From positions 798,131 through 862,130 of the forward strand of contig OY969116.1 of the NCBI GenBank assembly GCA_963698075.1: a DNA stretch of 64,000 nucleotides, read 5' to 3'. Positions 1 to 64,000 of this stretch are shown here, one piece after another. How positions within the stretch are numbered: the stretch's first letter is position 1; the number at the start of each line of letters is the position of its first letter. A program made the position numbers and the translations under genes. The notes beneath the pieces were generated by a model. That model saw only the letters and a list, made by a program, of their open reading frames with translations. It was not told where the DNA came from and ran no database searches. The stretch is from an uncultured Candidatus Berkelbacteria bacterium. Its GTDB lineage: Bacteria > Patescibacteriota > UBA1384 > UBA12157 > JAENIV01.

Positions 1-102
1 GCTTTTCGGCTATATCTAATCAATTTTCGAATTATTCAATTAGGAATTATGAATTTATATTTAATTCTGAATTCTGAATTGTATAATTGACTAATTGATA
101 TT

Positions 103-723
103 ATGGCTTCACAGATTTTAGGCACAATTGGCGTTTTTATTATTTCGACTATTTCCATCCTGGGCTACGGTGGAATAATGTTTCTGATGGCGATTGAATC
201 CGCCAATATTCCCTTACCTTCGGAAATCATCATGCCGTTTTCCGGGTTTTTGGTCGCCCAGGGTCAGTTTAATTTATGGTTGGTTGGTTTTGTCGGCGCC
301 ATTGGTTGTGTTATTGGTTCAATTTTTTCTTATTGGTTGGGCATGGTCGGAGGCAGGCCCTTGATTGAGCGCTATGGCAAATATATTTTAATTTCCCATC
401 ATGATTTAGATTTAACCGATTCTTGGTTTAAAAAAAGAGGCGAAATCACCGTTTTTATCGGGCGCCTCCTACCGATTGTGCGGACCTTTATTTCTTTCCC
501 CGCGGGCATTGCCAAAATGCCTTTTGGCCGTTTTGTTATTTACAGTCTCTTGGGCTCTTTGCCATGGTGTTTATTGCTTGCTTTTATCGGTCAAAAAATG
601 GGCCAAAATTGGGAAAATTTACGGCCCATTTTTCACCGGTTTGATTACGTTATCTTAGGATTCATAATTCTTGGGGCTATCTGGTGGATTTGGCGCCACC
701 TAAGACAAAATTCTAAGCACTAA
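103..723 (+). CDS. DedA/TVP38 (SNARE-associated) family membrane protein
   Basis: 206 aa, several TM segments; DedA-like motifs (GGRPLIERYGKY...FIGRLLPIVRTFISFPAG). Confidence 0.75.
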   Translation: MASQILGTIGVFIISTISILGYGGIMFLMAIESANIPLPSEIIMPFSGFLVAQGQFNLWLVGFVGAIGCVIGSIFSYWLGMVGGRPLIERYGKYILISHHDLDLTDSWFKKRGEITVFIGRLLPIVRTFISFPAGIAKMPFGRFVIYSLLGSLPWCLLLAFIGQKMGQNWENLRPIFHRFDYVILGFIILGAIWWIWRHLRQNSKH

Positions 724-739
724 ATTCTAAATCCTAAAT

Positions 740-850
740 AAATTCCCACTGCCGAGGGCAAGGCATTCAATTCAAAAAATTTTAAACATTAGAGCATTGG
801 AATTTAGATATTGTTTAGAAATTAGATATTAGAAATTAGGATTTTCTTTA
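740..850. repeat. AT-rich dispersed intergenic repeat (TTAGARCATTGGAATTTAGATATT.TTTAGAA.TTAGA..AATTAGGATTT)
   Basis: Near-identical ~60-bp copy at 20235-20310 and a reverse-orientation relative at 49795-49960. Confidence 0.6.
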
Positions 851-1678
851 ATCCAGGGCCATATCTTCAGGTTCTGCCTCTTCTTTTTCCCCAGCATATT
901 GAGCTGGTGGATTTTTATCATCAGGGGCAGTTTTTTCTTTATCAGAAATTTTGCCATCGAGTCCCTTTGCCGCCATTGTCGTTTCATCCGGAGCAAATTC
1001 GACGTTTACCTGATCAAGTCCTTCAGTTTTTTCCTGAACCGGCGGTAAGGTGGTTAGAGGTTTATTCGGAATTCCCGCTGGTTCTGGCCTCGAAGGTTCT
1101 TTGGGCATGACCAGTTCTCCTGGTTCACCCTGAGGTTTCTCGAAGGGTTTTTCCGTGGTTGGTTTAGGTGGCGGGGGAATTGGACTAGGTTTTGGTGGTG
1201 GCGGCGCTGGTGGTGTCGGTTTTGGTTCTATCTTAGGTGGAGGTGGCGGCCAAGGTTTTTCTTCTTTGGGTTTTGGTGGCTGGGGAGCAGCGAACCCGGC
1301 GGGTTTACCCTGAGCAGAGTCGAAGGGCTTGGGTGGCTCGCCTCGATTCGGCGAAGCGGGTGGCGGAGGAGGCTTAACCGGCGGTGTCATTGGTTTCGGT
1401 GGTGGTGTGGGAACAGTCGAAGGCGGGTGCTCAACCATCGGCGGTAGGCCGACTTTTTCCGGCGCCTTTTTAATTTCTTCCTTGATGTCGGCTTTTTGAA
1501 TCTGACCGCCAGTAATTAATTCTAAATATTTGGCATCAATAATCGCCACCGCCGGCTTACCGCCCTTAGTTAGAACAAAAAGCTTATCTTTTTGAACTTC
1601 AGCTACAATTTGCGAAAAATGATCTCGGGCGTAGGTTAGGGGAATGATGTTTTCTAAAGAAACCTTGAGTTCGTTCAT
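848..1678 (-). CDS. Phd/YefM-family antitoxin-like domain fused to a long Pro-rich low-complexity tail
   Basis: N-terminal ~80 aa resembles Phd/YefM antitoxins (VSLENIIPLTYARDHFSQIV...KGGKPAVAIIDAKYLELI). C-terminal ~190 aa are PPPKP-type repeats. No cognate toxin is adjacent. Confidence 0.5.
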   Translation of the reverse strand: MNELKVSLENIIPLTYARDHFSQIVAEVQKDKLFVLTKGGKPAVAIIDAKYLELITGGQIQKADIKEEIKKAPEKVGLPPMVEHPPSTVPTPPPKPMTPPVKPPPPPASPNRGEPPKPFDSAQGKPAGFAAPQPPKPKEEKPWPPPPPKIEPKPTPPAPPPPKPSPIPPPPKPTTEKPFEKPQGEPGELVMPKEPSRPEPAGIPNKPLTTLPPVQEKTEGLDQVNVEFAPDETTMAAKGLDGKISDKEKTAPDDKNPPAQYAGEKEEAEPEDMALD

Positions 1679-1818
1679 AAACCCTCCTTAATGATACAGC
1701 CAATAAAATGCGGCCAATAAAATGCGGCCAATATAATGCGCCCAGTATAATGGTCATTTTAATCATATCAGGGATGTATTTTGACTGTCAAATGTGTCCC
1801 GTGGAGACATCCATACCC

Positions 1819-1848
1819 TTGACATTTGAGTGTTTTTATGGTATAATA
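1819..1848 (+). promoter_or_regulatory. sigma70-type promoter (TTGACA-17-TGgTATAAT)
   Basis: TTGACA at 1819-1824 and extended -10 tggTATAAT at 1839-1847, read directly from the sequence. Confidence 0.5.
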
Positions 1849-2040
1849 TGAATTACCTAAAGATAGGAAACTCTTGAGGATAGAACTGAAACGTGCTAAA
1901 CTCAAGAGCGAAGTTGACACTGAATCGGGGACGGAAAGGGGTTTGCGGTGTTGAGGCGTCTGATAGTGTTACTGGCCTGCGCTTGGGATTGGTGGGCCAA
2001 GACCGTCTTGAGCTGAAAGGATCGAAAGGAGACAAGCAAC

Positions 2041-2310
2041 ATGGCAGTCGACGGTTACGCTGCAGAGGACGAAGACATCTTCGATTGGAGCGATCTGGCC
2101 CGCTGGTATCGGGGCCATCGCTGGTTCGTCTGGGGATTCATCGGCCTGTTTTTCGGCTGGTGCATCCGCGCCGGGTTTGGCCAAGGTGGCTGGTACCAGC
2201 TCCACGCCACTTGGTACCACTACCCGCCGTCGTTGTTCTGGGGGCTTCTGGGCTGGGCGATTCAAACTCTCGGAGGGCTTCTGCTTCTCTGGGGGTTCGC
2301 GAAGAGGTAG
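2041..2310 (+). CDS. small Trp-rich membrane protein (GC-rich island A), hypothetical
   Basis: 89 aa, ~60% GC in an AT-rich background. AGGAG RBS 9 nt upstream, ~190-nt 5' leader, intrinsic terminator downstream. W/G-rich hydrophobic sequence. Confidence 0.4.
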   Translation: MAVDGYAAEDEDIFDWSDLARWYRGHRWFVWGFIGLFFGWCIRAGFGQGGWYQLHATWYHYPPSLFWGLLGWAIQTLGGLLLLWGFAKR

Positions 2311-2436
2311 GCTGCGTCGTTCACGGAGGGGATTTCGATCCCCACCACGGCCCCGCTCATCGGGGCCAAAGAGCAAGTTGTGGCTGTTGGCTCCGTTCAC
2401 AGCGGGGCAGGAGGTCGCAATTTGCTCTGTCGTACG

Positions 2437-2475
2437 GGGCCGTTCGGCGTGCAGCCGAACGGCCCGCTTTTTTAA
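2437..2475 (+). terminator. rho-independent terminator
   Basis: 12-bp GC stem GGGCCGTTCGGC/GCCGAACGGCCC, then TTTTTT. Confidence 0.6.
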
Positions 2476-2531
2476 TTTTTAGACCTGTTAATATGATTGA
2501 CATTTACCTCAAAATAGAATGCCTAAAATCC

Positions 2532-2560
2532 TTGACTTACAAGGTATTTTATGGTATACT
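2532..2560 (+). promoter_or_regulatory. sigma70-type promoter (TTGACT-17-TGgTATACT)
   Basis: Same architecture as the promoter at 1819; precedes two small ORFs. Confidence 0.45.
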
Positions 2561-2604
2561 ATATAAATAATCGGGATACTAAAAATAAAAACAAAGGAAA
2601 AGCG

Positions 2605-2790
2605 ATGAGTGAAAAATCAATCATTTCCTTCGAGCAAAAAGCAATTTTGACCGAGGAGCAAAAAAGATATCTTGGCCAAAGAGCCAGGGATTTGACCGAA
2701 GAAGAATCCGAATATATTGACTGGCAAACTAATGATCCAGAAAGACAAGAGAGAATTTCTGCTCGACACCGAAAGATGGAGACCCATTAA
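2605..2790 (+). CDS. hypothetical small acidic protein (61 aa)
   Basis: ATG at 2605 with a GGA-rich RBS; E/Q/R-rich, no recognisable domain. Confidence 0.35.
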   Translation: MSEKSIISFEQKAILTEEQKRYLGQRARDLTEEESEYIDWQTNDPERQERISARHRKMETH

Positions 2791-2800
2791 GGAGAACAGA

Positions 2801-2959
2801 ATGCCCGAGAAGGCTCCAATAGACGAACAATTAGATGAAAAGACTAAAAAGGAGATAAAAGATCTCCAAAAAGATTATACTATTGCCCCTGACGGCACAG
2901 TTGTCAAAATTAATGATTATTTTGCCAATCCCGAAACTCCAGAGAAGCAGTTAAGTTAA
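2801..2959 (+). CDS. hypothetical small protein (52 aa)
   Basis: ATG at 2801 preceded by AAGGAG; hydrophilic, no recognisable domain. Confidence 0.3.
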   Translation: MPEKAPIDEQLDEKTKKEIKDLQKDYTIAPDGTVVKINDYFANPETPEKQLS

Positions 2960-3113
2960 TAGTCCGCGGGTTAAGGTGAGGATGCTGGTTTGGGTAAAGT
3001 CATTAGTTGATTGGCAACAATACCTAAGACCTAACCTATTGACCATACTAGCTTCTTTACCCTAACCCAATAACTTTTTGCATTTTGCATTTCTAATCTG
3101 ATATAATCAGAGC

Positions 3114-4412
3114 ATGTTAGACTACCAATTGTCTACTTTTAATAATGGGCTAAAATTAATTACCGCCCCTCTGGCGAATACCCGAGCGGTCACGGTTTTG
3201 TTTTTGGCTGGTGTCGGCTCACGTTATGAGCCCAAAACGCTTAATGGTCTTTCTCATTTTCTGGAGCATATGTTTTTCAAAGGCACCGAAAAGCGCCCCA
3301 CCAATTTAGAGATCGCCAAAGCCCTGGACGCGGTCGGCGCCAGTTACAATGCTTTTACCGCTGAAGAATATACTGGTTTTTACGTCCGTGCCTCCTCCGT
3401 CCATTTTGATCTGGCCCTAGATATCTTGTTTGATATCTTGTATCAAAGCAAGTTCAGCGAAAAAGAAATTGAAAAGGAGAAGGGGGTCATTGCTGAAGAA
3501 ATTAATCTTTATCAAGATACCCCGCCGAGCTACATTGTTGATGTCGCCAAAAAACTCTTTTATGGGGAGCAGCCCCTCGGCTGGCCAGTCACCGGCGAAA
3601 AAGAGACTCTAAAAAAATTTGCTCGAAAAGACCTTTTGGCGTATCGAGATAATTTTTTCACACCTGATAATCTAATCATTGCCATCTCCGGCGGCCCTTC
3701 GACAGGCTCAGGGCAAGGCAAAAACAACCTCAATTGGCAAGAAAAAATCCATCAATTTTTCGATAAAATCACGACCAAAAAACAAGGTGATTATCTTCGA
3801 ATCAAAGAAGGACAAACCAAACCAGCAATGCTTATTCATCACAAAATTACTGACCAAGCTCATCTGATTTTAGGTTTCCGCACAATCCCGCGCACTGACG
3901 AGCGTCGGCCGATTCTTAAGGTCTTAAATAATTTGCTGGGTGAAAATATGTCTTCAAGGCTATTTAGCGAGGTGCGAGAAAGACGGGGATTGGCCTACTA
4001 TATTTCTTCGGAAATGGCGGATTTTCAAGATGCCGGCGTCTTTGGCGTTTCGGCTGGGGTTGATCTTAGCCGAGCCGAGGAAGCCATTAAAGTCATTTTA
4101 GAAGAATTTAGCAAGCTTAAAACTACCTTGGTCGGCGGCGACGAACTTAGATGTGCCAAAGAAAACCTTAAAGGCAAGCTCTATTTGAGTCTAGAAGAAT
4201 CCTTCGCCGTTGCTGATTTTTTGGCTGAACAGACGCTCTTTTGGGACAAAATTGATGATCCTGACGAATTGGTCAAAAAATATGAAAAAGTTACGGCTCA
4301 AGATATTCAAAAATTTGCCAGAAGATTTTTTATTCCTAAAAATCTTAATTTAGCCATGATTGCTCCTTTTAAAGAGTCCAATAATTTTCAAAAAATCCTA
4401 GAAAGGTTTTGA
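3114..4412 (+). CDS. M16-family zinc peptidase (insulinase-like)
   Basis: HxxEH zinc motif (HFLEHMFFKGT); 432 aa; TTGCAT-17-TATAAT promoter at ~3085-3110. Confidence 0.85.
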   Translation: MLDYQLSTFNNGLKLITAPLANTRAVTVLFLAGVGSRYEPKTLNGLSHFLEHMFFKGTEKRPTNLEIAKALDAVGASYNAFTAEEYTGFYVRASSVHFDLALDILFDILYQSKFSEKEIEKEKGVIAEEINLYQDTPPSYIVDVAKKLFYGEQPLGWPVTGEKETLKKFARKDLLAYRDNFFTPDNLIIAISGGPSTGSGQGKNNLNWQEKIHQFFDKITTKKQGDYLRIKEGQTKPAMLIHHKITDQAHLILGFRTIPRTDERRPILKVLNNLLGENMSSRLFSEVRERRGLAYYISSEMADFQDAGVFGVSAGVDLSRAEEAIKVILEEFSKLKTTLVGGDELRCAKENLKGKLYLSLEESFAVADFLAEQTLFWDKIDDPDELVKKYEKVTAQDIQKFARRFFIPKNLNLAMIAPFKESNNFQKILERF

Positions 4413-5014
4413 TGAAAAACAATGAAAAAACTCTTATTGCCATCAAACCCGAGTCCATCCAGCGTCATCTTATCGGTGAATTTATTTCTAAATTTGAAAA
4501 AAGAGGTCTGAAGTTGGTTGCCTGTAAGATGGTTGTGCCCACGAAAGTTCAAATTGAAAAACACTATCCCGATGATGAAGCCTGGTACGTTTCCTCAGGC
4601 ACCAAAACATATGAAAACTATCAAGAGCGGGGGATTGATCCCGGGATGACGCCGATTGAGTTGGCCAAACGCACTCGCCAAAGATTAATCGAGCATTTGT
4701 CGGATCGGCCGTTGTTGTTGATGGTTTGGGAAGGGCCGCATGCCGTGGCTTTGGGAAGAAAAACTGCTGGCGCCACCAATCCTTTGATCGCGGATATTGG
4801 CTCGATTCGAGGTGATTATAGCGCTGAAAGTTATGAACTGGCCGATGACATTGAACGTGCCATTCACACTCTCATTCATGCCTCTGGTTCTCCCAAAGAG
4901 GCTGAGACGGAAATTAAGCTCTGGTTTTCCAAAGACGAAATTCTCGATTATGATTTAATCACCGAAAATGTTTTTTATACCAAAGAATGGGGCAAAGTCA
5001 AAAAGAAGAAATAA
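4409..5014 (+). CDS. ndk: nucleoside-diphosphate kinase-like protein
   Basis: NDK-like N-terminus (TLIAIKPESIQRHLIGEFISKFEKRGLKLVA) with insertions; ATGA overlap with the upstream gene. Confidence 0.65.
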   Translation: MMKNNEKTLIAIKPESIQRHLIGEFISKFEKRGLKLVACKMVVPTKVQIEKHYPDDEAWYVSSGTKTYENYQERGIDPGMTPIELAKRTRQRLIEHLSDRPLLLMVWEGPHAVALGRKTAGATNPLIADIGSIRGDYSAESYELADDIERAIHTLIHASGSPKEAETEIKLWFSKDEILDYDLITENVFYTKEWGKVKKKK

Positions 5015-5026
5015 AGTGGTTAAACT

Positions 5027-6118
5027 ATGTTAAGAGCTTATTTACCACCTTTAATTATTTCTGCCTTGATGGTTTTTGGGCTGACTTATTACGTCAAAAT
5101 CCTGGCGGAAAAATTTAAAATTTTTGATTGGCCGGCTCCCAGAAAAATCCATCCCAAACCGATTCCACGTTTGGGTGGGATGGCGATTGTGGTCGCTTTT
5201 TTAATTTTGGTCATCGGCTATTCCTTGGCCTCTCACCGGCTCAATTTCTCCGGGTTTGAGATTTTAAAGGTTGATAAAAGACTAGTCGGCGTGATTTTGG
5301 GTCTTTTGATTTTACTGACTGTTGGCATTTTTGATGATATTCGGGGGATCAGGCCCTGGAAGAAATTGTTTTGGCATATTTTAGCCGCCGCCATGGTTGT
5401 CCTTTTCGGTCTTTCGGTCAGTTATGTCCGTTTGCCCTTTGGTGAACATCTTGATTTGACGACTTTACAAATCCCGATCTCGCTCTTCGATCACGGTTTT
5501 AACTTTGTCGTCTGGGGCGATTTGTTGACCATTTTTTGGATCGTTCTTTTGATTAATACTTTTAATTTTCTCGATGGACTCGATGGTTTATCTTCGGGGA
5601 TTGCCGCCATCACCGGAGGGGTGATTTTTTTCTTAAGTTTAGCCTTAGTCCAAGACGCCAATGCCTTGTTGGCCGTTTTAATTACGGGGGTATGTCTTGG
5701 TTTTTTGCCCTGGAATTTTAACCCAGCCAGAATCTTCTTGGGTGATTCCGGTTCGATGAGCCTGGGTTTTTTAATCGGAGTTTTATCAATCATTTCCGGC
5801 GGGAAACTGGCAACCGCTTTTTTGGTTTTGGGAATTCCGGTTTTGGATGTTGGATGGGTAGTGTTAAGGCGATTATTTAGTGGGATTTCGCCTTTTGCGG
5901 CGGATAAAAAACATCTTCACCATCGCTTATTAACCGCCGGTCTTTCCCAGCGTCAGGCAGTCATTGTCTTGTATTTGATTGCGATTGTCTTTGGTTCGGT
6001 GGCAGTGGTGGCTTCCACCCAAGCAAAAATTAATGCCATTTTGATCCTTTCGGGGCTGATGGCCGCTTTAGCTTTGGTTTTAGTTAGATTAGAATGGAGA
6101 AAGAGAGATAAAATCTAA
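5027..6118 (+). CDS. WecA/TagO/MraY-family polyprenyl-phosphate N-acetylhexosamine-1-phosphate transferase
   Basis: PRLGG, DDxxG, NxxNFLDGLDGL and GDSGS motifs in a multi-TM protein. Confidence 0.8.
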   Translation: MLRAYLPPLIISALMVFGLTYYVKILAEKFKIFDWPAPRKIHPKPIPRLGGMAIVVAFLILVIGYSLASHRLNFSGFEILKVDKRLVGVILGLLILLTVGIFDDIRGIRPWKKLFWHILAAAMVVLFGLSVSYVRLPFGEHLDLTTLQIPISLFDHGFNFVVWGDLLTIFWIVLLINTFNFLDGLDGLSSGIAAITGGVIFFLSLALVQDANALLAVLITGVCLGFLPWNFNPARIFLGDSGSMSLGFLIGVLSIISGGKLATAFLVLGIPVLDVGWVVLRRLFSGISPFAADKKHLHHRLLTAGLSQRQAVIVLYLIAIVFGSVAVVASTQAKINAILILSGLMAALALVLVRLEWRKRDKI

Positions 6119-6228
6119 GGAAGGGAAATGGAAAAGAGATCTTGTCAACGGACTTTACTAATCATTCTTATAATTTTAGTTATTTTAGGCATGGTTGGCG
6201 TCTTCGTCGGCCAGATTTGGAAGTAGAT

Positions 6229-6984
6229 TTAGTTTTTCTTTGCCATTCTCCAGGCCATTTCAAAGAAATTTCGATATGAGTTCGCAATATTTTCGCTCTC
6301 AATTAAGATCACAAAAACCTCTTTTCTAAGCGAGAAAATCGCCAGTTTATTGCCAAAAATCATATTATCGTTTTCTTGAAATTCAATCCCTCTGGGAAAA
6401 AACCTGATTTGATGGTTTGGATTGGCATTTTGGCTAATTTTTTTAAGATAATCAGAATCTTTCAGTTCTTCTTTCATCAAAATTTCTCGGGCTTTGAATC
6501 TTTTATTTTTCATCGCCCGAACCCACATATCGAGCAAATCTTTATATTCCTCCAAAAAATGCTTGGTAGAGCCAAAGTAGAGGACTTCTTTGCCGGTTTT
6601 AAGATTTTCTGCCATCTCTCGGTAGATTAACTCCACGCCCGCCCGGCCCTCAAAAACCTGAATCGAGGGCTTATGGGGCTGCTCATGATAAAACCTGTCT
6701 AATTCAGGTAGGACTTTTTCCAGGGTATCTTTTTGTTTTTCGATTTTCAAGAGTAATTTAGTCGGGGAAATAACTGAATAAAAGGTAACTTTGGGAGTTT
6801 TTTTGATGGCAACTAAACCGTGTTTTTTGAGTTTTTCTAAGATAAAATAAACGGTTGAGCGCTTAAGACCGCTTCTTTGGGCGAGATTGTAGGCCGTCTC
6901 CTGACCCATTTTAAGGGAGGCGAGATAGACCTTCGCCTCCTTTTCATTTAAACCGATTGTCTCCAAAACCTCTTCAATCCTCAT
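6229..6984 (-). CDS. TrmB-family transcriptional regulator
   Basis: N-terminal TrmB winged HTH (LNEKEAKVYLASLKMGQETAYNLAQRSGLKRSTVYFILEKL). Confidence 0.75.
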   Translation of the reverse strand: MRIEEVLETIGLNEKEAKVYLASLKMGQETAYNLAQRSGLKRSTVYFILEKLKKHGLVAIKKTPKVTFYSVISPTKLLLKIEKQKDTLEKVLPELDRFYHEQPHKPSIQVFEGRAGVELIYREMAENLKTGKEVLYFGSTKHFLEEYKDLLDMWVRAMKNKRFKAREILMKEELKDSDYLKKISQNANPNHQIRFFPRGIEFQENDNMIFGNKLAIFSLRKEVFVILIESENIANSYRNFFEMAWRMAKKN

Positions 6985-7099
6985 ATCTTAAGTATACCAT
7001 AAATAGGAGCCAGTGTCAATATTTTCGACAACACTATAAACGACATAAGATTACAATACTTCAATAAACCATATAAACACGCATAAATAGTCTAAAGTA

Positions 7100-7128
7100 T
7101 TGACAATATCGAGGGCATATGGTATACT
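7100..7128 (+). promoter_or_regulatory. sigma70-type promoter (TTGACA-17-TGgTATACT)
   Basis: TTGACA at 7100-7105 and TATACT at 7123-7128, directly upstream of GC-rich island B. Confidence 0.5.
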
Positions 7129-7170
7129 CTATAGTTGTAAAATCGAACCTTGACAAGAAGGGAGAAAAGG

Positions 7171-7392
7171 GTGTCATATTCCGTTGATATGTGCTTATTG
7201 TTACTGGTTAGTTGCTTCGTCATCTTGATATTGGTTGTAGTCGGATTCGGCATCTGGTTTGATTTGCGGCATGAAGCGGGTAAGAAAATCCCACCTTTTT
7301 GGTTTCGTGTCTACCTGCTGCTGGTCTGGTGCTGGTTGTTTATTACTGTTTGGGTTCTAGCGGCAAAACACATAAAGGAGTGTTTCCGATGA
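7171..7392 (+). CDS. small two-TM Trp-rich membrane protein (island B), hypothetical
   Basis: GTG start with a GGGAG RBS. Its stop overlaps the downstream start in an ATGA junction, so the two genes are translationally coupled. Confidence 0.4.
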   Translation: MSYSVDMCLLLLVSCFVILILVVVGFGIWFDLRHEAGKKIPPFWFRVYLLLVWCWLFITVWVLAAKHIKECFR

Positions 7393-8795
7393 AAGATGCT
7401 CTGATTTCCCCTCAGGAATTCAAGGCCAATCCGTATCTCGATCCGGACTGGGAGGAATCGACCGGACTGGGTTATCTCGGAGCCGTAGCCCAAGAAATGG
7501 GCCATGAGGTCAAGCTCTTTGTGCCAACTACCGAGACGCTGTCCGAACTCTGCCGCGAGGTGATCGCCTGGAAGCCGGATGTCGTCGGTCTGCAACTCTA
7601 CACCTGCCAAGTGCCTGACGGACTGGCGATGACCAAGAGAATCAGAAAGGCTTTGCCTAGCGCGCTTATCGTGGCCGGAGGGCCTCACCCGAGCGCCCTG
7701 CCGAATGTCATCTCTGAATCAGCTATTGACCTGGCCGTAATCGGTGAGGGCGAAGAGACCTGGCGCGAGATTCTAAGAGTCTGTGAGGCCGGAAGTCGGG
7801 ATTTCAGTCAGATTCAAGGGCTCGCTTACAAGGACAGGGGCGGAAGAGTAACTCGGACTGAGTCAAGACCAAGAATTGATGATCTCGGAAAGTTGCCCTC
7901 GTCACCAATGAGGATTGACCCGCGCCAGTTCCGATACCAGCCAGGCGATCCTTGCAGTCTCTACTATCCGGAACCCTCGAGAGTCATATGTATTTCGGAT
8001 GTGGCTGGTAGGGGTTGCACCCACAACTGTCGTTTCTGCAGTTCCCCGAAGCTCTGGGAACGTTGCTACAAGGTTCGTTCTTGTGGTGACGTAGCTGAGG
8101 AGAGCTTCGTTGGTCCCAAAGAGAAATGGGGAGTCAACCTAGTTTTCATGGAAGACCTGACATTTTCGCTGGCTCCAAAATGGGTTGAGTTGTTCTGCAA
8201 GCAGCTTCTCGTGCGGAAGATTAACATGAACTGGTGGTGCCAGACAACGGTGCGATCAGTCACGCCAGAACTTCTGGCGTTGATGCGAAAGGCTGGCTGC
8301 CGGACGGTCGCCTGGGGAATTGAAGCAACAGATGAAGCCAGCCAAAAGTGGATGGGCGAGAAGCAATCTCTAGAGGAGACGAGGTTGGTGCTAGATGCGG
8401 CGGCCAAGCTCGGCATCATCAACTGGGGCTACGTGGTATTTGCTTGGCCTACCCAGACGCTCGATGCGGTCTGGAGAAATGCGATGGAACTTCGAAAACT
8501 CAACCTCCACCGCATCCGGCTTTCAATCGCCACCCCATTGCCTGGTTCGGAATGGTTCGACGATTTCCATGCTGGTGAGCTCTCGACCGACTGGCGGCTC
8601 TTTGACACCGACCACCTCGTCTTTGACCACCCACACATCGGTCCAACCGAGATCCGTGAGGTCCGGGCCGAGATCTTCAGCCAGTTCTACTCGTCGAAGG
8701 CATATCGAGGGCGCGTCGAGCAGTTCGTGGCCCGTTTTCCGGAGCTCGAGCAGAGCTTCACCGAATTCTTCGCCTACACCATGAAGTTCGTGTAG
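7389..8795 (+). CDS. B12-binding domain radical SAM enzyme
   Basis: N-terminal cobalamin-binding domain (DVVGLQ...IVAGGPHPS) and radical SAM cluster motif CTHNCRFC; ~57% GC. Confidence 0.8.
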   Translation: MKDALISPQEFKANPYLDPDWEESTGLGYLGAVAQEMGHEVKLFVPTTETLSELCREVIAWKPDVVGLQLYTCQVPDGLAMTKRIRKALPSALIVAGGPHPSALPNVISESAIDLAVIGEGEETWREILRVCEAGSRDFSQIQGLAYKDRGGRVTRTESRPRIDDLGKLPSSPMRIDPRQFRYQPGDPCSLYYPEPSRVICISDVAGRGCTHNCRFCSSPKLWERCYKVRSCGDVAEESFVGPKEKWGVNLVFMEDLTFSLAPKWVELFCKQLLVRKINMNWWCQTTVRSVTPELLALMRKAGCRTVAWGIEATDEASQKWMGEKQSLEETRLVLDAAAKLGIINWGYVVFAWPTQTLDAVWRNAMELRKLNLHRIRLSIATPLPGSEWFDDFHAGELSTDWRLFDTDHLVFDHPHIGPTEIREVRAEIFSQFYSSKAYRGRVEQFVARFPELEQSFTEFFAYTMKFV

Positions 8796-8801
8796 GTTTG
8801 G

Positions 8802-8836
8802 GCCCCGTCTAGATGTTTAGACGGGGCTTCTTTTTT
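8802..8836 (+). terminator. rho-independent terminator
   Basis: GCCCCGTCTA-gatgttt-TAGACGGGGC, then a T-run. Confidence 0.6.
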
Positions 8837-8865
8837 AACTGAAGAATTGATAAGATAGAATTAGA

Positions 8866-9399
8866 ATGAAAGACCAATCTCAATTTACTTTTGAAGGTCA
8901 GCGGACGGATGAGGATGTGATTTTTGTTTTAAAACAACATCCCTGGGTACTTTCGAATGCTGGTTTTATCGGGGTTGTTTTGGTTATTGTGTTGATTTTA
9001 GCGATCTTATTTTGGGGTCTTTCGGCCATTACCAGCATCGTAATTATTTTGATCGTGCTCTTTGTTTTTGTCTATGGTGGCTATCGTTGGTTTTTATATA
9101 ATAATTCACTCTATATCTTAACCAATCAAAGAATGATTATCATGGAGCAGGCCAACCTTTTTTCTAGACGTTTAAATGAAACCGAATTAGATAAAATTCA
9201 AAATATGGTGGCCGAAATTAAAGGTCCAATTAAAACTTTCTTAAATTTCGGCAACATAAAAATTACCACCGCTGGCGTTGATCCGATCATCATAATTAAA
9301 AATGTCGAAAACCCTTACGAAGTTCAGCAGAAAATCATTAAATATAGTAAGAACATTCCTACGCTTTCATCACCGCCGAATAAAAATATTATTCGATAA
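8866..9399 (+). CDS. membrane protein with bacterial PH (bPH_2/YdbT-like) domain
   Basis: FTFEGQRTDEDVIFVLKQHPWVL motif followed by TM helices. Confidence 0.5.
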   Translation: MKDQSQFTFEGQRTDEDVIFVLKQHPWVLSNAGFIGVVLVIVLILAILFWGLSAITSIVIILIVLFVFVYGGYRWFLYNNSLYILTNQRMIIMEQANLFSRRLNETELDKIQNMVAEIKGPIKTFLNFGNIKITTAGVDPIIIIKNVENPYEVQQKIIKYSKNIPTLSSPPNKNIIR

Positions 9400-9400
9400 A

Positions 9401-9646
9401 TTAGAGTACTTTTTCGATCTCTTTCTCGTCGAAACCAATAATCACCTGCCTGCCGGCAGGCAGGCCTTGACGCTCGATCACAATTACTGGCACACCCATT
9501 TGACCGGAAAGCTTGACCATTTCCTCGGCTTTCTTTTGGTCACGAGAAACATTAATATCCTCAAATGGTAGTTTTTTGGAGCTGAAATATTCTTTGGCCA
9601 TCTGGCAATTGGGGCAAGTCGGGGTAGTATAAATAGTGATTTTCAT
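9401..9646 (-). CDS. glutaredoxin-like (NrdH/thioredoxin-fold) protein
   Basis: CPNC active-site motif; 81 aa. Carries an in-frame GC palindrome encoding LPAGRQ. Confidence 0.7.
   Translation of the reverse strand: MKITIYTTPTCPNCQMAKEYFSSKKLPFEDINVSRDQKKAEEMVKLSGQMGVPVIVIERQGLPAGRQVIIGFDEKEIEKVL
9445..9464. repeat. perfect 20-bp GC-rich palindrome CCTGCCTGCCGGCAGGCAGG inside the glutaredoxin CDS
   Basis: In-frame; encodes LPAGRQ. Confidence 0.7.
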
Positions 9647-9725
9647 AATATTTTCAATTTCTAATTTTCAAAATTGAATCATTGAAAATTCAATGAAAAT
9701 TGAGAATTGATAATTGAAAATTAAA

Positions 9726-10065
9726 TTATTGGCTATTTTTATCGGCAAAGTCACCAATCAACGGCAGTTTATATCTTTCGCCATTGTAGGCTTTAACCAT
9801 CATCACCACAATCAAGACCACGTACAGCGGCCAGAGTAACCAACTAAAGAAGTTAATGACGGGGATAAAGCCCAAAACCAAGGTGATGATAAACCAGGCA
9901 ATCCCCAAAAATATCGATTGCAGCGCATGAAACTTAACGAACTTGTCTTTAGAAATCAAAAGAAAGACAAGCCCGACAATCCAAATGTAACAGAGCAACG
10001 CTGCTAATTTGGGGTCAATGCCCTCGGTGCCCCCATCGCCACCCCCTTGTTGTACTTCGGCCATA
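9726..10065 (-). CDS. small multi-TM membrane protein (DUF4870-like)
   Basis: Start placed at MAEVQQ because it has a perfect AAGGAGG RBS; hydrophobic core with a KFHALQSI motif. Confidence 0.45.
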
Positions 10066-10133
10066 AAAACCTCCTTTTTATACATTTTACCTATCCCCAT
10101 CATAACGAGGAAAGATTTATTTGTCAAACCCTT

Positions 10134-13100
10134 CTACTTTTCACAGGCGATATTGCGTTTGCCGACAATATTCGCCAATTTTTGAAGCATTAATTTATCG
10201 GCGGACACTTTAGTCTTGGTTTTAACTTCGCGAAAATTATCCACCGCATGCTTATGGGGGATTTTCAGCCACACCGGTAGTTCGCCAGGAAAACCCACGA
10301 GGACCTTTTTGATCTCCAGCAGCTTTTCTTTACCTACTCCATTGTTTAATGTGATCGTTAATTTTGGTTCCCCGCCTGCCGGCGAGGCAGGCCTTTTTTC
10401 GATTGTTTGTTGGACGGCCAATTCTTTAGCTTCCTCGGCAATAATTTTTAAGGCACCATCTTTGGTATTGGTTCTCCCTTCGACTAAAATAATGTTATCG
10501 ACTTGCCAAACAAAAGTGTCTTTTTTCAAGACTTTTGGAAAAACTAAGATCTCTGTTCGCGCCGAAGTATCTTCAACGGTGGCAAAAAGCATCGGTTCAT
10601 TAGAGCGAGTAATAATTTTGGAAATGGAGGTAATAATGCCGGCGACTTTGACTTTGGCGCCCGGCAAATTGCCGCTAATCTCTCCGATGGGGTTGGCAAA
10701 AGAAAGCAAGGTTTCCTCCATGCCTTTGAGGGGATGCTCGCTCACATACATGCCCAAGAGCTCTTTTTCCCAAGATAGTTTTTGTTTTTTCGTGGCGGGT
10801 TCAATCTTGATGAGTTCTAAACTCATAACTTGAATATCCGCTGTCCCAAAAAGTCCCATTTGGGCCGACGAGGTTTCTTTGCCTGACGAGCTCAAAAATT
10901 TCAAAATATTTTCCATACTGGCCAGAATTTCATTTCTTTCGCCAAACTTATCTAAAGCCCCAGCTTTAGTTAAAGCTTCAATGACTTTTTTGTTTAAATT
11001 TTTAGAGCCCAAACGTAAGAGAAAATCATCCAAATTTTTAAATAAGCCATTTTTTCTTTCTTCAACAATTGATTCTGCCACTCCCACCCCCACATTTTTA
11101 ATCGCCGCCAGGCCAAAGCGAATGTTTTGAGTGTCCCGGACAACCCCAAAATCAACAAAAGATTCATTAATATCTGGTGGCAAAACGGCGATTCCGAGGC
11201 GTTCGCATTCAGCAATCGCCACCGCGAGTTTTTCCAAATTGCTTTGCTCAGAGGTCATTAACGCTGCCATGTATTCGTAAGGATAATGAGTTTTCAAATA
11301 AGCGGTTTGGTAGGCAATTTTGGCGTAACAAGTAGCATGAGCGCGATTGAAACCGTATTCGGCGAAAGGCTCAATAAAGCGGAAAATTTTGGTGGCAATA
11401 GAGCGCGTCACCCCTTTTTTGACCGCCCCGGCAATGAATTTCATTTCCTGCTCCATTAAGAGTTTTTTGATTTTTTTGCCGACCGCCTTGCGTAAAATAT
11501 CGGCTTCACCTAAAGAAAAACCAGCAATCTCGCGGGCGATTTGGAGGACTTGTTCTTGATAAACAGCAATACCATAAGTTTCGGAGAGAATCGGCTCTAA
11601 TTTTGGATGTAGGTAGGTGACTTTTTTACGGCCGTGTTTGCCAGCAATATAGTCAGGGATAAGTTCCATTGGCCCGGGTCGGTAAAGCGATACCATGGCA
11701 ATAATATCTTCGAATTCAGAGGGCTTAAGTTCTTTGAGATACCTTTTCATGCCGTCAGATTCCAGCTGGAAAACACCGGTGGTCGCTGCCCGCGAAAGGA
11801 GGGCATAAGTTGGTTTGTCGTCTAATGGAAGGGTATCGATATCGACGTCGTGCGCGCGGGTTTTTCTCACGATCCGGATACAATTACCCATGATGGAAAG
11901 ATTCGCCAAACCCAGAATATCCATTTTAATTAGACCAATATCCTCGAGTTCGTTCATGGCATATTGGGTGATGATTTCATTGTTACCTCGAGGTGCAAAT
12001 TGCAAAGGCACATGGAGGACGAGCGGATCTCGGGAGATAACAATGCCGGCAGCGTGAGTTGAAGCGTGCCGCGCGACGCCTTCAAGACGCTGAGCCATAT
12101 CCAAGAGTCTTTTCACTTGTGTGTCTTTTTGGTAGAGATCTTTTAATTCATCAACCGCCTCAAGTGATTGGGCCAAGGTCAGGCCAAAAGGGATCAGTTT
12201 GGCAATTTTATCAACATCGGAATAACTCATTCCTAAGGCTCGGCCGGTATCGCGCACCGACCCGCGGGAAGCCATGGTGCCAAAAGTAATAATTTGGGCC
12301 ACATTTTCCGAACCGTATTTAGAAGAAATGTAGCGAAGGACTTCATCGCGCCGGTTATCGGCGAAATCGAGATCAATGTCCGGCGGGGCGATTCTTTCGG
12401 GATTTAAAAATCTTTCAAAGAGAAGGTTGTATTTGATCGGGTCAACATCGGTAATATTAAGGGCGTAGCTTACCAGAGACCCGGCGGCCGAACCTCGTCC
12501 CGGGCCAACCAAAATTCCATTGGTTTTGGCAAAGTTAACGTAATCGGCGACGATTAAAAGATAATCTTCAAAATGAGTTTTTTCGATTATCCCGAGCTCA
12601 AATTTGAGACGTTCTTTAAGCTCCGGGGCAACTTTGGGGTAGCGTTTTTTTAAACCCTCCCAAGCCAATCTTTCCAAAAAGGTTTTGGAGGTCTCGCCTG
12701 GGGGGAGGGAAAATTTAGGTAAAATCGGTTTGCCAAACTCAAGTTCTAAATTACACATTTTGGCAATCTTGGCGGTGTTGGCGACAATATCTTTGCCAAA
12801 TATTTTCGTCATTTCCTCCGGGGACCGCATTGATAGATTAGTCTCTTTTAAAGACATCCGTGTTTCATCATCAAAGTTTTTTCCTGTCTGAACGGCCAAT
12901 AAAACTTCATGTGGCTCGCGATCTTCGAGCTGAATATAATGTATGTCTGCCGTGCAAATAAGCGGAATTTTTAATTCTTCGCTTATCCTCCGAAGCCCTT
13001 TATTAACCTTGCTTTGTTCAGGCACTTCCGGATGGTCCTGGAGCTCTAAATAGAAATTGTCTTGGCCAAAAATTTCTTGATATTCTTTGGTGATCTTCAG

Positions 13101-13565
13101 AACTTTTTCCCAAGAAGAATTAATGATGGCTTGAGGAATCTCGCCAAAAAGACAAGCCGTCGAGGCAATTAAACCTTCAGAATGATTTCGTAATATTTCC
13201 TTATCAATTCTTGGTCGATAATAGTGACCGAGAAGATGGGCTTGGGTGATTAAATAAAGAAGATTTTGATAGCCGGTTTTGTTTTTGACTAATAAAATTA
13301 AATGGTAGGGATTAGCATCAATTTTCGGCTGTTTATCAGTCATTTGGCGCCGAGCGACATATGTTTCGACGCCAATAATGGGCTTGATGCCTTGGTTTTG
13401 ACATTCTTGATAAAAATCAATTACGCCATACATGGCGCCATGGTCAGTTAAAGCCAAAGCGTCCATGCCCAATTCCTTGGCGCGCGAAACCAGCTCGGGA
13501 ATTTTCCCGAGGCCGTCAAGAAGGGAATAATGAGAGTGGGTGTGTAAGTGGACAAAATTAGTCAT
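10134..13565 (-). CDS. dnaE: DNA polymerase III alpha subunit
   Basis: PHP N-terminus (HLHTHSHYSLLDG); 1143 aa with DnaE architecture. Confidence 0.95.
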   Translation of the reverse strand: MTNFVHLHTHSHYSLLDGLGKIPELVSRAKELGMDALALTDHGAMYGVIDFYQECQNQGIKPIIGVETYVARRQMTDKQPKIDANPYHLILLVKNKTGYQNLLYLITQAHLLGHYYRPRIDKEILRNHSEGLIASTACLFGEIPQAIINSSWEKVLKITKEYQEIFGQDNFYLELQDHPEVPEQSKVNKGLRRISEELKIPLICTADIHYIQLEDREPHEVLLAVQTGKNFDDETRMSLKETNLSMRSPEEMTKIFGKDIVANTAKIAKMCNLELEFGKPILPKFSLPPGETSKTFLERLAWEGLKKRYPKVAPELKERLKFELGIIEKTHFEDYLLIVADYVNFAKTNGILVGPGRGSAAGSLVSYALNITDVDPIKYNLLFERFLNPERIAPPDIDLDFADNRRDEVLRYISSKYGSENVAQIITFGTMASRGSVRDTGRALGMSYSDVDKIAKLIPFGLTLAQSLEAVDELKDLYQKDTQVKRLLDMAQRLEGVARHASTHAAGIVISRDPLVLHVPLQFAPRGNNEIITQYAMNELEDIGLIKMDILGLANLSIMGNCIRIVRKTRAHDVDIDTLPLDDKPTYALLSRAATTGVFQLESDGMKRYLKELKPSEFEDIIAMVSLYRPGPMELIPDYIAGKHGRKKVTYLHPKLEPILSETYGIAVYQEQVLQIAREIAGFSLGEADILRKAVGKKIKKLLMEQEMKFIAGAVKKGVTRSIATKIFRFIEPFAEYGFNRAHATCYAKIAYQTAYLKTHYPYEYMAALMTSEQSNLEKLAVAIAECERLGIAVLPPDINESFVDFGVVRDTQNIRFGLAAIKNVGVGVAESIVEERKNGLFKNLDDFLLRLGSKNLNKKVIEALTKAGALDKFGERNEILASMENILKFLSSSGKETSSAQMGLFGTADIQVMSLELIKIEPATKKQKLSWEKELLGMYVSEHPLKGMEETLLSFANPIGEISGNLPGAKVKVAGIITSISKIITRSNEPMLFATVEDTSARTEILVFPKVLKKDTFVWQVDNIILVEGRTNTKDGALKIIAEEAKELAVQQTIEKRPASPAGGEPKLTITLNNGVGKEKLLEIKKVLVGFPGELPVWLKIPHKHAVDNFREVKTKTKVSADKLMLQKLANIVGKRNIACEK
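10372..10392. repeat. palindromic element CCGCCTGCCGGCGAGGCAGGC inside dnaE
   Basis: Identical 21-mer at 61801-61821 in pcrA; in-frame, encodes PASPAGG. Confidence 0.7.
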
Positions 13566-13737
13566 CTTTTTGCGTTTTTATCTTAGCATAATCTTATTTA
13601 ATGTTAAAACTTAAATGGTAAATGTTAAAGCTTCAACTTCAATGAAAAAGTAAATCGCAATCTTGACATCCTTCCTGCTTTATGTTAATCTTTTATTGTT
13701 GTTTTAACTTTTGAGTTTTAAGCTTTGAGTTATTATC

Positions 13738-14010
13738 ATGGCTCACACAAAAGCTAAGGGAACCAGTAAATTAGGTAGAGATAGTCGTTCAAAACGCTTA
13801 GGCGTTAAAGTTTTCGGTGGTCAAAAAATCAATGCCGGTCAAATAATTATCCGCCAGCGCGGTTCTAAATATTATGCGGGGGCGGGAGTCGCTCGAGCGA
13901 ATGACGATACTTTATATGCCAAAAAAACAGGGGTGATACGCTTTGACAATCGTCTAAGCCGTCGTTTCAGCGGCCGACTGTCGGATAAAACCGTCGTTTC
14001 CGTGGCTTGA
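13738..14010 (+). CDS. rpmA: 50S ribosomal protein L27
   Basis: MAHTKAKGTSKLGRDSRSKRLGVK... L27 signature. Confidence 0.9.
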   Translation: MAHTKAKGTSKLGRDSRSKRLGVKVFGGQKINAGQIIIRQRGSKYYAGAGVARANDDTLYAKKTGVIRFDNRLSRRFSGRLSDKTVVSVA

Positions 14011-14035
14011 GATTTCAAGAAAGTCTGGTGATCTG

Positions 14036-14058
14036 CCTGTCGGCAGACAGGTTTTCTT
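14036..14058 (+). terminator. terminator hairpin after rpmA
   Basis: CCTGTC-ggca-GACAGG followed by TTTTCTT. Confidence 0.5.
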
Positions 14059-14258
14059 GAGGGCTCAAGCAGTACCTTGAACAACCGAATAGAGCTCCCA
14101 AATTCCTTGGCGAAGGGAGGGATGCGTATCGAAGAGGTCACCGTCTTCTCCGAGAGGAGACCGGCGACATCATTAGTTCTAGTGTGTCAAAGGCCTTCTC
14201 CACACAGCAAACCCCGCAAGCCCAGGGGCGATGGGCTAGTCACAGTCAGGAGAGGCAG

Positions 14259-14633
14259 ATGGAAGAAGGAGCCGATTCAGCCGAAGTGAGGCCAGTGTGC
14301 CTCATGGTTGTCTCCGACAATGGCAATGGCCAGAAGCGCGTAGGCAAGGAAGCCGAGCCAACGTGCTTCAGTCGCGTCGTCTTTCCCCTGGGGGTCAAAA
14401 TGCAGTTTTCGCCAAGCGCGATCCCCCAACCGATCCGTTGCTGGACTGGTTTGGATCCAAGCGATCCATGCCAGAAAGGAGATCTCGTCGTTCCCCCTGA
14501 AGGCAGCGGAGTCCTCGCTTTCTCAAGTGAGGTCTCCGTGAACGTCGGTGATGAGTTCTGGCGCCAGGGCATCAGGCTGATGCCAGCCGATATCCAGGCC
14601 GCCAAGGCCTCAGGGGTGCAGTTCATCGAGTGA
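14259..14633 (+). CDS. hypothetical protein in GC-rich island C (weak call)
   Basis: ATG with AGGAGAGG RBS; stop is immediately followed by a strong terminator. Overlapping ORFs exist on both strands of this GC-rich block, so coding status is uncertain. Confidence 0.2.
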   Translation: MEEGADSAEVRPVCLMVVSDNGNGQKRVGKEAEPTCFSRVVFPLGVKMQFSPSAIPQPIRCWTGLDPSDPCQKGDLVVPPEGSGVLAFSSEVSVNVGDEFWRQGIRLMPADIQAAKASGVQFIE

Positions 14634-14655
14634 TGGACGCGTCGATCAGTCGGAT

Positions 14656-14692
14656 GGGCCGTCCCCCTGCGGGGGGACGGCCCAGTTTTTTT
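14656..14692 (+). terminator. rho-independent terminator
   Basis: GGGCCGTCCCCC-tgcg-GGGGGACGGCCC, then TTTTTTT. Confidence 0.55.
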
Positions 14693-14743
14693 CTTCTAAA
14701 GCTTGAATAAACTTTAATTATATGATAAATTAAATCCGTTAAA

Positions 14744-15265
14744 ATGCTTTTACAAGATTTAACCCAACAATTTGGTAAGAAAAATATTCCGGAAATTCGA
14801 CCGGGAGATACTGTCCGCGTCTCTTTTAAAATTACTGAGGGTAGTAAAACTCGACTTCAGTCTTACGAAGGAATTTGTATTGCCAAAAAGCATGGGAACA
14901 GTTTGGATGGTAGCTTGACGTTGCGAAAGATTTCCGGCGGCATTGGTGTTGAAAGAAGTTTTCCTCTTCATTCCCCTTTAATCTCAAAAATTGAAAAAAT
15001 CAAATCTCGAAAAACTCGCCGCTCCAAACTTTATTTTATTAGAGATCTTGTTGGTAAAAAAGCCAAAAAAGCGCGCGAGCTCAAAGATTATAAAATGTGG
15101 GAAGAAGCTCTTTCTGAGGAAGAGATCGCTCAAATTGAGGAAGAAAAACATCAAGCGGCTCTCAGGAAAGAAGCTGCCAAAGAAAAAGAAAAAGCTGAAT
15201 TAGAAAAGAAATTTGAAGCCGCCGCCGCCGCCCACGAAGAAGTCAAATCCCAAGAAAAAAAGTAA
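14744..15265 (+). CDS. rplS: 50S ribosomal protein L19 with K/E-rich C-terminal extension
   Basis: PEIRPGDTVRVSFKITEG...GGIGVERSFPLHSP is the L19 core. Confidence 0.9.
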   Translation: MLLQDLTQQFGKKNIPEIRPGDTVRVSFKITEGSKTRLQSYEGICIAKKHGNSLDGSLTLRKISGGIGVERSFPLHSPLISKIEKIKSRKTRRSKLYFIRDLVGKKAKKARELKDYKMWEEALSEEEIAQIEEEKHQAALRKEAAKEKEKAELEKKFEAAAAAHEEVKSQEKK

Positions 15266-15276
15266 AATATATTCCT

Positions 15277-15621
15277 ATGAAAGATGCTCGGCAAGAGCTC
15301 GGCAACATAGGCGAAGATCAAGCACTCCAATATTTGAAAAACAAGGGTTATGTTTTAATCGGCCGCAATCTTCGTCTTTTTTGTGGCGAAATCGATCTTT
15401 TAATGCGGGATAAAAAGGATTTGGTAATTGTTGAAGTTAAAACCAAATCGAGCAAAGATTTTGGTTTGGCCGCCGATATGATAACATATAAAAAGAAAAG
15501 GAAACTTTTGCAACTTGCCAAAGCCTTGTGGCAAAAATTTCCTAAAAAAAAGATTAGAATCGATGTTGTCGCCCTTGATGAGGAAAAAATCGCCCACATT
15601 ATTTCTGCGGTAGAGGAATAA
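15277..15621 (+). CDS. YraN-family (UPF0102) endonuclease
   Basis: GEDQALQYLKNKGY...GEIDLLMRD...VIVEVKTK motifs. Confidence 0.8.
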   Translation: MKDARQELGNIGEDQALQYLKNKGYVLIGRNLRLFCGEIDLLMRDKKDLVIVEVKTKSSKDFGLAADMITYKKKRKLLQLAKALWQKFPKKKIRIDVVALDEEKIAHIISAVEE

Positions 15622-15639
15622 TTCGTAGGAAAAAATATT

Positions 15640-17097
15640 ATGGATGAAATTAGAACAAGAATCGCGCCTTCACCAACCGGCCCCTTGCATATTGGCACGG
15701 CCCACACATCTTTGTTTAATTGGCTTTTTGCGCGGCAAAAAGGGGGGAAGTTTATTTTAAGAATTGAAGACACCGACAAAACGCGTTCCAAGGACGAGTT
15801 TGTTGTTGATATTGTTGATGGCCTAACTTGGTTGGGCTTGGACTGGGACGAAGGTCCGGAAAGAAATGATGCTTATGGTCCTTATCGTCAGAGCCAGCGC
15901 CTCTCAATTTATAAAAAATACGCTGATGAGCTTCTTGGCGAAAAAAAGGCCTATTATTGTTATTGCACCGCTGAAGAATTAAAAAAGGAGCGCTCTGCCC
16001 AAGAAGCTAAAAAACAAGCACCAAAATATTCTGGTCGCTGCCGAAATCTTTCCCCGACCCAAATTGCTAAATGTCAAGCTGAGGGCCGTCGGCCATCGAT
16101 AAGATTTATTGTTGAACCTCAAAAAGTTAAATTTAAAGACTTAATCAAAGGCGAATTGGATTTTGACGCCGCTCTTTTTGGGGATTTCGTCATTTTAAAA
16201 TCCGATGGCGTACCCACTTTTATCTTTGCCGGGGTTATCGATGATTTTTTAATGAAGATTTCCCATGTGATTCGCGGCGAAGATCATCTTCCCAATACCC
16301 CGCGGCAAATTCTTCTCAGTCAAGCCCTCAATTTTACTATTCCCGAATATGGCCACCTGTCGCTTATTCTTAATCCTGATCGAACCAAGCTTTCCAAACG
16401 TAAAAATCCAACCTCTATCAAAAAAGATTTCCGCGCCCACGGATATTTACCCGAAGCCATGATTAATTTCCTTGCCTTAATGGGTTGGTCGCCTCACAGT
16501 GACTCCGCCAAAAAAGGAAACGAGATCTGGCCTCTAAGCGAGCTCGTTAACGAATTTAATTTAGCAGACGTTGGTTTGAGTCCTTCAATTTTTGACCAAA
16601 AGAAACTTGATTTTCTTAACGGGTATTATATACGCAAGATGACTGTCGGCGAATTAACCAAAGCCGCTGAACCTTTTCTACATTCCGCCGGACTCGATGA
16701 TGAGAAAGAGAAAATCTTGATCGCCCTTTCGCTTGTCCAGGAAAGAGTCAAGAAATTAGCGGAAATCCCCCAATTAATAGACTTCTTTTTCAAGCCCCCG
16801 ACTGATTTTAGTAACATTTTGGTTCAAGAAGGATCGACAAAAGAAAAGACAAAAGTCGCCCTTGAACAAGCCTTTAAATATTTAAGTCAAGAAGAAGATT
16901 TTGGCCGCGACTCTTTAGAGCAATTACTTCGGGCGGTGGCCCAAAAAAATAATCTGTCGGCTGGAGAAGTTCTTTGGCCGATAAGAGTCGCCCTAACTGG
17001 CAAAGAAGCCTCCCCTGGCGCCTTTGAAGTTTTGGAAGCCCTCGGTAAAGAAGAGAGTCTCGCGCGTATCCAAAAAGCCATCGATATGATAAGATAA
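15640..17097 (+). CDS. gltX: glutamyl-tRNA synthetase
   Basis: HIGTAHT (HIGH) and KLSKRK (KMSKS) class I motifs. Confidence 0.95.
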   Translation: MDEIRTRIAPSPTGPLHIGTAHTSLFNWLFARQKGGKFILRIEDTDKTRSKDEFVVDIVDGLTWLGLDWDEGPERNDAYGPYRQSQRLSIYKKYADELLGEKKAYYCYCTAEELKKERSAQEAKKQAPKYSGRCRNLSPTQIAKCQAEGRRPSIRFIVEPQKVKFKDLIKGELDFDAALFGDFVILKSDGVPTFIFAGVIDDFLMKISHVIRGEDHLPNTPRQILLSQALNFTIPEYGHLSLILNPDRTKLSKRKNPTSIKKDFRAHGYLPEAMINFLALMGWSPHSDSAKKGNEIWPLSELVNEFNLADVGLSPSIFDQKKLDFLNGYYIRKMTVGELTKAAEPFLHSAGLDDEKEKILIALSLVQERVKKLAEIPQLIDFFFKPPTDFSNILVQEGSTKEKTKVALEQAFKYLSQEEDFGRDSLEQLLRAVAQKNNLSAGEVLWPIRVALTGKEASPGAFEVLEALGKEESLARIQKAIDMIR

Positions 17098-17099
17098 AA

Positions 17100-18215
17100 T
17101 TGAAGAACATGCGAAAAATCAAGGTCTTAGAAATTATTGGTGACTCCACTCTAGCCGGGGCACCCCGACATCTTTTAAGTTTATTAGAGAATTTAAAGCC
17201 GAAAAAATTTTCTCTTTTTGTCATTTGTCCGCCTGGCCCCTTAGCGGGAGAGATTAGATCTTTGAAAAAAAACATTGATCTAGAAATCGTGCCGATGCAA
17301 TCTAAGTTGGATTTTTCAAGCATTTACGAAATTCGAGCCAATATTAAACATATCAAGCCCGACATCATTCATATTCATGGCACCCGAGCGGGTTCTGTTG
17401 GTAGGTTAGCCTCAATCAATTTAGGTTATCCGGTGATTTACACCGAACACCTTTGGACAAAGCATTACCGATTGCCCAGCCGGCTTAGTCACGGCTTGCA
17501 AATTGCCGGTCTCTGGTTTTTAGATATGTTTACGACTTTAAACATTGCTGTTTCTCAAGCGGTTAAAGATTTTATGGTTTCCAGCCAAATTTCAAGAGAC
17601 GAAAAAATTATTGTTGTCTATAATGCCACCGAAATTACTAAAAATAAAGCCAAGATTTTTTCCGGAAAAAATTTCCAATTGGGCACCGTCGGTACTTTAA
17701 ACTTTCAAAAGGGCATTCAATATCTTATCCAGGCCATGCCAAAAGTATTGAAGGAATTTCCGCAAACTCATTTAGAGATCGTCGGCGAAGGTAGCTATCG
17801 ACGAACCTTGGAGAAATTAACCACAAGACTGAAGCTGGGAGGAAAAATAATTTTCTCTGGATTCGTCAACGAAATTGATGATAAGATGAGAGAGTTTGAT
17901 GTCTATATCCAACCATCACTTTCGGAAAGTTTCGGCCTGGCAATTATTCAAGCGATGAATTTAGGCATTCCCATCGTCGCCACTAATGCCGGCGGTATTC
18001 CTGAGGTCGTCACGACCGGCAAAAGCGGCCTTTTGGTAGAACCAAGTAACCCCACGGCGTTGGCTGAAGCCATCATTAAGATTCTAAGAGATCCTAAGAG
18101 AGCCAAAGAAATGGGTGATTTGGCCAGAGAGGAAGTCAAAATTAAATTTAATCTGCCCGATATGATCAAAGAAATGGAGCAAATCTATGAGACGCTGGCT
18201 AAAAGTCGCCCTTAG
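17100..18215 (+). CDS. GT4-family glycosyltransferase
   Basis: C-terminal GT4 motif (SLSESFGLAIIQAMNLGIPIVATNAGGIPEVV). Confidence 0.85.
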   Translation: MKNMRKIKVLEIIGDSTLAGAPRHLLSLLENLKPKKFSLFVICPPGPLAGEIRSLKKNIDLEIVPMQSKLDFSSIYEIRANIKHIKPDIIHIHGTRAGSVGRLASINLGYPVIYTEHLWTKHYRLPSRLSHGLQIAGLWFLDMFTTLNIAVSQAVKDFMVSSQISRDEKIIVVYNATEITKNKAKIFSGKNFQLGTVGTLNFQKGIQYLIQAMPKVLKEFPQTHLEIVGEGSYRRTLEKLTTRLKLGGKIIFSGFVNEIDDKMREFDVYIQPSLSESFGLAIIQAMNLGIPIVATNAGGIPEVVTTGKSGLLVEPSNPTALAEAIIKILRDPKRAKEMGDLAREEVKIKFNLPDMIKEMEQIYETLAKSRP

Positions 18216-18987
18216 TCTTAATACCTTAAGAAAAACGCTTGGTTTTGGACAAATCTATGCCGCGACAAAATTCGATCTGAGCTTTCAAACTTTAGATAAA
18301 ATTCCTTTCAAAAATGTTTTGGTTCTCTCGCCTCACCCCGATGATGATGCCTTTGGGATGGGTGGTTTTATTAAAAAAATGACGACGACGGGCACAAAAG
18401 TGACGGTAGCCTATTTTTGTGACGGTTCAAGAGGCGTGCCCGAAGGACGGCCAGTGGGTGAGGAATTAGGCCTGCCCCGGAGGGATGAAAATTTAATTGC
18501 CATCCGGAACACTGAAGCTAAAAGATCAGGTGAAATCTTAGGAATTAGCGAATCAGTTTTTTGGAGTTACCCCGATGGCAAGCTGGCGTCAGGGACTTCG
18601 GCGATTCGAGCATTAACTGACTTGATTTCTCGTCTAAAACCTGAGATAATTTTTCTTCCTTCTTTTTTGGATAATCACGGCGATCATCGGGTCACCAACG
18701 AGATTTTTATCAATGCCGCCAAAACCTTAAAAGATGATTTTCCCATCTGGGCGTATGAGCTTTGGACACCGATTTTCATCAATCGTCTTGTCGATATATC
18801 ATTTTATATCAAGACCAAAACCGAGGCGATTTTGGCTCATGAGTCGCAAATGAAAAGTCGTCGCTATGATAAAGCCATTGTTGCCCTAAATCAATACCGG
18901 GCGGAAATTAACAATCAATCGGGCTTCGCCGAGGGTTTTTTCGCCGCCCCGCTCAAAATTTATCGCGAATTATATCGGAAAAGTTAA
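18187..18987 (+). CDS. PIG-L/LmbE-family N-acetylglucosaminyl deacetylase
   Basis: VLVLSPHPDDDAFGMGG motif. The start may lie somewhat downstream of 18187, because the ORF overlaps the upstream gene. Confidence 0.8.
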   Translation: MRRWLKVALSLNTLRKTLGFGQIYAATKFDLSFQTLDKIPFKNVLVLSPHPDDDAFGMGGFIKKMTTTGTKVTVAYFCDGSRGVPEGRPVGEELGLPRRDENLIAIRNTEAKRSGEILGISESVFWSYPDGKLASGTSAIRALTDLISRLKPEIIFLPSFLDNHGDHRVTNEIFINAAKTLKDDFPIWAYELWTPIFINRLVDISFYIKTKTEAILAHESQMKSRRYDKAIVALNQYRAEINNQSGFAEGFFAAPLKIYRELYRKS

Positions 18988-18991
18988 TATT

Positions 18992-19061
18992 GCGAGATAG
19001 TTTAATGGTAGAACACCAGGCTCTGGACCTGGTAATCCTGGTTCGAGTCCAGGTCTCGCAG
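18992..19061 (+). tRNA. tRNA-Gln(CTG)
   Basis: Cloverleaf with acceptor GCGAGAT/GTCTCGC, anticodon loop CT-CTG-GA and T-arm CCTGG-TTCGAGT-CCAGG. Ends are approximate (±2 nt). Confidence 0.75.
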
Positions 19062-19067
19062 CCAAAT

Positions 19068-19140
19068 GGCGTGTTCGTCTAGTGGTTAGGACGCAGGGTT
19101 CTCAGCCCTGTAACACGGGTCCGACTCCCGTACACGCTAT
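19068..19140 (+). tRNA. tRNA-Glu(CTC)
   Basis: Acceptor GGCGTGT/ACACGCT, anticodon loop TT-CTC-AG, D-arm TAGTGGTTAGGA. The T-loop (TCCGACT) is non-canonical. Confidence 0.7.
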
Positions 19141-19165
19141 ATCATCAGACATTAGAAATTATTTA

Positions 19166-19846
19166 ATGCAACATTCATTACTATATTTAGTCATTACCGC
19201 TGGACTCGTGGACAGCTTTAATCCTTGTGCTATTGCGGTGCTCTTGATTTTTATTGCCCTCATGTTTACCTTCAAAAAATCACGAAGGCGCATTTTCTTT
19301 TTGGGTCTAACATATATTTTTGCCATCTATTTTACCTATTTAGCCATTGGTGTCGGCTTACTAAGGGCTGTTTATTTATTCGCCATCCCGCGCTATTTTA
19401 CGATTGTTATTGGCTGGGGTTTGATTGTTTGGGGAATTTGGGGTTTTAAAGATTATTTTTTCCCAAAACTTCCATGGCGACTTTCAACCTCACTTAAATC
19501 AAGACAAATAATTGCTTCTTGGGCCGATAAATTTACCATTCCAGCGACTTTAGTTATGGGTTTTTTCGTGGCGATTTTTGGTTTCCCTTGCACCGGGGGA
19601 ATATATTTGGCAACCCTTGCTTTGCTTTCGGCGAAAGAAACTTATCTTAAAGGAATTTTTTATCTTTTAATTTATAATTTAATGTTCGTTCTGCCCCTAA
19701 TTGTGATTTTTACCGCGACCGCTAACAGATTTATGGCTGAAAAAATAATCAATTGGAACGAGAAAAATAACCCCATATTTAGGTTAATTATTTCCACCAT
19801 CACCTTGATTTTAGGGACAGTCTTGGTTTTTTATTTAACTAAATGA
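19166..19846 (+). CDS. CcdA/DsbD-family transmembrane thiol-disulfide transfer protein (putative)
   Basis: Multi-TM protein with single Cys in TM1 (NPCA) and TM4 (FPCTGG), as in CcdA. The ORF-track start at 19082 overlaps the tRNA, so the start is moved to MQHSLLY at 19166. Confidence 0.5.
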   Translation: MQHSLLYLVITAGLVDSFNPCAIAVLLIFIALMFTFKKSRRRIFFLGLTYIFAIYFTYLAIGVGLLRAVYLFAIPRYFTIVIGWGLIVWGIWGFKDYFFPKLPWRLSTSLKSRQIIASWADKFTIPATLVMGFFVAIFGFPCTGGIYLATLALLSAKETYLKGIFYLLIYNLMFVLPLIVIFTATANRFMAEKIINWNEKNNPIFRLIISTITLILGTVLVFYLTK

Positions 19847-19944
19847 TAAAATGGATACGAAATACAAAAAGTTACGAAAATACAGAATCTTTCTTTTTCG
19901 TATTTTTGTAATAATTTCGTAGTTCGTATTTTAAGCGAGGAATA

Positions 19945-20190
19945 ATGGATAACCAACCGCAAAAACAAGAACCAACAAAAAAAGTCATCGCTGTTGATCA
20001 AGCCCGATGCATTGGTTGCGGACTTTGCGTCACCACCTGTGGAGATGTTTTTGAGCTTGGCGAAGATGGTAAGTCTCATGTCAAAAATGCAGTCGGCTGC
20101 CAAACTTGCAATTGCCAGCAAGCACTTGACGAATGTCCAGCCAACGCAATTTCCTGGCAGGAAATTGAAAATCCGAAATTCGAAGCATGA
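19945..20190 (+). CDS. 4Fe-4S ferredoxin
   Basis: CIGCGLCVTTC ... C..C cysteine motifs; 81 aa. Confidence 0.8.
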   Translation: MDNQPQKQEPTKKVIAVDQARCIGCGLCVTTCGDVFELGEDGKSHVKNAVGCQTCNCQQALDECPANAISWQEIENPKFEA

Positions 20191-20234
20191 AATCCTAAAT
20201 AAATGAACGCCTAAAAACAAATTTTCAAAATTAA

Positions 20235-20310
20235 AAAAAAATTTAAATATTAGAACATTGGAATTTAGATATTATTTAGAATTTAGAAATTAGGATTTAG
20301 AGTTTAAATT
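20235..20310. repeat. AT-rich dispersed intergenic repeat, copy 2
   Basis: attagaacattggaatttagatattatttagaatttagaaattaggattt versus the copy at ~768-845. Confidence 0.6.
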
Positions 20311-20325
20311 TTCCGAAGGAAAATT

Positions 20326-21246
20326 ATGTATGACTCAATCATTATTGGCGCGGGTCCAGCTGGTTTAACTGCCGCTATCTATTTAATCCGAAAAAAATTG
20401 AAAATTTTGGTTTTAACTCAAAAATTAGGCGGTCAAATTATGGACGGACCCTTAATTGAAAATTATCCAGGGATAGAAAAAATTTCCGGAGCCGACTGGG
20501 TGGACAAAACATTCAAGCAGGCTAAAGCATTGGGAGTGGAAATAAAATCAAACGTTGAAGTAAAAAAGATCAAACAAAAAGATGATACCTTCGAAGTTGA
20601 AATTATTGGTGGGAGGTTTGAAGCCCGTTCAATCATTGTTTGCTCAGGTAAAAGTCCTCGTAAGCTTGGCGTCCCGGGTGAAGAAAAATTTATTGGCAAA
20701 GGGCTTTCGTCCTGCGTCACTTGTGACGGCCCCTTGTTTCGTGACAAAGAGGTTGCCGTTATTGGTGGGGGTAATTCGGCGATTTCGGCCGCTTTAGAAC
20801 TCGAAAAATATGCTCGAAAAATTTACATTATTAATTTGGGGCAAGATTTAATCGGCGAAGAAATAAGAATTGACAAAGTTAAAAAATCGACCAAAATTGA
20901 AGTTATTGCTTCGGCCAAAACGACCGCCATCTTGGGATCCAATTTGGTTGAGAGTCTCAAATACCAAGATTTAAAAACCGGCGAAGCTTCAGAAATTAAA
21001 ATCCAAGGCATTTTTGTGGAAATCGGCTGGGTGCCCTCAACCGCTTATTTGGAGAATTTTGTCGAATTGACTCCCGCTAAAGAAGTTAAAATTAATAAAG
21101 ACAACGCTACCAGCATCCCGGGCGTTTTCGCCGGCGGAGACATCACTGATATTGGCTATAAACAATTAGTCATTGCTTGCGGCGAAGGTGCCAAAGCCGG
21201 CCTAAGCGCTTGGGATTATTTAACTTTAAACAAGGAGACAAAATGA
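20326..21246 (+). CDS. trxB: thioredoxin-disulfide reductase
   Basis: FAD site GAGPAG, redox-active CVTC, NADPH site GGGNSA. Confidence 0.9.
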   Translation: MYDSIIIGAGPAGLTAAIYLIRKKLKILVLTQKLGGQIMDGPLIENYPGIEKISGADWVDKTFKQAKALGVEIKSNVEVKKIKQKDDTFEVEIIGGRFEARSIIVCSGKSPRKLGVPGEEKFIGKGLSSCVTCDGPLFRDKEVAVIGGGNSAISAALELEKYARKIYIINLGQDLIGEEIRIDKVKKSTKIEVIASAKTTAILGSNLVESLKYQDLKTGEASEIKIQGIFVEIGWVPSTAYLENFVELTPAKEVKINKDNATSIPGVFAGGDITDIGYKQLVIACGEGAKAGLSAWDYLTLNKETK

Positions 21247-21614
21247 AAGTCCTAATCGTTGATGATGAAAAGGGAATTTTAAAGATGTATAGTGAGTTTT
21301 TAACTGGCACTGGCATCGAAGTTTTACAGGCGACCGATGGTCAAACAGGGATTAGATTGGCCAAAGAGCAAAAGCCAGATGTCATTTTGCTCGATATCAT
21401 CATGCCGCGATATAATGGCCTTGATGTCTTAAAAGATCTTAAAGCCGATCAAGAAGTTAAAAATATACCGGTTTTCTTACTAACTAACCTTCCGGCCGAA
21501 AGTTCCGAGGGCAAGGCCAAAGAATTAGGCGCCGCTGGTTATTTAGTCAAAGCGGAATACGAGCCCAAGATGATTTTGGATGTTATTCAAGGCGCCGTCA
21601 AAAGTCCTCGTTAA
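21243..21614 (+). CDS. response-regulator receiver domain protein (CheY-like)
   Basis: VLIVDDE...LLDIIMP...K motifs. Start at MKVLIV; the earlier in-frame ATG overlaps trxB. Confidence 0.8.
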   Translation: MKVLIVDDEKGILKMYSEFLTGTGIEVLQATDGQTGIRLAKEQKPDVILLDIIMPRYNGLDVLKDLKADQEVKNIPVFLLTNLPAESSEGKAKELGAAGYLVKAEYEPKMILDVIQGAVKSPR

Positions 21615-22873
21615 TTAGGAATTTCAAAGGTGAAAGTTGCCCCTCTTCTTCCGCCGGCTGGCGGATTTTTCTCGGCCCAGATTTTACCACCATGCTTTTC
21701 AATAATTAAGCGTGTGATATAGAGACCCAAGCCAGTGCCTTGGTTATCGAGCTCTAAAATATCTTTACCTCTAAAAAATGGCTGAAAAAGCTTTTCCCGG
21801 CCTTCTTCTTTAATTCCGACGCCTTCATCAATAATTTTGACGGTGGTAACTTTTTCATTTTGTTCTGATTCGATACGAATTTTACCCTGCGGAGTGTATT
21901 TAATCGCATTATCTACGAGATTATAGATACAATTGCGAATTTTATCAGCGTCGACATTAATTGGCTTGGTATCATGAGTTTGACAAATAAGGAGAACGTT
22001 ATTTTTCGGTCGAGTTTTTTGAAATTGATCGACGACATTTTTTAAAATATCACCGATCTTTGTTGAAGTTTTTTTAAGCTCGAAAGTGCCACTCTGAATT
22101 CGTGAAATCGAGAGTAATTCCGAAACTAAATTTATCATCCTTTTTGTGTTGGCATAAACTTCCCCGACTGCCGCCTTCTGCTTCGGCTCAAGCTTACCGT
22201 AGTTTTCATCATTAAGCATCGAAACAAATCCTCGAATAATTGAAAGTGGGGTAAAAAGCTGATGGGAAGTCAACGATAAAAATTCTTTTTGACGCCCCGC
22301 CTCCTCCTCCAACACTTTTTGACGAGCCAAAGATTCCTCTTTGGCCATTCTTTCTTGGCGGATTTGGAGGGCCAAGGCTCGACAGAAAATTGTCATCAAA
22401 AGGATCAAACCAATCTGCCAGGCGCCTTGATAAAGAGCTTGAGTTTGCGGCAAAAGCTCTTGAGAGCCCAAAAATACTTCGAAAGCGACAAAAACAGAGG
22501 CGATGGTGGCAATGAGTAAAGCATTGATAAATTCTAGTTCCAAAGCAGCAGCGGCAATCGGCAAGAAATAAAGAGCGAAAAAATATTGACCATAATCTTT
22601 AAGCACATGGATTAAAACACCAATTAGAACAATGTCGGCAATGGTCTTGAGATAAAAACGATTTGAGCGCGAGAAATATTTATAAATGACTAAATAATAG
22701 ACGAGAACAAAAGAAATCAATCCCCCGATTAAATAATAAACTTGATCGTTTTCAATCAGTTTTAATGGTAAAAACCGGACGCCGAAAATGATGAGAACCA
22801 TCACAATCCAAGTTGAGACCTCAATTATTTTCTCATAGCGACCAAAACGGCGACGATTATTTTGTTCAGGCAA
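21611..22873 (-). CDS. membrane sensor histidine kinase
   Basis: N-terminal TM helices, H-box LSLTSHQLFTPL and a C-terminal HATPase_c domain. Confidence 0.85.
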   Translation of the reverse strand: MPEQNNRRRFGRYEKIIEVSTWIVMVLIIFGVRFLPLKLIENDQVYYLIGGLISFVLVYYLVIYKYFSRSNRFYLKTIADIVLIGVLIHVLKDYGQYFFALYFLPIAAAALELEFINALLIATIASVFVAFEVFLGSQELLPQTQALYQGAWQIGLILLMTIFCRALALQIRQERMAKEESLARQKVLEEEAGRQKEFLSLTSHQLFTPLSIIRGFVSMLNDENYGKLEPKQKAAVGEVYANTKRMINLVSELLSISRIQSGTFELKKTSTKIGDILKNVVDQFQKTRPKNNVLLICQTHDTKPINVDADKIRNCIYNLVDNAIKYTPQGKIRIESEQNEKVTTVKIIDEGVGIKEEGREKLFQPFFRGKDILELDNQGTGLGLYITRLIIEKHGGKIWAEKNPPAGGRRGATFTFEIPN

Positions 22874-22974
22874 TTTACCCTCCTTTTTTCATTGTAGCAT
22901 TTTTTGATTGATATTGTCAGAATGATCTTTTAAGATTGAAACTAGGGGAAGAACGTTGACAAGGAGAAAAGACC

Positions 22975-24417
22975 ATGACCCGACGGTCTTTCTTGGCCGG
23001 AGTGATTTTCGGTCTTTTTGGCCCCCGTTTCGTTTGTCGGCTGCTGGCTGATTCGATAAAAGGTGGTCGATGGTATCCAGGTATCATCCATGTCCATTCG
23101 ACCTTCTCCGATGGTGACCGTACCCCAGCCATGCTCAAAAATGCTGCTGTTGCCAATGGCTTGGCTTTCTTGATTGTCACTGATCACTGGGAGCAGATTC
23201 CGAAAGAAAAAAAGCTCTCGGGCCTGGTAACTGATGACTTTGGTTTTGATAAGTATTTGGCGAGTTTCCAAAGCACGCCCAAACTTATCATCATTGCCGC
23301 CGCCGAGATCGCGGTTCCTCGTCAAGGGGCTTCCTCGCATGTTCTGGCCATCGGCGATCTTCGGAAAATCATCGGCCAAACATATTCCTCTCCTAAAGAT
23401 CTTATCGAGAACTTGAGCCGGGCTGGACTGTTGGCAGTCGCGGCCCATCCCGATCTCAACGAGAAGGGTCGAAACTTCATTTTTGACCTTTCAATGGCAC
23501 CCTCCATCGCGGGCATTGAGTTTTACAATCAGAGCCGAGACGCGGACCGAAAGACCTTGGGGCGGCTTCTGGATTTGATTGCCGCCGGCGCCGCCGGCCG
23601 AGACATTTTTGTCACCTCCGGCTGTGACAGCCATATGTCTGTTGATCCTACCAGTTTGGATCTCGCTCGCTGGACTCACAAGACTTACGTCTGGGTTGAG
23701 GATAAACTAACGGATGAAAACCTGCTCGCGGCTCTGGCTAATGGTCGGACCTACGCCGCCAACGACGGAGCCCAGTTAGTCTCAATCAACCATCTGCCCG
23801 GATTTACGCCGCAGTCTGTCAACCGGCCGGAGTTCTTCTTCACCATCAGTTTGCCAGATAAGGCCTCATGGAAAAAGGCCAAACTCTATCGTGACGGTCA
23901 ATTCTTAGGTTTTGCCGCCCCGGAGAAGACGAGCGATGGTCAGCGCTATCATTTTCATGACACACAATGCTCCCAAGGGACTCATCGTTATATCATCGAA
24001 ATCGAAGACTATCTCGTAACCTCGCCAATCATCCTTGATGTCAAAGATGATTCCTTGCCACGCGTGGGTTTTGGGACGGACCGACGCGATCGTGATGGTC
24101 TCTGGCCCGAAAGGGTTTGCCGTAATTTTCTTGCCAGTGCTGGCACCCAACTCCCCATTGCTAGCAACGCCCCCGTCACCAAAAAGACTCTCCAGAACTT
24201 TATCGCCTTGGCCAAAAAGGCGAAAGCAGGAGCCTTTGGTTCCGGCAAAGTCTATGAAATCGATGGCACGACTCGATGCGATGTCCATGTCGAAGTGGAT
24301 ACGACTAACAATCCCTTGAGTAAGACAGAAGACCGTGACCACAGCACTTGGATCCTGGTTCTCGAGAACAACCAATGGAAAATCTGGGACATTGTCGAGG
24401 GTTACGTTAACTGGTAA
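22975..24417 (+). CDS. PHP-domain metal-dependent phosphoesterase with twin-arginine signal (GC-rich island D)
   Basis: MTRRSFLAG TAT-like signal; PHP motif IIHVHSTFSDG...VTDHW; ~58% GC. Confidence 0.65.
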   Translation: MTRRSFLAGVIFGLFGPRFVCRLLADSIKGGRWYPGIIHVHSTFSDGDRTPAMLKNAAVANGLAFLIVTDHWEQIPKEKKLSGLVTDDFGFDKYLASFQSTPKLIIIAAAEIAVPRQGASSHVLAIGDLRKIIGQTYSSPKDLIENLSRAGLLAVAAHPDLNEKGRNFIFDLSMAPSIAGIEFYNQSRDADRKTLGRLLDLIAAGAAGRDIFVTSGCDSHMSVDPTSLDLARWTHKTYVWVEDKLTDENLLAALANGRTYAANDGAQLVSINHLPGFTPQSVNRPEFFFTISLPDKASWKKAKLYRDGQFLGFAAPEKTSDGQRYHFHDTQCSQGTHRYIIEIEDYLVTSPIILDVKDDSLPRVGFGTDRRDRDGLWPERVCRNFLASAGTQLPIASNAPVTKKTLQNFIALAKKAKAGAFGSGKVYEIDGTTRCDVHVEVDTTNNPLSKTEDRDHSTWILVLENNQWKIWDIVEGYVNW

Positions 24418-24432
24418 GACCGAACTTTTCAG

Positions 24433-24467
24433 GCCCGCCTTCGCTTCACGCGAAGGCGGGCTTTCTT
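24433..24467 (+). terminator. rho-independent terminator
   Basis: 12-bp stem GCCCGCCTTCGC/GCGAAGGCGGGC followed by a T-run. Confidence 0.6.
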
Positions 24468-24473
24468 GAAGGG

Positions 24474-24508
24474 TTGACATGATTTATTGCCTATGTGGTA
24501 TATTAAAT
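24474..24508 (+). promoter_or_regulatory. sigma70-type promoter (TTGACA-19-TGgTATATT)
   Basis: TTGACA at 24474 and TATATT at 24499; followed by AAAGGAGG and the ATG at 24538. Confidence 0.45.
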
Positions 24509-24537
24509 ACACACTAATAATCTATAAAGGAGGCAGG

Positions 24538-24861
24538 ATGGACCCAAGAGAAAAAAAGGAAATGGCCGGCATTGTCGGTGAGGCGATCGACCAAAAGGTT
24601 GTGCCGCGGTTGGCAAAGTTAGAAACAATGATTCCCAAGGTGGATAAAATTGGAGAATCAGTAGAATTTATAAGGGAGCAGGTGGCGGAGAATTCTATTG
24701 ATATTACGGAAATGAAGGAAGATCTCAGCGATTCGAAATTCACAATCGAAAGAATAGAAACTCGTTTGCATACTGTCGTGAAGGACCAAGATAGTATGGA
24801 CTTGAAGACCAAGCAAATGAATCGTCGCGTCCTCCGACTAGAATCAAAAAAGGCGAGTTAA
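24538..24861 (+). CDS. small coiled-coil protein, paralog of 28276..28527
   Basis: Shares N-terminal EAIDQKVVPRL and C-terminal TK.MNRRVLRLESKKAS with the 28276 ORF (DALDKVVIPQF / TKLNTRVLKLEKSKA). Confidence 0.45.
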   Translation: MDPREKKEMAGIVGEAIDQKVVPRLAKLETMIPKVDKIGESVEFIREQVAENSIDITEMKEDLSDSKFTIERIETRLHTVVKDQDSMDLKTKQMNRRVLRLESKKAS

Positions 24862-24971
24862 TTTATCCAAAATTTTTAATTGAACTCAGTAATTATCAAA
24901 GCTTTTTTGATTGTTTTTTTAAGCTTTATCTGTTAGAATAATCTTAACTCGAAGTGGGGAGGACGTTGAGA

Positions 24972-25778
24972 ATGGCACGTGCGGCCTGGATTGTCATTAT
25001 CGCTGTCGTCGTCTGCACTTTCATAGGCGTACAAGTGTACGACAACCAGATGGTTCCAACGATGAAGAAGATCCAGGTTGTCTGTGATGATCCCAAACAC
25101 CAAGGCAACCGAGTCGTCTTGACTGATGAGAAACCGACTATCGCTAAAAGAAAGGATGCTCGTCACGAGATTGTCGAAGTCCAGCGTACCTCTGCCTGTC
25201 TGCAATGCCAGAAGCGCAAAGAGCAAGAATTCCAGATTGCCAGATCAAGAGCCGAGACAGATGATCTGATAAGGCATCTTGATTATCATTTCGCGTTCGA
25301 GCTAGCTTTCGCCACTGAATATGTTCGAGAGAAGTCATTGCCACCAGGCGGCGGGATCACCTTCCACGTTGATGTTAAGAATAAAGGATCTAGCGTCATC
25401 GAAGGGTTGCGGTTTATTGTTCAGCCCGTAAGCTATCTCTATTTGACGCCATTCCGGGAGGTTTCGGTATTCGACCGGGCATTACACGATGTTCACGTTG
25501 GCTACGACAAGAAGGACGCCGCGCTCTTGAAGAATCTGACGACCACTGGCTTGGCCGTCTGCGACTACCAAGGACGCAGCAAGCTTTTCCCTCAGGGTAA
25601 TCCCTATTATCCGGAAAACGTGGGTTATTGTGACACGGCGTTTATGTTGCGCGGTCGATTGGCGTTGAGTCCTAAACTCCAACCTGGTCAGGATGTCCAG
25701 TTCCAGGGATACCTCATCTACAAGAATAAGAAGATTCCCCTCGGTACCCTGACGGTCCACGTTATGTATCCTGGCTAA
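24972..25778 (+). CDS. membrane-anchored hypothetical protein (GC-rich island E)
   Basis: GGGAGGA RBS; N-terminal TM helix (AAWIVIIAVVVCTFIGV); no recognisable domain; ~57% GC. Confidence 0.4.
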   Translation: MARAAWIVIIAVVVCTFIGVQVYDNQMVPTMKKIQVVCDDPKHQGNRVVLTDEKPTIAKRKDARHEIVEVQRTSACLQCQKRKEQEFQIARSRAETDDLIRHLDYHFAFELAFATEYVREKSLPPGGGITFHVDVKNKGSSVIEGLRFIVQPVSYLYLTPFREVSVFDRALHDVHVGYDKKDAALLKNLTTTGLAVCDYQGRSKLFPQGNPYYPENVGYCDTAFMLRGRLALSPKLQPGQDVQFQGYLIYKNKKIPLGTLTVHVMYPG

Positions 25779-25802
25779 CCCCCACCACCAGTCATCATCA
25801 AG

Positions 25803-25829
25803 GCGGTCGGAAGTTTTCGGCCGCTTTTA
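25803..25829 (+). terminator. terminator hairpin
   Basis: GCGGTCGG-aagttt-TCGGCCGC (G:U wobbles) followed by TTTT. A second hairpin follows at 25829-25858 and shares GCGAAGGCGGG with the island D terminator. Confidence 0.45.
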
Positions 25830-25919
25830 CCCGCCAGTAGCTTTATGCGAAGGCGGGTTTCGTTATCCATTGAAAATTTAAGAGAACTTTGAGAGAATAA
25901 GACAAGAAAGAGAGAACTA

Positions 25920-26726
25920 ATGTCTAAAATTGATAAAACTGCCTTCCACCTCGAACATCATTCCCGCGATTTGGGGCTTTTAACCGAAGAAGAACAACAA
26001 AAAATTGATGACACAACGTTGCTTATCGCCGGTTGTGGGGTTGGCTCGCTGATTGCTATCTCTGCCGCTCGGCTCGGTTTTGAAAAATTCGTCCTCGTCG
26101 ACGGCGACAAAGTGGAATTATCTAATATCAATCGTCAGGGATATAGTTCTCACGATGTCGGTAAATTCAAAGTCAATGCTTTAGCCAAAAGACTCCGTCA
26201 AATTAATCCCCACATTCAAATCAAAAAATACCCGGTTTTTGTTGATCTTGGAAACGCCGCCCGATTAGTCCACAAGGCCGATATTATTATTGATACAATT
26301 GATCCTACTGCGGCCCAAGCCGTCATTGCCATGCACCGGGCGGCCCAAAGAGAACATAAAACCATTATTGGGCCGATGGATGTTGGCTGGGGGGGATTGC
26401 TTCAAATTTTTACCCCCGATTCAATTTCCTATGAGAAAATGATTGGTCTTGATCCAGAAACGCCAGTGGAAAAAATCAGCAACGAAGAGGGCTATGGTAA
26501 ATTCGTCCAATATTTCATCAAATTTTTGCCGGAATATGTGCAGAAGATGGCGATGGAAGTGGTTGAGGGCAAGCGTAAACATTATCCACAGCCCGTTTCC
26601 GCCGCCTATATTTTATCTGCCATGACGGTGATGGCCGCCAAGCGAGTGGCCAATGATGAGCCAATTATTACTGCTCCCGATTATATTTCTTTTGATCCCA
26701 ACGAGGTTTTAAAGCCAAAAAAATGA
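25920..26726 (+). CDS. ThiF/MoeB/HesA-family E1-like adenylyltransferase
   Basis: LLIAGCGVGSLIAISAARLGF...LVDGDKVELSNINRQ nucleotide-binding motif; 268 aa, with no N-terminal peptide-clamp domain. Confidence 0.85.
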   Translation: MSKIDKTAFHLEHHSRDLGLLTEEEQQKIDDTTLLIAGCGVGSLIAISAARLGFEKFVLVDGDKVELSNINRQGYSSHDVGKFKVNALAKRLRQINPHIQIKKYPVFVDLGNAARLVHKADIIIDTIDPTAAQAVIAMHRAAQREHKTIIGPMDVGWGGLLQIFTPDSISYEKMIGLDPETPVEKISNEEGYGKFVQYFIKFLPEYVQKMAMEVVEGKRKHYPQPVSAAYILSAMTVMAAKRVANDEPIITAPDYISFDPNEVLKPKK

Positions 26727-28030
26727 ACAAGAGATCCTTAACCCTCATCTTAATCGGCTTGGCAATTGCTGATCTTTTAGGCGCGATTGATGCCACCGGC
26801 GTTAACATTGCTTTGCCGAAAATCACTCGCGATTTGGCCATCCCCATCACCATTTCCCAGTGGATTCCCAACGCTTACACTCTAGTCCTCGTTTCTACCT
26901 TGTTATTTTTCGGCAAAATCGGCGATTCAATTGGGGTCAAAAAACTTTATCTTTTTGGCCTAATATTGTTTGGTCTGGCTTCAGCCATCTTGGGTTTTAT
27001 TAATAATCCTTATCTTCTCATCGCCATTCGCGGACTTCAGGGGTTGGGAACCGCGATTTTATACACTATGCCAATGGCCATCATTGCTCATCTTTGGCAA
27101 GACCGCGAAAAAGCTTTTTCAGTCACCGCCTCATTTTTTGCCGGCGGCATGCTTGTTGGCCCATTAATCGGCGGCGTTTTTACCAATTTAAATTTTGGCA
27201 ATTTCCACGGCTGGCATTTAATTTTTTTACTTAACATTCCCTTTATTATTTTTGGTCTGATTGTCGCTACCAAATTTATCCCGGAATTGCCTTCCCAAAA
27301 AATCAAAATCGATTTTTTGAGCGTCTTAATGCTTTTGGTTGGCCTGGCCCTTATCATTCTTTCTTTGACGATTATTAGTAAATGGTATCTGCTCGCCGGA
27401 GTGGGGATCTTGCTTTTGCTCTTTTTCTATGAAAAGAAAGTCGCCAATCCATTATTGGATTTTTCTTTATTTAAAAACCGCACTTTTACGGCCTTCAATA
27501 TCGTCAGCGCTTTGGCAATGGTAACAATTATTGGCATGAGTTTTGTTTTAACTTTTTATTTGCAGGATATTTTGAAATGGAATTCTTTGCAGGCGGGCTT
27601 GGCTCTCTTGCCCGTGCCAGCAGCTACCGGCGTGGTCTCGATTTTGGCGGGCCGAATGAAAAACTGGAAATTGGCGGCGTTTTTAACTAGCGGCTTGATT
27701 TTGGCCGGGATTTTACTTTTAACCCAAATTCATCCGTCCATTTCCTACTACAAATTGATTTTGCCGGCGATGGTTTTAATCGCCGCTGGTTCCGGCTTTT
27801 TGATGACCGTTGGTTTTGCCGCTATTTTGGGCTCGGCCCCAACTGAAAAATCCGGTAGCGCTTCGGGAATTTTGAATACCCTACAGCAATTAGGCGGTTT
27901 GATCGGCATCGCTTTAGTGGCGGCCATTGTCTTAAACTATTCTTTGGCTTTTTATATTCTGGTGATCGCCGCCTTGATAGGACTAATTGCCGCCTTTTTT
28001 GTTAAAAAGGCAGAAAATATTTCAATTTGA
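26723..28030 (+). CDS. MFS transporter (EmrB/QacA-like efflux)
   Basis: ~12-14 TM helices with MFS motifs; ATGA-overlap coupling with the upstream ThiF gene. Confidence 0.85.
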   Translation: MNKRSLTLILIGLAIADLLGAIDATGVNIALPKITRDLAIPITISQWIPNAYTLVLVSTLLFFGKIGDSIGVKKLYLFGLILFGLASAILGFINNPYLLIAIRGLQGLGTAILYTMPMAIIAHLWQDREKAFSVTASFFAGGMLVGPLIGGVFTNLNFGNFHGWHLIFLLNIPFIIFGLIVATKFIPELPSQKIKIDFLSVLMLLVGLALIILSLTIISKWYLLAGVGILLLLFFYEKKVANPLLDFSLFKNRTFTAFNIVSALAMVTIIGMSFVLTFYLQDILKWNSLQAGLALLPVPAATGVVSILAGRMKNWKLAAFLTSGLILAGILLLTQIHPSISYYKLILPAMVLIAAGSGFLMTVGFAAILGSAPTEKSGSASGILNTLQQLGGLIGIALVAAIVLNYSLAFYILVIAALIGLIAAFFVKKAENISI

Positions 28031-28075
28031 CAATCCTAAAAATTCAGGATATAATTAAAGCCGAGGACAAAAGAA

Positions 28076-28260
28076 TGGAAATAAATTTTATTACTCAAAT
28101 TTGGCAAGAGGGGAAAATGTATGTTGCCTATGCTCCCGAATTAGACGTCTCTTCTTGCGGAAAAACCGCCCGAGAAGCTCAAAAAAATCTTCATGAAGCA
28201 GTCGAGATTTTCTTGGAAGAGACAGCTAAGAATTTGACACCGAAAGTAGTACTTGTATAA
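28076..28260 (+). CDS. HicB-family antitoxin-like protein (UPF0150)
   Basis: QEGKMYVAYAPELDVSSCGKTAREAQKNLHEAVEIFLEE matches the HicB N-domain pattern. No HicA is adjacent. Confidence 0.55.
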
Positions 28261-28275
28261 AATGAGTTTGGAGGG

Positions 28276-28527
28276 ATGATGAATTCTAAAGATAAGAAAG
28301 ATATAAGTTTAATAATTTTAGATGCTCTGGATAAAGTTGTGATTCCTCAGTTTGATAAAATGTATGAGAAATTCGAAGAGCATGATGAGAGATTCGGGGA
28401 TATTGATAATTCTTTAACCCGGATCGAACTAAAACTTGATAACGAAGTCAAGAGAAACGATGAACAAAGTATTAAAATTACGAAATTAAATACACGCGTT
28501 CTCAAATTGGAAAAATCCAAAGCGTAA
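28276..28527 (+). CDS. small coiled-coil protein, paralog of 24538..24861
   Basis: See 24538; conserved ends. Confidence 0.45.
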   Translation: MMNSKDKKDISLIILDALDKVVIPQFDKMYEKFEEHDERFGDIDNSLTRIELKLDNEVKRNDEQSIKITKLNTRVLKLEKSKA

Positions 28528-28610
28528 CCAATTTATTCCTAATCTATTGGAAAAGCCCGCTTTTTGTTATAGAATTTAATGTAGAGGGGGTAATTTTAGG
28601 AGTTTTTATT

Positions 28611-30191
28611 ATGGATCAAAAAAAGCCATCAGGTCCGCCACCAGGTGCGGCCGGACAAAAACCACCGGATATGCGTGAAATCATGGCTGATTATAATAAA
28701 GCGGTGAAGTTTTTTGCCAACACGCCGGCCGAAGCGTGGGAAGGGTTAGCGGTTAAAACCGCGATGGGGGTGTTTTCGGAAACGGCTCAAACTATACCTG
28801 CCTATCAAGAATTTTTAAAATTACAAAAATTCAATCCGGAAACAATCAAATCCATCGAAGATTTTTACAAAATCCCGGTGATGGATAAATATAATTACAT
28901 CCAAGCCTACGGCTTTAACGAAGTCAACTCGGCTAAAGCCGGCAAAGATCTGTATAGTGTCTCTCTAAGTTCAGGAACAATTGATGAACCAACCATTTGG
29001 CCACGCTATTACCAATACGAGGAGTTCCTTCCTTTGGTTTTTGATCTTTTAATGCGGCTCTATTGGCAAATTGATAAAAAATCAACTCTTGCCGTTAATG
29101 CTTATGCGATGGGACCTTGGATGGCGGGATTTTCCGTTCATTCAGCAATCAGGCCTTTAACGCAAAAATATAAATTAACTTTAGCCACCCCTGGTGCCGA
29201 TATTGATTCAATCGTTTATACAATTGTTAAGCTTTCTAAATTCTATGATCAAACTATAATTTTTTCTTACGCGACGTTTGCCAGAACCATCCTTGATCGT
29301 TTAGAAGAGGCAGGCCTGAATCTCAAAAAACTTAATCTTAAGATGTTCCTTGCCGGCGAAGGCCACACCGTTGAATGGCGCCAGTATATAAATAAGCTAG
29401 CCACCGGCGATCCGGAAAATTTGACCTGTATCATTGATGGATATGGTGTTACTGATACTGGTCTCTCTGGCCAAGGATCAGTTCTGACTAATTTGATCAG
29501 AGATCTGGCCCAGAAGAACGAAAAATTATGCGAAGATTTATTTGGTAGAACCGATTGTGTGCCATCTCTTTTCCAATACAATACTGGCACTTATTTTATC
29601 GAGGAAGTTAATGGTGAAGTTGTCATTACGACCAAAAGTACTACTCCACTCGTTAGATATAACCTTCATGATCACGGGGGGGTGATTAAATTTCGAGAAA
29701 TGACAGAAGTTCTTAATAAACATGGTTATGATTACAAAAAACTTTTGCGTAAAAAGAAACTAAATCCCGATGAAGTTGTTTGGCAACAGCCGTTTGTTTA
29801 TTGTTTCGGTAGGCGAGACGACACAGTGATCATTGGTGGCGCCAATGTTTATCCCGAGCAAATTGCTCCAGTTCTATTCAATGAGAAAGTCCGCGATATT
29901 CATAGCTTTAAACTGGCAACCGACTATGACAAAGAACAACATCAAATATTTTATATTTTACTCGAGCTCAAAGGTGGAATTTCGTATAGCCAAAAACAGA
30001 TTGAGAAAATGGAAAAGAAATATCACGATTGGATTATGGACAGATTGTTGAAGGTAAGCAGTGATTATGCCGTGTCTTACAAGGCTGATCCGGAATATGC
30101 CGATTTCATTATTAAAATATATAACAACGGTGAAGGTCCGTTTGAGAATGACAAAACAAGGACAAAACCAAGATTGGTTTTAAAGAAATAA
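28611..30191 (+). CDS. adenylate-forming enzyme, PaaK/CapK/F390-synthetase-like (ANL superfamily)
   Basis: SSGTIDEPT resembles the SSGTTGKP adenylation motif; 526 aa; PaaK-like arrangement. Confidence 0.45.
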   Translation: MDQKKPSGPPPGAAGQKPPDMREIMADYNKAVKFFANTPAEAWEGLAVKTAMGVFSETAQTIPAYQEFLKLQKFNPETIKSIEDFYKIPVMDKYNYIQAYGFNEVNSAKAGKDLYSVSLSSGTIDEPTIWPRYYQYEEFLPLVFDLLMRLYWQIDKKSTLAVNAYAMGPWMAGFSVHSAIRPLTQKYKLTLATPGADIDSIVYTIVKLSKFYDQTIIFSYATFARTILDRLEEAGLNLKKLNLKMFLAGEGHTVEWRQYINKLATGDPENLTCIIDGYGVTDTGLSGQGSVLTNLIRDLAQKNEKLCEDLFGRTDCVPSLFQYNTGTYFIEEVNGEVVITTKSTTPLVRYNLHDHGGVIKFREMTEVLNKHGYDYKKLLRKKKLNPDEVVWQQPFVYCFGRRDDTVIIGGANVYPEQIAPVLFNEKVRDIHSFKLATDYDKEQHQIFYILLELKGGISYSQKQIEKMEKKYHDWIMDRLLKVSSDYAVSYKADPEYADFIIKIYNNGEGPFENDKTRTKPRLVLKK

Positions 30192-30378
30192 ATCAAGTTC
30201 TCTGTTTAGCTTAAACCTTAGGTGAAAACTGGGCACTTTTTTAATTATTTTTCCATTACAATATTTGGTAATTTGGGTTAGCTGAATTATTTAGATTATA
30301 TAGTAAATCGGTCTCACTTAACGCGTAGTAGTAAAATGAGAGCAGTCATCGAGACGCTCTCATTTATATTTTGTAGGT

Positions 30379-31779
30379 TTAGATCCTTTTGATAACAGGT
30401 CCGGATTTGCTGTCTTGAACTTCATATCCGTGTTTGAGTAACTCTTCGCGAATCGTGTCGGCTCTTGCCCAGTCGTGGTTGGTTCGGGCTCTTGATCTTT
30501 CTTCGATTAGAACACGAACTTCATCTGGTATAGTTTCTTCTCTGATTCTGAACGGGTCTATGCCCAAGACTTGGTCAAAGGATCCCGCTATCTTGATCTT
30601 CATAGCGGGAGCGATTCTCGGGCTATCGACGACTCCCCAGAGTACGGCTAGGGCTTTCGGCGTATTGAGGTCATCGTTTATGTTTTGGAGGAAGCGTGTC
30701 CTGTACTCGTCGAAAATTGGATCGTTCGCTTTCACTTCACCCTGGTTTTGACCCCTCAGGTCGATAAACTTCTGTCTTAGTCTTTTGAGGGCGTTCTTGG
30801 CTCCGTCCAGCCCCTCAAATGTGAATTCGAGGGGACTACGATAATGTGCTCCCAAAAGGTAATAACGGTAGTCAAGCGGATCGTAGCCTCGGTCGATAAG
30901 GCTTTGGAGCGTCAGGAAACCACTACCTGACTTCGCCATTTTTTCGTCACCACCGACGATCAAAAAATCGTTGTGTAGCCAGTAGGAAACCCATTGGTGA
31001 CCAAGGGCGCCTTCGCTCTGGGCGATTTCGTTGGTGTGATGAACGGGAATGTGATCAATTCCCCCTGTGTGTATGTCAAATCTTTCGCCGAGGTATTTGC
31101 TTGCCATGGCTGAGCATTCGATGTGCCAACCTGGAAAGCCTCGTCCCCATGGCGAATCCCAGAGCATCGCATGACTGGAGTACTTATAGAAAGTAAACCA
31201 GAGCACAAAATCATGGGGAGACCGCTTATTGGGATCTTTCTCCACTCGAGCAATGTTTGAGGATTTGCTTAGATTTAGCCTTGCCAATCTTCCGTAATCC
31301 GGGAACTTAGAGGTGTCGAAGTACACATTGCCACCCGCGACGTACGCCAACCCGCGTTCTTCCAGACGCCTGATCATGGCGATGATTTCGGGAATATGTT
31401 GAGTTGCTGGGCATATGATGTTAGGCCGCTCGACTTGCAATAACTCTAAATCGTGAAGAAAAGCCTGAGTGTAGAAATCGGCGATTTCCCAAACAGTTTT
31501 CCCTTCTCGGGTTGCACTTTTCTCGATTTTATCTTCGCCTTCATCGGCGTCACTAGAAAGATGTCCTACGTCGGTGATGTTCATAACATGTTGAACATCG
31601 TAACCATTTACGCGAAACATCTTCTTAAGTGTATCGGCAAAAACGTAGGCCCTCAGATTGCCTATGTGGGCATAATTGTAAACTGTCGGGCCACAGGTGT
31701 ATATCCCGACTTTTCCAGGGACAAAGGGTCTGAAAACCTCTTTCTTTCGACTCATCGTGTTTGTGAGCTTAATCTCCAT
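30379..31779 (-). CDS. cysS: cysteinyl-tRNA synthetase
   Basis: [13 protein letters not shown] and KMAKSGSG motifs. Start placed at MEIKLTN, which has a GAAAGGAGG RBS. Confidence 0.95.
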
Positions 31780-31888
31780 TTTGTAACCTCCTTTCGCAAG
31801 GTGGGACTGAAGTATGTTATCCCTGAATACAAGGGATGATGAATGATCCATCCCTCTTGCATAATTTTATAATAAAATTATGCTTATG

Positions 31889-32899
31889 TCAATCACTAAT
31901 CTCCGAGAGCTTAGAAAACATTTTGTTGTTTAATAATTTTCTCGCCATTGAATTTGTGAGGACCTGTTTTAATTCTTGTTTTGATTTTACTAAGAAAAAG
32001 GATAGAAAGCCGTGGACATCACTTTTTTCTTGGGCATTGAATTTATTTTCAATCAATCGGAAGAACCTATCAATGTATGGGTCTTTTATTAATTGATATG
32101 AATCAAGATTTTTATAAGAATATTCATAAGGATTTTCGGGAAAATTTTTAATATTCTTTTTTACATACATAGATATTTCTTGATAAAGTTTATTTAAAAA
32201 TCTGATTCTTCTTTCAACATCTTCTTTCAGATAACTTTTAATTTTCATAGCCTCTTTTAAATTATTAAGACAATCCTGCGGCACAAAGGGAAAAGTTGCC
32301 AGAAAAGGTATGCTCCATTTTTTATGAGGCATAAATTGTTTATTAATGAGAAACAAGAGCTCAATTATTGAATCTACGCCATCGTTAATTAAATAATGAG
32401 CTGTCTCTGGGAATCCTCTTTTAAGTGCTCTTCGGGTGTGTATATTGACGTGCCAATTATATTGTCCCATTATCTTGATGATTCTGTTCTTTCTGTATGT
32501 TTCATCATGTTGAATTTTTCTTTCAATGAATTTTTTAACTTTTTCATTTTTATCGTAGACCAACAATCCATTAGCGAAAACAGCCTTTTTCCCTTCGGGC
32601 CATTCATTCCATTTATTTATCAGGTTTTCCTGATGTATATTAAATTCTAAAACTCTATTTTTATATTTGAGGTGAAATTCAAAACCTGGAAGATAGTCTG
32701 GAATGTTCTTTGTGTTGATAAAAATTGCCATATCCAAATCAGAAAATTTATCAATAAATCTTCGTTTCCCGAGTCCTCCGAGTAATACAATTCCTTCAAT
32801 CTCTTTCTTGGATTGAAAATTGGATACTAACAATTCGATTAATTCGTCGTATTGTTTTTTAATATTGAATGTTTTTAATTTTAACGTCATTTTGGACAT
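31889..32899 (-). CDS. Pol-beta-superfamily nucleotidyltransferase-like protein
   Basis: GGLGKRRFIDKFSDLDMAIF fits the minimal NTase motif (G[GS]x9-13DxD); lies in a very AT-rich island. Confidence 0.45.
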   Translation of the reverse strand: MSKMTLKLKTFNIKKQYDELIELLVSNFQSKKEIEGIVLLGGLGKRRFIDKFSDLDMAIFINTKNIPDYLPGFEFHLKYKNRVLEFNIHQENLINKWNEWPEGKKAVFANGLLVYDKNEKVKKFIERKIQHDETYRKNRIIKIMGQYNWHVNIHTRRALKRGFPETAHYLINDGVDSIIELLFLINKQFMPHKKWSIPFLATFPFVPQDCLNNLKEAMKIKSYLKEDVERRIRFLNKLYQEISMYVKKNIKNFPENPYEYSYKNLDSYQLIKDPYIDRFFRLIENKFNAQEKSDVHGFLSFFLVKSKQELKQVLTNSMARKLLNNKMFSKLSEISD

Positions 32900-32900
32900 G

Positions 32901-33737
32901 TTATCTAATTTTAATGTGTCTAATTTTTACACTTTGCCCGAAAACTATCTTCGCCAACGAATTTATGTTTCTTGACCATTCTTTTATTTCACCCGTGGTG
33001 TAGAATATTACATTTTCTAATTTTTTATTTGATTCGTCGAAGGGTCTCTTCTGTCTAAAAAATTCTGTAATCATATTACCTGGATCTAAATAAATTAAAT
33101 TTTTCCCAAATTCTATTTTTATCTCCTCTTGTATAAAACAAAAGCAGGTGCATCCCAGTAATACACCGTCTAAACTGTATTCTTTATATGATTTTAAATT
33201 TTTTAATATTCTATTTTTTCCCTCATTCGTATTGTGTTGTCCTCTTGCGATAACCGCTTCGCTTTCTGTTAAAATAAAATTTACCATTTTTTGGGGTTTG
33301 GCCATTTTAATGAGTTTAAAATATAATCCTGAATTTATTGTGTATTTAGTACCCAATACACCAATATTTCTATTACCTATAAAAACGGCAGAGTCTTTTA
33401 AAAGCAATTTTAACAGATCTACCATAGTTATAATTGTTATGTTGTATTTCTTTGAAATAATATTTTTAAAAGAATTTATAGCTATTGACGCTGTATTGCA
33501 GGCGACAACCAATAAAGTGAGTTTACTAATTTTGTTAAAATATCTCAGCCAACCGTCTACAATATTTATAATCTCTTTTTTAGATTTCAATCCGAATGGG
33601 TTCATCTCACCGTCAGCAAGAAATATAACATTATATTCTCCAATTTTATCTGAAAGATTTTTTAAGACAATGATACCACATGCGCATGAATCGGCAATTA
33701 ATATGGTTTTTTTAGTTTTGTCTAGTTTCTTATTCAT
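32901..33737 (-). CDS. Asp/Glu/hydantoin racemase family protein (MurI-like)
   Basis: Both catalytic-cysteine motifs are present: VVACNTASI and LLGCTCF. Confidence 0.65.
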   Translation of the reverse strand: MNKKLDKTKKTILIADSCACGIIVLKNLSDKIGEYNVIFLADGEMNPFGLKSKKEIINIVDGWLRYFNKISKLTLLVVACNTASIAINSFKNIISKKYNITIITMVDLLKLLLKDSAVFIGNRNIGVLGTKYTINSGLYFKLIKMAKPQKMVNFILTESEAVIARGQHNTNEGKNRILKNLKSYKEYSLDGVLLGCTCFCFIQEEIKIEFGKNLIYLDPGNMITEFFRQKRPFDESNKKLENVIFYTTGEIKEWSRNINSLAKIVFGQSVKIRHIKIR

Positions 33738-34920
33738 ATCCTTTTTTATTATAAGAATCCAATAAGATTTTTGCCATTCCGTTCATGGTTATTTGCATTT
33801 CTAAAGCGGGGCTACTATTACCCTCAATAACAATCGCTCCATCGGGAGTAAGTGTTATATCCCAGCCAATACAAGTAATAGTTGGAAAAAGATTGGCACA
33901 TTTAATCGCTAGATTGGTGACTTGCTTAATCTGTTTTACTTTTTTATTTCTAAATACGTATCCAGAGTTAATGTGAGCAGAATAAGTGTCTAATTTTCCA
34001 TCGTAAGCAATATTAGCCATTGAACCATCTTTAATATCAATCTGAAGATGTAGTCCACCTCCATGAACATTATCAATAAAAGATTTATTTATTCCACATC
34101 GCAGCGTACAAGCTAAAACACTAGTCCCTGTAAAGTGAGAGAAGTATGTTAGGACTCTGAAGGTATTTACCGAGGAGGAGTTAATTTTTTTTAATTCTTC
34201 GATTTGTTCTATACCTTCTTGTAATATCCAATCTCTAAAAGATAAGGTTTGCAGATATTCAATATCAAGCTTGATCTTTTTATCATTTTTAAAGATCATT
34301 TTACTTTTATCATACAAGAAAAGCATTATTTCATTACCGCCGCTTCCGGCATCAGCCGGCTTCATGAAGATTCTCTTTGATTTTGTAGAACTTAATGTTT
34401 TATTTAATTCAGCATTATTTTTAATTATTTCACAATCTTTATTGAATATTGTTCCTCTTTTTATTTTTATTAATGTGGTTGGTATTGGTATTTTGTAACC
34501 CCTGCAGATTTCCTCAAATATATTTTTGTCGTCAAGAAGCCATATATTTTTGTTTATTTTAGGCAAAATTTTGTAATACATAACTGTTTCGGGCATAAAG
34601 TTTAGTACCTCTTTATATGAGAAACTTTTGTCATACAACTTGTACCTGAAATAGTGAAACGGAAGGCATCGCCATGCTAAGGTTAACTTAATAAGCTCTA
34701 ATAGGGTCCCAATGAACCCCTTTTTGTTTTTATATTGTGAGAATTGAGCGATTTGATTATTTTTAAAATCTTTAACTTGGTATAAAAGCCATTTTGGCCA
34801 GGCATAAAATCGCAATCCCAGCGCTTCCATTTTCTCATATGAGATTTGGATGTTTTTATTAAAACTCATCGATTTATTATTTTTCATTTTCGAATTCGAC
34901 TTTAGAAAAAATAAGTACAT
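33730..34920 (-). CDS. ATP-grasp-like ligase (sugar-transfer-associated ATP-grasp family, putative)
   Basis: FMKPADAGSGGNEI P-loop-like motif; ~396 aa; overlaps the racemase gene. Confidence 0.4.
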   Translation of the reverse strand: MYLFFLKSNSKMKNNKSMSFNKNIQISYEKMEALGLRFYAWPKWLLYQVKDFKNNQIAQFSQYKNKKGFIGTLLELIKLTLAWRCLPFHYFRYKLYDKSFSYKEVLNFMPETVMYYKILPKINKNIWLLDDKNIFEEICRGYKIPIPTTLIKIKRGTIFNKDCEIIKNNAELNKTLSSTKSKRIFMKPADAGSGGNEIMLFLYDKSKMIFKNDKKIKLDIEYLQTLSFRDWILQEGIEQIEELKKINSSSVNTFRVLTYFSHFTGTSVLACTLRCGINKSFIDNVHGGGLHLQIDIKDGSMANIAYDGKLDTYSAHINSGYVFRNKKVKQIKQVTNLAIKCANLFPTITCIGWDITLTPDGAIVIEGNSSPALEMQITMNGMAKILLDSYNKKGYE

Positions 34921-35029
34921 CTTTCTTTGGAGAATATTATCAGGTTATTTATTCTTTGTCAAGCTATCCCTGAAAATGTAAGTCTAAAGTTATAAAAAAG
35001 AAGAATCCGTCCCGGAGTGGGACGGATGA

Positions 35030-35371
35030 CTAGAACTCGAGTTCTGAAAGGTGAAAGTCTTGGACGGTAGAGAAGGCTCCAACCATCCAGGCTCGAAGAT
35101 TAGTGGTAACGAACTCTCTAAGGATGACGCAGATGGCCTCCTCGATCTCATCCTTGTTTGTTTGGGCGTTTGCTTCCTTGGTATCGATGTGGATCTGGGC
35201 GAAGAGACCAGCGCTGTCGGATAAGTGGGATGGAACGATCTCGACGAAAATCGGTTTGACGATGGTGTCGATATTCAGTATCTCAGCAACCTTGCTCTGA
35301 ATATTGTCTCGCAGAGCTTTCTGTTCGTCTGGGCTGATGGTGTCAGGTATGCCGTAAATGTGGATGAGCAT
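35030..35371 (-). CDS. tandem tautomerase-fold-like small protein, paralog A
   Basis: Two beta-alpha-beta halves resembling 4-OT (LIHIYGIP...DEQKALRDNIQSKVAEIL...PIFVEIVP). ~90% identical to 43375..43716. Has its own promoter and terminator. Confidence 0.35.
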   Translation of the reverse strand: MLIHIYGIPDTISPDEQKALRDNIQSKVAEILNIDTIVKPIFVEIVPSHLSDSAGLFAQIHIDTKEANAQTNKDEIEEAICVILREFVTTNLRAWMVGAFSTVQDFHLSELEF

Positions 35372-35560
35372 CGGTTTCCTCCAGTGAGACGCTTTAGGGT
35401 TATTATCTCACATTTTATAGAGATGTCAATGTTTTTGAACCTTTCTCATTTCCTGCTATAATGAAAATAAGTCTAATCTTTTTATATATGGAAAATAAAT
35501 CAATTCCGATTATTAATTCATATAATGAATGGGATCCTTTAGAAGATAACGGAGGGGTTT

Positions 35561-37384
35561 TTGGAATTAGTTTACATTAGTTTAACTGGGATAATCTCGT
35601 TATTAACTTTAATTTTTGGGATAAGAGTACTATTGGCAGACCGAAAATCAGTCATTAACCGCGCTTTTGCAATATTTTCCGTATTAACTGTGATGTGGCT
35701 GATAATAGACTTTAGTACTTACGAGCAAAGCCTTGCTGATTATCAGACTATACTTTGGAAAATAATTTTCCTGGTCATAATTCTAATGGTTTTTTCTTTG
35801 ACTTATTTTATTAATTATTTTCCTAGGACATATATAAATTTTAGCTCCCTAGGGAAAATAATAATTTTTTCGATTACAATTATCATCGCAGTACTAAGTC
35901 TTTTACCAAATTTTATTGTCGATTATGCTTACATGCAGGATTATGGCTCAAATTTTCAGCAAGGTAAATATTTTATTGTATTTGTATTATATGTATCTAT
36001 TCTCTCTATCTTTATACTGATTGCCCTAATTAACAAATTTATTAAGTCTCGAGGGCAAGAAAGACAGCAATTAAAATATTTACTCTATGGTTTATTGGTG
36101 TTCGTTTTATTAAACTTATCATTTAATATGTTTATTCCTATGATCACTAAGACCTTTCTTTTAGCAAGGATCGGCAGTTATTCTTCGATAATTTTTGTAG
36201 GTTTCCTTGCCTACGCAATCTTAAAAACCCATCTTTTCAATATCCGCATTATCTTAACCGAATCCGCAGTTGTGATTATTGATGTTATTTTGACGGTTCA
36301 GATATTTACTTCGCATTCAACAATGGAGGCATTATTAAGAGCAATGTTTGCTGTTTTTGTGTTTTACGGAAGTTATATTTTAGTTAGATCAGTGAGGCGC
36401 GAGATTAAATTTAGGCAAGAGTTACAGGTCATGACCGAACAGTTAGCCCGGGCCAATGAGCATCTTAAGGAACTTGATGCGATGAAGACGGAGTTTGTCA
36501 GTTTGGCCAGTCACGAGTTGTTAACACCCGTCTCCGCCATCGAAGGATATTTAAGCATGCTTTTGGATGAGCATATGGCCAAAGTGGAAGATCCAACAGC
36601 CCAAAAGTATATGGACCGTGTTTATTCTTCCGCAAAACGATTAGCGCGTCTCGTCACCGATATGCTTAATGTATCAAGAATCGAGGAAGGACGGCTCCTC
36701 GTTGAGAAAAAAGAAATTGATTTATCAAAACTCATTAACGAGGTCATCGAAGAGATTAAATTTAAGGCCGAAGAAAATAAGCAAAAAATTGTTTTTGAAA
36801 ATCCTGACGGCTGGAACACTTTCGGTGATCCTGACAAACTCAAAGAAGTGGTGCTTAATGTTATCGGTAATTCAATCAAATATTCCAAAAATCCCGGCAC
36901 CATTACAATCAAAATCGAAAAAGTCCCGACCGCGCGGGTCGCCGAAAAATGGAAAAAAGTGGAGGATGAAATCAAAGCCCGGCCATTGGACGATCAAGAA
37001 GCAATTAAATCGGCGGTTGATGAACATTTCCACGCTTTAGTCGGGTCCCAACAACTAATAATTTCCGTTCAAGATCAAGGCATTGGCATACCCAAAGAAG
37101 AATTGCCGCGTTTGTTTAAAAAATTTCATCGCGTTGGCGACTACACCACTGCCGAATCGCAGGGCACAGGCCTCGGTCTCTACATTTCTCGCGCTTTAGT
37201 CGAGCTCCATCACGGCCGAATCTGGGCCGAATCCGAAGGTCCTTCCCACGGCTCAACCTTCACTTTTTCTCTGCCGGATATATCTTCCAAAGATGAACTC
37301 TTAAAAATGGAAGCCCAAGCTCCGCAGCCGAAGGAGCAATTAAAACCTTTGGCAAAGCCAGTGAAAGAAGCGGAAGAGATCTAG
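35561..37384 (+). CDS. sensor histidine kinase with N-terminal 7TM receptor domain
   Basis: Seven N-terminal TM helices, H-box LASHELLTPVSAIEGYL, HATPase_c (GTGLGLYISR). Confidence 0.85.
   Translation: MELVYISLTGIISLLTLIFGIRVLLADRKSVINRAFAIFSVLTVMWLIIDFSTYEQSLADYQTILWKIIFLVIILMVFSLTYFINYFPRTYINFSSLGKIIIFSITIIIAVLSLLPNFIVDYAYMQDYGSNFQQGKYFIVFVLYVSILSIFILIALINKFIKSRGQERQQLKYLLYGLLVFVLLNLSFNMFIPMITKTFLLARIGSYSSIIFVGFLAYAILKTHLFNIRIILTESAVVIIDVILTVQIFTSHSTMEALLRAMFAVFVFYGSYILVRSVRREIKFRQELQVMTEQLARANEHLKELDAMKTEFVSLASHELLTPVSAIEGYLSMLLDEHMAKVEDPTAQKYMDRVYSSAKRLARLVTDMLNVSRIEEGRLLVEKKEIDLSKLINEVIEEIKFKAEENKQKIVFENPDGWNTFGDPDKLKEVVLNVIGNSIKYSKNPGTITIKIEKVPTARVAEKWKKVEDEIKARPLDDQEAIKSAVDEHFHALVGSQQLIISVQDQGIGIPKEELPRLFKKFHRVGDYTTAESQGTGLGLYISRALVELHHGRIWAESEGPSHGSTFTFSLPDISSKDELLKMEAQAPQPKEQLKPLAKPVKEAEEI
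37292..37384 (+). repeat. direct repeat copy 1 (native 3' end of the 7TM histidine kinase)
   Basis: gatgaactcttaaaaatggaagcccaag...aaagaagcggaagagatctag. Confidence 0.65.
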
Positions 37385-37435
37385 CCCCTTGACAAACATA
37401 CAAAATTTGTATATTATAACATTAGAGGTAAAAAA

Positions 37436-37660
37436 ATGGCAATTAAAACTGTCAACATCTCATTCCCAGACAATGTTCTTAAGCAAATTGACGAGTTTGC
37501 GAAAAAAGAAGCTTTAAGCCGAAGCGATGTTTTAAGAATTGGTGCCAAAAAATATATTCGTAATTTTACCGAATGGCAGCTTTTGCAGGAGATTGGCGAA
37601 AAACAAGCTAAAAAACTTGGTTTAGACACGGAAGAAAAGGTCGTTAAAATCTTGCAATGA
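37436..37660 (+). CDS. ribbon-helix-helix (CopG-family) antitoxin
   Basis: 74 aa with RHH N-terminus; TTGACA-17-TATATT promoter immediately after the HK stop; 4-nt overlap with the PIN gene. Confidence 0.6.
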   Translation: MAIKTVNISFPDNVLKQIDEFAKKEALSRSDVLRIGAKKYIRNFTEWQLLQEIGEKQAKKLGLDTEEKVVKILQ

Positions 37661-38076
37661 AAATTGTCATTGATAGTTCGGTTTGGATTGCGGGGATTGG
37701 TTCTCGTACCGGCTTTGCTAGCCAGATTATTTTTAAATCATATAAAAGTTCTCAAATTGAAATTTTTATCTCAAATAAGATTTTGGATGAAATTTCGATT
37801 AATTTAGAAAAAAAGTTAAAATTCGACACCTCAACTAGTCATCGAGCCCGACAAACTGTCAGAAATCTATGTGACTTTGAAGTCGAAGTGAGCTCCAGAG
37901 ATGAGAAAACAATTAGCAAGAGATATCCTGAAGATAAACATATTCTTGCTTTATGCCGAAAGATTCAAGCTGATTATTTGATCACATTTGACCGCAAACA
38001 TTTGTTACCTTTGAAAAAATTCGATCGAACTTTAATTTTAGAACCCAAGGATTTTGTCAAAGTGATGAACTCTTAA
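37657..38076 (+). CDS. PIN-domain toxin (VapC-like)
   Basis: MKIVIDSSVWIA N-terminus with the acidic D and a later LITFD motif; overlaps the RHH gene. Confidence 0.7.
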   Translation: MKIVIDSSVWIAGIGSRTGFASQIIFKSYKSSQIEIFISNKILDEISINLEKKLKFDTSTSHRARQTVRNLCDFEVEVSSRDEKTISKRYPEDKHILALCRKIQADYLITFDRKHLLPLKKFDRTLILEPKDFVKVMNS

Positions 38077-38156
38077 AAATGGAAGCCCAAGTTCCCAAAA
38101 CCAAAGAAGCCCTCAAGCCTCTCGCCCGTCCGGTCAAAGAAGCGGAAGAGATCTAA
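38064..38156 (+). repeat. direct repeat copy 2 (after the RHH-PIN cassette)
   Basis: 28-nt identical core plus a conserved ...aaagaagcggaagagatctaa end. Confidence 0.65.
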
Positions 38157-38182
38157 AAGTCGTTTTCCAGTATAATAAATTC

Positions 38183-38737
38183 ATGACATTAGTTGTTATT
38201 AGCTACCCTAAAATTGACGATAGACAATTCAGATGGATTCAATCTGTAAGAAAAGAGTACGATGAACTCTATTTTAACGTGATCAACCCCCACTTTACCT
38301 TTGTATTTCCTTTAACATCTGTATCGCAAGGACAATTGATACAACATATAGCGAATCAATTAATTGGGCAAAAACAAATAGATTTTATTCTTACGAAAGC
38401 GATAGTTGAGAAAGATGCTTTCATTGACTATACCCATACTTTTCTTGTTCCCGATAAGGGTTATGATACAATTGTTAAATTACATGATAAATTATACACA
38501 GGCATTCTAGAACCAGAGCTCAGGAGAGATATCCCTTATATTCCACATATAGGTATTGGTAATGACAAAAATCCACAGGTTTGCAAAAAGTTAACCAACG
38601 AAATTAATTGGAAAAAAATTTCTATTGCCGGTAGAATTGGAAATATAGACATTGCCGAGTACAAAAATGATGAAGTCGTTACTATAGAGAGATTAGAACT
38701 CTTCAAGAGGAATCCGAAGTTTCCCAAGACCCAATAA
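38183..38737 (+). CDS. 2H-phosphoesterase-superfamily-like protein (LigT-like, putative)
   Basis: Two H-x-[TG]-x motifs (PHFTFVFP and PHIGIG) at LigT-like spacing; 184 aa. Confidence 0.35.
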   Translation: MTLVVISYPKIDDRQFRWIQSVRKEYDELYFNVINPHFTFVFPLTSVSQGQLIQHIANQLIGQKQIDFILTKAIVEKDAFIDYTHTFLVPDKGYDTIVKLHDKLYTGILEPELRRDIPYIPHIGIGNDKNPQVCKKLTNEINWKKISIAGRIGNIDIAEYKNDEVVTIERLELFKRNPKFPKTQ

Positions 38738-38785
38738 GCTCTTAAGCCACTCGCCTGGTTAATGAAGCAGGCGGAAGAGATATAA
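38736..38785 (+). repeat. direct repeat copy 3, decayed (after the 2H-phosphoesterase-like gene)
   Basis: aagctcttaagccactcgcctggttaatgaagcaggcggaagagatataa. Confidence 0.5.
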
Positions 38786-38869
38786 AATTATTTATTTGAT
38801 CTACAAACTATTGATTTTTAAATCATATTCTTTTAGAATTAGACTAACCAGTTGAACCAGGAGACAGAC

Positions 38870-39139
38870 ATGGAGCGATTCGTCAAGATTGTTATTGAAG
38901 GCGAAACCACTGATAACCTGTGGTCCCAGATCGACTCAATCGATGGTATCCAGATGGTTGAGCGCATCCGTACTTCCTCCCAGGCAGTAGCGTTTTACCG
39001 TATCGAGGCCAGCAAGTTTGACTGTGCCTCAGAGAGATTGAGGACCTATGGGGAGATTTCTGAACTGGACGCCGACGAGCAGAAAAGGTTGTTGGTAAGA
39101 TACAATACCATGCAGCGAATTGCAGCTGCAAGGCTATAG
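38870..39139 (+). CDS. hypothetical protein (GC-richer mini-island)
   Basis: Own TTGATT-17-TAGAAT promoter, CAGGAGA RBS and a terminator hairpin at ~39165-39195. Confidence 0.3.
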   Translation: MERFVKIVIEGETTDNLWSQIDSIDGIQMVERIRTSSQAVAFYRIEASKFDCASERLRTYGEISELDADEQKRLLVRYNTMQRIAAARL

Positions 39140-39268
39140 TTCTCCAACCAGAGCATTAAACAAAGGATTCTGGCCGACACCAGAGTCCTTTTCAAAATCA
39201 TAACTCGGGACCAAGGCGATGTGATAAAAACTCTTGCTAGAATTACTTCTACGTGCTAAAATCGAATC

Positions 39269-40975
39269 ATGGAATCTCAAGAAAAATTGGAAATTTTAAG
39301 GCATTCCTGCGCTCATTTATTGGCGGCGGCCATTCACGAAATTTATTCTGGCGCCAAATTTGCGATTGGGCCTTCAATCGAAAATGGTTTTTATTATGAT
39401 TTCGGTTTGCCAAAAACTTTAACCCCTGAAGATCTAAAAAAAATCGAAGCCAAAATGCATGAGCTTTCCAAAAAGGACTTGCCGTTTGAAAAATCGGAAT
39501 TGTCTAAAAAAGAGGCGATTGATAAAGAGAAAAAAGCCAAGCAAAACTACAAAGTTGAACTCATAAACGATATTCCCGATGAAAAAGTCATCTACTTTAC
39601 GACGGGTGATTTTGTTGATCTCTGTCGTGGTCCGCATGTAAAGTCCACTGGCGAGATTGGACATTTCAAGCTTTTAAATATTGCCGGTGCCTATTGGCGG
39701 GGCGATGAGAGAAACCCGATGCTTCAAAGAATCTACGGTACCTGTTGGGAAAGCGAAAAAGATTTAGAAAAGTACCTTGAAATGCTTGAACAGGCAAAGC
39801 TCCGTGACCACCGAAAGATCGGCCAGGATTTGGATTTGTTCTCTTTTCATCCCGAAGCCCCGGGGATGGTTTTCTGGCATCCCAAAGGCAAAGTGATTTT
39901 TGATTTATTGGTAGATTTTTCCCGCGAGAAATCAAAAAAATTTGGCTACCAAGAAGTTTTGACGCCCAACGTTTTAAACATCAATATTTGGAAGGTTTCT
40001 GGTCATTGGGATCATTACAAAGATGCGATGTACTTTGCCGGCGGCAATGAAGCAAAGGAGCAAAATTTTGGAATTCGTCCCATGGGTTGTCCTGGCTCGA
40101 TTTTAATTTACAAAACCAAAACTCATTCTTATAAAGATCTGCCGATTCGTTACTCTGAGTTTGATACTTTGATGCGTAAAGAACTTTCGGGGACTTTACA
40201 CGGATTGTTTAGGGTCCAACAGTTAACACAAGACGATGCTCATTTGTTTTTACGCGAGGATCAGATTCTTGAAGAGATCACTTCAGTTTTAAAACTGGTA
40301 GATGAAACTTATAAAGAATTAGGGCTTCGATACACGATTAATCTTTCCACCCGACCATCTGATTTTATGGGCAAAATCGAAACCTGGGAAAAAGCCGAAA
40401 AAGACTTAAAAGAGGCACTTAAGAAAAGTGGTTTTGAGTATAAAATCAAAGAGGGCGACGGAGCATTCTACGGTCCGAAAATTGATATTGATGTTCTGGA
40501 TGCTTTAGATCGAGCCTGGCAGTGTTCGACGATTCAGCTTGATTTTCAAATGCCGGAGAAATTTGATTTAGACTTTGTCGACGGAAAGAGGAAAAAGGTT
40601 CGGCCGGTGATGATTCATCGCGTGATTTTGGGTTCAATTGAAAGATTCACTGGCATTCTGCTTGAGCATTTTGGCGGCGCTTTACCGACTTGGCTTTCGC
40701 CGACCCAGGCCATTGTCCTGCCGGTTTCCGATAAGCACATTGAATATGCGAAAAAAGTAGCCGAAGACTTTAAGGGTTTCCGGGTAGCAGTTGACGAACG
40801 GAACGAATCGCTCGGTAAAAAAATCCGCGATGCCGAACTTCAAAAAGTCCCATTTATAATTGTGGTTGGCGATAAAGAGATAAGCGACAAAAATATCACC
40901 ATTAGAACGCGCGGCTCAAGGGACCTCAAAGTCTCTAATATCGAGAAATTAATTAAGCTCATAGGCGAAAAATAA
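39269..40975 (+). CDS. thrS: threonyl-tRNA synthetase (short form)
   Basis: Class II aaRS with ThrRS editing/catalytic motifs (HSCAHLLAAAI..., FRVQQLTQDDAH). Confidence 0.95.
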   Translation: MESQEKLEILRHSCAHLLAAAIHEIYSGAKFAIGPSIENGFYYDFGLPKTLTPEDLKKIEAKMHELSKKDLPFEKSELSKKEAIDKEKKAKQNYKVELINDIPDEKVIYFTTGDFVDLCRGPHVKSTGEIGHFKLLNIAGAYWRGDERNPMLQRIYGTCWESEKDLEKYLEMLEQAKLRDHRKIGQDLDLFSFHPEAPGMVFWHPKGKVIFDLLVDFSREKSKKFGYQEVLTPNVLNINIWKVSGHWDHYKDAMYFAGGNEAKEQNFGIRPMGCPGSILIYKTKTHSYKDLPIRYSEFDTLMRKELSGTLHGLFRVQQLTQDDAHLFLREDQILEEITSVLKLVDETYKELGLRYTINLSTRPSDFMGKIETWEKAEKDLKEALKKSGFEYKIKEGDGAFYGPKIDIDVLDALDRAWQCSTIQLDFQMPEKFDLDFVDGKRKKVRPVMIHRVILGSIERFTGILLEHFGGALPTWLSPTQAIVLPVSDKHIEYAKKVAEDFKGFRVAVDERNESLGKKIRDAELQKVPFIIVVGDKEISDKNITIRTRGSRDLKVSNIEKLIKLIGEK

Positions 40976-40981
40976 AAAACA

Positions 40982-41908
40982 TTGAAAATACTTAAGAATC
41001 TTTACGGTAAAGAAAAAAACGATGAGTATTTCAAGTTGCTTTTATCGGCCGGGGAAGGGTTTTTAGTAGAAACGTTGATTGGTAAATGTGTCGTTTCAAA
41101 AAAAGGACTTTTTCCTAAACTAAATCTCCCAGATAGTTCTTTAAGAAAAACACACGTGTTCTGTTGTGTTTCTACTCAAATTGGCTGCGTCAACACTTGT
41201 CGTTTTTGCAATAATCGAAAAAAGCGCTTCGTAAGAAATTTAAGTCTGTCAGAAATAAAACAAGAGGTAGATGAAGCTCAAAAAATCTCCCGAAAATTCT
41301 TTGGTCAGAGACTGGAGGAAATTCAATTCGGGGGGATTGGTGAGCCGCTTCTGAATTTGGAAAATGTTATCCGGACAATCGAAATCTTTCACAAGGAAGA
41401 CCAAAATGTCTTTTTTGGGTTTCCGACAACTGGCTTACCGCTAAAAAATTTTCAAAAATTGATTAGAAAATTTTCTGACAAACTCTTGCCAATTTACTTA
41501 CAGATCTCTTTGCACGCCTCAAATGATATTCTTAGGAAAAAAATAATGGGTGTGGGAAACATCCGTCAGATTATACAACTGGCCCAAGAATATTCGGAAA
41601 AGGTTAAATCTCCTGTTATTATTAACTACTTAATGATTCGACAAGTTAATGATCAAATCTGCTTTGCGGATGAGCTCATCCGTTTGTTAGACCAACATTC
41701 GTTAACAAATAAGGTGGTTGTCAAACTATCAATACCAAATGATACAAACACGAAATTTAGCTGTCCGTCGGATGAAAAAAGAATAGACGAATTTAAAGAA
41801 AGACTCGTATCGGCTGGAATTGATGTGGCTGTCTTCGTTAGCGGGGGGAAATCTGTGAAAGCCGGGTGCGGTCAACTTACGGTTTCCCATCAAAAAATCC
41901 AAAAATAA
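40982..41908 (+). CDS. RlmN/Cfr-family radical SAM RNA methyltransferase-like protein
   Basis: CVSTQIGCVNTCRFC cluster motif, GIGEPLLN, and C-terminal GGKSVKAGCGQL, which matches the RlmN second catalytic Cys. Confidence 0.7.
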   Translation: MKILKNLYGKEKNDEYFKLLLSAGEGFLVETLIGKCVVSKKGLFPKLNLPDSSLRKTHVFCCVSTQIGCVNTCRFCNNRKKRFVRNLSLSEIKQEVDEAQKISRKFFGQRLEEIQFGGIGEPLLNLENVIRTIEIFHKEDQNVFFGFPTTGLPLKNFQKLIRKFSDKLLPIYLQISLHASNDILRKKIMGVGNIRQIIQLAQEYSEKVKSPVIINYLMIRQVNDQICFADELIRLLDQHSLTNKVVVKLSIPNDTNTKFSCPSDEKRIDEFKERLVSAGIDVAVFVSGGKSVKAGCGQLTVSHQKIQK

Positions 41909-42010
41909 CAGCAAAAATTGTTTTTTTGTTCTAATTGTGTTTTAATGGATGTGCGAAACGTGTGCAGTGTCGTTCTGCCATGTTTTGTAGAACATTGAAA
42001 GGAGAAGGGC

Positions 42011-42067
42011 ATGAAGAGGTACGTACGCCCGACCATCAGGCGGATCGCCCGCATCACGACCACCTAG
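42011..42067 (+). CDS. candidate RiPP precursor peptide (18 aa, MKRYVRPTIRRIARITTT)
   Basis: AAAGGAGAAGGG RBS then ATG, located 5' of a PqqD-like RRE and an rSAM-SPASM gene; highly cationic, no Cys. Confidence 0.35.
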   Translation: MKRYVRPTIRRIARITTT

Positions 42068-42144
42068 GGGCGATTCGCCGGAAGCCGCACAAGAGGAGGA
42101 GGTTTACACAACTCCTCCTCTATTCGTAGTAAAGGAGAAAGGAA

Positions 42145-42390
42145 GTGTTGAAAACCGCCGAAGGAGTCAGATTCAGTCCCACGGAACCTCTGGTCTACCA
42201 CGATCAGGATTTGTTTGAGGCTAACGAAGTCACCTTGCGGATTCTCGATCTCTGTCAGCAGCCGCAGGACCAGGAGGATCTAGTCGCCCGGCTCGGTTGC
42301 GAATATCAGGTCGCCGAGAACGAATTGGCAGATGATGTTTCCGCTATCGTCTCCGACCTGGTTCAATGCGGCATTCTGGTGGAAGTGTGA
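42145..42390 (+). CDS. PqqD-family RiPP recognition element protein
   Basis: 81 aa with the PqqD pattern (EANEVTLRILDLC...QEDLVARL...DVSAIVSDLVQCGIL); GTG start with AAAGGAGAAAGG RBS. Confidence 0.65.
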   Translation: MLKTAEGVRFSPTEPLVYHDQDLFEANEVTLRILDLCQQPQDQEDLVARLGCEYQVAENELADDVSAIVSDLVQCGILVEV

Positions 42391-43292
42391 TGGCCAGCGT
42401 CTATCCCGTCACCGTCATGTGGAACTTCGGCTATCAGTGCAATATGAATTGCATCCACTGCTACTCAAGACAAGACGCCAGGGCAAACATCGAACACGAA
42501 ATGACACTGGTGCAGGCCGAGCACATTGCTGCCGAGATAATCGCCGCCAAAGCCGTCCATACCCATTTCGGAGGGGGTGAGTCCTTGATGAGACCAGACT
42601 TTGGTCCGATCGCTTCCTCACTGACGAGCACCGGCATTAACGTGAGTCTAAGTTCCAATGGGGCGTTTATCGATGAAAGCACAGCGAATCTCCTTCGAGT
42701 TATACCTCTCGATTTTGTTTCCTTGAGTTTTCACGGTATCAAAGCCGCAACGCACGACGCATTCACCCGTCATCCGGGTTCTTTCGACGGTTTGCTACGA
42801 GCGGCTACCATTCTCAAGGCGGCCGGCGTGAGGACGAAGATCGTTTTCTCGCTCCACGCTCGTAGCAGAGATGAGGCCCCCGGGGTCTTTGATCTGGCGC
42901 GAGAGTGCGGTGTTACCTTCGTGCAGTTTGCCTATGTCAAAGCCGTGGGAAACGCGGCCGAAAACCTCACAAGTTTGCAGTTGAGTCCTTCAGAATGGGT
43001 AGCTTTGTATTCGGCAATCCGCACCCAGGCCGAATCTTACCCTGATCTGAATATTCACTTTGGTCTAGACAACAATCCCATAATCGCAGGCTATGTGGGG
43101 CAAACCATTCTCCCATGTCCGTGCGGAAGATATTCGATCGCAATCAAGCCCAATGGGGATGTCTCCCCGTGCAATGTCGTTACTACCGTCGTGGGAAACG
43201 TCTATCGCCAATCCCTGCTCGATATTTGGCAAGAGGCACCGGAGCTTATCAAAATCCGCTCCGGGACGGCAAATCCCTGCGCCTCCTTTTAA
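42390..43292 (+). CDS. radical SAM enzyme with C-terminal SPASM/twitch domain (PqqE-like peptide maturase)
   Basis: CNMNCIHC cluster motif near the N-terminus and a C-terminal CPCG...SPC auxiliary-cluster Cys motif; 1-nt overlap with the PqqD-like gene. Confidence 0.8.
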   Translation: MASVYPVTVMWNFGYQCNMNCIHCYSRQDARANIEHEMTLVQAEHIAAEIIAAKAVHTHFGGGESLMRPDFGPIASSLTSTGINVSLSSNGAFIDESTANLLRVIPLDFVSLSFHGIKAATHDAFTRHPGSFDGLLRAATILKAAGVRTKIVFSLHARSRDEAPGVFDLARECGVTFVQFAYVKAVGNAAENLTSLQLSPSEWVALYSAIRTQAESYPDLNIHFGLDNNPIIAGYVGQTILPCPCGRYSIAIKPNGDVSPCNVVTTVVGNVYRQSLLDIWQEAPELIKIRSGTANPCASF

Positions 43293-43374
43293 CGAATCCG
43301 ATCCAGTAGAGGGAGTTCATACTCCCTTTTCGTTTATATAAAGAAGAATCCGTCCCGGAAGGGGACGGATGATG

Positions 43375-43716
43375 TTAGAACTCGAGCTCCGAAAGGTGGA
43401 ATTCTTGGACGGTGGAGAAGGCTCCAACCATCCAAACTCGAAGATTAGTGGTTGCGAATTCTCTTAGGATGACGCAGATTGCCTCTTCGATCTCGTCCTT
43501 GTTTGCTTGGGCGTTTGCCTCCCTGGTGTCGATATGAATCTGAGCGAAGAGGCCAGCGCTGTCGGAGAAGTGGGATGGGACGATCTCGACGAAAATCGGC
43601 TTGATCATCTCGGTAATGTTCAGAATCTCAGCGACTTTGCTCTGAATCTTATCTCGCAGAGCTTGCCGTTCATCTGGGCTGATGGTGTCAGGTATACCGT
43701 AAATGAGGATCAGCAT
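43375..43716 (-). CDS. tandem tautomerase-fold-like small protein, paralog B
   Basis: ~90% aa identity to 35030..35371, with matching promoter and terminator flanks. Confidence 0.35.
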   Translation of the reverse strand: MLILIYGIPDTISPDERQALRDKIQSKVAEILNITEMIKPIFVEIVPSHFSDSAGLFAQIHIDTREANAQANKDEIEEAICVILREFATTNLRVWMVGAFSTVQEFHLSELEF

Positions 43717-43817
43717 GCGATTCCTCCGCGCGGCGTTGTTAGAACTATTATGACACCTTTTAAATAAATGTCAACTGTTGACAAAATTTCTAGTTATTAT
43801 ACAATTAAAATACCAAA

Positions 43818-44040
43818 TTCAAAACCAATGACCAGGAGAATGGGCCTGCGAGGTGCAAGGTGAAAGCTTTAGCCAGTAGCCAATGCCGGGCGTTCCCGTG
43901 AAAGAACAAAGGTATGTCGGTTGAAAATACCGGAGTGCCTAAAAGAGGTCTCGCCTCGGCGGGGCAATGAAGGTGGTACCGCGGAAGAGAGGTCTTTCGT
44001 CCTTCTAAACTCATTTTAGAAAAACGAGAGACCTTTTTTC
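43818..44040 (+). promoter_or_regulatory. T-box riboswitch leader with intrinsic terminator
   Basis: Canonical T-box sequence AATGAAGGTGGTACCGCGG at 43966-43984, overlapping the 5' arm of the terminator GGTCTTTCG...CGAGAGACC-TTTTTT (43988-44040). GGTGAAAG distal-loop-like motif upstream. Confidence 0.65.
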
Positions 44041-44055
44041 ATTAGAAAGGGAAAA

Positions 44056-45153
44056 ATGGAATTTAAAGATTATACCTACAAAGAGCCAAAAATTAAAACC
44101 AATATTGATGAAATTTTAAAGACCAACCGTCATGAACAATTAATTTTCGGGTTTGATCAAAAAACCGGCATGAGGGTGGTTTTAGCCATTCATGATACAA
44201 CTTTGGGACCAAGTACTGGTGGCATCAGAATGGCAGACGTCAATGAAGAAGAGGCCATCGAAGAAGCCCTGCGTCTTTCTTACGCGATGACTTTTAAAAA
44301 TGCAATTATTGACGAACCATTTGGCGGCTCAAAAGCAGTCGTCATTGGTGATCCGGACAAAGATAAATCTAAAACATTACTCTATGCGATTGGTGATTTT
44401 ATTCAATCAATGCGGGGGGCTTTTTTAACCGGCGTTGATATGGGTTTGAGTTTAGATGATGCTAAGATTATTAGAGAACGGACTGAGTATATTTTTAATA
44501 GTAGGGGTTGTTCTGGGGTAACCACGGCTCACGGAGTTTATAAAGGCATAAAGCAATGTCTAAAAGAGGTTTATGGCAATGATAATTTAGAGGGTAAAAC
44601 AGTCGCTGTCCAGGGATTAGGTTATGTCGGCGGTACTTTGGTTAAGTTATTAAGCAAACACAAGGTCAATTTGATTGTGGCTGATACCGATCCGGAAGCT
44701 CGAAAAGAAATACAATCAAAATACAAAGTTACGGTGATTGACACCAAAAAAATCTATGATGCTCATTGTGATGTTTTTGCACCATGTGCCGTCGGGGAAA
44801 TTCTCAATGATGATACCATTCCAAGATTAAAGTGTAAGATCGTCGCTGGTGGTGCCAATAATCAATTGGAAGACGAGATCAAACATTCAAAAATGTTGAT
44901 GGAGGCGGGAATTTTACATGCTCCTGACTTTATTATTAATGCTGGTGGGGTTTGCCATGGTATGGCCGAGGTTAAAGGGCAAGATTTATCGGTGGCCATG
45001 AAAAAAACTGATTTAATACCAGGACTATTAGCCAAAGCTTTTAAATTAGCCAGACAAAACAAAATCCCTCCAATGATGGTTGCCTATAATATGGCAGCGG
45101 AGAAAATTCTAAAGAAAAAAGAAGATTATGGAAAAAATCGCCGAAAGAACTAA
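44056..45153 (+). CDS. Glu/Leu/Phe/Val-family amino-acid dehydrogenase (LeuDH-size)
   Basis: PSTGGIRMA and FGGSKAVVIG motifs; Rossmann GLGYVGG; 365 aa. Confidence 0.8.
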   Translation: MEFKDYTYKEPKIKTNIDEILKTNRHEQLIFGFDQKTGMRVVLAIHDTTLGPSTGGIRMADVNEEEAIEEALRLSYAMTFKNAIIDEPFGGSKAVVIGDPDKDKSKTLLYAIGDFIQSMRGAFLTGVDMGLSLDDAKIIRERTEYIFNSRGCSGVTTAHGVYKGIKQCLKEVYGNDNLEGKTVAVQGLGYVGGTLVKLLSKHKVNLIVADTDPEARKEIQSKYKVTVIDTKKIYDAHCDVFAPCAVGEILNDDTIPRLKCKIVAGGANNQLEDEIKHSKMLMEAGILHAPDFIINAGGVCHGMAEVKGQDLSVAMKKTDLIPGLLAKAFKLARQNKIPPMMVAYNMAAEKILKKKEDYGKNRRKN

Positions 45154-46231
45154 ACAAATTAATGTTTCAGGAATCAGAGAGGCCTTTAAATTGGCCGATC
45201 AAATTAAAGGCCCAATTGATTTAAGTATTGGTCAGCCAGATTTTGATGTCCCTGCTCTCGTGAAAAAAGAAGCCATAAAAAATATTAAATCTGGATTCAA
45301 TCATTATACAATGACGGCTGGAATATTAAAGCTAAGAAAGAAAATTGCTGAAAAATTGGCCAAAAGAAATTCGATTAAAGTTTCGTCTGATGAAGTTATT
45401 GTGACGTCCGGCACTTCGGGCGGAATTTACCTATCCTATTTGACCTTGCTTAATCCCGGCGATGAAGTAATAATCTTTGAGCCATACTTTGCAAGTTTCA
45501 AAGAATTAGCAGTTTTAGTTGGCGCCAAACCAAAATTTGTCAGCACTTTTCCTGACTTCCAGCCAAAAATCGATTTACTGAAAAAAAGCATCAGTTCAAA
45601 AACTAAAATCATTGTTCTTAATAGTCCAAATAACCCAACTGGAGCAGTCTATCCCGAAAAAACAATCCGCGAAATTGTCAAAATCGCTCAAGAAAATGGA
45701 ATATATATCCTTTCAGACGAAGTTTATGAAGACTTTATTTATGAAGGTAAACATTTTAGCCCAGCAAGTATTTATAACAAGGTGATTACTTTAAATGGCT
45801 TCTCTAAATCGGCCTCAATGACTGGTTGGAGAATTGGATACGCAACCGGCCCTCAAGAAATTATTGCCCAAATGGCAAAATTGCAACAATTTACTTATGT
45901 TTGCGCTCCTTCTTTTGCTCAAAAAGCGGCAATCAAAGCCATCGATCTTGATAATTCCAATAACATCAAAGCATATAAGATTAAAAGGAACATTATTTAT
46001 AATGGCTTAAAAGATCAATATAATATTGTTAAACCCCAAGGCGCCTTCTATGCTTTTGTCAAAACTCCTATTTCTGAAGACAAATTTTTTAAAAAATTAA
46101 TCAAAAATAAAGTGATTGTTGTTCCTGGGAGTGCGTTCTCTAAATCAAAAGAATACCTTAGAATCTCATTTGCCAACAGTAACGAAAACCTCAAAAAGGC
46201 AGTCCAAATTTTCAACAAACTGAGCGTTTGA
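45128..46231 (+). CDS. class I/II PLP-dependent aminotransferase
   Basis: SFSKSASMTGWRIGY PLP-lysine motif; AspAT-like N-terminus. Confidence 0.85.
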   Translation: MEKIAERTKQINVSGIREAFKLADQIKGPIDLSIGQPDFDVPALVKKEAIKNIKSGFNHYTMTAGILKLRKKIAEKLAKRNSIKVSSDEVIVTSGTSGGIYLSYLTLLNPGDEVIIFEPYFASFKELAVLVGAKPKFVSTFPDFQPKIDLLKKSISSKTKIIVLNSPNNPTGAVYPEKTIREIVKIAQENGIYILSDEVYEDFIYEGKHFSPASIYNKVITLNGFSKSASMTGWRIGYATGPQEIIAQMAKLQQFTYVCAPSFAQKAAIKAIDLDNSNNIKAYKIKRNIIYNGLKDQYNIVKPQGAFYAFVKTPISEDKFFKKLIKNKVIVVPGSAFSKSKEYLRISFANSNENLKKAVQIFNKLSV

Positions 46232-46333
46232 TTTAATGCACCGTTCGTTTTTATTTGACTTGACACAGAAATCTATGTACAATAATTTTAGGAATCAAAA
46301 AAGCGAGGGGATTTTTGTATAGAAAGGGGCCTT

Positions 46334-47146
46334 ATGCCAAAGGGGACAAAAGTTTTGCTAGTTGACGATGACAAGATGCTTGTTGAACTCTATAAAGAAC
46401 GATTGGAGCTGGCTGGTTATCAAGTGGAAATTTCCCGCGATGGCGAAGAAGGCTTGGCCAAGATTCATCAGGTCAAGCCGGATTTAGTCCTTTTAGACAT
46501 TATGATGCCTAAGGTCAATGGCTACGAAGCTTTGGCCTCAATTAAAAGTGATCCCGCCACCAAGAATACTCCTGTCATCATCCTTTCCGCGTTAATGCGC
46601 GATATCAATAAAAGCAAGGCCATTGAATCAGGCGCCGACGATTACATTATCAAATCTGAAGCCATGCCGGCCGATGTCATTAAAAAAATTGAAGCAGTTT
46701 TAAAGAAATACAATAAATCAGTTCCCACTACCCCCTCGACTACGCCGGAGGAGCCTGAAAAACCGACTGTTGTCGAACCCCCACCAACGCCAACCACTCC
46801 CGGGCCACCGCCAGCTCCAATCGAACCGCCCCCCGTCGTGACTCCTCCTGAACCACCCAAAACAGAATCACGGCCCCAAGAAATTCAATTTGAACCCTTC
46901 GACTCCCTCGACTCAACTCGGGATAAATCCGCTCAGGGCAAGCCTGCCATTGGCGGACCAGATCTCAGTGTCCCAGCCGCTCCCCAAGCCGTGCCTCCGA
47001 CTCCCATAACCAATCAACCAGCTACCAATACACCGGCCGTGGAAACAAAACCCTCAGCGGTTGTTGTTTTCTTTTTGATTCTCATCGTCATTTTAATTTT
47101 AGGAAGCGACCTCTTTTTCTATCTGAGATATATGGCGGTAAGATAA
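46334..47146 (+). CDS. receiver-domain protein with Pro/Thr-rich linker and C-terminal TM anchor
   Basis: N-terminal CheY-like receiver (LLVDDD...LLDIMMP...K), a PPTPTTPGPPP linker and a terminal hydrophobic helix. Confidence 0.7.
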   Translation: MPKGTKVLLVDDDKMLVELYKERLELAGYQVEISRDGEEGLAKIHQVKPDLVLLDIMMPKVNGYEALASIKSDPATKNTPVIILSALMRDINKSKAIESGADDYIIKSEAMPADVIKKIEAVLKKYNKSVPTTPSTTPEEPEKPTVVEPPPTPTTPGPPPAPIEPPPVVTPPEPPKTESRPQEIQFEPFDSLDSTRDKSAQGKPAIGGPDLSVPAAPQAVPPTPITNQPATNTPAVETKPSAVVVFFLILIVILILGSDLFFYLRYMAVR

Positions 47147-47170
47147 ATCCGATAATTTACAAGGAGCAAT

Positions 47171-47551
47171 ATGGAAAATAACAAAACAATTCTCTTGGTC
47201 GATGATGATTTGACGCTTAGAGAAATGTATGAAGAACGCATGAAGGTGGAGGGATTTAAAATTATTCAGGCCACCAATGGCGAAGAGGCGCTTGGGAAAG
47301 CTCGCGAAAACAAGCCAGACATCATTTTACTTGATATTATGATGCCTAAAGTCAATGGCTTCGATGTCTTAAAAGAATTGAAATCAAATCCTGAACTCAA
47401 AGATATTCCCGTGATCGTTCTGACTGCCTTAATTCAGGACGTTGATCGTGTTCAAGGTAAAAAATTAGGAGCAGCCGATTATATTGTTAAATCAGAAACC
47501 ATGCCCGGAGAAGTCATTGCCAAGATTAAAAATGCGATAGGACAGAAATAA
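47171..47551 (+). CDS. single-domain response regulator (CheY-like)
   Basis: Receiver-domain motifs; paralogous to 21243 and the N-terminus of 46334. Confidence 0.8.
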   Translation: MENNKTILLVDDDLTLREMYEERMKVEGFKIIQATNGEEALGKARENKPDIILLDIMMPKVNGFDVLKELKSNPELKDIPVIVLTALIQDVDRVQGKKLGAADYIVKSETMPGEVIAKIKNAIGQK

Positions 47552-48292
47552 CTAATAGTTCTCAAAGGGATTTGATCTCCCAAATCCCGATTCAGCTGGT
47601 AAGTTTATGGGCGCGCCATAAGTTTTCAGATTAAGAAATTTTCTGATGGTATCATCAGAAACTCGAATATTATCTAAAGTATTGGCAATAGAGACATTAC
47701 TTTTATAGAAAGCTACCCCGCTGATTTGGGCAATAAAGACTGTCTGTTTCTCTTTTTGAGTTATTTGTAGGCTGAGGTTTTTTAGACTAATGAGACGGCT
47801 ACTAGAATCAATGGCTCTAAGAAAATTCATAAAATCGGAAAATCCACCGGATAATTTCATTGTGAATTCTACTTCTTTTGCACCACTTGAAGGAGAGGTA
47901 CTAGTGCTTGGTTTGGGAGTGGGAGAAGCTTTTCCCGTTGTTGTCTCTTCAGAGGTCTGACTACTTGTTTTCGTTTTCTCCATCGAAGTTTCTTCAACTT
48001 TTAGATTATTAGCGCTGGCCATGGCGGTGAGTTCAATCACTAGCTCACCCGATTCCTGCTCGGTGGGAATGTAGTTTAAGGCGATCTGACCCACATTGGA
48101 AAGGTTTGGATTTTTCTTCAATTCTTCAAGAATTTTTTTCTTTTCTTCGACTTGGTTGAGGTCTCCTTTGGCCCGCTCCAAATCTTTCCAGGCTGACCAG
48201 ATAGATGTTACTACCGGTTTAATCGCCAAAAAACTAATCGCTCCGACGAGAATGATGGTGATACCTAAAATTGTAATTGGTCTTGTTTTCAT
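47552..48292 (-). CDS. pilO: type IV pilus assembly protein PilO-like
   Basis: N-terminal TM helix, coiled-coil, position after pilN in a pilMNO arrangement. Confidence 0.55.
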   Translation of the reverse strand: MKTRPITILGITIILVGAISFLAIKPVVTSIWSAWKDLERAKGDLNQVEEKKKILEELKKNPNLSNVGQIALNYIPTEQESGELVIELTAMASANNLKVEETSMEKTKTSSQTSEETTTGKASPTPKPSTSTSPSSGAKEVEFTMKLSGGFSDFMNFLRAIDSSSRLISLKNLSLQITQKEKQTVFIAQISGVAFYKSNVSIANTLDNIRVSDDTIRKFLNLKTYGAPINLPAESGFGRSNPFENY

Positions 48293-48855
48293 TGCGACAA
48301 ATTTACTTTTTCTAAATCAAACTCCAAAGTAAATCTCAATTTTTGGGCCTGGGCCGTTTGATCGGTTTGAAGACTAGAGCTTTTAAAATTAACATTCTTA
48401 AAGACAGGTGAATTTTCGAGCTTTTCCTTGAATTTAATAATTTCTCTTTCTGTCGTGGTATTACCCTGCAGAATAAAATTAGGAGACTTGCTCGTGTTGG
48501 CAGTTAAATTATCAAATTGAACATCAGAAGGGGCGCTGTTGGCCAATTCTTGCATCACTTGAGACCAAATAACACGAGTTTTATTAATAGTGTCTGTTGT
48601 ATTGGCGCGATCGTTGATGAGCAGTGCCAGATCTTCAAGATCCTTTGACTCTTCTAACTGACCAGTATTTTTTTCAACATTGCTTTTGGCGGCTGAAAGC
48701 CTATCTTTAATCGTGGCTTCAAGCGACCGGCCGATAATGGCGATGACAACAATCACAAGGGTAATCACAATACAAATCCCAATCAAGGAAGCATTGCGTT
48801 TGGCTTCAATTCGTCGAAGCTTAAGCTCGGGAGACAAAAGATTAATGTTAATCAT
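48289..48855 (-). CDS. pilN: type IV pilus assembly protein PilN-like
   Basis: MININLLSPE... with TM helix, typical PilN N-terminus; overlaps pilM and pilO. Confidence 0.6.
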   Translation of the reverse strand: MININLLSPELKLRRIEAKRNASLIGICIVITLVIVVIAIIGRSLEATIKDRLSAAKSNVEKNTGQLEESKDLEDLALLINDRANTTDTINKTRVIWSQVMQELANSAPSDVQFDNLTANTSKSPNFILQGNTTTEREIIKFKEKLENSPVFKNVNFKSSSLQTDQTAQAQKLRFTLEFDLEKVNLSQ

Positions 48856-48861
48856 GATTTC

Positions 48862-49788
48862 TCATATTTTCTTCATCGCCAATCCAATGACACTTGCGAA
48901 TTTTGGATTGTAAGTTTTTGTCTTAATTAATGGCCAACCAATTTCTGTCTTAATTTTTGTTGATTGTTCTATTGCCGAAGTAATGTTGGGAGTATTGGCA
49001 CCGCCTCCCGCTAAAATAATTTTTCTAAAGATTGTCGCTTGCCCTATACGATTTTGATAATATTTAATCAAATGAATAATTTCCGAGACTAAATTATTAA
49101 TGATGGGTTGAAAATCTTTGGCCAAATCATCGCCGCCACTCGATATCGTTGAAGTCAATTTAATGGTTGCTTGGTCAAAGCAGATGATGCTCGAGGTTTT
49201 GGCGCCAATATCTAAAATTAAATAGGGTCCAGCATCATTTTTACCAATCAAAGCCCTGACCACCGAAACCGGTTTGGTCTCCAGGCTCGAAAGTTCCAAT
49301 CCCGCCTGCTTCATCACCTCCGCAAATGAGTCGACAATTTTTTTGGGGGCGGCGACGACCAAGACATCAATGAGATTTTTACCTGGTAATTGACCGACAA
49401 TTTGCCAATCCATATACATTTCATTAGCGGGAATAGGGAAGAATTCGCCAGCCTGATAGGGAATATTTTTGTTGATTTCTTCAATTTTCATTGCCGGTAA
49501 ATCGATTGATTTAGTAAAAACCAATGATTCGGGTAGGGCCGCTGAGACTACTTTCGAAGAAATTGGGTGAGGCTTGGCTGATTTCATTGCCTGCCAAATT
49601 GCCTCGGTTGCTTTCTTTTGATCTTTGATGCCATCCTTACCTAAAGTTTTAGACTCAATTTTAACCTCTGCCACGCCCAAAAGTTTAGCGCCGGCACCCT
49701 CGCCTTTAAGCTGCATTACTTTTAAGCTTGAATAACCAATATCTAGACCGAAAATGGGCTTTTTTAATCCTAGAATTCCCTCGTACAA
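48862..49788 (-). CDS. pilM: type IV pilus assembly protein PilM (actin-like ATPase)
   Basis: GLDIGYSSLKV... actin/FtsA-like fold; 308 aa. Confidence 0.85.
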   Translation of the reverse strand: MYEGILGLKKPIFGLDIGYSSLKVMQLKGEGAGAKLLGVAEVKIESKTLGKDGIKDQKKATEAIWQAMKSAKPHPISSKVVSAALPESLVFTKSIDLPAMKIEEINKNIPYQAGEFFPIPANEMYMDWQIVGQLPGKNLIDVLVVAAPKKIVDSFAEVMKQAGLELSSLETKPVSVVRALIGKNDAGPYLILDIGAKTSSIICFDQATIKLTSTISSGGDDLAKDFQPIINNLVSEIIHLIKYYQNRIGQATIFRKIILAGGGANTPNITSAIEQSTKIKTEIGWPLIKTKTYNPKFASVIGLAMKKI

Positions 49789-49794
49789 AAATCC

Positions 49795-49960
49795 CTCCTC
49801 AACTTCGATTATATCATAATCGAAGAAATCCTAAATTCTAAGCACTAAATTCGAAACAATATCTAAATTCCTAAATCAGAATTTTAAAAAACATTTTGAT
49901 TTTTGGATTTGTTATTTGGAATTTGTTTGGGATTTCGGATTTAGGATTTCGGATTTCCCG
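49795..49960. repeat. AT-rich intergenic repeat region related to the 740/20235 family (reverse orientation)
   Basis: aatcctaaattctaa / ggatttcggatttaggatttcggattt motifs. Confidence 0.4.
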
Positions 49961-49969
49961 CGAGGCGGG

Positions 49970-51241
49970 CTAGTATTCTTCTTCCCAATGATTAATTTCG
50001 ATTACTGGCGTTTCCGTAGGATTATCTAAAGCCGTATTAACAATGTCACTGTCGAAATGGATATTGACCGTACGAAAGCCAGAGATCCAGACCCTTCTGG
50101 CGATAATGCCACCGGTCAAATTGAGGATGTAGGGAATGGAAGAATCAATCTCGACTCGATCACCGGCATAAACCAAGCCAGTACCTTGAAAATTACCGGC
50201 AGTGCCAATGACAATATCGCGGCTACTCAAGACTCCTGCCGGACCTCCAGCAGGTACATTAACAAAAAGTTGTCCCAGGGTAATAGTAATGCTACCCGAA
50301 GCAGCAATTATCCCATTCATGGTGATGGTTCTTGCCCAATCAATATCCAAGGGTCCATCAATGAAGACCACTCCAGAAAAAGTATGGCTACCCAATTTGG
50401 GAATTAAATCTTTAAAATCTTTTTGCTTGGCAAAGTATTGATTGCCTTCAGGACTTTCGCCGGGAATATTTTTGGCTATATTTTTATAATATTCGAAATC
50501 AATTTCCGGAATTTTCTTGGTTTCCGCCCCTTCAAGAGGAGCACAACCCGGATTATCACCACATTGAGGCGTTTCCGGATCGCTATCGTCTTCAAACAAA
50601 CAATTACAATTGACAGTTGAATTTTTATTAACTACTTGATCACCGGCTTCAACCGTTTTTTCAACGTTAATAATTGATCCAAATTTAAAATTAATATCGC
50701 GATTGCTCAAGACACCGCCATTATAGATATTAACTGGGGCATACCAAAAATCACTATCAGCGATGGAAGAACCAGCGCCTGAACCAGTGGCATAAATCCC
50801 GCCATCATAGGGATAAGTTCGGTCATTCGCCTGGGCAATACCGACCTTAATTTCTCGCCTGGCGGTCCGTAAAGTTCCGATATGATAAGTCCCAATAGCA
50901 GTGACAATGGCCGAACCCCAAGCATTATTTTGAATCCTGACCTCATAACCACCTTGGGGAATCAGGGCTGTCTCGTGAGAAAAAATGGTCAAACCATCAG
51001 TGGTGGTCATAAATCGCTCTCGAATGTCGGGATCATATTGAACAAGATAAATTGCTTCTTGGACACCAGCTTCGGCCAAAGAAAAAGCCACTGCTGCCCC
51101 TTTATTGTTACGGGCAATGGTTAACTCACTAAATAAAGAACTAGCATAAAAATAAGTGGCAGTCACTAAGACCATCATCAAAATTAAGACCACAATACTG
51201 ACATAACCCTGTTGCCAATTTTGAATTTTTTTACTGTACAT
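49970..51241 (-). CDS. PilX-like pilus assembly/minor pilin protein
   Basis: PilX_N-like hydrophobic N-terminus (QQGYVSIVVLILMMVLV); large secreted domain. Confidence 0.4.
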   Translation of the reverse strand: MYSKKIQNWQQGYVSIVVLILMMVLVTATYFYASSLFSELTIARNNKGAAVAFSLAEAGVQEAIYLVQYDPDIRERFMTTTDGLTIFSHETALIPQGGYEVRIQNNAWGSAIVTAIGTYHIGTLRTARREIKVGIAQANDRTYPYDGGIYATGSGAGSSIADSDFWYAPVNIYNGGVLSNRDINFKFGSIINVEKTVEAGDQVVNKNSTVNCNCLFEDDSDPETPQCGDNPGCAPLEGAETKKIPEIDFEYYKNIAKNIPGESPEGNQYFAKQKDFKDLIPKLGSHTFSGVVFIDGPLDIDWARTITMNGIIAASGSITITLGQLFVNVPAGGPAGVLSSRDIVIGTAGNFQGTGLVYAGDRVEIDSSIPYILNLTGGIIARRVWISGFRTVNIHFDSDIVNTALDNPTETPVIEINHWEEEY

Positions 51242-51902
51242 TTCTTCCTAAAACTTTGGTTTGAAAAGGATAGGTGGTGGTACCATCAGAAATTTCTAAA
51301 TTGATTGTAATTACTTCTTCTCCCCAAAATTGTAAAGTGGTCATCTGTTGGGCTTTAATTTGATCCCTATCAATATATTCAGTTGGTTGCCCCCCGCCGG
51401 GAGCGAGCGTTGACCACAAAACCCAATTGGTGTCGGAAGCGCCACCGAAGGCATAATGGCTTAATATTCGATGAAGATCGGTCCCAACTAGTTTATAAGT
51501 GACATATTGAATTTTCCCCACCGCCTCACCCGAGGGTGAAGGCGAAGGGACCGGCGATGCGACGCCCACCGGCCAAAAATTATGGCCATCTTGAAATTTC
51601 AACTCCGAAGATGGTGTTCCCGAATCTGGATCAGCCGGCAGCACGGTCCAAATCTCGACGGCTTGGCGGATATCTCGCGTCATTCTTTCTAAGGCAATGC
51701 GGCCATTTTGGGTCAATTCCGCACTGACTAAATTTTTCTTGAAAGATTGGTAAGACATTGAATAAATAGCATAACCGGCCATCACAATTATTACCGACAA
51801 AAAAACGACCGCTAAAATTTCAACTAACGTAAATCCTTTTCTTTTTTTCATTTTAATGTTTTGCTTTGATTGAGGCTGTCTTAAAACTTTTATCTTGACC
51901 AT
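51231..51902 (-). CDS. prepilin-type minor pilin (PilW-like)
   Basis: Class III signal GFTLVEILAVVFL. Confidence 0.7.
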   Translation of the reverse strand: MVKIKVLRQPQSKQNIKMKKRKGFTLVEILAVVFLSVIIVMAGYAIYSMSYQSFKKNLVSAELTQNGRIALERMTRDIRQAVEIWTVLPADPDSGTPSSELKFQDGHNFWPVGVASPVPSPSPSGEAVGKIQYVTYKLVGTDLHRILSHYAFGGASDTNWVLWSTLAPGGGQPTEYIDRDQIKAQQMTTLQFWGEEVITINLEISDGTTTYPFQTKVLGRNVQ

Positions 51903-52290
51903 TTTCTTTCCAGGAAATGGTCACCGTGATTTGTTTCATATTACAAGGCAGTTCTTCAGTACAGATTCCTCCCTGATTGACATCGAGCAGATTAGCGTCA
52001 ATTAGCGAGATAACGATTTGTTTATTCCAATTGTGGAAAGGATTATCAAGGTCATCAGAATAGGGTGCGGGCGCGGGAGCGGGCGAACTAACTACCAAAT
52101 TATCATAGGAGATTGCCGATTCTTCATCCAAAAGTCCACTGGCAAGATTAGAGGCAATGGTCTCGTTGCGCGCTGTTTTGATAATCTTGATACTCGAGGC
52201 ATAAAAGCCGGCGATACCCAAAAGCCCAACTTCTAAAATAAAAACGGCCAATAAAACTTCAATTAGGGTGAAAGATGAACGCTTTTTCAT
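51853..52290 (-). CDS. prepilin-type minor pilin (PilV-like)
   Basis: SFTLIEVLLAVFIL prepilin cleavage/methylation motif. Confidence 0.7.
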   Translation of the reverse strand: MKKRSSFTLIEVLLAVFILEVGLLGIAGFYASSIKIIKTARNETIASNLASGLLDEESAISYDNLVVSSPAPAPAPYSDDLDNPFHNWNKQIVISLIDANLLDVNQGGICTEELPCNMKQITVTISWKENGQDKSFKTASIKAKH

Positions 52291-52715
52291 TGCAAATTAA
52301 TCACTCCTGCCGGTAAGATATTAATAGTTTTTGTGGCTCCTCCTAAATCAAGAATAATTGAACCATTATAATCAGGGGCGCCATCAATTCTAAAAGTAAT
52401 CGGATTAGAAATATTTAATTGCAAGGTGATATTCTCCGGCAGGATGATGGTTTCTAATTCATGATCGCCACCATCGACTTTAACTAATTGATAACTCACG
52501 GGTGGTGCGGTTGACTTGAAATAAATCCGATGTGGTTTTTGGGTGGTCACTGCTTCTTCTTGAGCTTGGCGAAGTTTGCTGGTTAATAACCTGGCTGCCC
52601 CCGAAAGTTGCCAACTGGGTAGAAAACTGTTTATTCCCATCACGGTTACTGCCGCCAAAATTCCGATTATCGCCATGACGATTAACATTTCCATTAAAGA
52701 AAAAGCCTTTTTCAT
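52287..52715 (-). CDS. prepilin-type pilin (FimT/GspH-like)
   Basis: AFSLMEMLIVMAIIGILAA prepilin motif. Confidence 0.7.
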   Translation of the reverse strand: MKKAFSLMEMLIVMAIIGILAAVTVMGINSFLPSWQLSGAARLLTSKLRQAQEEAVTTQKPHRIYFKSTAPPVSYQLVKVDGGDHELETIILPENITLQLNISNPITFRIDGAPDYNGSIILDLGGATKTINILPAGVINLQ

Positions 52716-52719
52716 ATCT

Positions 52720-53949
52720 CTAAATAACGTTTACTAAGGAATATATCGGCATAATTACCGAGGCCACCACAAAACCAACACCGGTTCCGATAAGGATTAT
52801 TAAGATAGGCTCAACCAGAGTCGCTAGATTGGAGGTGATGTTTTCCACTTCTTTATCAAAAAAATTGGCCATGGAAAGAAGAACATAATCCAATTTGCCG
52901 CTTTTTTCACCGACGGCAATCAAGTGATAAATCATTGGCGGAAAGATTTTTTGTTTATCGAGCGTTGTGGAAAGTTGGACGCCGTTTTCAATATCTTTGG
53001 AAATTCTTTTGAAGGCATCTTTATAAAGGCGATTATTAATCACGCCTGAAACTGTTTCCACAATTTCCAACATCGGCAGTCCTGAAGCCACTAAAGTTCC
53101 CATCGTTCGAGTGAATCTGGCCATATAAATTTTGCGTGTCAGCGGTCCAATGAGAGGAATTTTAAGTTTAAAATTATCCCAGATCAGGCCGCCCGCAGCT
53201 GTTCTGGCCCAAAAACGAATGCCGAAAATTAAACCTAAAATCACCACCAGGAAAATGTACCAATAATTTATAATGGCATCGCTCGTCCCTAAAACTATTC
53301 GAGTGGTTATAGGCAATTCGGCGCCTAAATCCTGGAAAATGTTTTTAAGTTCCGGCACCACAAAAATTAACATTAAAATTACGATTGCCACTAGAGCGGA
53401 AACGACGACAATCGGATAGGTGACTGCCGCTTTAATTTTGGAAATCAAATCATAATCCTTTTGTAATTGTTCAGCCAAGCGCTCCAAAACCTCATCGAGT
53501 TTGCCGCTTTTCTCTCCCGAGCGGACGATGGAGATATAAAGTTTATTAAATATTTTTGGAAATTTCGCTAAGGTCTCTGAAAGGGCCTTACCTCCCTTGA
53601 CCTCACTGGCGATCTCGGCGATAGTTCGAGAAAAATAATCATTTTCGGTTTGTTCCTCTAATGCCGTAAAAGCCTCAACTAAGGGCAGACCGGCTTTAAT
53701 CATCATTGCCAACTGTTGGGTGAAAATGATTTTATCCTTCAAAGGAACGCGGTTGGAAATAAAAGGAATTTCAATCGATTTTTTGCTAATGCCGGGTAAT
53801 CCTGCTTCTTCTTTTTTCACATCCAAAACAAAAAGTTGGTGATTTTTGAGAATTTTTGCCGCCTCAGCTTCTGAACCTGCTTCAATCATACCTGTTTGAA
53901 TTTGGCCTTCCTTAGTTTTGGCACTTTTTGCATGATAAATATATTTCAT
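52720..53949 (-). CDS. pilC: type IV pilus inner-membrane platform protein PilC (GspF family)
   Basis: Two GspF repeats; 409 aa. Confidence 0.9.
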   Translation of the reverse strand: MKYIYHAKSAKTKEGQIQTGMIEAGSEAEAAKILKNHQLFVLDVKKEEAGLPGISKKSIEIPFISNRVPLKDKIIFTQQLAMMIKAGLPLVEAFTALEEQTENDYFSRTIAEIASEVKGGKALSETLAKFPKIFNKLYISIVRSGEKSGKLDEVLERLAEQLQKDYDLISKIKAAVTYPIVVVSALVAIVILMLIFVVPELKNIFQDLGAELPITTRIVLGTSDAIINYWYIFLVVILGLIFGIRFWARTAAGGLIWDNFKLKIPLIGPLTRKIYMARFTRTMGTLVASGLPMLEIVETVSGVINNRLYKDAFKRISKDIENGVQLSTTLDKQKIFPPMIYHLIAVGEKSGKLDYVLLSMANFFDKEVENITSNLATLVEPILIILIGTGVGFVVASVIMPIYSLVNVI

Positions 53950-53955
53950 AAAATC

Positions 53956-55812
53956 CTAATCTTTGGTGACTCGCCAGATTTCTTCAAGGGTGGTTAAACC
54001 ATCAATCGCTTTGAGAATTCCATCTTGTTTCATTGTCACCATCCCATTTTTAACTGCTTGGGCTCCCAAATTTGTTCCGGAAGCTCTTTTGGCGACCATT
54101 TCCTTTAAATCGTCAGTTAATTGGAAAATCTCAAAAATCCCGATCCTTCCTTTGTAGCCCGATCCGCTACAATTATCGCAGCCTTTGCCGTGGAAAAATT
54201 CGACTTTGGTAGGCTGCTGGGCACCAGGTGGTAGGTTTTTGAGTTCTTTTTCGGCGACGTCTTTTTCCCCGGTCTCAATTTGGAGGGCTTCTTTGCAGTT
54301 TTCGCAGATTCTCCGACAAAGTCTTTGAGCAACCACACAGTTTACGGATGAATTGACGAGGAAGGGTTCGATCTTCATATCGATAAGCCGGGGAATGGCT
54401 CCCGCCGCATCATTGGTGTGTAAAGTTGACAAAACAATATGACCAGTTAAGGCGGCGTGGACCGCCATGTCAGCCGTTTCATAATCACGAATTTCGCCAA
54501 TCATAATGACATTGGGATCCTGACGGACAATCGATCTTAGACCATTGGCAAAAGTAAAACCAATTTGGGGATGAACCTGAGCCTGGTTGATGGTTTGCAT
54601 GCGATATTCCACCGGATCTTCTAAAGTAACAATATTGATACCGACATTTTTAATTTTATCGATGACGGCATATAAAGTGGTAGTTTTGCCTGAGCCGGTC
54701 GGGCCAGTAACCAAAATCATTCCATGAGCCTTGTGAATGTTTTCGTCCAAAACCTTAAAAGCTGTTCCTCTTAAACCAAGTTGTTCCAAAGTTAAAATGC
54801 CAGATGATTTATCTAAAATTCTGGCCACCACCTTTTCGCCATTAACCGTCGGTAAAGTTGAGACTCGAAAATCAACCTCGGCACCATCAACCACAGTTTG
54901 AAAACGACCGTCTTGGGGAAGACGAGTTTCATCAATTTTAAGGTCCGACAAAATTTTTATTCTCGAGACAATCGCCGGTTGTATTTCCTTGGGCAAAGAG
55001 ATTATTTTTCTCAAGATGCCGTCAATCCGGAAGCGAACAGTGACTTGATCTTCCTCGGGTTCAATGTGAATATCAGAAGCTTTTTCGCGAACCGCTCGTT
55101 TATAAAGAGATTGGACGATTTTAGCTGCCGGCGCCGTTTCCTCAATTTCTTCTTTTTTAATTACCGGCCCCTCTTTTTTTGTCGGTTTTAACTCTTCTTC
55201 CTCTTCTTCGGCTGACTCAACAATTTTTTTGAGCTCTCCGGAAAGCGCCGAGTATTGATCCAAGACATGATTGAGATCGGCCTGGGTGCAGATTCGAATA
55301 TCTAATTCTTTGCCTGTTTTCTTTTTGACGAATTCAATCGCCTCACGATCCTCAGGATCAATCATTGCCACCACCAGCCGTCCTTCTTTTTCTTCAATGG
55401 GTACAATTTGATAATGACGAGCAATGTGTTCGGGAAGAAGACTTAAGACTCTTTTGGGAACAGTCGTTTTTGAGAGGTCAATATAGGAGATATTTATCGC
55501 CGGGGTAAAGACGGCTTCGCCGGTCACTTTTTTACCGCCAGCAATTTCCTCTTTAAATTCTGGGCTGGGCCGGAAGCGGGGAATGGTCTTTTCCAAAGAT
55601 AAATAGGTCTTGGAAGGGTTACGGACATCCTTGACGGTTCTTGAAGGATATTTAATCATTACAAAATTACCAAAACCAGGGATATTGACGCTCCGACCGG
55701 CTAAAAGCTCTTTAGAAATAGTATTTTGGATTGAATCTAGGGTTTTTGAAACACTTTCTAAATCAATATTGGAGTTTTTTGCCACCAATTTTTTGAGTTC
55801 TTTCGATGTCAA
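53956..55812 (-). CDS. pilB: type IV pilus assembly ATPase PilB/GspE with N-terminal HU-like domain
   Basis: Walker A GPTGSGKTTT plus Asp/His boxes; GspII N-domain. The first ~90 aa resemble HU/IHF (GFGNFVM...RNPSKT...IPRFRPS). Confidence 0.9.
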   Translation of the reverse strand: MTSKELKKLVAKNSNIDLESVSKTLDSIQNTISKELLAGRSVNIPGFGNFVMIKYPSRTVKDVRNPSKTYLSLEKTIPRFRPSPEFKEEIAGGKKVTGEAVFTPAINISYIDLSKTTVPKRVLSLLPEHIARHYQIVPIEEKEGRLVVAMIDPEDREAIEFVKKKTGKELDIRICTQADLNHVLDQYSALSGELKKIVESAEEEEEELKPTKKEGPVIKKEEIEETAPAAKIVQSLYKRAVREKASDIHIEPEEDQVTVRFRIDGILRKIISLPKEIQPAIVSRIKILSDLKIDETRLPQDGRFQTVVDGAEVDFRVSTLPTVNGEKVVARILDKSSGILTLEQLGLRGTAFKVLDENIHKAHGMILVTGPTGSGKTTTLYAVIDKIKNVGINIVTLEDPVEYRMQTINQAQVHPQIGFTFANGLRSIVRQDPNVIMIGEIRDYETADMAVHAALTGHIVLSTLHTNDAAGAIPRLIDMKIEPFLVNSSVNCVVAQRLCRRICENCKEALQIETGEKDVAEKELKNLPPGAQQPTKVEFFHGKGCDNCSGSGYKGRIGIFEIFQLTDDLKEMVAKRASGTNLGAQAVKNGMVTMKQDGILKAIDGLTTLEEIWRVTKD

Positions 55813-55924
55813 AAGCCCCTCCTACACATAAAACGATAACGTTTGCACGTTTAAATTTATTGTAGCACAATTTGAATTTACTTAAAATAAATGTTAAAAC
55901 TTAAATGTTCTTAAAATTATAACT

Positions 55925-57457
55925 ATGGTCCTTTATCGAAAATATCGTCCCCAAAAATTTGCTGACATTGTTGGTCAGGAGCACGTCACCAAGACCTTAT
56001 CGAATGCTTTAGCTTCCTTGAAATTTGGCCATGCTTATCTTTTTGCTGGGCCGAAGGGTTCAGGAAAAACGACCATCGCTCGGATTATGGCCAAAGCTTT
56101 AAATTGTACTGGCCGAAGATTAGCCAAAGACTCATTCGAACCCTGCAATCGTTGTCTCTCTTGCAAAGAAATTATGGCGGGCAAATCGCTTGATTTAATT
56201 GAAATTGACGCTGCCTCCAACCGCGGCATTGATGAAATAAGGGAGTTGAGGGAGAAAATCCGTTTTGCCCCGACAAGCTCCCAATTTAAAATCTATATTA
56301 TTGATGAAGTTCATATGCTCACCAAAGAAGCTTTCAACGCCCTTTTAAAAACCCTTGAAGAGCCGCCAAAGCATGCCATTTTTATCATGGCAACAACCGA
56401 ACCGCAAAAAATTTTGCCCACAATTCTCTCGCGAGTCCAAAGGTTCGATTTTCACAAGGCCACTCTCGAAGAAATCAGCAAATTATTAGAAAGGGTTACA
56501 AGAAACGAAGGAATAAAAATCAATGAGGATGCTCTAAAACTTATTGGTCAACTGGCTTTTGGTTCTTACCGCGATGCCCTTTCCATCATGGAACAGATCT
56601 CATCTTTGCGGCAGACCGCAGCTTCAAGGGTCACCCTTGAACAAGTTCAAGAAATCTTGGGTCTGGCTCAAGAAAAAACGGTCTTTGATTTTATCGAATT
56701 GCTCTCTAGGAAAGACCGTCAAAAAGCTTTTCGCCTGATTGATAGGTTGTATTATCAAGGAATTGATCTAGAAAATTTCACCATCAAACTCATCGAAGTT
56801 TTAAGAAAAATCGCTCTCTTAAAAATTGGTGAGGACCAGCTATTTGATTTAACCCGCGAACAACAAGTTCAAGTAAAAGTTTTGTCTCAAAAGTTTTCGA
56901 TTGAAGAATTAATGGGTTATATTGCCAAATTTACCGATAGTATCCACAAAATTAAATCCGCCCATCTGCCGGCTTTGCCCTTGGAGATGGTGGTTTATGA
57001 GATAACGCAATCTTCAAATAAAACTGATGAAGGCCGAGGGGATGCCCCGAGCGAAGTGGCGGTGTCCCGAACGAAGTTCGAGACTAGGCTGGCTAGGGTG
57101 CCCGAGAGCGAGGGGCGACCCGAGGCCGACAAAAGTTCTTTCTCCAAAAATTTATGGCCTCAAATCATTCAAGAGGCCCGCACTCATAACCATTCGTTGG
57201 GCGCTTTGCTTCGCGACGCTACAATCGCCGGTTGCCAGAGTGGCATCGTTACCTTAGCTTTTAAATTCAAATTCCATGCGGACGTGGTTTCGGGCAAGAA
57301 AAACACTCAAATGGTGGAGGAAATCATTTCGAAAATCACTGGTTCTCAATATAAAGTCTCTTGTGTTGTTGACCCTGCTCTCGTGATCCAAAAACCCCTC
57401 GACCCCGATGAAGAACTCTTAAATGGGGCAAAGGAAGTTTTTGAGGTGGAAGAGTAA
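55925..57457 (+). CDS. dnaX: DNA polymerase III subunit gamma/tau
   Basis: AAA+ clamp-loader motifs (GPKGSGKTT, zinc module CNRCLSC). Confidence 0.9.
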   Translation: MVLYRKYRPQKFADIVGQEHVTKTLSNALASLKFGHAYLFAGPKGSGKTTIARIMAKALNCTGRRLAKDSFEPCNRCLSCKEIMAGKSLDLIEIDAASNRGIDEIRELREKIRFAPTSSQFKIYIIDEVHMLTKEAFNALLKTLEEPPKHAIFIMATTEPQKILPTILSRVQRFDFHKATLEEISKLLERVTRNEGIKINEDALKLIGQLAFGSYRDALSIMEQISSLRQTAASRVTLEQVQEILGLAQEKTVFDFIELLSRKDRQKAFRLIDRLYYQGIDLENFTIKLIEVLRKIALLKIGEDQLFDLTREQQVQVKVLSQKFSIEELMGYIAKFTDSIHKIKSAHLPALPLEMVVYEITQSSNKTDEGRGDAPSEVAVSRTKFETRLARVPESEGRPEADKSSFSKNLWPQIIQEARTHNHSLGALLRDATIAGCQSGIVTLAFKFKFHADVVSGKKNTQMVEEIISKITGSQYKVSCVVDPALVIQKPLDPDEELLNGAKEVFEVEE

Positions 57458-57458
57458 A

Positions 57459-58070
57459 CTATTGACTTAACTTAAAGCTGGCGATTATGCCGGCTGTATC
57501 ATTATCTAAATTAAAATCACTTGGAGGATTACCATTAGCATGACTCCAACCAAAGGCATACTGACTATTTTTAGTAATTAAGGTATCGTGTGGTCCATCG
57601 GATGCTTCGACGTCATTCCATTGAGAAAGGGTATAAACGCTAATGGCAAATGGTGAATAAAAACCAGCATCTGCCGTGCTATCCCCGGTGGCATTTTTGT
57701 CAGTGGTTGGGACATTTATATAATAAGTTATCTCCGCGCCGGCGATATTTGCTTCTTTCATTTTGTAGCCCTCCCAAGTTGCCGGGAAAGTTAAAGTAAA
57801 ACCATATTTGGTGTTGGTGTAAGTCAGATCTGATGACGAAGATTTACTGGGAGAAGATGTTGGACTAGCACTAGTTTTAGCGCTGGGTGAAGCTGTGATT
57901 GATTTTGTTGGACTTGGGCTAGCAGTGACTGTTGTTTTGGATCCCTTATAGATTCCAAAGTAATAGTATAAACCGCCGCCAATAATCACGATTGCTAAAA
58001 CAATCAACAGCCATTTTAGATTGCTTTCCGGCGCTGGTGCCACCGGTTTAGATGGTTGTGGTTGATTCAT
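57459..58070 (-). CDS. membrane-anchored secreted protein with Ser/Thr-rich linker, hypothetical
   Basis: N-terminal TM helix, a TASPSPTKS... low-complexity linker, and a C-terminal globular part. Confidence 0.4.
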   Translation of the reverse strand: MNQPQPSKPVAPAPESNLKWLLIVLAIVIIGGGLYYYFGIYKGSKTTVTASPSPTKSITASPSAKTSASPTSSPSKSSSSDLTYTNTKYGFTLTFPATWEGYKMKEANIAGAEITYYINVPTTDKNATGDSTADAGFYSPFAISVYTLSQWNDVEASDGPHDTLITKNSQYAFGWSHANGNPPSDFNLDNDTAGIIASFKLSQ

Positions 58071-58094
58071 AATTCCTCCTTAGTTGAATATTTC

Positions 58095-58376
58095 TTATGG
58101 TGTTGCTGATGGTGTTGGAGTAGGTGGGGATGTCGGCGATGGCGAGGGAGTAGGTGTGGGAGAGGGCGACGGGCTCGGCGATGGCGAGGGAGTAGGGGTT
58201 TTTGTTGGCGTCAATGACGGGCTGGGACTGGGTGAAGGTGATGGCGATAGTGAAGGTGTGTGAGTAATCGTAAAAGAAGGACTTGGACTTTCCGAAGTCT
58301 CTGCCTTGGCTCCGATTTTATTTTTTAAATAAAAACCTCCCAGTGTTAAGATAAATGAGCCGACAGCAACAATCAT
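58095..58376 (-). CDS. membrane-anchored protein with (PS/PT)n repeat tail, hypothetical
   Basis: Start placed at MIVAVGSF, because the longer ORF overlaps the dnaB start. The tail is [15 protein letters not shown] repeats. Confidence 0.35.
58135..58200. repeat. coding tandem repeat (GGCGATGGCGAGGGAGTAGG x2) specifying (SP/TP)n
   Basis: Direct read. Confidence 0.5.
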
Positions 58377-58570
58377 AAATAAAAGCCATTTGGGAAATCT
58401 TGGCTTGGCTGGAATCGCTGGTCGGATTGTTTGATAGGACTGATTCAAATTATTCCTACTATATATAGTATACACTTTTTCCACTGAATCCACATCTTCC
58501 ACACCGTTGACAGCATTGATAGCATTATAGCAATATGCAATTGTGGATAAAATCTTTTTCAAGGAGACGA

Positions 58571-59917
58571 ATGGCTGATCTTGTTGCCAAAATTCCACCG
58601 CAAAACATTGAAGCTGAACAATCAGTTTTGGGTTCTCTTTTAATGGATAAAGATGCCATTATTAAAGTCGCTGATATTTTGAGAACCGATGATTTTTATC
58701 GTGAAGACCACGCCACCATTTACGGTTGTATTTTGAAGCTTTTTGAAAAGCGCAAACCGATTGATGTCGTTACTTTAACTGACGAACTCGAAAAAGATAA
58801 AAAGCTCAAAGATGTCGGTGGTGCTTCTTACATTACCACTTTAGTCAATTCGGTGCCGACGTCAGCCCATGTGACGACCTATGCCAATATTGTTCATCAA
58901 AAAGCCACTTTAAGACGTCTTATTTCTGCCGCCGCCTCGATCACAGAGATCGGTTTTGATGAAACCGCAGATCTAGAAACGATTTTAGATAAAGCCGAAA
59001 GTACTCTTTTTAGCGTTTCTCAGAAATATGTCAAGCAATATTTTACGCCGATTAAGGACGTCCTAGAAGAATCATTCGATCGAATTGATAAACTTCACAA
59101 AGAAAAAGGCGTTCTCCGCGGAGTGCCGACAGGTTTCCGGGATTTGGATAATCTCTTGGCTGGTCTCCAACGCTCGGATTTAATAGTGCTGGCTGCCCGG
59201 CCTTCGATTGGCAAGTCATCACTGGCTTTAAATATAGCTGATCATGTGGCTTGCGAGGCAAAATTGCCAGTCGGTCTTTTTTCTTTGGAAATGTCCAAAG
59301 AGCAGGTGATTGATCGCTTTTTGTGTTTGCGCGGTTCAGTTGATTCTTGGAAACTAAGAACCGGCAATTTAGAAGATGAAGATTTTGGCAAATTAAACTA
59401 TGCCATGGGCGTACTTTCCGAGGCGCCGATTTTTATTGACGACTCGCCCTTTTTAAACGTGATGGAAATTAGAACCAAGGCCCGCCGTCTCCAAGTTGAA
59501 CATGATTTAGGACTAATTATTATTGATTATATGCAGCTTATGTCTGGCATGGGAACGCGCAATGTTGATAACCGTGTCCAAGAAGTTTCGGAAATTTCTC
59601 GCTCTTTGAAAGCCCTGGCGCGGGAATTAAATGTGCCGGTTTTAGCGATTTCTCAACTTTCTCGGGCGGTTGAACACCGTCCCGACAAACGGCCGATGCT
59701 CGCTGATTTGCGTGAATCTGGCAGTATCGAGCAGGATGCTGATGTCGTGATGTTCATCTATCGCGACGATTATTACGACAAAGATTCCGACAAAAAAAAT
59801 CTCGCCGAGATTTTAATCCGTAAACATCGCAATGGTCCGACTGGCGATATTGAGCTCTATTTTAAACCCGAATTTATGAAGTTTGCCTCAGTTGAGAAAA
59901 AAATAAAAGAAGAGTAG
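58571..59917 (+). CDS. dnaB: replicative DNA helicase
   Basis: [17 protein letters not shown]-terminus, Walker A GKSSLALN, no intein. Confidence 0.95.
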
Positions 59918-59935
59918 GTGGCCTTGACTTTTGTT

Positions 59936-59965
59936 CTCAAATGGTGTATACTATTTTAATATTGA
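59936..59965 (+). promoter_or_regulatory. sigma70-type promoter (TTGACT-17-TGtgTATACT)
   Basis: Consensus elements read directly; precedes a structured non-coding region. Confidence 0.5.
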
Positions 59966-59974
59966 GAATTTAGA

Positions 59975-60255
59975 CGTTAGGGAAAAGGTTAAGAGGAGGG
60001 GATGTTCTCCTAGCCTTATCCCTGCCGTTACCGAAAACCCCGCAAAACTCGCTTCGCTCGTCGCGGGGCAAGCAAAAACAAAAATAAAATGTACTTTACC
60101 AATTACGGCAGGAACGACAGGGTGAAGTTATGCTTTCCTTACTGCAACGCTTAGCGTTGTGGTAGGGACAAAGCCAATTACTTTGCCCTTACCACAAAGG
60201 CGCGACGCGCGGTCAATAATTAAAGTTTATTTGGGCCGATAGCGATCGCGCCTTT
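59975..60255 (+). ncRNA. candidate structured ncRNA of unknown class (~280 nt)
   Basis: Own promoter and terminal hairpin/T-run (GGCGCGA...TCGCGCC-TTTTTTT). Several long hairpins (CCCCGC..GCGGGG; GTGGTAGGG..CCCTTACCAC; CAACGC-tta-GCGTTG). No convincing ORF. Confidence 0.35.
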
Positions 60256-60288
60256 TTTTATCCAAAAATTTTGTTACAATATGTCTAC

Positions 60289-62166
60289 ATGAACTCCAAA
60301 ATTTTTGAAGGACTAAATGAACGTCAGATCGAAGCAGTCAAAACTACTGAAGGGCCTGTTCTAATATTGGCTGGGGCTGGCTCTGGTAAAACTAAAGCCT
60401 TGACACATCGCGTCGCCTATTTAATCCGACATAAAAAAGTTTCGCCCTACAATATTTTAGTCGTTACTTTTACTAACAAGGCGGCCGAAGAAATGATCGG
60501 TCGTATTAATAAACTCCTTGGCCAACAAAAACAAATTCTTCATCAAAAGATTCCCAAATTATTGCCTTGGGCGGGCACTTTCCATTCAATCTCAGCCAAA
60601 ATCCTTAGAAAAGAAATTGAACCATTAGGTTTCCGACGCTCCTTTTTAATTTATGATGAAGACGATTCTTTAAATGCGATCAAACACGCCATGGATACTC
60701 TCGAGATTGATAAAAAACAATACAATCCGACGGCCATAAAAAACTTCATTTCCGGCGCCAAAAACGAACTCATCACATCGACTCAATATCAAAAATATGC
60801 CCAGGGCTACTTTGGCGAGATTGTCCAAAAAGTTTATGCCGAATATCAGAAAGATCTTAAAGCGGCCAATGCTTTAGACTTTGACGATTTGATTATGAAA
60901 ACCGTCCAACTTTTCCAAGAATTTCCCGAAGTGCTCCAGCGCTGGCAAGTATTATTCAAATATATTTTGGTTGATGAATATCAAGACACCAATCACGCCC
61001 AATATATTTTGATTAATCTTTTAGTAAAAAAACATCCCCAGCATGCGAATCTTTTTGTCATTGGCGATGATTATCAAGCCATTTACGGTTTTCGCGGCGC
61101 CAATTTCCGCAACATTTTAGACTTTGAAAAAGACTACCCAAAAGCCAAAGTAATCAAAATGGAGCAAAATTATCGTTCGACCAAAAATATCATCACTGCC
61201 GCCCAAAACGTGATTGAAAAAAATATCTTGCGTTCTGAAAAAGGTCTTTGGACTGAAAATGAAGAAGGGCTACCGGCCACCATTTTTGAAGCCCAAAATG
61301 AAATTGAAGAGGCGGAGTTTATCATTGACGAAATTAATGCTCTCCGGCACATTGGTCGCTACAACGACTTTGTAATTTTATATCGCACCAATGCCCAATC
61401 GCGCATTTTTGAGGAAGTTTTAATGCAGAATAATTTGCCGTATCGGTTAGTCGGAGCCTTGCGGTTTTATGAACGCAAAGAAATCAAAGATATTTTGGCT
61501 TATTTAAAATTAATCGCCAATCCGGCCGACAAAGTATCTTTGCGAAGAATTATCAATGTCCCCCCGCGAGGCATCGGCAAGATGACGAATTATGAATTAC
61601 GAAGCCCGAAAACAGAAAAATTTTATCAAATGTTAGAGGATTTAAGAATATCCGCCAGGCGATTAAAACTGCCCGAACTCATTGATCTGGTGGCAGAAAA
61701 ATCCAGTTATCGCGATTGGGTTTTAGACGGCACCGAAGAAGGAGAGATGAGGTATGAAAATATTTCAGAGCTGAAGTCCGTGGCATCTCGGGCGGATAAC
61801 CCGCCTGCCGGCGAGGCAGGCTTAGAAACGTTTTTAGAAAATGTCACTTTGGTTTCTGATATTGATAATTATGACCGGGCAGCTGATGCGGTCACACTCA
61901 TGACTTTACATAACGCTAAGGGTTTAGAATTTCCAATTGTCTTTATGGTGGGGATGGAAGAAGGTTTGTTTCCTCACGCCCGCTCAATGTTTGAACCTTC
62001 TGAACTTGAAGAAGAACGACGACTCTGCTACGTCGGCATGACCCGAGCCCAGAAACGACTTTATCTAACCTATGCGGCGGCGCGGATGATCTACGGCACC
62101 ACCTCGGCCAATCAACCTTCAAGATTCATCTCAGATATCCCGAATGAATTGACGGAAAGGATCTGA
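60289..62166 (+). CDS. pcrA: ATP-dependent DNA helicase PcrA/UvrD
   Basis: UvrD motifs (AGAGSGKT, DEYQDTN, QNYRST, ...). Contains the in-frame palindrome encoding PPAGEAGL. Confidence 0.95.
   Translation: MNSKIFEGLNERQIEAVKTTEGPVLILAGAGSGKTKALTHRVAYLIRHKKVSPYNILVVTFTNKAAEEMIGRINKLLGQQKQILHQKIPKLLPWAGTFHSISAKILRKEIEPLGFRRSFLIYDEDDSLNAIKHAMDTLEIDKKQYNPTAIKNFISGAKNELITSTQYQKYAQGYFGEIVQKVYAEYQKDLKAANALDFDDLIMKTVQLFQEFPEVLQRWQVLFKYILVDEYQDTNHAQYILINLLVKKHPQHANLFVIGDDYQAIYGFRGANFRNILDFEKDYPKAKVIKMEQNYRSTKNIITAAQNVIEKNILRSEKGLWTENEEGLPATIFEAQNEIEEAEFIIDEINALRHIGRYNDFVILYRTNAQSRIFEEVLMQNNLPYRLVGALRFYERKEIKDILAYLKLIANPADKVSLRRIINVPPRGIGKMTNYELRSPKTEKFYQMLEDLRISARRLKLPELIDLVAEKSSYRDWVLDGTEEGEMRYENISELKSVASRADNPPAGEAGLETFLENVTLVSDIDNYDRAADAVTLMTLHNAKGLEFPIVFMVGMEEGLFPHARSMFEPSELEEERRLCYVGMTRAQKRLYLTYAAARMIYGTTSANQPSRFISDIPNELTERI
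61801..61821. repeat. palindromic element CCGCCTGCCGGCGAGGCAGGC inside pcrA
   Basis: Identical to the dnaE copy; encodes PPAGEAG. Confidence 0.7.
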
Positions 62167-62285
62167 CATCCACGAATCTTTTACACGCACACCGAAGGTA
62201 GGCATGCATAGACGCGAATTGATATTTAAGATAGAATAGAAATGCTATTGGAGGATATATAGTCGTATTTATTATTGCCATTTGG

Positions 62286-63158
62286 ATGGTGCTGGCCAAT
62301 CAACATCCCAACCTTGAACCCACGGTCTCCGGCGTAGTTGATTCTTCTGACCCCAATCATCCGGTTGAGGTTTATTACGGTTCGCCCACCGACCATTCTT
62401 TAGCAGATATGCTTTCTGATCTGGGGATAAGAATTTATGACCAAGATAAATCCAGGGTTTTTCCCGCCCCAGAATTAGGCCTTGGCAGTAAAATTACCAT
62501 TGAGAGAGCTTTACCCGTCGCCGTTGATGATGCGGGTAAGATCTCCATTTTTCGTACTTGGGCAACCCAGGTTAAAGATTTTTTAGGCGAACAAAACATT
62601 ATTTTGGGCGATAAAGATAAAATCAGCCCTGATCTTAATACCTGGTTAAGACCAGAGACGAAAATCACTATTGTCCGAGTCGCGGAAACCGAACTCAAAG
62701 AAGAAGAATCAGTCCCTTTTAAAACTATCAGTAAAAATGATCCGAATATGGACAAAGGCCAGACACACGTCGAGCAGGCAGGTAAAAATGGCACTAAAAT
62801 AAAAACCTATCTTGTGCGTCGCGAAAATGGAATAGAGGTCGCGCGAACGCTTGAAAAAGAAGAAGTCACTCAGGAATCCCAAGATAAAATTGTTTATGTA
62901 GGCACGCGCGTCGTTGTTTTAGGACAAGGAATGGCCAGTTGGTATGATTGGATTTCCGGTATGACCGCCGCCCATAATTCCCTACCGATGGGTTCCTTCG
63001 TTCGCGTCACCGCGGTCAATTCTGGTCGTTCAATTGTCGTCAAAATTGTGGATCGGGGAATCCAGACAGACGCCATCATTGATTTATCCGCCGATGCCTT
63101 TTCGCAGTTGGCACCGCTAGGGGCGGGAATTATCCCCGTGGTTTTGACAAAGGAATAA
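62286..63158 (+). CDS. RlpA-like DPBB domain protein with G5 domain (YabE-like cell-wall protein)
   Basis: G5 domain (KITIVRV...) and C-terminal DPBB (GMASWYD...VRVTAVNSGRSIVVKIVDRG). The true start is probably upstream at a non-ATG codon that adds a TM anchor. Confidence 0.7.
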   Translation: MVLANQHPNLEPTVSGVVDSSDPNHPVEVYYGSPTDHSLADMLSDLGIRIYDQDKSRVFPAPELGLGSKITIERALPVAVDDAGKISIFRTWATQVKDFLGEQNIILGDKDKISPDLNTWLRPETKITIVRVAETELKEEESVPFKTISKNDPNMDKGQTHVEQAGKNGTKIKTYLVRRENGIEVARTLEKEEVTQESQDKIVYVGTRVVVLGQGMASWYDWISGMTAAHNSLPMGSFVRVTAVNSGRSIVVKIVDRGIQTDAIIDLSADAFSQLAPLGAGIIPVVLTKE

Positions 63159-63159
63159 A

Positions 63160-63957
63160 ATGTTTCGTCCTAAAAAAGCCCTGGGGCAAAATTTTTTAAT
63201 CAACGAATCAATCTTACCTACTATTATTAATGCGGCTGAAATCAAAAAAGGCGATATCATTATTGAGATAGGTCCTGGATTAGGAATCCTCACAAAAGCA
63301 CTTTTAGACGCCGGGGCCAAAGTTTTTGCGATTGAAAAAGATTTTGATTTAATTGCCAAATTAACGCAGACTTTTGGCGACCGCAAAAATCTCAAAATCG
63401 TTCACCAAGATGCTTTGTTTTTCGATTTTTCCCATTTTAAGCGCTATAAAGTTGTCTCTAATCTGCCGTTCTATATTGCCTCACCGATAATTAGAAAATT
63501 TTTAGAAAGCCAAAACCAGCCGGAGCTGATGGTTCTGATGATTCAAAAAGAAGTGGCCGAGAAGATTCTCGCCAAGCCGGGGAATTCGGAAAGGGGAATT
63601 CTGACATTATCAGTCGAATTTTACGGCAATGCCGAAATCATCGCCGAAGTCTCAAAAAATAGTTTTCGTCCTCAGCCCAAAGTTGATGCTGCGATTATTA
63701 GGATTAAACCATTAACCCACCCCAGGGGTGGGATAGAACAGGTTGAGCCAAAACAATTTTTTCGCATTGTTAAAGCCGGTTTTTCCGCTAAACGCCAGCA
63801 GATTCATAATTCTTTAACGGCGACATTAAGATTGCCAAAAGACGAAATCGAAAAATGGCTAAAAAAATCCAGCATTGATCCGCAACTCCGCGCCGAGGAT
63901 TTGAGCCTAGAAGATTGGCTGAGACTGAGTCAAAATTGTATACTTAAATTAAGATAA
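63160..63957 (+). CDS. rsmA: 16S rRNA (adenine1518/1519-N6)-dimethyltransferase
   Basis: ALGQNFLIN start and SAM-binding motifs. Confidence 0.9.
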   Translation: MFRPKKALGQNFLINESILPTIINAAEIKKGDIIIEIGPGLGILTKALLDAGAKVFAIEKDFDLIAKLTQTFGDRKNLKIVHQDALFFDFSHFKRYKVVSNLPFYIASPIIRKFLESQNQPELMVLMIQKEVAEKILAKPGNSERGILTLSVEFYGNAEIIAEVSKNSFRPQPKVDAAIIRIKPLTHPRGGIEQVEPKQFFRIVKAGFSAKRQQIHNSLTATLRLPKDEIEKWLKKSSIDPQLRAEDLSLEDWLRLSQNCILKLR

Positions 63958-64000
63958 ATGATGTCAGAAAAAAATGAAATTGAGAAACTTACTGAGACTG

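Follow-up and report, generated by a model that had tools for sequence, protein, structure and literature searches.

The window, that is, the whole 64,000-nucleotide stretch analysed here, belongs to a Berkelbacteria-like genome of the Patescibacteria (CPR), whose DnaE is 74% identical to that of a Candidatus Berkelbacteria MAG. Major features of the window are summarized in Table 1. The seven GC-rich segments and one low-GC island (31889-34920) of a preliminary description are real: the former have a G+C content of 48-58%, rather than the 55-60% first given, against a backbone of 40.9% (z = 2.8-10.3), and the latter has a GC of 0.301 against 0.409 (z = -12). Among 400-nt windows the standard deviation of GC is 0.060 (binomial expectation 0.025), and GC skew in the window stays mostly within +/-0.2. 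Further GC-rich pieces had been overlooked, namely 43805-44014 and a pair of 113-aa paralogues on the minus strand (35030-35371 and 43375-43716); cysS (30379-31851) is also GC-rich. So is a Phd/YefM fusion (848-1678), in which only GC1 and GC2 are high, pointing to an amino-acid effect.

Table 1. Features of the window, numbered from its first letter.
Feature	Position	Strand	Remarks
Island 1 promoter, TTGACA-17-TATAAT, extended TG	1819..1847	+	12/12 match
Island 1 segment	1850-2480		GC 0.575
Island 1 transcription unit	1855..2470	+	
Island 1 ORF, 89-aa Trp-rich membrane peptide	2041-2310	+	AGGAG Shine-Dalgarno
Island 1 terminator	2437-2465	+	
TrmB-family regulator	6229..6984	-	AT-rich, apparently leaderless; divergent from island 2
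Island 2 segment	7100-8840		GC 0.531
Island 2 unit	7100..8829	+	
Island 2 promoter	7100-7128	+	11/12 plus TG
Island 2 small Trp-rich membrane ORF	7171-7392	+	
Island 2 B12-binding radical SAM (rSAM)	7389-8795	+	
Island 2 terminator	8800-8829	+	
rpmA (ribosomal protein L27)	13738..14010	+	conserved upstream neighbour of island 3
Island 3 segment	14011-14700		GC 0.572
Island 3 leader	14011..14258	+	conserved, GC-rich
rpmA hairpin	about 14016-14060	+	in island 3 leader
Island 3 gene A	14259..14633	+	124-aa hypervariable all-beta protein, orphan family
Island 3 terminator	14655..14684	+	13-bp stem with 11 GC pairs; retained in L010
tRNA-Gln(CUG) and tRNA-Glu(CUC)	18991..19140	+	decode G-ending two-fold codons enriched in island genes
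Histidine kinase (HK)	21611-22873	-	divergent from island 4
Island 4 segment	22900-24470		GC 0.511
Island 4 PHP / CehA-McbA-like metallohydrolase	22975..24417	+	480 aa
Island 5 segment	24950-25860		GC 0.509
Island 5 protein	24954..25778	+	274 aa, N-terminal membrane anchor
cysS and low-GC block	30379..34920	-	cysS GC 0.48, low-GC block 0.29-0.31
113-aa gene unit, copy 1 (promoter, Shine-Dalgarno, CDS 35030-35371, terminator)	34997..35440	-	GC3 0.63
Island 6 segment	38850-39200		GC 0.481
Island 6 protein	38870..39139	+	89 aa
Island 7 segment	41990-43320		GC 0.533
Island 7 RiPP-like cassette	42011..43329	+	
Island 7 candidate precursor ORF	42011-42067	+	18 aa, MKRYVRPTIRRIARITTT
Island 7 hairpin	42093-42120	+	
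Island 7 PqqD-like	42145-42390	+	
Island 7 rSAM/SPASM	42366-43292	+	
Island 7 terminator	43308-43329	+	
113-aa gene unit, copy 2 (CDS 43375-43716)	43340..43780	-	GC3 0.63

Third codon positions show the sharpest contrast, with a GC3 of 0.56-0.67 in island ORFs and about 0.40 in core genes. GC1 and GC2 are raised in island genes too, so amino-acid usage is shifted. The largest island-core difference lies in the two-fold codons, where C/(C+T) is 0.56 in island and 0.29 in core genes, and G/(G+A) 0.62 and 0.29; the tRNA-Gln(CUG) and tRNA-Glu(CUC) genes might possibly be linked to the islands. The island UTRs are GC-rich as well and the GC step coincides sharply with the borders of transcription units, a pattern that agrees with a cause at the level of RNA or expression no less well than with a recombination tract.

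Nearly every island had been credited with a near-consensus promoter and a long GC-stem terminator, which holds for some of them. Promoters matching the consensus at 11 or more of 12 positions precede islands 1 and 2 and both 113-aa genes, but islands 4-7 reach 9-10 of 12 at best and island 3 has no promoter of its own, being positioned behind the rpmA hairpin. Equally good promoters lie 5' of AT-rich core genes (10127(-), 7019(-), 1791(-), 28027, 37389 and 31892(-)), and are thus a trait of the genome rather than of the islands. Four of the seven islands (1, 2, 3 and 7) end in a strong GC-stem terminator, as do both 113-aa genes. The stem ends GGGCCGT...ACGGCCC are indeed common to the terminators at 2437 and 14656 (found twice, and never in 100 shuffles). 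Shine-Dalgarno sequences precede 11 of 12 island starts and 6 of 41 core genes in the window (p = 2e-6), and 16 of 18 island starts and 38 of 106 core genes in relatives (p = 4e-5). The core genes are AT-rich and most have no Shine-Dalgarno or are apparently leaderless. The island genes are a class apart, with a 5'UTR and strong Shine-Dalgarno, G/C-ending two-fold codons and, at four units, GC-stem terminators. A mere rate effect does not account for it, since GC3 is uncorrelated with relative divergence among 43 genes and fast-evolving pilin-like genes remain AT-rich.

Islands 1 and 3 as whole transcripts fold far better than shuffles (z = -4.1 for island 1). The folding of island coding regions is no better than expected from their composition (z = -0.56, compared with -0.28; p = 0.36), an argument against selection for particular mRNA folds. 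Together with several ORFs that have no Pfam match, the whole-transcript folds could suggest an artefact, in which a chimeric metagenome assembly, or GC-rich structured non-coding RNAs mistaken for genes, had produced the mosaic. This idea is refuted, and we give it practically no credence: the same junctions occur in independent JGI, ENA, Logan and NCBI assemblies, an Rfam scan returned no family above threshold, several products have confident domain matches or, in the case of protein A, a confident predicted fold, and pN is below pS in the island ORFs, which marks them as real coding genes.

The expression signals also bear on the proposal that the GC excess is purely selective, acting on RNA or translation with recombination playing no role. 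Selection could, for example, gate expression by minor tRNAs (including tRNA-Gln(CUG) and tRNA-Glu(CUC)) that decode G/C-ending two-fold codons, or favour mRNA stability and resistance to AU-specific RNases or toxins. The GC enrichment does match the transcription unit, UTRs included, the two-fold codons differ most, the matching C34 tRNAs are encoded, and the genome has several toxin-antitoxin or PIN genes; the strong Shine-Dalgarno sites and structured leaders would point to translational control. However, the raised GC1 and GC2 and the ordinary folding of the coding regions do not fit, and selection alone leaves unexplained the allele swapping and raised synonymous divergence described below. 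We regard this proposal as unlikely.

The 5'UTR of island 1 has a GC of 0.50 and its 3'UTR 0.63. By tblastn its ORF has 40-44% identity with correspondingly placed GC-rich ORFs of L020 and L024; GC-rich counterparts occupy the same position in L019, L020, L024, L037 and L040, and in L002 island 1 is not GC-rich. Island 2 is patchy, being carried by some relatives and lacking in many. In L037 and L040 its promoter and 5'UTR are conserved and TrmB and the B12-rSAM gene are syntenic with the window; there TrmB is 84-85% identical and the adjoining B12-rSAM 45%. The closest B12-rSAM relatives looked up (P0123, P0124 and P0127; 40-46%) lie on CPR-like contigs with an adjacent TrmB gene, two of them with full synteny.

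Island 3 occupies the rpmA-rplS spacer. An HSP over rpmA and the island 3 leader has 79% identity to L010; the leader itself shows about 79% identity with L027 and 73% with L011-L013, but the downstream ORF is not alignable as DNA. A consensus fold was computed for the leader, which possibly forms a three-part switch, GAAGGGAGG / CCUUCUCC / Shine-Dalgarno AGGAGAGG. Protein A, whose AF2 model has a pLDDT of 79.6, belongs to a family with 5 cluster representatives among 1.84 billion. Between the window and L010, divergence is limited to the gene A ORF, with the leader and terminator conserved on either side: A is 37% identical while DnaE is 87% identical, and the pS of A (0.72) exceeds that of its flanks (0.53-0.58). 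L015 and L024 share 86% identity in DnaE and only 28-30% in A and B. For L020 and L024 the figures are 87% for DnaE and 80% for B, and the pS of A, B and L19 (0.27-0.40) is below that of DnaE, L27 and GT (0.61-0.67). On these comparisons, island 3 alleles have evidently been swapped between lineages across conserved flanks, incongruently with the core genome.

The rpmA-rplS spacer was readable in 18 relatives, L010 and L037 among them, and includes GC-rich sequence in all of them. Over its full length it exceeds the core genes by 5-16 GC points in 17 of the 18; in L014 only the first ~1.2 kb does so. Spacer GC follows each genome's background at an offset of about +0.12 (15 of these relatives; regression slope 0.98, intercept 0.116, p = 0.03, with a Spearman correlation that is not significant, p = 0.18), so that genomes of 0.34 GC have spacers of 0.42-0.44.

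The 5'UTR of island 4, GTTGACAAGGAG, is conserved in L043, and L042-L044 share the order HK(-), PHP-like gene, ThiF with the window. A search of 5.8 billion proteins gave 18 homologues of the PHP-like protein, the named ones being Patescibacteria. The island 5 protein matches no family, and none of the fetched loci contains a homologue of it. The fetched relatives likewise lack homologues of the 113-aa genes, and both these genes and island 5 could be recent gains. In L042 the position of island 5 is occupied by a Y1 transposase gene with a GC3 of 0.61, suggesting that a GC-rich mobile pool may exist. In L035 an rve integrase adjoins a GC-rich 278-aa gene.

The island 6 protein shares 64% identity with the first gene in a GC-rich cassette of L033/L034, where islands 6 and 7 are a single contiguous unit on the opposite side of thrS from that in the window. 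Island 7 resembles known RiPP cassettes with rSAM/SPASM and PqqD (RRE) in having a precursor ORF, a PqqD-like gene and an rSAM/SPASM maturase in canonical order, but its precursor MKRYVRPTIRRIARITTT contains no Cys and no protease or exporter is adjacent. It is not a GeoRSP equivalog, as it scores 164 bits against the cut-off of 400 of GeoRSP (TIGR04303), the nearest NCBIfam model.

The two 113-aa copies are 86% identical across a 300-nt repeat that starts at the -35 box and stops after the terminator; the whole promoter-CDS-terminator unit has been duplicated. Copy 1, cysS and the low-GC block, which encodes a DUF4037 nucleotidyltransferase, an Asp/Glu racemase-like protein and an ATP-grasp protein, together occupy 30.2-35.6 kb. 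This stretch is missing between the same neighbours, a 526-aa gene and a 7TM histidine kinase, in four relatives (L031, L033, L042 and L044). A true insertion therefore exists, but it is an AT-rich one, and by comparison with relatives it looks like the only window-specific insertion.

The preliminary description had read the islands as repeated acquisitions from a high-GC donor. The islands are indeed atypical in composition at each of the three codon positions and have a foreign-looking dialect, and for island 5 and the 113-aa genes the fetched relatives offer no counterpart. However, islands 1-4 are GC-rich at the same positions in relatives with DnaE identities of 69-86%, flanked by AT-rich core genes, and most islands keep synteny and GC contrast although synonymous sites are near saturation. 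Homologue searches of island proteins turned up no high-GC donor family, only Patescibacteria-type contigs; the families appear to be tiny and, where named, restricted to Patescibacteria. As had been stated, no integrase or transposase is apparent in the window: of roughly 55 ORFs scanned, none belongs to such a family by its matches. Independent recent acquisition of each island is thus largely refuted for islands 1-4 and 6/7, and we consider it very improbable.

There is also no sign of amelioration in the polarised third-position substitutions of the islands. W->S changes occur at 0.53 per site and S->W at 0.18 (GC3* = 0.74), compared with a GC3* of 0.38 for flanking core genes (Fisher tests, p = 0.002 and 4e-8), on small counts (17 W->S and 29 S->W) from one trio polarised by parsimony at high divergence. 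Island proteins are 35-64% identical where their neighbours are 70-90% identical (B12-rSAM 48%, TrmB 84%; PHP-like 46%, ThiF 91% and HK 86%; PqqD 43% and SPASM 59%, ThrRS 76%). This 2-5 times faster divergence applies to non-synonymous sites, with a dN/dS of 0.23-0.30 in closer pairs against 0.06-0.10 for housekeeping genes.

What survives of the cassette idea, the high-GC donor aside, is that the units act as modules, as seen in the ORF-confined divergence and allele incongruence of island 3, the duplicated 113-aa unit, the patchy island 2 and the relocated RiPP-like cassette. The same observations would fit a GC-rich pool of mobile cassettes that circulates among CPR bacteria by phage, plasmid, IS or DNA uptake and re-seeds conserved hot spots, with replacement outpacing amelioration. 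Distinct codon usage, Shine-Dalgarno sites and terminators, and the transposase and integrase of L042 and L035, also agree with such a pool. But no att-like repeats or shared k-mer were found in or around the window islands, searches with two island proteins matched no phage and with two no viral contig, and orthologous families keep the same loci beside the same regulators (TrmB, HK). Moreover, island GC tracks each genome's background, not only in the spacers but also in the B12-rSAM gene (0.39 in L041) and the PHP-like gene (0.38 in L044), which a common external pool does not predict. We therefore consider the pool possible but rather doubtful.

We favour, as reasonably probable, the reading that the islands are a native, lineage-wide and long-lived class of transcription units, not recent imports, whose GC excess is actively maintained. 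Their accessory cargo agrees with the preliminary description and includes a B12-binding rSAM, a weak PHP / CehA-McbA-like hydrolase, PqqD with rSAM/SPASM and a Trp-rich small membrane ORF. The islands would be regulated, fast-diversifying accessory or host-interaction loci, such as the TrmB-paired rSAM, the kinase-paired hydrolase, the RiPP-like cassette and the small membrane peptides, and would act as recombination hot spots. A force tied to locus or transcript would maintain their GC excess, the most likely candidates being an outcome of frequent recombination akin to GC-biased gene conversion (gBGC) and selection linked to Shine-Dalgarno-dependent regulated expression. The shifts in GC3 reported for bacterial gBGC are small rather than of 20-30 points, which counts against it here.

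Genomic islands and islets of horizontal origin, with their atypical GC and codon usage, resemble the present units in sharp contrast, accessory cargo and the presence or absence of island 2 and the 30.2-35.6 kb block. However, position and GC contrast are here conserved across family-level relatives, with no amelioration, integrase, tRNA target, att repeats or donor-side homologues; the AT-rich block alone behaves as a classical insertion. Integron gene cassettes, to which the cassette idea of the preliminary description corresponds, are likewise small single-gene modules with inverted-repeat ends, but here there is no IntI or attC, and the units, each with a promoter or leader of its own, are scattered between core genes. 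Unlike integron cassette ends, the GGGCCGT stems are followed by T-tracts and are thus terminators. In the SAR11 HVRs and Prochlorococcus islands, which are hypervariable or flexible regions of streamlined bacteria, a slot lies between conserved core genes and its content is replaced or diverges much more rapidly than the genome as a whole. Those regions span tens of kilobases and are compositionally AT-shifted or mixed, whereas the present islands are single transcription units of 0.3-2 kb, uniformly GC-shifted, with their own style of Shine-Dalgarno and terminator.

In gBGC, GC gain at all codon positions and apparent acceleration are expected. Lassalle et al. are said to have found in 2015 that recombining bacterial genes have raised GC3, the effects reportedly being small and genome-wide. 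We know of no description of a discrete gene class with a GC3 excess of 20-30 points bounded by transcription units. The Borrelia vls locus differs in its silent-cassette arrays, strong GC skew, G-runs and expression-site architecture, none of which the window islands have, and exchange here is, as far as shown, between lineages and not within the cell. The likeness lies in a conserved, hypervariable and apparently recombination-driven locus that is far GC-richer than its AT-rich genome: the vls cassettes average 49.1% GC against about 28.6% for the chromosome, and strong pressure has been argued to maintain that GC-rich locus (PMC11499132).

The preliminary description had recognised seven GC-rich segments on a more AT-rich backbone and read them as repeated acquisitions from a high-GC donor. 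The observation itself is largely confirmed. The seven intervals (islands 1-7, Table) have a GC content of 48.1-57.5%, compared with 40.9% for the backbone (z 2.8-10.3), which makes the original figure of 55-60% an overstatement; the low-GC stretch is real as well, at 30.1%. GC3 is 0.56-0.67 in the island ORFs and about 0.40 in core genes, and GC1 and GC2 are also raised in the islands. Further GC-rich pieces had been overlooked, namely two paralogous genes for a 113-aa protein and a short adjacent segment. Nearly every island had been said to start with a near-consensus promoter and to end in a long GC-stem terminator. Such promoters precede islands 1 and 2 and both 113-aa genes, not the other islands, and since many AT-rich core genes have them too, they characterise the genome as a whole. 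As for strong GC-stem terminators, these lie behind islands 1, 2, 3 and 7 and the 113-aa genes, again not the others. The GGGCCGT...ACGGCCC stem ends shared by two terminators hold up (two matches, none in 100 shuffles), and the T-tails present identify these stems as terminators. Homology among the islands of the window was considered and rejected, the 113-aa pair excepted.

Table. Positions of the features discussed, in window coordinates
Feature	Position (strand)	Details
Island 1	1850-2480	89-aa Trp-rich ORF
TrmB gene	6229-6984 (-)	
Island 2	7100-8840	TrmB-paired B12-rSAM
Island 3	14011-14700	gene A behind rpmA
Island 3 leader	14053-14262	
Island 4	22900-24470	PHP-like gene
Island 5	24950-25860	274-aa protein
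Island 6	38850-39200	89-aa protein
Island 7	41990-43320	RiPP-like cassette
18-aa candidate precursor ORF MKRYVRPTIRRIARITTT	42011-42067	AGGAG Shine-Dalgarno; previously unannotated
PqqD-like RiPP recognition element	42145-42390	PF05402 1.4e-10
rSAM core + SPASM	island 7	PF04055 2.6e-18, PF13186 4.7e-11
5'UTR motif, islands 2 and 4	7147-7160; 22951-22965	(C/G)TTGACAAG(G/A)AG
Probable insertion block	30192-35560	cysS (GC 0.48), 29-31% GC trio, one 113-aa unit; flanking genes adjacent in four relatives
Low-GC stretch	31889-34920	
113-aa units	34997-35440 (-); 43340-43780 (-)	promoter-CDS-terminator
113-aa ORFs	35030-35371 (-); 43375-43716 (-)	GC-rich
Additional GC-rich segment	43805-44014	
tRNA-Gln(CUG), tRNA-Glu(CUC)	18991-19140	adjacent
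AT-rich intergenic repeats	708-844; 20226-20305; 49826-49956	TTAGAAATT / AGGATTTAGA-like units, both orientations
G-rich imperfect tandem-like repeat	58111-58260	42-nt units, 62-79% identical; just past 5' end of ORF 57459-58070 (-)

The backbone is made up of housekeeping genes (dnaE, rpmA, rplS, gltX, thrS, cysS, dnaX, dnaB, uvrD, a type IV pilus cluster and two tRNA genes). DnaE is 74% identical to that of a Candidatus Berkelbacteria MAG and 72% to that of a "Patescibacteria group" MAG, two island proteins are found at 100% identity on one contig present in NCBI, ENA and Logan, and positions 9694-20304 are reproduced at 99.99% identity by an independent Logan assembly. The window is therefore part of a CPR chromosome and not a chimera. 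Within its core genes, two-fold synonymous sites are AT-biased (GC 0.29) and four-fold sites are not (GC 0.53, with C the commonest base), an unusual split that suggests codon-specific selection or context-dependent mutation. Runs similar to the AT-rich repeats of the window also occur in intergenic DNA of one relative (L010).

Scans with DnaE retrieved eight genome loci, with L002 and L004 as the close relatives, and 21 metagenome loci; further syntenic contigs were obtained through homologues of ThrRS, the B12-rSAM protein and the PHP-like protein. The slot of island 1, between a Phd-fusion gene and an M16 peptidase gene, is GC-rich in L019, L020, L024, L037 and L040. It holds a 233-aa ORF with a GC3 of 0.77 in L037 and five ORFs of 0.55-0.60 GC in L040, and the 89-aa Trp-rich ORF has tblastn matches of 40-44% in L020 and L024. 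The window, L037 and L040 share the order of island 2: TrmB on the minus strand, a promoter (nearly identical between the window and L037, more diverged in L040), a small membrane ORF and the B12-rSAM gene. Across these three loci TrmB is 84-85% identical and AT-rich (0.33), while the neighbouring B12-rSAM is 45% identical with a GC of 0.50. The unit is missing in many other relatives. TrmB is conserved above the level of DnaE (73-74% in L037). On a distant CPR contig (L041) TrmB paralogues are clustered, two of them complete (4981-5718, 7014-7772) and a third cut by the end of the locus, and the last complete copy is divergent from a B12-rSAM gene.

At the site of island 3, a GC-rich stretch of 0.6-1.4 kb is found in all relatives whose rpmA-rplS spacer could be read. 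The whole spacer lies 5-16 points above the core genes in 17 of 18 relatives, and in L014 this holds for the first ~1.2 kb only. Typically the spacer combines a conserved leader of roughly 230 nt with two genes, A encoding 90-124 aa and B encoding 210-240 aa; B is missing from the window and from L010. The first three-way alignment gave the appearance of non-homologous content, a reading abandoned when more relatives revealed fast-evolving A and B families and the conserved leader. For island 4, the order of a minus-strand HK gene, the PHP-like gene and ThiF is syntenic in L042-L044, with identities of 63, 53 and 44% for the PHP-like protein, 64-86% for HK and 78-91% for ThiF; the GC of the PHP-like gene is 0.47, 0.50 and 0.38 in loci of 0.43, 0.42 and 0.36. 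Islands 6 and 7 recur next to thrS as one contiguous GC-rich cassette, lying between it and the 7TM kinase gene in L033/L034 (89-aa gene, methyltransferase, precursor, PqqD, rSAM/SPASM; GC 0.51-0.61 vs 0.41). In the window the two halves are kept apart by an AT-rich rSAM gene and thrS. None of the fetched loci contains a counterpart of island 5 or of the 113-aa genes.

The islands depart from the host genome in composition and codon usage, as genomic islands do. Relatives nonetheless carry islands 1-4, likewise GC-rich, at corresponding sites, and the closest homologues of island proteins, where their contigs were examined, are syntenic or CPR-like, so that acquisition from a high-GC donor is unsupported. 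No donor lineage of matching composition was found among the examined contigs carrying those homologues, the named ones of which are Patescibacteria. Clear absence from the orthologous site is seen for the segment at 30.2-35.6 kb alone, whose two neighbours lack it between them in L031, L033, L042 and L044; island 5 and the 113-aa genes may be further cases. It is thus an AT-rich block, and not the GC-rich islands, that makes the best case for a recent insertion, and this block is probably a genuine insertion or rearrangement. Its 29-31% GC trio encodes a DUF4037 nucleotidyltransferase, an Asp/Glu racemase-like protein and a sugar-transfer ATP-grasp protein, with 82% of Arg codons being AGR.

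Signs of mobility are lacking. As the preliminary description had it, the scanned ORFs of the window match no integrase or transposase family, and neither a tRNA target nor flanking direct repeats were seen; the tRNA pair adjoins no island. Searches of the window for attC sites and IntI were negative; its inverted repeats are T-tailed terminators, and the islands share no motif. The proposed cassette-type modularity is partly right, in that alleles appear to be exchanged across conserved flanks and the 113-aa gene has been copied as an entire unit; integron-like elements (attC, IntI) do not form part of it. A common uptake-, att- or Chi-like motif was discarded, as no k-mer is enriched in the islands. 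A phage, defence or plasmid origin was likewise rejected, PHROGs and PADLOC being negative apart from a generic similarity of rSAM to viperin, and neither a phage tblastn search nor two IMG/VR scans, each covering two island proteins, gave a match. Elsewhere in the lineage, the island 5 slot of L042 holds a Y1 (IS200-like) transposase gene (6583-7011, GC3 0.61), and L035 has an rve integrase next to a GC-rich orphan gene of 278 aa (4110-6386); some mobile genes of this lineage may share the GC-rich style.

The island ORFs are protein-coding genes: pS exceeds pN, and in the closer pairs dN/dS is 0.23-0.30, compared with 0.06-0.10 for housekeeping genes. At non-synonymous sites they have diverged 2-5 times as far as the adjacent genes, as seen in the identities of A (37%) and DnaE (87%), B12-rSAM (48%) and TrmB (84%), and the PHP-like protein (46%) and ThiF (91%). 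The families are narrow. Of 5.8 billion proteins, 18 belong to the PHP-like family, the named ones from Patescibacteria or Berkelbacteria; for protein A the figure is five cluster representatives in 1.84 billion. Protein A is confidently predicted to adopt an all-beta fold (pLDDT 79.6), and the model has no match in the PDB. Pfam, PHROGs and PADLOC offer no explanatory family for A, B, the 274-aa protein or the 113-aa protein. A structured-RNA reading of islands 1 and 3 was rejected, given the coding dN/dS and the lack of Rfam matches in these islands and those of relatives; at gathering and E-value thresholds, Rfam finds two tRNAs alone in the window.

The GC excess is persistent. Between most compared genomes pS is 0.6-0.9, which places synonymous sites at or near saturation, and the islands are GC-rich in every lineage. 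Substitutions in A and B were polarised by parsimony in L020 and L024 with L017 as outgroup, a single trio with small counts at high divergence. Third-position rates are 0.53 per site for AT-to-GC and 0.18 for GC-to-AT changes, giving an equilibrium GC3 of 0.74 against 0.38 in the flanking core genes of the trio (Fisher p = 0.002 and 4e-8 for the rate differences). Thus, within this small sample, the excess of GC-to-AT changes expected of amelioration is not seen in the island 3 genes. Summed over all codon positions, there are 38 AT-to-GC and 63 GC-to-AT polarised substitutions (equilibrium GC 0.51), with GC-biased third-position rates. In a comparison of 15 relatives, spacer GC rises with core GC (slope 0.98, intercept 0.116, r = 0.56, p = 0.03), and orthologues are lower in GC in low-GC genomes (B12-rSAM 0.39 in L041, PHP-like 0.38 in L044, spacers 0.42-0.44 in L019 and L021). 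Island GC that tracks the background is as predicted by long residence with a positive offset, unlike a shared external high-GC source.

This bears on the main rival explanation, in which a pool of GC-rich mobile cassettes repeatedly re-seeds the slots. Such a pool seems possible but less likely: island GC tracks the background, orthologous families have stayed next to the same regulators, and no mobility signature was seen. Another explanation, that the islands are GC-rich because weak constraint leaves them at mutational equilibrium, was ruled out: GC3 and evolutionary rate are uncorrelated across 43 window genes and the fast pilin-like and kinase genes are AT-rich, so the islands are not simply unconstrained DNA.

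The islands also differ from the core in expression style. In two-fold codons, C/(C+T) is 0.56 in islands vs 0.29 in the core and G/(G+A) 0.62 vs 0.29, which is where the main difference lies (four-fold GC 0.60 and 0.53); island UTRs are GC-rich too. An AGGAG or GGAGG Shine-Dalgarno sequence precedes 11 of 12 island starts and 6 of 41 core genes (p = 2e-6), and the split is repeated in loci of seven relatives (16/18 vs 38/106, p = 4e-5). Many core genes have a -10-like box 6-8 nt upstream of the start, for example 6984(-) TrmB, 3114 M16 peptidase, 38183 RNA ligase and 39269 thrS, a placement that suggests widespread leaderless mRNAs. The two tRNAs are minor isoacceptors; the G-ending codons they read are used often by island genes and seldom by core genes. 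Island coding regions are no more structured than their composition predicts, leaving selection for mRNA secondary structure within them unsupported. Whole transcripts of islands 1 and 3 do fold beyond expectation (z -4.1 and -6.2; -0.5 for a gltX control), apparently mainly through UTRs, leaders and terminators, although the CDS of A by itself reaches -2.9.

The island 3 leader and the corresponding leaders of L010, L012, L014 and L027 are conserved and GC-rich. Pairing of GAAGGGAGG with CCUUCUCC, the latter alternatively sequestering the Shine-Dalgarno of gene A, could form a three-part switch. Compensatory changes in it occur in L012 and L014. A mini-ORF of a start, one codon and a stop comes after the first element in L015, L016 and L024. 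The leader matches no Rfam family. A 5'UTR motif directly upstream of the island 2 and 4 starts is kept in their orthologues (L040, L043) and may be a shared regulatory or ribosome-loading element; the looser pattern ACCTTGAMMA is weakly enriched, with 4 matches vs 0.9 expected.

In island 7, the 18-aa ORF is followed by a GAGGAGGAGG...CUCCUCCUC hairpin and then by PqqD and rSAM/SPASM. The precursor region (window 42011-42120; L033 8614-8700, ORF MRKYRRPTIRRVARITTD) is 83% identical in nucleotides, PqqD only 43-44%. The rSAM protein scores 164 bits against the GeoRSP equivalog TIGR04303, below the cut-off of 400, and is not a member. The two 113-aa units are 86% identical in nucleotides over a 300-nt repeat, with homology running from the -35 box to past the terminator T-tract. 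The protein has no NCBIfam match either; by eye, its N-terminus resembles tautomerase-superfamily proteins.

Divergence at island 3 is uneven. The window and L010 align in two HSPs, one spanning rpmA and the leader and the other the terminator and rplS, both at 79% identity; the intervening ORF cannot be aligned as DNA and has a pS of 0.72 vs 0.53-0.58 in the flanks. In L015 and L024 DnaE is 86% identical and A and B are 28-30%. In L020 and L024 DnaE is 87% and B 80% identical, and pS is lower in A, B and L19 (0.27-0.40) than in DnaE, L27 and GT (0.61-0.67). Judged from these alignments, the pattern is that of allele exchange across conserved flanks, and the allele incongruence and heterogeneous pS at islands are consistent with elevated recombination. 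Taken together, the islands are old, lineage-wide, syntenic, Shine-Dalgarno-led, GC-rich and fast-evolving accessory transcription units that exchange alleles between lineages and do not ameliorate. We infer that these loci would be recombination hot spots serving regulated host-interaction functions, their GC excess being held by recombination-linked GC bias, expression-mode selection or both. A bolder version seems rather unlikely to us: a second gene "dialect" at fixed slots, Shine-Dalgarno-led, GC-rich, terminator-insulated and hypervariable, with leaders and terminators as recombination handles, created and sustained by a recombination or hypervariation process, GC-biased and specific to these loci, that would diversify the proteins and peptides of host interaction. 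If true, it would amount to integrase-free cassette exchange, and no stronger local gBGC-like signal would be known from bacteria.

Compositional islands are routinely taken as horizontal transfer. Here the inference fails its own test: the atypical segments are old, syntenic and kept GC-rich, and the probable insertion is an AT-rich block. Should the pattern prove genome-wide, it would be a cautionary case for GC-based calling of transfer, and possibly for binning, in CPR genomes, and a natural system for weighing recombination-linked GC bias against expression-linked selection in holding a gap of 20-30 GC3 points within one small genome. It would also supply a shortlist, namely the TrmB-paired rSAM, the kinase-paired hydrolase, the RiPP-like cassette and the hypervariable beta-protein behind rpmA; being fast-evolving and regulated, these genes are promising candidates for the machinery with which the episymbionts interact with their hosts. 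Metatranscriptomics could directly test the contrast between islands with a Shine-Dalgarno and a core that lacks one or looks leaderless.

Our literature search found no paper on GC-rich islands in Patescibacteria, and the paper on "hypervariation" in Gracilibacteria is about a repeat gene, unlike the island pattern. GC-biased gene conversion (gBGC) has reportedly been proposed for bacteria. The vls locus of Borrelia is a hypervariable recombination locus about 20 points GC-richer than its genome (PMC11499132). The islands resemble it in keeping a high GC at a hypervariable locus of an AT-rich genome; they differ from its silent donor array and expression site in that the window has no island repeat family save the 113-aa pair. 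Neither vls nor bacterial gBGC fits the islands in anatomy or magnitude.

Follow-up and report, generated by a model that had tools for sequence, protein, structure and literature searches.

A TrmB-linked accessory module that couples a small predicted membrane protein to a class B radical SAM protein in a Patescibacteria-type genome

We found that a small open reading frame with two predicted transmembrane helices and the gene for a radical SAM (rSAM) protein with a B12-binding domain form a bicistronic unit in the 64,000-nucleotide stretch of DNA analyzed here (the window). The unit is part of an optional, accessory module that lies behind a conserved TrmB-type regulator in a Patescibacteria (CPR)-type genome. 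Judging from comparisons of related loci, the payload (small ORF plus enzyme) lies between conserved regulatory flanks and appears to have been replaced, or to have diverged very rapidly, as one unit. Our tentative interpretation is that this is a TrmB-controlled optional module in which a membrane adaptor would serve a class B rSAM enzyme acting on a membrane-associated substrate.

The small ORF (7171..7392, + strand; GTG start, TGA stop at 7390-7392) encodes 73 amino acids, five of them Trp. The enzyme gene (7389..8795, + strand; 468 aa) begins with an ATG at 7389-7391 that shares bases with this TGA, giving an ATGA overlap. The start at 7389 was confirmed by alignment, as 11 of 11 relatives begin MK(I/V)A. 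These features bear out the initial annotation, which had described a small, Trp-rich, two-TM ORF coupled by ATGA to a B12-binding rSAM gene.

The operon is bounded by a near-consensus promoter and a terminator. The promoter-like site (7100..7128, + strand) reads TTGACA-17-TATACT with an extended -10 TG and agrees with the consensus at 11 of 12 positions. This stretch is 90% identical to the DNA of one related locus (L002) and is also kept in another (L005). The regulator gene has a promoter-like site of the same form on the opposite strand (6991..7019, - strand; TTGACA-17-TATACT with an extended -10 TG, 11/12 positions), which is an inverted copy of the first (inverted repeats I2 and I4). Reading of the sequence places a Shine-Dalgarno site, GGGAG (7160..7164, + strand), 6 nt ahead of the GTG of the small ORF, and at the equivalent aligned position L002 and L005 have GGAG/GGGAGG followed by a start codon. 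A second such site, AAGGAG (7375..7380, + strand), lies within the small ORF, 8 nt ahead of the ATG of the enzyme gene. An intrinsic-terminator-like hairpin (8800..8829, + strand; 13 pairs, then a T run) begins 5 nt past the stop codon of the enzyme gene; its GGGGCTTCTTTTTT tail and the spacer downstream are common to the window and L005. We also considered whether a riboswitch or leader RNA precedes the rSAM gene and rejected this. An Rfam E-value scan of 6000-9500 gave two sub-threshold sRNA matches, both on the terminator.

The steadiest neighbor of the enzyme is the regulator gene (6229..6984, - strand), which is divergent from the operon and encodes a TrmB-family HTH transcriptional regulator of 251 aa. 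The N-terminal winged helix belongs to Pfam PF01978 (57.9 bits; cut-off 25.6). Its counterparts in L002 and L005 are 84-85% identical to it, and its homologues, from Patescibacteria and Parcubacteria, carry the names TrmB or HTH protein; about 30 orthologues (P0131-P0160) share at least 45% identity with it. Divergent TrmB genes were found in 7/7 informative loci of the P0001-P0008 subclade of the enzyme and in none of >160 distant loci. The regulator gene belongs to the same module as the small ORF and the enzyme, and the small membrane protein is not the enzyme's only partner, as had been supposed. A defense system was considered and rejected: PADLOC gave no match for the rSAM protein or the small ORF, and only the HTH part of TrmB resembled defense models (Csa3/CasR HTH domains).

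The module is absent from the closest relative of the window. In that locus (L176; DnaE 84% and MraY-like protein 89% identical to those of the window), the TrmB gene, the small ORF and the rSAM gene are all missing. Protein identity between the window and L002 is 84% for TrmB and 71-77% for housekeeping proteins, as against 45% for the enzyme. DNA identity between the two is 90% in the promoter and drops to 27-48% over the small ORF. Conservation takes in the promoter, the leader and the Shine-Dalgarno site, and the conserved flank starts again at the terminator, past the payload. Base composition changes at the payload as well. The rSAM gene has a GC content of 0.55 and a GC3 of 0.64, with the flanking genes at about 0.42 and 0.44, respectively, and the GC3 of the small ORF is 0.53, compared to about 0.44 in host genes.

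The enzyme is a member of the radical SAM superfamily. It contains a CxxxCxxC motif for a [4Fe-4S] cluster, recognized by reading of the sequence (C210-x3-C214-x2-C217; 8016..8039, + strand), whose three cysteines are invariant in 72 relatives. Residues 207-362 match Pfam PF04055 (Radical_SAM; 57.6 bits, cut-off 29.5), and the Foldseek matches share rSAM cores. An N-terminal B12-binding Rossmann-type domain (residues 25-128; 7461..7772, + strand; Pfam PF02310, 58.7 bits, cut-off 32.1) points to class B, and cobalamin binding is predicted. This domain includes the GGPHPSA and GEGE motifs, of which G97, G98, H100, P101, G119, E120 and G121 are invariant throughout the 12-member clade. The AlphaFold model of the enzyme (pLDDT 94.6) is consistent with this assignment: its best Foldseek matches (TsrM, AprD4, MgmA, CysS, OxsB and TokK) are all class B rSAM proteins. 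We identified no membrane-binding feature on the model.

The clade to which the enzyme belongs is rare, with ~12 proteins among 5.8 billion. Scans of GTDB genomes and JGI metagenomes with the clade profile gave 160 loci, of which only L087 belonged to the close clade; the rest were used as controls. A phage origin was rejected, as a scan of viral contigs gave only relatives at 23-32% identity. The window protein is the long branch of the clade and departs from 7 of 43 widely conserved positions (K324E, G352A and S313A included), the most of the 72 relatives. Sliding comparisons, made to look for mosaic recombination within the rSAM, placed its N-terminal ~60 residues nearer to L002 and L005 (57-68% identity) than the remainder, with no clean breakpoint.

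Compared to curated families, the enzyme missed every cut-off. The initial annotation had named BchE, HpnR or another known family as assignments that would speak against its proposal, and the enzyme falls within none of these, nor within HpnJ. It resembles the BchE / P-methylase type (COG1032; BchE, HpnJ, HpnR) in its domain order, with a B12-binding Rossmann domain at the N-terminus and then a radical SAM barrel that carries CxxxCxxC, and the BchE model aligned at near full length to residues 25-439. However, it scored 129 bits against BchE (TIGR02026; cut-off 481), 112 bits against HpnJ (TIGR03471; cut-off 578) and 103 bits against HpnR (TIGR04367; cut-off 650), which places it outside all three. 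There were no bacteriochlorophyll or photosynthesis genes and no hopanoid (hpn) genes in its neighborhood. Unlike that type, the enzyme resides in a reduced Patescibacteria-type genome, its partners being a regulator of the TrmB family and a small membrane ORF.

The closest structural matches have diverse substrates. The tryptophan C2-methyltransferase TsrM (PDB 6wte) was the best Foldseek match (E = 7e-22, TM 0.65), and its substrate recalls the Trp-rich partner in the window. The likeness is structural only, with 20% identity and a TIGR04428 score of 21 (cut-off 500), outside the family; TsrM, whose substrate in thiostrepton biosynthesis is free Trp, also carries an additional domain at its C-terminus. 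The protein-modifying B12-rSAM methylase MgmA/QCMT (PDB 9ccb; TM 0.67-0.74) ranked in the top three by structure and second by sequence among PDB entries. It is comparable in size to the window protein (about 420-450 aa) and likewise has no large extra domains. Again the likeness is structural only (19% identity; TIGR04014 score 53, cut-off 360), and MgmA, a glutamine methylase, and Mmp10 modify methyl-coenzyme M reductase in methanogens, a substrate that is absent here. The best PDB sequence match was the radical SAM diol dehydratase AprD4 (PDB 6fd2; E = 2.6e-30, 18% identity; NF033070 score 40, cut-off 500), which also had the highest TM-score (0.73). AprD4 functions in aminoglycoside biosynthesis without methylating and carries a B12 domain without being a B12-dependent methylase. 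Because a top structural match does not methylate, the chemistry cannot be read from the fold alone, and methylation is therefore the commonest chemistry of the class rather than a prediction for the window enzyme.

A small ORF adjoining a B12-rSAM gene is also found with the C-methyltransferases of RiPP pathways (ApyD, PoyC-type, TIGR03975). The enzyme scored below threshold against ApyD (NF050148; 117 bits, cut-off 750) and against TIGR03975 (48 bits, cut-off 282), and so belongs to neither. RiPP systems use a leader-core peptide; the small ORF in the window encodes a two-helix membrane hairpin instead. We found no protease, transporter/exporter or RiPP recognition domain adjoining the enzyme gene. 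The small ORF does not behave as a RiPP precursor gene, since it is found in only 5 of 12 loci, shows no common motif and is an orphan in the window.

Several properties of the small ORF are those of a gene. It has a coding-type periodicity, with a T content of 0.51 at codon position 2, compared to 0.37 at position 1 and 0.27 at position 3. Only 0.045% of 20,000 shuffles gave a frame both open and equally hydrophobic, indicating that the ORF is more than chance. The product is predicted to be a poorly conserved helical-hairpin membrane protein, with two hydropathy segments and, in the AlphaFold model (pLDDT 83), two long helices (residues 3-35 and 42-72). We considered that 'LVSC' near the N-terminus might mark a lipoprotein and rejected this. 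The hydrophobic run extends 15 residues beyond the Cys, and the region is therefore read as a transmembrane helix, not a signal peptide. An exhaustive HMMER search of 1.84 billion representatives gave no credible homologue of the protein. Three weak matches were judged to be driven by composition; two were to very long proteins and gave no aligned segment, and the remaining one (P0127, 271 aa) aligned only to the hydrophobic region at residues 23-59. The ORF is also absent from the gene calls of the public Logan contig L001. Because it is an orphan with no close relative, the case for its translation is built on position, Shine-Dalgarno site, periodicity and analogy.

Membrane partners recur upstream of the enzyme across the clade. 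Small hydrophobic ORFs lie directly upstream of the rSAM gene in 5/12 clade loci (the window, L002, L087, L005 and L169; 36-103 aa, the 36-aa ORF being that of L005) compared to 3/145 distant B12-rSAM loci. Fisher tests gave p = 0.006 with a strict hydropathy criterion and 5e-5 counting all five, values that overstate independence, as the 12 loci, several of them on short contigs, are phylogenetically clustered. Two further loci (L174 and L171) have polytopic membrane proteins of 292-304 aa in this position, for a total of 7/12 loci with a membrane partner directly upstream. In three loci no membrane partner adjoins the enzyme; L006, for example, has no hydrophobic small ORF, and its 34-aa ORF is not hydrophobic. 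In L167 and L173 a class I methyltransferase occupies the position of the small ORF. The pairing on which the initial annotation focused thus recurs, but it is neither constant nor made with one conserved family.

By sequence comparison, the upstream partners are mostly not homologous to one another. Tested against a profile of the L002 and L087 small ORFs, the window ORF scored below 986 of 1000 shuffles, and those of L005 (p about 0.05) and L169 (p about 0.02) were borderline. A second profile, built from the two polytopic partners, gave no match to any small ORF. The recurring trait is therefore membrane character, not sequence. Four of the five small ORFs are Trp-rich (5.6-6.8%). Between L002 and L087, the frame of the small ORF stays open despite a 24-nt in-frame indel and an altered stop/start overlap. 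The dN/dS ratio for this pair is 0.62 for the small ORF and 0.12 for the enzyme, and this weak constraint fits an anchor better than a precisely recognized substrate.

Based on these results we propose, with due reserve, the adaptor model introduced above. The two near-identical promoters, facing apart, would drive the TrmB gene on one side and, on the other, a two-gene transcript ending at the terminator. The 73-aa protein would be a membrane adaptor, produced in fixed ratio with the enzyme, and would tether an otherwise soluble rSAM protein to the membrane. The enzyme's target there would be associated with the membrane, for instance a membrane protein, a scavenged lipid or a molecule linked to a polyprenyl chain, and the radical reaction would most likely be a C-methylation that depends on B12. 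Our results might also indicate that the small ORF does not act through a protein product, which we consider unlikely, if the most serious of the alternatives. It could be a leader ORF that sets or couples rSAM expression, or a chance frame in a T-rich 5' leader, with the enzyme acting alone on a soluble or scavenged metabolite and, in some genomes, together with a class I methyltransferase. The orphan status of the window ORF, its omission from public gene calls, the weak constraint where measurable, the 36-aa ORF of L005 and the non-hydrophobic ORF of L006 are all consistent with this, as is a methyltransferase partner in three loci. Moreover, a Met-Lys start (ATG AAA) is enough to produce the ATGA overlap, since any upstream ORF in that frame has to stop there, and the basic C-terminal tails owe part of their sequence to the purine-rich Shine-Dalgarno site of the rSAM gene. 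However, a chance frame or mere leader accords poorly with the strong codon-position signal, the rarity of comparable shuffles, the alignment of Shine-Dalgarno site and start codon in three loci, the scarcity of small hydrophobic ORFs upstream of distant B12-rSAM genes and the preservation of the L002/L087 frame. In addition, if the small ORFs were discounted, the intergenic gaps would be 290-590 nt, which is long for such compact genomes.

The small membrane protein might instead be the substrate of the enzyme. We regard this as rather improbable, and less so only than the two readings that follow. Much as RiPP methylases or Mmp10/MgmA do, the enzyme would modify its neighbor post-translationally, for example by C-methylation of Trp or aliphatic residues, to yield a modified membrane micro-protein, and enzyme and substrate would be exchanged as a cassette. 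Co-transcription, translational coupling and the apparent joint replacement of the two genes agree with such a relationship, as do the Trp content of the small ORFs, the use of Trp or a protein side chain by two of the top three structural matches (TsrM and MgmA, respectively) and the sub-threshold likeness to ApyD. However, L006 has no small ORF and L167 and L173 have a methyltransferase in its place, so the small protein cannot generally be the substrate. The partners range from 36 to 304 aa with no common motif, the accessory functions of RiPP pathways were not found beside the enzyme, constraint on the small ORF is weak, and structural matches to small-molecule enzymes are equally good. 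The initial annotation had offered a substrate peptide or a membrane scaffold as roles for the small protein; the scaffold now seems the likelier, and an obligatory substrate is disfavored. A bolder version appears quite improbable: a Patescibacteria-specific, B12-type rSAM that modifies its own co-encoded Trp-rich membrane micro-protein to give a RiPP-like protein embedded in the membrane, with cassettes of matched enzyme and substrate exchanged behind a conserved TrmB switch, perhaps varying the cell surface in episymbiosis. Finally, the window rSAM could be a copy in decay or drifting in function, and the operon a remnant that no longer functions, as its deviant conserved columns, its long branch and the dispensability of the module (missing from L176) might suggest. 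We consider this very improbable. The reading frame is uninterrupted over its 468 codons and still encodes every cluster cysteine and both the GGPHP and the GEGE motif, the AlphaFold model is very confident, and the promoter, terminator and Shine-Dalgarno site show no damage. Nearly as many departures (6/43 columns) are seen in several other members of the family.

Class B radical SAM enzymes catalyze alkylations that are chemically demanding. For most class B subfamilies the substrate is not known, and Patescibacteria are not known to make B12. The clade described here places such an enzyme, in ultra-small Patescibacteria, in a cassette that is optional and framed by a regulator, and usually beside a membrane partner. 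The locus is one in which the coding payload seems to have been exchanged and the promoter, Shine-Dalgarno site and terminator retained. If the adaptor model is correct, a disposable micro-protein would here bring a soluble radical enzyme to the membrane, and the model would suggest that organisms unable to make their own lipids modify scavenged ones or components of the envelope. We found no paper on the rSAM clade or on the pairing of the small ORF with the enzyme. Work on the family is limited in practice by its great rarity (~12 sequences) and by its origin in uncultured organisms.

A second Trp-rich small protein in the window, the 89-aa product of island A, had been grouped with the 73-aa protein of island B (the module described here) in one proposed family of modified membrane peptides or lipid-modifying modules. 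We rejected this link. The island A protein is a separate conserved family. Among the loci first compared, tblastn found it only in the window and in L001. It was absent from the examined part of L002, where the rSAM module is present, and it occurs in L176, from which the rSAM module is missing.

We found that the window carries a bicistronic operon, framed by a divergent TrmB gene, that encodes a class B radical SAM (rSAM) enzyme of a rare clade. The first gene, a small ORF of 73 codons at 7171-7392 (+), starts with GTG at 7171, has GGGAG six bases ahead of this start, and stops with TGA at 7390-7392. The rSAM gene (+; 468 aa) has its ATG at 7389-7391 and its own AAGGAG eight bases ahead. 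We confirmed that the stop of one gene and the start of the other overlap as ATGA, as the initial annotation had read. An MK(I/V)A start is found at the aligned position in 11/11 of the closest rSAM relatives, indicating that 7389 is the true rSAM start. The overlap results from this Met-Lys start (ATG AAA) and is by itself no evidence. The basic C-terminal tails of the small ORFs owe part of their coding sequence to the purine-rich rSAM Shine-Dalgarno site.

A consensus scan predicted two promoters, each with an 11/12 match and an extended -10 element. One (7100-7128, +) lies just 5' of the small ORF, and its inverted twin (7019-6991, -) would serve the TrmB-family regulator gene (PF01978; 6229-6984, -); the two are mutual inverted repeats. 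The sole terminator-like hairpin in the scan (8800-8829, +) begins five bases past the rSAM stop codon. Based on this promoter and terminator, the region originally marked at 7100-8840 is one promoter-to-terminator unit of two genes. The leader matched no Rfam family, riboswitches included. The GC content of the rSAM gene is 0.55 and its GC3 is 0.64, compared to about 0.42 and 0.44 in its neighbors.

In the rSAM protein, Pfam identified a B12-binding domain at 58.7 bits (PF02310) and a Radical_SAM domain at 57.6 bits (PF04055), the latter carrying C210-x3-C214-x2-C217. By domain criteria, the protein belongs to the broad class B. No NCBIfam model matched at its curated cut-off: scores were 129 bits for BchE (cut-off 481), 117 for ApyD (750), 112 for HpnJ (578), 103 for HpnR (650), 53 for the MgmA type (360) and 21 for the TsrM type (500). 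The enzyme thus lies outside the well-characterized families, of which the initial annotation had named BchE and HpnR. Membership in BchE, HpnR, HpnJ, ApyD, MgmA, TsrM and AprD4 was rejected as below curated thresholds. The best PDB structural matches of an AlphaFold model built on 72 relatives (pLDDT 94.6) were TsrM, AprD4, MgmA, CysS, OxsB and TokK (TM 0.64-0.73, identity 12-20%), and a PDB sequence search returned the same set. Because these are all class B radical SAM proteins and no NCBIfam cut-off was reached, the protein is a class B enzyme of an uncharacterized subfamily. Uncharacterized B12-rSAM subfamilies are common.

The clade is small. Among 5.8 billion clustered proteins, only eleven full-length relatives at 33-47% identity were found (P0002-P0012; the window's enzyme is P0001); the next hits were generic B12-rSAMs, at ≤35% identity. 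From GTDB genomes and JGI metagenomes we obtained just one further close-clade locus, L087, encoding P0002, and from a viral scan none. The window's enzyme differs at 7/43 widely conserved columns, the highest count in the set of 72 relatives, but retains all cofactor motifs. Literature searches returned nothing on this clade or on the pairing of TrmB with a small membrane ORF, and the main text of a 2026 review of B12-dependent rSAM enzymes does not contain 'membrane' or 'lipid' (PMC12931638).

We compared the gene directly 5' of rSAM, on the same strand, in the 12 clade loci. A small hydrophobic ORF is present in five: the window (73 aa), L002 (92 aa), L005 (36 aa), L087 (≥77 aa, truncated where the contig ends) and L169 (103 aa, with a 72-nt gap). 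The other seven have another partner or none, so the small ORF is not always paired with rSAM. In L174 and L171, the position is occupied by a polytopic membrane protein of 292-304 aa that matches no Pfam family, and in L167 and L173 by a class I SAM methyltransferase (Methyltransf_11/UbiE-like). L006, L172 and L175 have no convincing upstream partner. In L171, the same kind of methyltransferase sits 3' of rSAM. Non-homologous membrane proteins thus recur directly 5' of rSAM, and some clade members are without one.

As a control, we scored distant B12-rSAM loci with enough flank for a 30-130-aa ORF that has a hydropathy segment and ends between -100 and +4 nt relative to the start of rSAM. Only 3/145 had a comparable ORF (Fisher p = 0.006 for the three clade loci passing this strict criterion and 5e-5 for all five, although the loci are related and independence is overstated). 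The small ORF had been taken as the enzyme's only partner. This does not hold, as a divergent TrmB gene is present in 7/7 informative loci of the P0001-P0008 subclade (window, L002, L005, L006, L167, L169 and L173). It was found in none of >160 distant B12-rSAM loci. By name, the TrmB homologues derive from MAGs of Patescibacteria, Parcubacteria and Vogelbacteria.

At 6687-9037, L167 contains a second, very divergent B12-binding radical-SAM-like protein (490 aa) adjoining its own divergent TrmB gene. The first TrmB-methyltransferase-rSAM module is immediately adjacent, suggesting that the combination of TrmB with a B12-rSAM is used repeatedly in these genomes. In the P0009-P0011 branch, an NTP_transf_5-like putative nucleotidyltransferase accompanies rSAM (L171 2691-3467, L174 2-454, L175 3006-3806; 37-43% mutual identity), with no TrmB.

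Judged by sequence, the small ORFs appear mostly not to be one family. Those of L002 and L087 are clearly homologous (53% identity, with a 24-nt in-frame indel). Their stop/start overlap is ATGA in one and TGATG in the other, indicating that the frame relative to rSAM changed while the protein was kept. They are weakly constrained (dN/dS 0.62, dS 0.54), whereas the adjacent enzyme genes are strongly constrained (dN/dS 0.12, dS 1.1). The 36-aa ORF of L005 may be an internally deleted relative (shuffle p about 0.05 against the L002/L087 profile), with a similar N-terminal helix and PDWLKKRRERR compared to RDWMFARRRR. The L169 ORF is borderline (p about 0.02), and the window's ORF scored below 986/1000 shuffles against the same profile. 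The polytopic partners of L174 and L171 share only 23% identity, and neither matches any small ORF.

We found that the module is accessory. L176, located via the island A protein (below), is the window's closest relative (MraY-like transferase 89%, NDK 86%, DnaE 84% identity). It has the same backbone without TrmB, small ORF or rSAM, and a 23S-rRNA-intervening-sequence-protein gene (PF05635; L176 12449-12949) in place of the whole module. The module is therefore gained or lost as a unit. In the relatives (also L002, 7802-8173), the PF05635 gene lies between the MraY-like or rSAM gene and a bPH gene, with A/G-rich repeats (CTAAGAA/CAAAGAA type) on either side; the window has no such gene at this site.

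The small ORF and rSAM (the payload) are discordant with their surroundings. Between the window and L002, M16 peptidase (72%), NDK (76%), MraY-like transferase (77%), DnaE (73%) and TrmB (84%) are well conserved, compared to 45% identity for rSAM and no BLAST hit for the small ORF. At the DNA level, identity is 75-82% at the TrmB 5' end, 90% in the + strand promoter, 27-48% in the small ORF and about 70% in the first 150 nt of rSAM. Leader, Shine-Dalgarno site and start codon align across the window, L002 and L005, as do the terminator tail and the spacer up to the next gene between the window and L005. L002 and L005 have housekeeping proteins 56-68% identical, yet their rSAMs are 76% identical. 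In a neighbor-joining tree, P0001 is a long-branch sister of P0002-P0004 (46-47% identity), at a distance similar to that separating P0002-P0004 from the enzymes of non-syntenic genomes. The payload has been either replaced or diverged unusually fast between conserved regulatory flanks. The sharp 5' boundary and the compositional shift (L002 small ORF and rSAM GC3 0.54 and 0.52, host genes 0.31-0.42; the window's small ORF is intermediate, 0.53) would point rather to xenologous replacement. The better conservation of the rSAM N-terminus leaves room for accelerated divergence in place. TrmB (6229-6984, -) is 80-85% identical among the window, L002 and L005, compared to 55-77% for housekeeping proteins; the cargo it presumably controls includes the least conserved gene of the region. 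The clade is uncharacterized and rare, and its class B rSAM sits in an accessory cassette whose membrane partner varies. The swapped-payload architecture, and the presumed dependence of the host genome on external B12 and lipids, are the points of interest.

The 73-aa protein resembles a genuine hydrophobic product, with 5 Trp, two hydropathy segments and, in the AlphaFold prediction, two long helices (3-35 and 42-72, pLDDT 83). In 20,000 shuffles, the frame was open in only 2%, and open and equally hydrophobic in only 0.045%. We suggest that the small protein would be a membrane adaptor, co-produced with the enzyme, that places rSAM at the membrane, where the enzyme would methylate a membrane-associated substrate by radical and probably B12-dependent chemistry. 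A membrane partner, as first proposed, is plausible. In the window's own pair, the small protein might also be the substrate of rSAM. However, L006 lacks a small ORF, a methyltransferase takes its place in L167 and L173, partner sizes span 36 to 304 aa, and the cluster contains no RiPP-type accessory genes. Alternatively, the small ORF might matter only for rSAM translation or be fortuitous. This explanation still carries considerable weight, as the window's ORF is an orphan: searching 1.84 billion representatives exhaustively with HMMER returned no credible homologue. It is weakened by codon periodicity (T frequency 0.37/0.51/0.27 at positions 1/2/3), by the aligned Shine-Dalgarno site and start codon, and by the low control frequency (3/145).

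The GC-rich island A contains an 89-aa ORF (2041-2310, +; 10 Trp, two hydrophobic segments, GC 0.61, GC3 0.76). Its five homologues at 61-74% identity (P0121-P0125; no Pfam family) show that it is a real conserved gene. The public gene call on the same sequence (L001) has instead an overlapping Arg-rich 225-aa frame at 1893-2570. The gene is syntenic in L176-L179, between genes for a PhdYeFM-domain protein and an M16 peptidase. One family of modified membrane peptides had been proposed to span both islands. Our results argue that the islands are independent: the island A family occurs in L176, where the rSAM module is missing, and was not detected in the retrieved part of L002, where the module is present; its protein has no similarity to the 73-aa ORF. 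The protein at 848-1678 (-; 276 aa, 70% identical in L176) has an N-terminal PhdYeFM antitoxin domain (32.9 bits) and then a long, Pro-rich stretch of low complexity, which gives rise to a local peak in GC.

In a second GC-rich island (42145-43292, +; GC 0.54), the gene for an 81-aa PqqD-like protein (PF05402, 41.7 bits) overlaps at its end with the beginning of a radical SAM/SPASM gene (best NCBIfam match GeoRSP rSAM, 164 bits, cut-off 400). The two are a RiPP-type maturase pair, for which no precursor was identified. Directly 5' is an RlmN-like radical SAM protein (40982-41908, +; TIGR00048, 164 bits, below the 290-bit cut-off). GC is also raised (0.45-0.49) at 24954-28030 (+), where a gene for a 274-aa protein without a Pfam match is followed by genes for a ThiF-family protein and an MFS transporter.

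What the first reader, a model, noticed from the sequence alone, without database searches (positions are those of the whole stretch)
9445..61821. GC-rich palindromic ~20-bp element inserted in-frame into conserved genes (dnaE, pcrA, glutaredoxin; possibly the HK at 21651)
CCGCCTGCCGGCGAGGCAGGC occurs identically inside dnaE (10372) and pcrA (61801). A perfect palindrome CCTGCCTGCCGGCAGGCAGG sits inside the glutaredoxin gene (9445). All three are in frame and add P-A-G-containing peptides (PASPAGG / PPAGEAG / LPAGRQ) to otherwise conserved proteins. A related CCGCCGGCTGGCGG encodes PPAGGR near the HK C-terminus (21651). This resembles Rickettsia palindromic elements (RPEs): selfish hairpin repeats that propagate into ORFs without frameshifting. 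The same stem flavour (CTGCC...GGCAG) appears in the rpmA terminator.
Basis: seen in the sequence. Interest (0 to 1): 0.6.

Follow-up and report, generated by a model that had tools for sequence, protein, structure and literature searches.

The report
Mobile 20-nt palindromes inside genes
Short GC-rich hairpin sequences sitting in frame inside essential genes of this Berkelbacteria genome are real, lineage-specific insertions of a tiny (16-21 nt) selfish palindromic DNA element that occurs letter-for-letter in many bacterial phyla and in viruses, and that is repeatedly found next to a small GIY-YIG nuclease gene that invades tRNA genes.

Summary
A 22-nt stretch is identical inside dnaE and pcrA. 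A perfect 20-nt palindrome, CCTGCCTGCCGGCAGGCAGG ("B"), sits in a glutaredoxin gene. A 16-nt palindrome ("C") sits in a histidine kinase.

Orthologue alignments show all four are lineage-specific, in-frame insertions. They add 21, 21, 21 and 12 nt. The rpmA terminator carries an older, decayed copy.

Exact B copies and its 21-nt odd-centre variants, including the window's variant, occur in many phyla and in viral contigs. I found none in GenBank phages, PLSDB plasmids or E. coli.

Boundaries are sharp and there is no regular target duplication. Most copies are intergenic. In-gene copies sit in frame in conserved genes such as FtsK, RecO, a DNA ligase, TrmD and S6. Identical insertions recur at identical pcrA sites in unrelated lineages.

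B lies within 150 nt of small GIY-YIG nuclease genes in 5 of 8 loci. The recurring layout is a tRNA 5' fragment with B in its D-loop, then GIY-YIG, then the intact tRNA. Unit copy number differs between sister samples.

Best reading: a REP/RPE-like selfish micro-palindrome, plausibly driven by that nuclease. The driver is inferred, not shown.

The parts
9445..9464 (.). Perfect 20-nt palindrome B (CCTGCCTGCCGGCAGGCAGG) inside the glutaredoxin-like gene (9401-9646, minus strand). The net insertion is 21 nt (B plus one flanking base, 9445-9465), read as ..E[RQGLPAG]RQ..
   Evidence: It is absent from the grx genes of L126, L127 and L128.
10371..10391 (+). 21-nt odd-centre variant A (CCCGCCTGCCGGCGAGGCAGG) inside dnaE (10134-13565, minus strand). 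It is read on the opposite strand as R-PASPAGG-E in the variable C-terminal linker.
   Evidence: The relative P0188 has DKK-EPKLTITL without the 7 residues.
61800..61820 (+). Second, identical copy of variant A inside pcrA (60271-62166, plus strand), read as N-PPAGEAG-L in a length-variable loop.
   Evidence: The empty site in the 89%-identical relative L001 shows an exact 21-nt difference.
21650..21665 (.). 16-nt palindrome of family C (TCCGCCGGCTGGCGGA, a one-base variant of TCCGCCAGCTGGCGGA) inside the histidine kinase gene (21611-22873, minus strand). The net change is +4 aa (PAGG), or +12 nt, in the ATP-lid-proximal loop.
   Evidence: The identical 16-mer is in the pcrA of another Berkelbacteria contig (L004).
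14031..14051 (+). Decayed B-like copy (ATCTGCCTGTCGGCAGACAGG) in the loop of the AT-rich hairpin downstream of rpmA (13738-14010).
   Evidence: A diverged orthologous copy is present in L126. The insert is absent from L127 and L128, which keep only the AT-rich hairpin.

Best explanation
The window holds five solo copies of ultra-short, non-autonomous palindromic insertion elements. Four are intact and one is decayed. They belong to two families.

Family B is the 20-nt perfect palindrome CCTGCCTGCCGGCAGGCAGG, plus 21-nt variants with one extra central base. The window's variant is CCCGCCTGCCGGCGAGGCAGG. Family C is the 16-nt TCCGCCAGCTGGCGGA and its one-base variants.

Shown:
- They are insertions, not conserved sequence.
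- They are dispersed repeats with sharp ends and no regular target duplication.
- The same sequences occur in many phyla and in viral contigs.
- They contain no stop codon in any frame.
- Every in-gene copy I could check against homologues adds a multiple of three (+21, +21, +21, +12) and lies in a length-variable loop.
- The same element has entered the same pcrA positions independently in several lineages.
- Copies decay by point mutation after insertion.
- B lies next to small GIY-YIG nuclease genes far more often than chance allows. The conserved layout is [tRNA 5' fragment with B in its D-loop] - [GIY-YIG ORF] - [intact tRNA]. This unit is present once or twice in tandem in sister samples.

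Inferred: B is the cis partner of a SegB-like, tRNA-targeting, free-standing GIY-YIG endonuclease cassette, and it sits at or near that nuclease's cleavage site. Solo copies arise when the nuclease, resident or phage-borne, cuts elsewhere and the break is healed with a copy of the hairpin. Cuts favour particular sequences and hairpin loops. Small, variable loss or gain of target bases accompanies the repair.

Selection then removes every copy that shifts the frame or hits a structured part of a protein. What remains is intergenic copies and 4-7-residue P/A/G-rich loop insertions. I infer that the peptides have no function of their own.
For: Insertion status.

Non-chance repeat. In 321 kb of Berkelbacteria DNA there are 15 copies against 0 in shuffles.

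Cross-phylum identity:
- The genome-contig scan hit its 120-stretch limit, mostly in 35-47% GC genomes of many phyla.
- There are 35 stretches in viral contigs.
- The exact window variant A occurs in L009, L046, L059, L092 and the viral contig L257.
- There are no copies in about 1 Mb of non-Berkelbacteria pcrA loci, in GenBank phages, in PLSDB, or in E. coli.

Sharp ends and no target duplication.

In frame in conserved genes elsewhere: PfkB, LytB, FtsK, DNA ligase, RecO twice, RfbB-like, TrmD, ComM-like and S6. Frame LPAGRQ is used in 7 of 8 in-gene B copies (P about 0.008).

Recurrent gains:
- PPAGG at pcrA site ~211 in five lineages whose closest relatives lack it. The junctions AA|TCCGCCAGCTGGCGGA|CC are identical in L164, L244 and L245.
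- pcrA site 505 carries A (window), decayed A (L002), and reverse A with a nested 21-nt insert (L003).

Decay: L002 and the rpmA copy.

Hairpin-loop targets: 7/47 against 5% in controls (P = 0.008). Nested copies appear.

GIY-YIG link:
-. Five of 8 GIY-YIG ORFs lie within 150 nt of B (P = 9e-5). GIY-YIG is in 8/155 B loci against 0/98 others (P = 0.025).
- Architecture.
- GIY-YIG homologues chosen without regard to B carry B-encoded peptides just upstream: P0248/P0253, P0359, P0341.
- L249 and L250 carry decayed or B-like copies in the flanking tRNA.
- L255 has one unit where L253 and L254 have two.
- Named sources of the GIY-YIG family overlap the taxa that carry B.

Precedents:
- SegB, a GIY-YIG homing endonuclease tied to tRNA genes, drives tandem amplification and acts in trans (PMC13096335).
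- REPs and RPEs are known inside genes, many of them replication or repair genes (PMC3733652).
Against: - No GIY-YIG gene, transposase or recombinase lies in the window or in the 321 kb of Berkelbacteria DNA I held. The rest of the 929-kb source genome was not available.
- About 95% of B copies are not near a GIY-YIG gene.
- Family C showed no nuclease neighbour.
- How a defined 20-nt palindrome is written at a break is unexplained. There is no homology between solo sites and any donor.
- The three families behave differently at the target. The 16-nt element replaces 4 AT-only bases in four independent sites, the 21-nt variant adds cleanly, and B adds one extra base. This pattern is not what known GIY-YIG cuts (2-nt 3' overhangs, from general knowledge) simply predict.
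- The excess of 21-nt over 20-nt copies inside open frames is only a trend (5/17 against 7/54; P = 0.14).
- The taxonomic overlap between carriers and the GIY-YIG family is anecdotal, because both scans were truncated.
Confidence: 0.6

Rival explanations
1. Enzyme-independent hairpin parasite. The palindromes spread by host replication or repair alone, through template switching or slipped synthesis on extruded hairpins, as proposed for yeast mitochondrial GC clusters. On this reading the GIY-YIG neighbourhood is a coincidence of both elements favouring tRNA-like or structured DNA.
For: - There is no mobilising gene in the window or in 321 kb of related DNA.
- Most copies are far from any nuclease gene.
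- Hairpin loops and repeat-rich flanks are preferred.
- Nested copies lie inside other copies.
- A tandem array of a 21-nt unit occurs in L162.
- Target loss or gain is variable.
Against: - It does not explain letter-perfect identity across phyla, nor the sharp 20-nt ends.
- It does not explain identical junctions at the same pcrA site in three lineages.
- It does not explain the constant position of B in the D-loop of the tRNA fragment just upstream of GIY-YIG genes in unrelated organisms.
Confidence: 0.22
2. REP/REPIN-type elements moved by a RAYT-like HUH tyrosine transposase, or tiny MITEs moved by an IS transposase, encoded elsewhere in these genomes.
For: - The size and GC-rich palindromic form match REPs.
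- The copies are mostly extragenic.
- REPs inside replication and repair genes are documented (PMC3733652).
Against: - There is no GTAG or CGTC tag and no conserved flank at all.
- There is no target-site duplication or terminal-repeat structure beyond the palindrome itself.
- No Y1 transposase or any transposase was seen among proteins near 120 copies or in the window.
- REP families are lineage-specific, whereas these are identical across phyla.
Confidence: 0.07
3. A functional cis-element kept by selection, such as a protein-binding site, an uptake or segregation signal, or an RNA hairpin or terminator. On this reading the in-gene copies are tolerated by-products.
For: - Exact conservation of 20 nt across phyla resembles conserved operator-like palindromes.
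- One decayed copy sits in the rpmA terminator hairpin.
- B lies 18-60 nt upstream of GIY-YIG start codons, where it could act on expression.
Against: - No T-run is associated with B: 10.8% at B copies and 10.8% at control positions.
- There is no Rfam family at these sites.
- Positions are not conserved between relatives; copies come and go.
- Copies decay freely.
- Copies occur in both orientations and several frames inside unrelated genes.
Confidence: 0.08
4. Assembly or library artefact, or protein-level selection for a P-A-G peptide motif.
For: Many carriers are metagenome-assembled genomes, and the peptides look alike.
Against: - The flanking reading frames continue exactly across each copy.
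- The same sites are filled in contigs from independent projects and sources, namely NCBI, JGI, ENA and Logan.
- Decayed copies exist.
- Isolate genomes carry B.
- The same DNA is read in different frames and strands, giving different peptides: PPAGEAG against PASPAGG.
Confidence: 0.02

Closest known systems
Rickettsia palindromic elements (RPEs; Ogata et al. 2000 and 2002, as cited in PMC3733652)
   Same: Both are palindromic, non-autonomous repeats inserted in frame into functional, conserved genes. The added peptides lie in loops, and no transposase is known for either.
   Different: RPEs are about 100-150 bp and restricted to Rickettsia. The present elements are 16-21 nt, have no sequence similarity to RPEs, occur in many phyla and in viruses, and have a candidate nuclease partner.
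REP / REPIN elements and intragenic REPs (Di Nocera et al. 2013, PMC3733652)
   Same: Both are 20-40-nt GC-rich hairpins that are mostly extragenic, with some copies inside genes, notably replication and repair genes. Here those genes are dnaE, pcrA, RecO, FtsK and a DNA ligase. Both show the satellite-plus-enzyme logic of REP and RAYT.
   Different: There is no GTAG or CGTC tag and no RAYT. These are perfect palindromes with identical sequence across phyla, and the associated gene is a GIY-YIG nuclease rather than an HUH transposase.
Free-standing GIY-YIG homing endonucleases of phages, especially SegB (PMC13096335; Brok-Volchanskaya 2008, cited there)
   Same: In both, a GIY-YIG gene lies beside tRNA genes. 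The tRNA-nuclease unit amplifies in tandem through the shared tRNA 5' end, as in L253 against L255. SegB also acts at distant loci in trans.
   Different: The proteins here are only about 80-90 aa, a bare GIY-YIG domain. They occur in bacterial chromosomes of many phyla. No palindromic satellite has been described for Seg enzymes.
Yeast and fungal mitochondrial GC clusters and palindromic elements (reviewed in PMC8811140)
   Same: Both are short GC-rich palindromes spreading in an AT-rich genome. They occasionally lie inside coding regions and near tRNA genes, and their mechanism is unclear.
   Different: Those are organellar and lineage-specific, typically 30-60 nt, with characteristic target motifs.
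Over-represented short palindromes or signals that tolerate coding regions (cyanobacterial HIP1; Neisseria DUS and Haemophilus USS; MJRE repeats of Methanocaldococcus) - comparison from general knowledge
   Same: Both are short motifs found inside genes in permissive frames.
   Different: Those arise mostly by substitution and recombination drive and are lineage-specific. The present elements are clean insertions with empty sites in relatives.

Membership tests
Rickettsia palindromic elements (RPE) | Length of about 100-150 bp, with RPE family consensus sequences | tested here: not met
   The elements are 16, 20 or 21 nt.
Rickettsia palindromic elements (RPE) | Host is Rickettsia | tested here: not met
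   The host is Candidatus Berkelbacteria. Other carriers span many phyla.
Rickettsia palindromic elements (RPE) | In-frame insertion into conserved ORFs, absent from orthologues | tested here: met
REP / REPIN-RAYT | Short GC-rich imperfect palindrome, mostly extragenic, in many copies | tested here: met
   Hairpins fold at -6 to -9 kcal/mol as DNA. Of the 20-nt copies, 47 of 54 lie outside long open frames. There are 15 copies in 321 kb. The whole-genome count is not available.
REP / REPIN-RAYT | Conserved unpaired GTAG or CGTC tag at one end | tested here: not met
   No flank position is conserved in 74 copies.
REP / REPIN-RAYT | RAYT (Y1 HUH transposase) gene in the genome, flanked by the repeats | tested here: inconclusive
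   None lies in the 64-kb window, and no shared family of at least 100 aa lies near 120 copies. The remaining 865 kb of the genome was not seen.
MITE | Terminal inverted repeats around an internal region, a fixed-length target-site duplication, and a size of about 50-500 bp | tested here: not met
   The palindrome is the entire element. 71 of 120 copies have no adjacent repeat, and only 4 have one of 7-14 nt.
Free-standing GIY-YIG homing-endonuclease cassette (SegB-like) | GIY-YIG catalytic domain protein encoded next to the element | tested here: met
   This is met in linked loci outside the window. PF01541 hits have E = 1e-14 to 1e-16, and five ORFs lie within 150 nt of B. It is not met inside the window itself.
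Free-standing GIY-YIG homing-endonuclease cassette (SegB-like) | Association with tRNA genes and a duplicated tRNA end, with copy-number polymorphism of the unit | tested here: met
   L068, L160 and L253-L255. L255 has one unit and L253 and L254 have two.
Free-standing GIY-YIG homing-endonuclease cassette (SegB-like) | Site-specific cleavage of the empty allele, and repair-mediated copying | not testable with these tools
   This needs enzyme assays or crosses.

The most novel reading that the evidence does not exclude
A 20-nt perfect palindrome and its 16- and 21-nt relatives form the smallest known horizontally spreading mobile DNA. On this reading it is a 'micro-homing' satellite that is written at the cleavage sites of a widespread family of bare-domain, tRNA-targeting GIY-YIG nucleases. 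It crosses phylum boundaries, probably on phages. In streamlined genomes such as those of CPR bacteria it is a steady source of 4-7-residue loop insertions in essential proteins, hitting the same sites again and again.
Probability: 0.35. Interest if true: 0.9.

Novelty: new variant of a known kind. Interest (0 to 1): 0.78.

Why it matters
If this is right, it would matter in several ways.
- It sets a new lower size limit for mobile DNA: 16-21 nt with no coding capacity and no terminal repeats beyond the hairpin itself.
- It shows one exact sequence shared by distant phyla and their viruses. That makes it a simple tracer of horizontal exchange in uncultivated lineages.
- It gives a concrete, testable source for the many short lineage-specific indels seen in conserved proteins of CPR bacteria and other small genomes. 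It also explains why identical indels can recur in unrelated lineages, which is a trap for phylogenetics and for indel-based markers.
- The link to a very small GIY-YIG nuclease suggests an enzyme whose action leaves a defined 20-nt tag at chosen sites. That would be of mechanistic and possibly practical interest.
- For annotation, these copies explain odd P/A/G-rich peptides, split tRNA fragments, and some apparent frameshifts.

Tried and rejected
- Terminator role: T-runs are no more frequent next to B than at random positions, at 10.8% in both.
- Known RNA families: there is nothing at the copies in Rfam.
- Regular target-site duplication or target consensus: none was found.
- Shared neighbouring protein of at least 100 aa among 120 loci: none was found. 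This filter initially hid the 80-90-aa GIY-YIG genes. They turned up only after I saw a GIY-YIG domain beside B in L100.
- Parent element with CCTGCCTGCC...GGCAGGCAGG ends around a transposase: not found. Solo half-sites are just variants.
- Literature: no paper in the library holds these sequences or peptides. General searches returned only REP, RPE and mitochondrial GC-cluster work.
- Well-studied collections: there is no exact B in GenBank phages, PLSDB plasmids or 5,426 E. coli genomes.
- Recombination as the cause of recurrence at pcrA site 211: rejected, because each carrier keeps its own lineage-specific flanks right up to the insert.
- Metagenome scan for pcrA relatives: it gave mostly distant (about 50% identical) helicases. 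These served only as a negative control.
- Scans for GIY-YIG relatives in viral contigs: one alignment was too diverse and the scan failed. A single protein found only itself. A tighter alignment gave 5 loci.
Full report
**What is there**

The window is about 42% GC and comes from a Candidatus Berkelbacteria genome. The identical PcrA and DnaE proteins are on record from a 929,420-bp contig, and close homologues are named Berkelbacteria.

- The copies in dnaE (gene on the minus strand) and pcrA (plus strand) share 22 identical bases, CCCGCCTGCCGGCGAGGCAGGC. None is expected in shuffled sequence.
- The glutaredoxin gene holds the perfect 20-nt palindrome CCTGCCTGCCGGCAGGCAGG, called B here.
- The histidine kinase holds the 16-nt palindrome TCCGCCGGCTGGCGGA.

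The dnaE/pcrA form, called A, is B with one extra central G and a T-to-C change at position 3. All fold into stable hairpins as single strands, and none contains a stop codon in any frame.

**They are insertions**

- pcrA: in an alignment of 120 PcrA homologues, PPAGEAG is missing from every close relative. At the DNA level, the 89%-identical relative differs by exactly the 21 nt: GATAAT|CTAGAA against GATAAC[21 nt]TTAGAA.
- grx: the glutaredoxin of three relatives lacks seven residues, or 21 nt.
- dnaE: in DnaE the element lies in the variable C-terminal linker. One relative reads DKK-EPKLTITL where the window reads EKR-PASPAGG-EPKLTITL.
- Kinase: the kinase has four extra residues against HK853 and against all 11 nearest homologues, including a 61%-identical one.
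- rpmA: the hairpin after rpmA is an older copy. Two relatives have only an AT-rich hairpin there. The window and L126 have diverged B-like inserts in its loop.

**The family is not local**

These were not GC-rich genomes hit by chance. Most were 35-47% GC genomes of Patescibacteria of many classes, Omnitrophota, Bacteroidota (including isolates), uncultured Gammaproteobacteria, Planctomycetota, Margulisiibacteriota and others.

Most hits are the perfect 20-mer. The rest carry one extra central base. The exact window variant A recurs in a gammaproteobacterial MAG, in Marinoscillum, in a Moranbacteria MAG and in L092, and in a viral contig. Thirty-five stretches of viral contigs hold exact B.

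By contrast:
- About 1 Mb of pcrA loci from other bacteria holds none.
- GenBank phages, PLSDB plasmids and E. coli genomes hold no exact copy.
- No searchable paper contains the sequences or the peptides.

A second family, C (TCCGCCAGCTGGCGGA), turned up four times in loci that were not selected for it. One-base variants include the kinase copy. In 321 kb of Berkelbacteria DNA there are 15 copies of the two families, against none in shuffles.

**Anatomy of insertion**

- The palindrome ends sharply. No flank position is conserved, and the palindrome does not extend into the flanks beyond chance.
- Most copies have no adjacent duplication. Four of 120 have adjacent direct repeats of 7, 7, 8 and 14 nt. 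Repeat-rich flanks are over-represented, at 24/120 against 6.2%.
- Intergenic copies lie in the loop of a pre-existing hairpin three times more often than control positions.
- Copies are found nested in other copies.
- Adjacent T-runs are not enriched, so these are not terminators as such.
- Most 20-nt copies lie outside long open frames, 47 of 54.

Where copies are inside genes, they sit in frame in conserved proteins in other phyla too: PfkB kinase, LytB, FtsK, an ATP-dependent DNA ligase, RecO twice, an RfbB-like dehydratase, TrmD, a ComM-like ATPase and ribosomal protein S6. The frame that avoids cysteine (LPAGRQ) is used in 7 of 8 in-gene B copies.

**Recurrence at the same sites**

Among Berkelbacteria PcrA proteins, element-encoded peptides occur at six or more positions.

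At position ~211, five lineages carry N-PPAGG-P where their closest relatives (85-90% identical) carry K-(F/Y/I)-P. The DNA of three of them shows the same junctions, AA|TCCGCCAGCTGGCGGA|CC, embedded in lineage-specific flanks. This rules out a transferred gene segment.

In these three cases, in L246, in a second site of L004 and in the window's kinase, the 16-nt element adds only 12 nt net. The simplest account is that it replaces four A/T-only bases. In one protein the 16-mer overlies a native motif with no length change.

At position 505 the window has A. A 67%-identical lineage has a decayed A in the same place and orientation, while its 96%-identical sister lacks it. A third lineage has A in reverse orientation with another 21-nt insert nested inside it.

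Such repeated, precise hits argue for a site-selective process rather than random integration.

**A candidate driver**

The window encodes only housekeeping functions. It has no transposase, recombinase or HUH enzyme.

A GIY-YIG domain was first seen beside B in an HsdS gene (L100). A profile search of all held loci then found small GIY-YIG ORFs in 8 of about 155 B-selected loci and in none of 98 others. Five of the eight lie within 150 nt of B.

The layout is the same in a WWE3 genome, in a viral contig and in a Bacteroidota-like contig:
1. About 30 nt of a tRNA 5' end, with B inserted in the D-loop (for example GGACCCGTAGCTCAATTGGATA|B|GAGCGT).
2. A dozen bases.
3. An 80-90-aa GIY-YIG ORF whose stop codon lies in the 5' end of the next element.
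4. An intact copy of the same tRNA.

Sister samples carry one unit (L255) or two tandem units (L253, L254).

The association also holds in the reverse direction. A profile search found more than 7,500 relatives of this nuclease. Their named sources (Omnitrophica, WWE3, Dokdonia, Marinoscillum, Cytophagales, Yanofskybacteria, Paceibacterota and others) mirror the carriers of B. The few whose called ORFs run upstream encode 'tRNA D-arm + CLPAGR' or 'PPAGRQAG' just before the nuclease. Of five viral GIY-YIG loci picked without regard to B, one has a decayed B in the upstream tRNA fragment and one has three B-like hairpins in the downstream tRNA. B also occurs in the variable-loop region of tRNA genes.

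The known parallel is phage SegB. It is a free-standing GIY-YIG homing endonuclease tied to tRNA genes. It drives tandem amplification of the tRNA-segB unit and also acts at distant loci.

**Interpretation**

What is shown:
- There are two families of 16-21-nt palindromic insertion elements.
- They are active over evolutionary time in Berkelbacteria and shared verbatim across phyla and viruses.
- They survive inside genes only where they add whole codons in tolerant loops.
- Family B is physically linked to a tRNA-invading GIY-YIG cassette.

What is inferred: the nuclease, resident or phage-borne, makes the breaks at which copies are installed, which would make B a satellite of the cassette in the way REPs are satellites of RAYTs.

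What is not explained:
- How the defined hairpin is copied to sites that share no homology with a donor.
- Why the 16-nt family consistently displaces four A/T bases.
- Whether family C has its own enzyme.
- Whether the source genome carries a GIY-YIG gene at all. None was seen in 321 kb of Berkelbacteria DNA.

Intragenic REPs and RPEs are established. The kind of thing is therefore known. The size, the exact cross-phylum identity, the recurrence at fixed sites and the GIY-YIG link are new as far as the searchable literature shows.

**Verdict**

The finding is more general and more interesting than stated. I put the element interpretation at about 0.9 and the nuclease-driven mechanism at about 0.35-0.45.

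Noticed in passing
window 53956-55812 (minus strand); also L244 1-1255 and L245 1989-3848: The type IV pilus / T2SS ATPase (T2SSE + MshEN) carries an N-terminal HU-type DNA-binding domain (PF00216). It lies in a pilM/N/O, pilC and pseudopilin cluster at 47552-55812. This DNA-binding fusion on a pilus motor is conserved in relatives.
   Followed up: no
window 1893-2570: This stretch has open frames in several phases on both strands and two strong GC-rich hairpins (2349-2367 and 2437-2465). It has no Pfam hit and no Rfam hit even at a relaxed threshold. It may be an unannotated structured RNA or a fast-evolving gene.
   Followed up: partly
window 32000-36000: A low-GC island (0.30-0.34 against about 0.42 for the window) encodes DUF4037, an Asp/Glu racemase-like protein and a sugar-transfer-associated ATP-grasp protein. 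It is probably acquired cell-envelope genes.
   Followed up: no
window 42000-44000: A high-GC stretch (0.517) holds two radical SAM genes, one with a SPASM domain. This suggests a peptide-maturation cassette of foreign origin.
   Followed up: no
window 23580-23602, inside ORF 22975-24417: Another GC-rich near-palindrome (TGCCGCCGGCGCCGCCGGCCGAG) lies in a 480-aa protein that has no Pfam match. I did not test whether it is an insertion of a further family.
   Followed up: no
P0019, P0039, P0055, P0068, P0083 (PcrA); P0123, P0143, P0168, P0181, P0189 (DnaE): Several Berkelbacteria relatives carry inteins (PF14890) in pcrA and dnaE. These are the same two genes that carry the palindromes in the window, although the intein is at a different position from the site-505 loop.
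   Followed up: partly
L162 3920-4142 (viral contig): A tandem array of at least ten 21-nt units (CCATGCCTACCGGCAGGCAGG, a B-like variant) runs off the contig end. More B-like copies lie inside a 284-aa ORF upstream.
   Followed up: partly
L248 about 1735-1830 (viral contig): The tRNA that follows the GIY-YIG gene has the anticodon-loop sequence CCTCAGG, which implies anticodon TCA and so a possible UGA-reading (suppressor or recoding) tRNA. Its anticodon arm, TCCGCC...GGCGGA, resembles family C.
   Followed up: no
L100 3780-4300; P0341: A GIY-YIG domain is inserted in frame in the middle of a type I restriction S subunit (HsdS), between its two repeated halves. B lies at the upstream junction. 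The same arrangement is seen in two independent sources.
   Followed up: partly
L003 about 2090-2135 (pcrA site 505): A reverse-orientation copy of variant A is split after 9 nt by another 21-nt GC-rich insert (CTCGCCTCGCGTCGAAGCGGG). I did not classify this inner insert.
   Followed up: no
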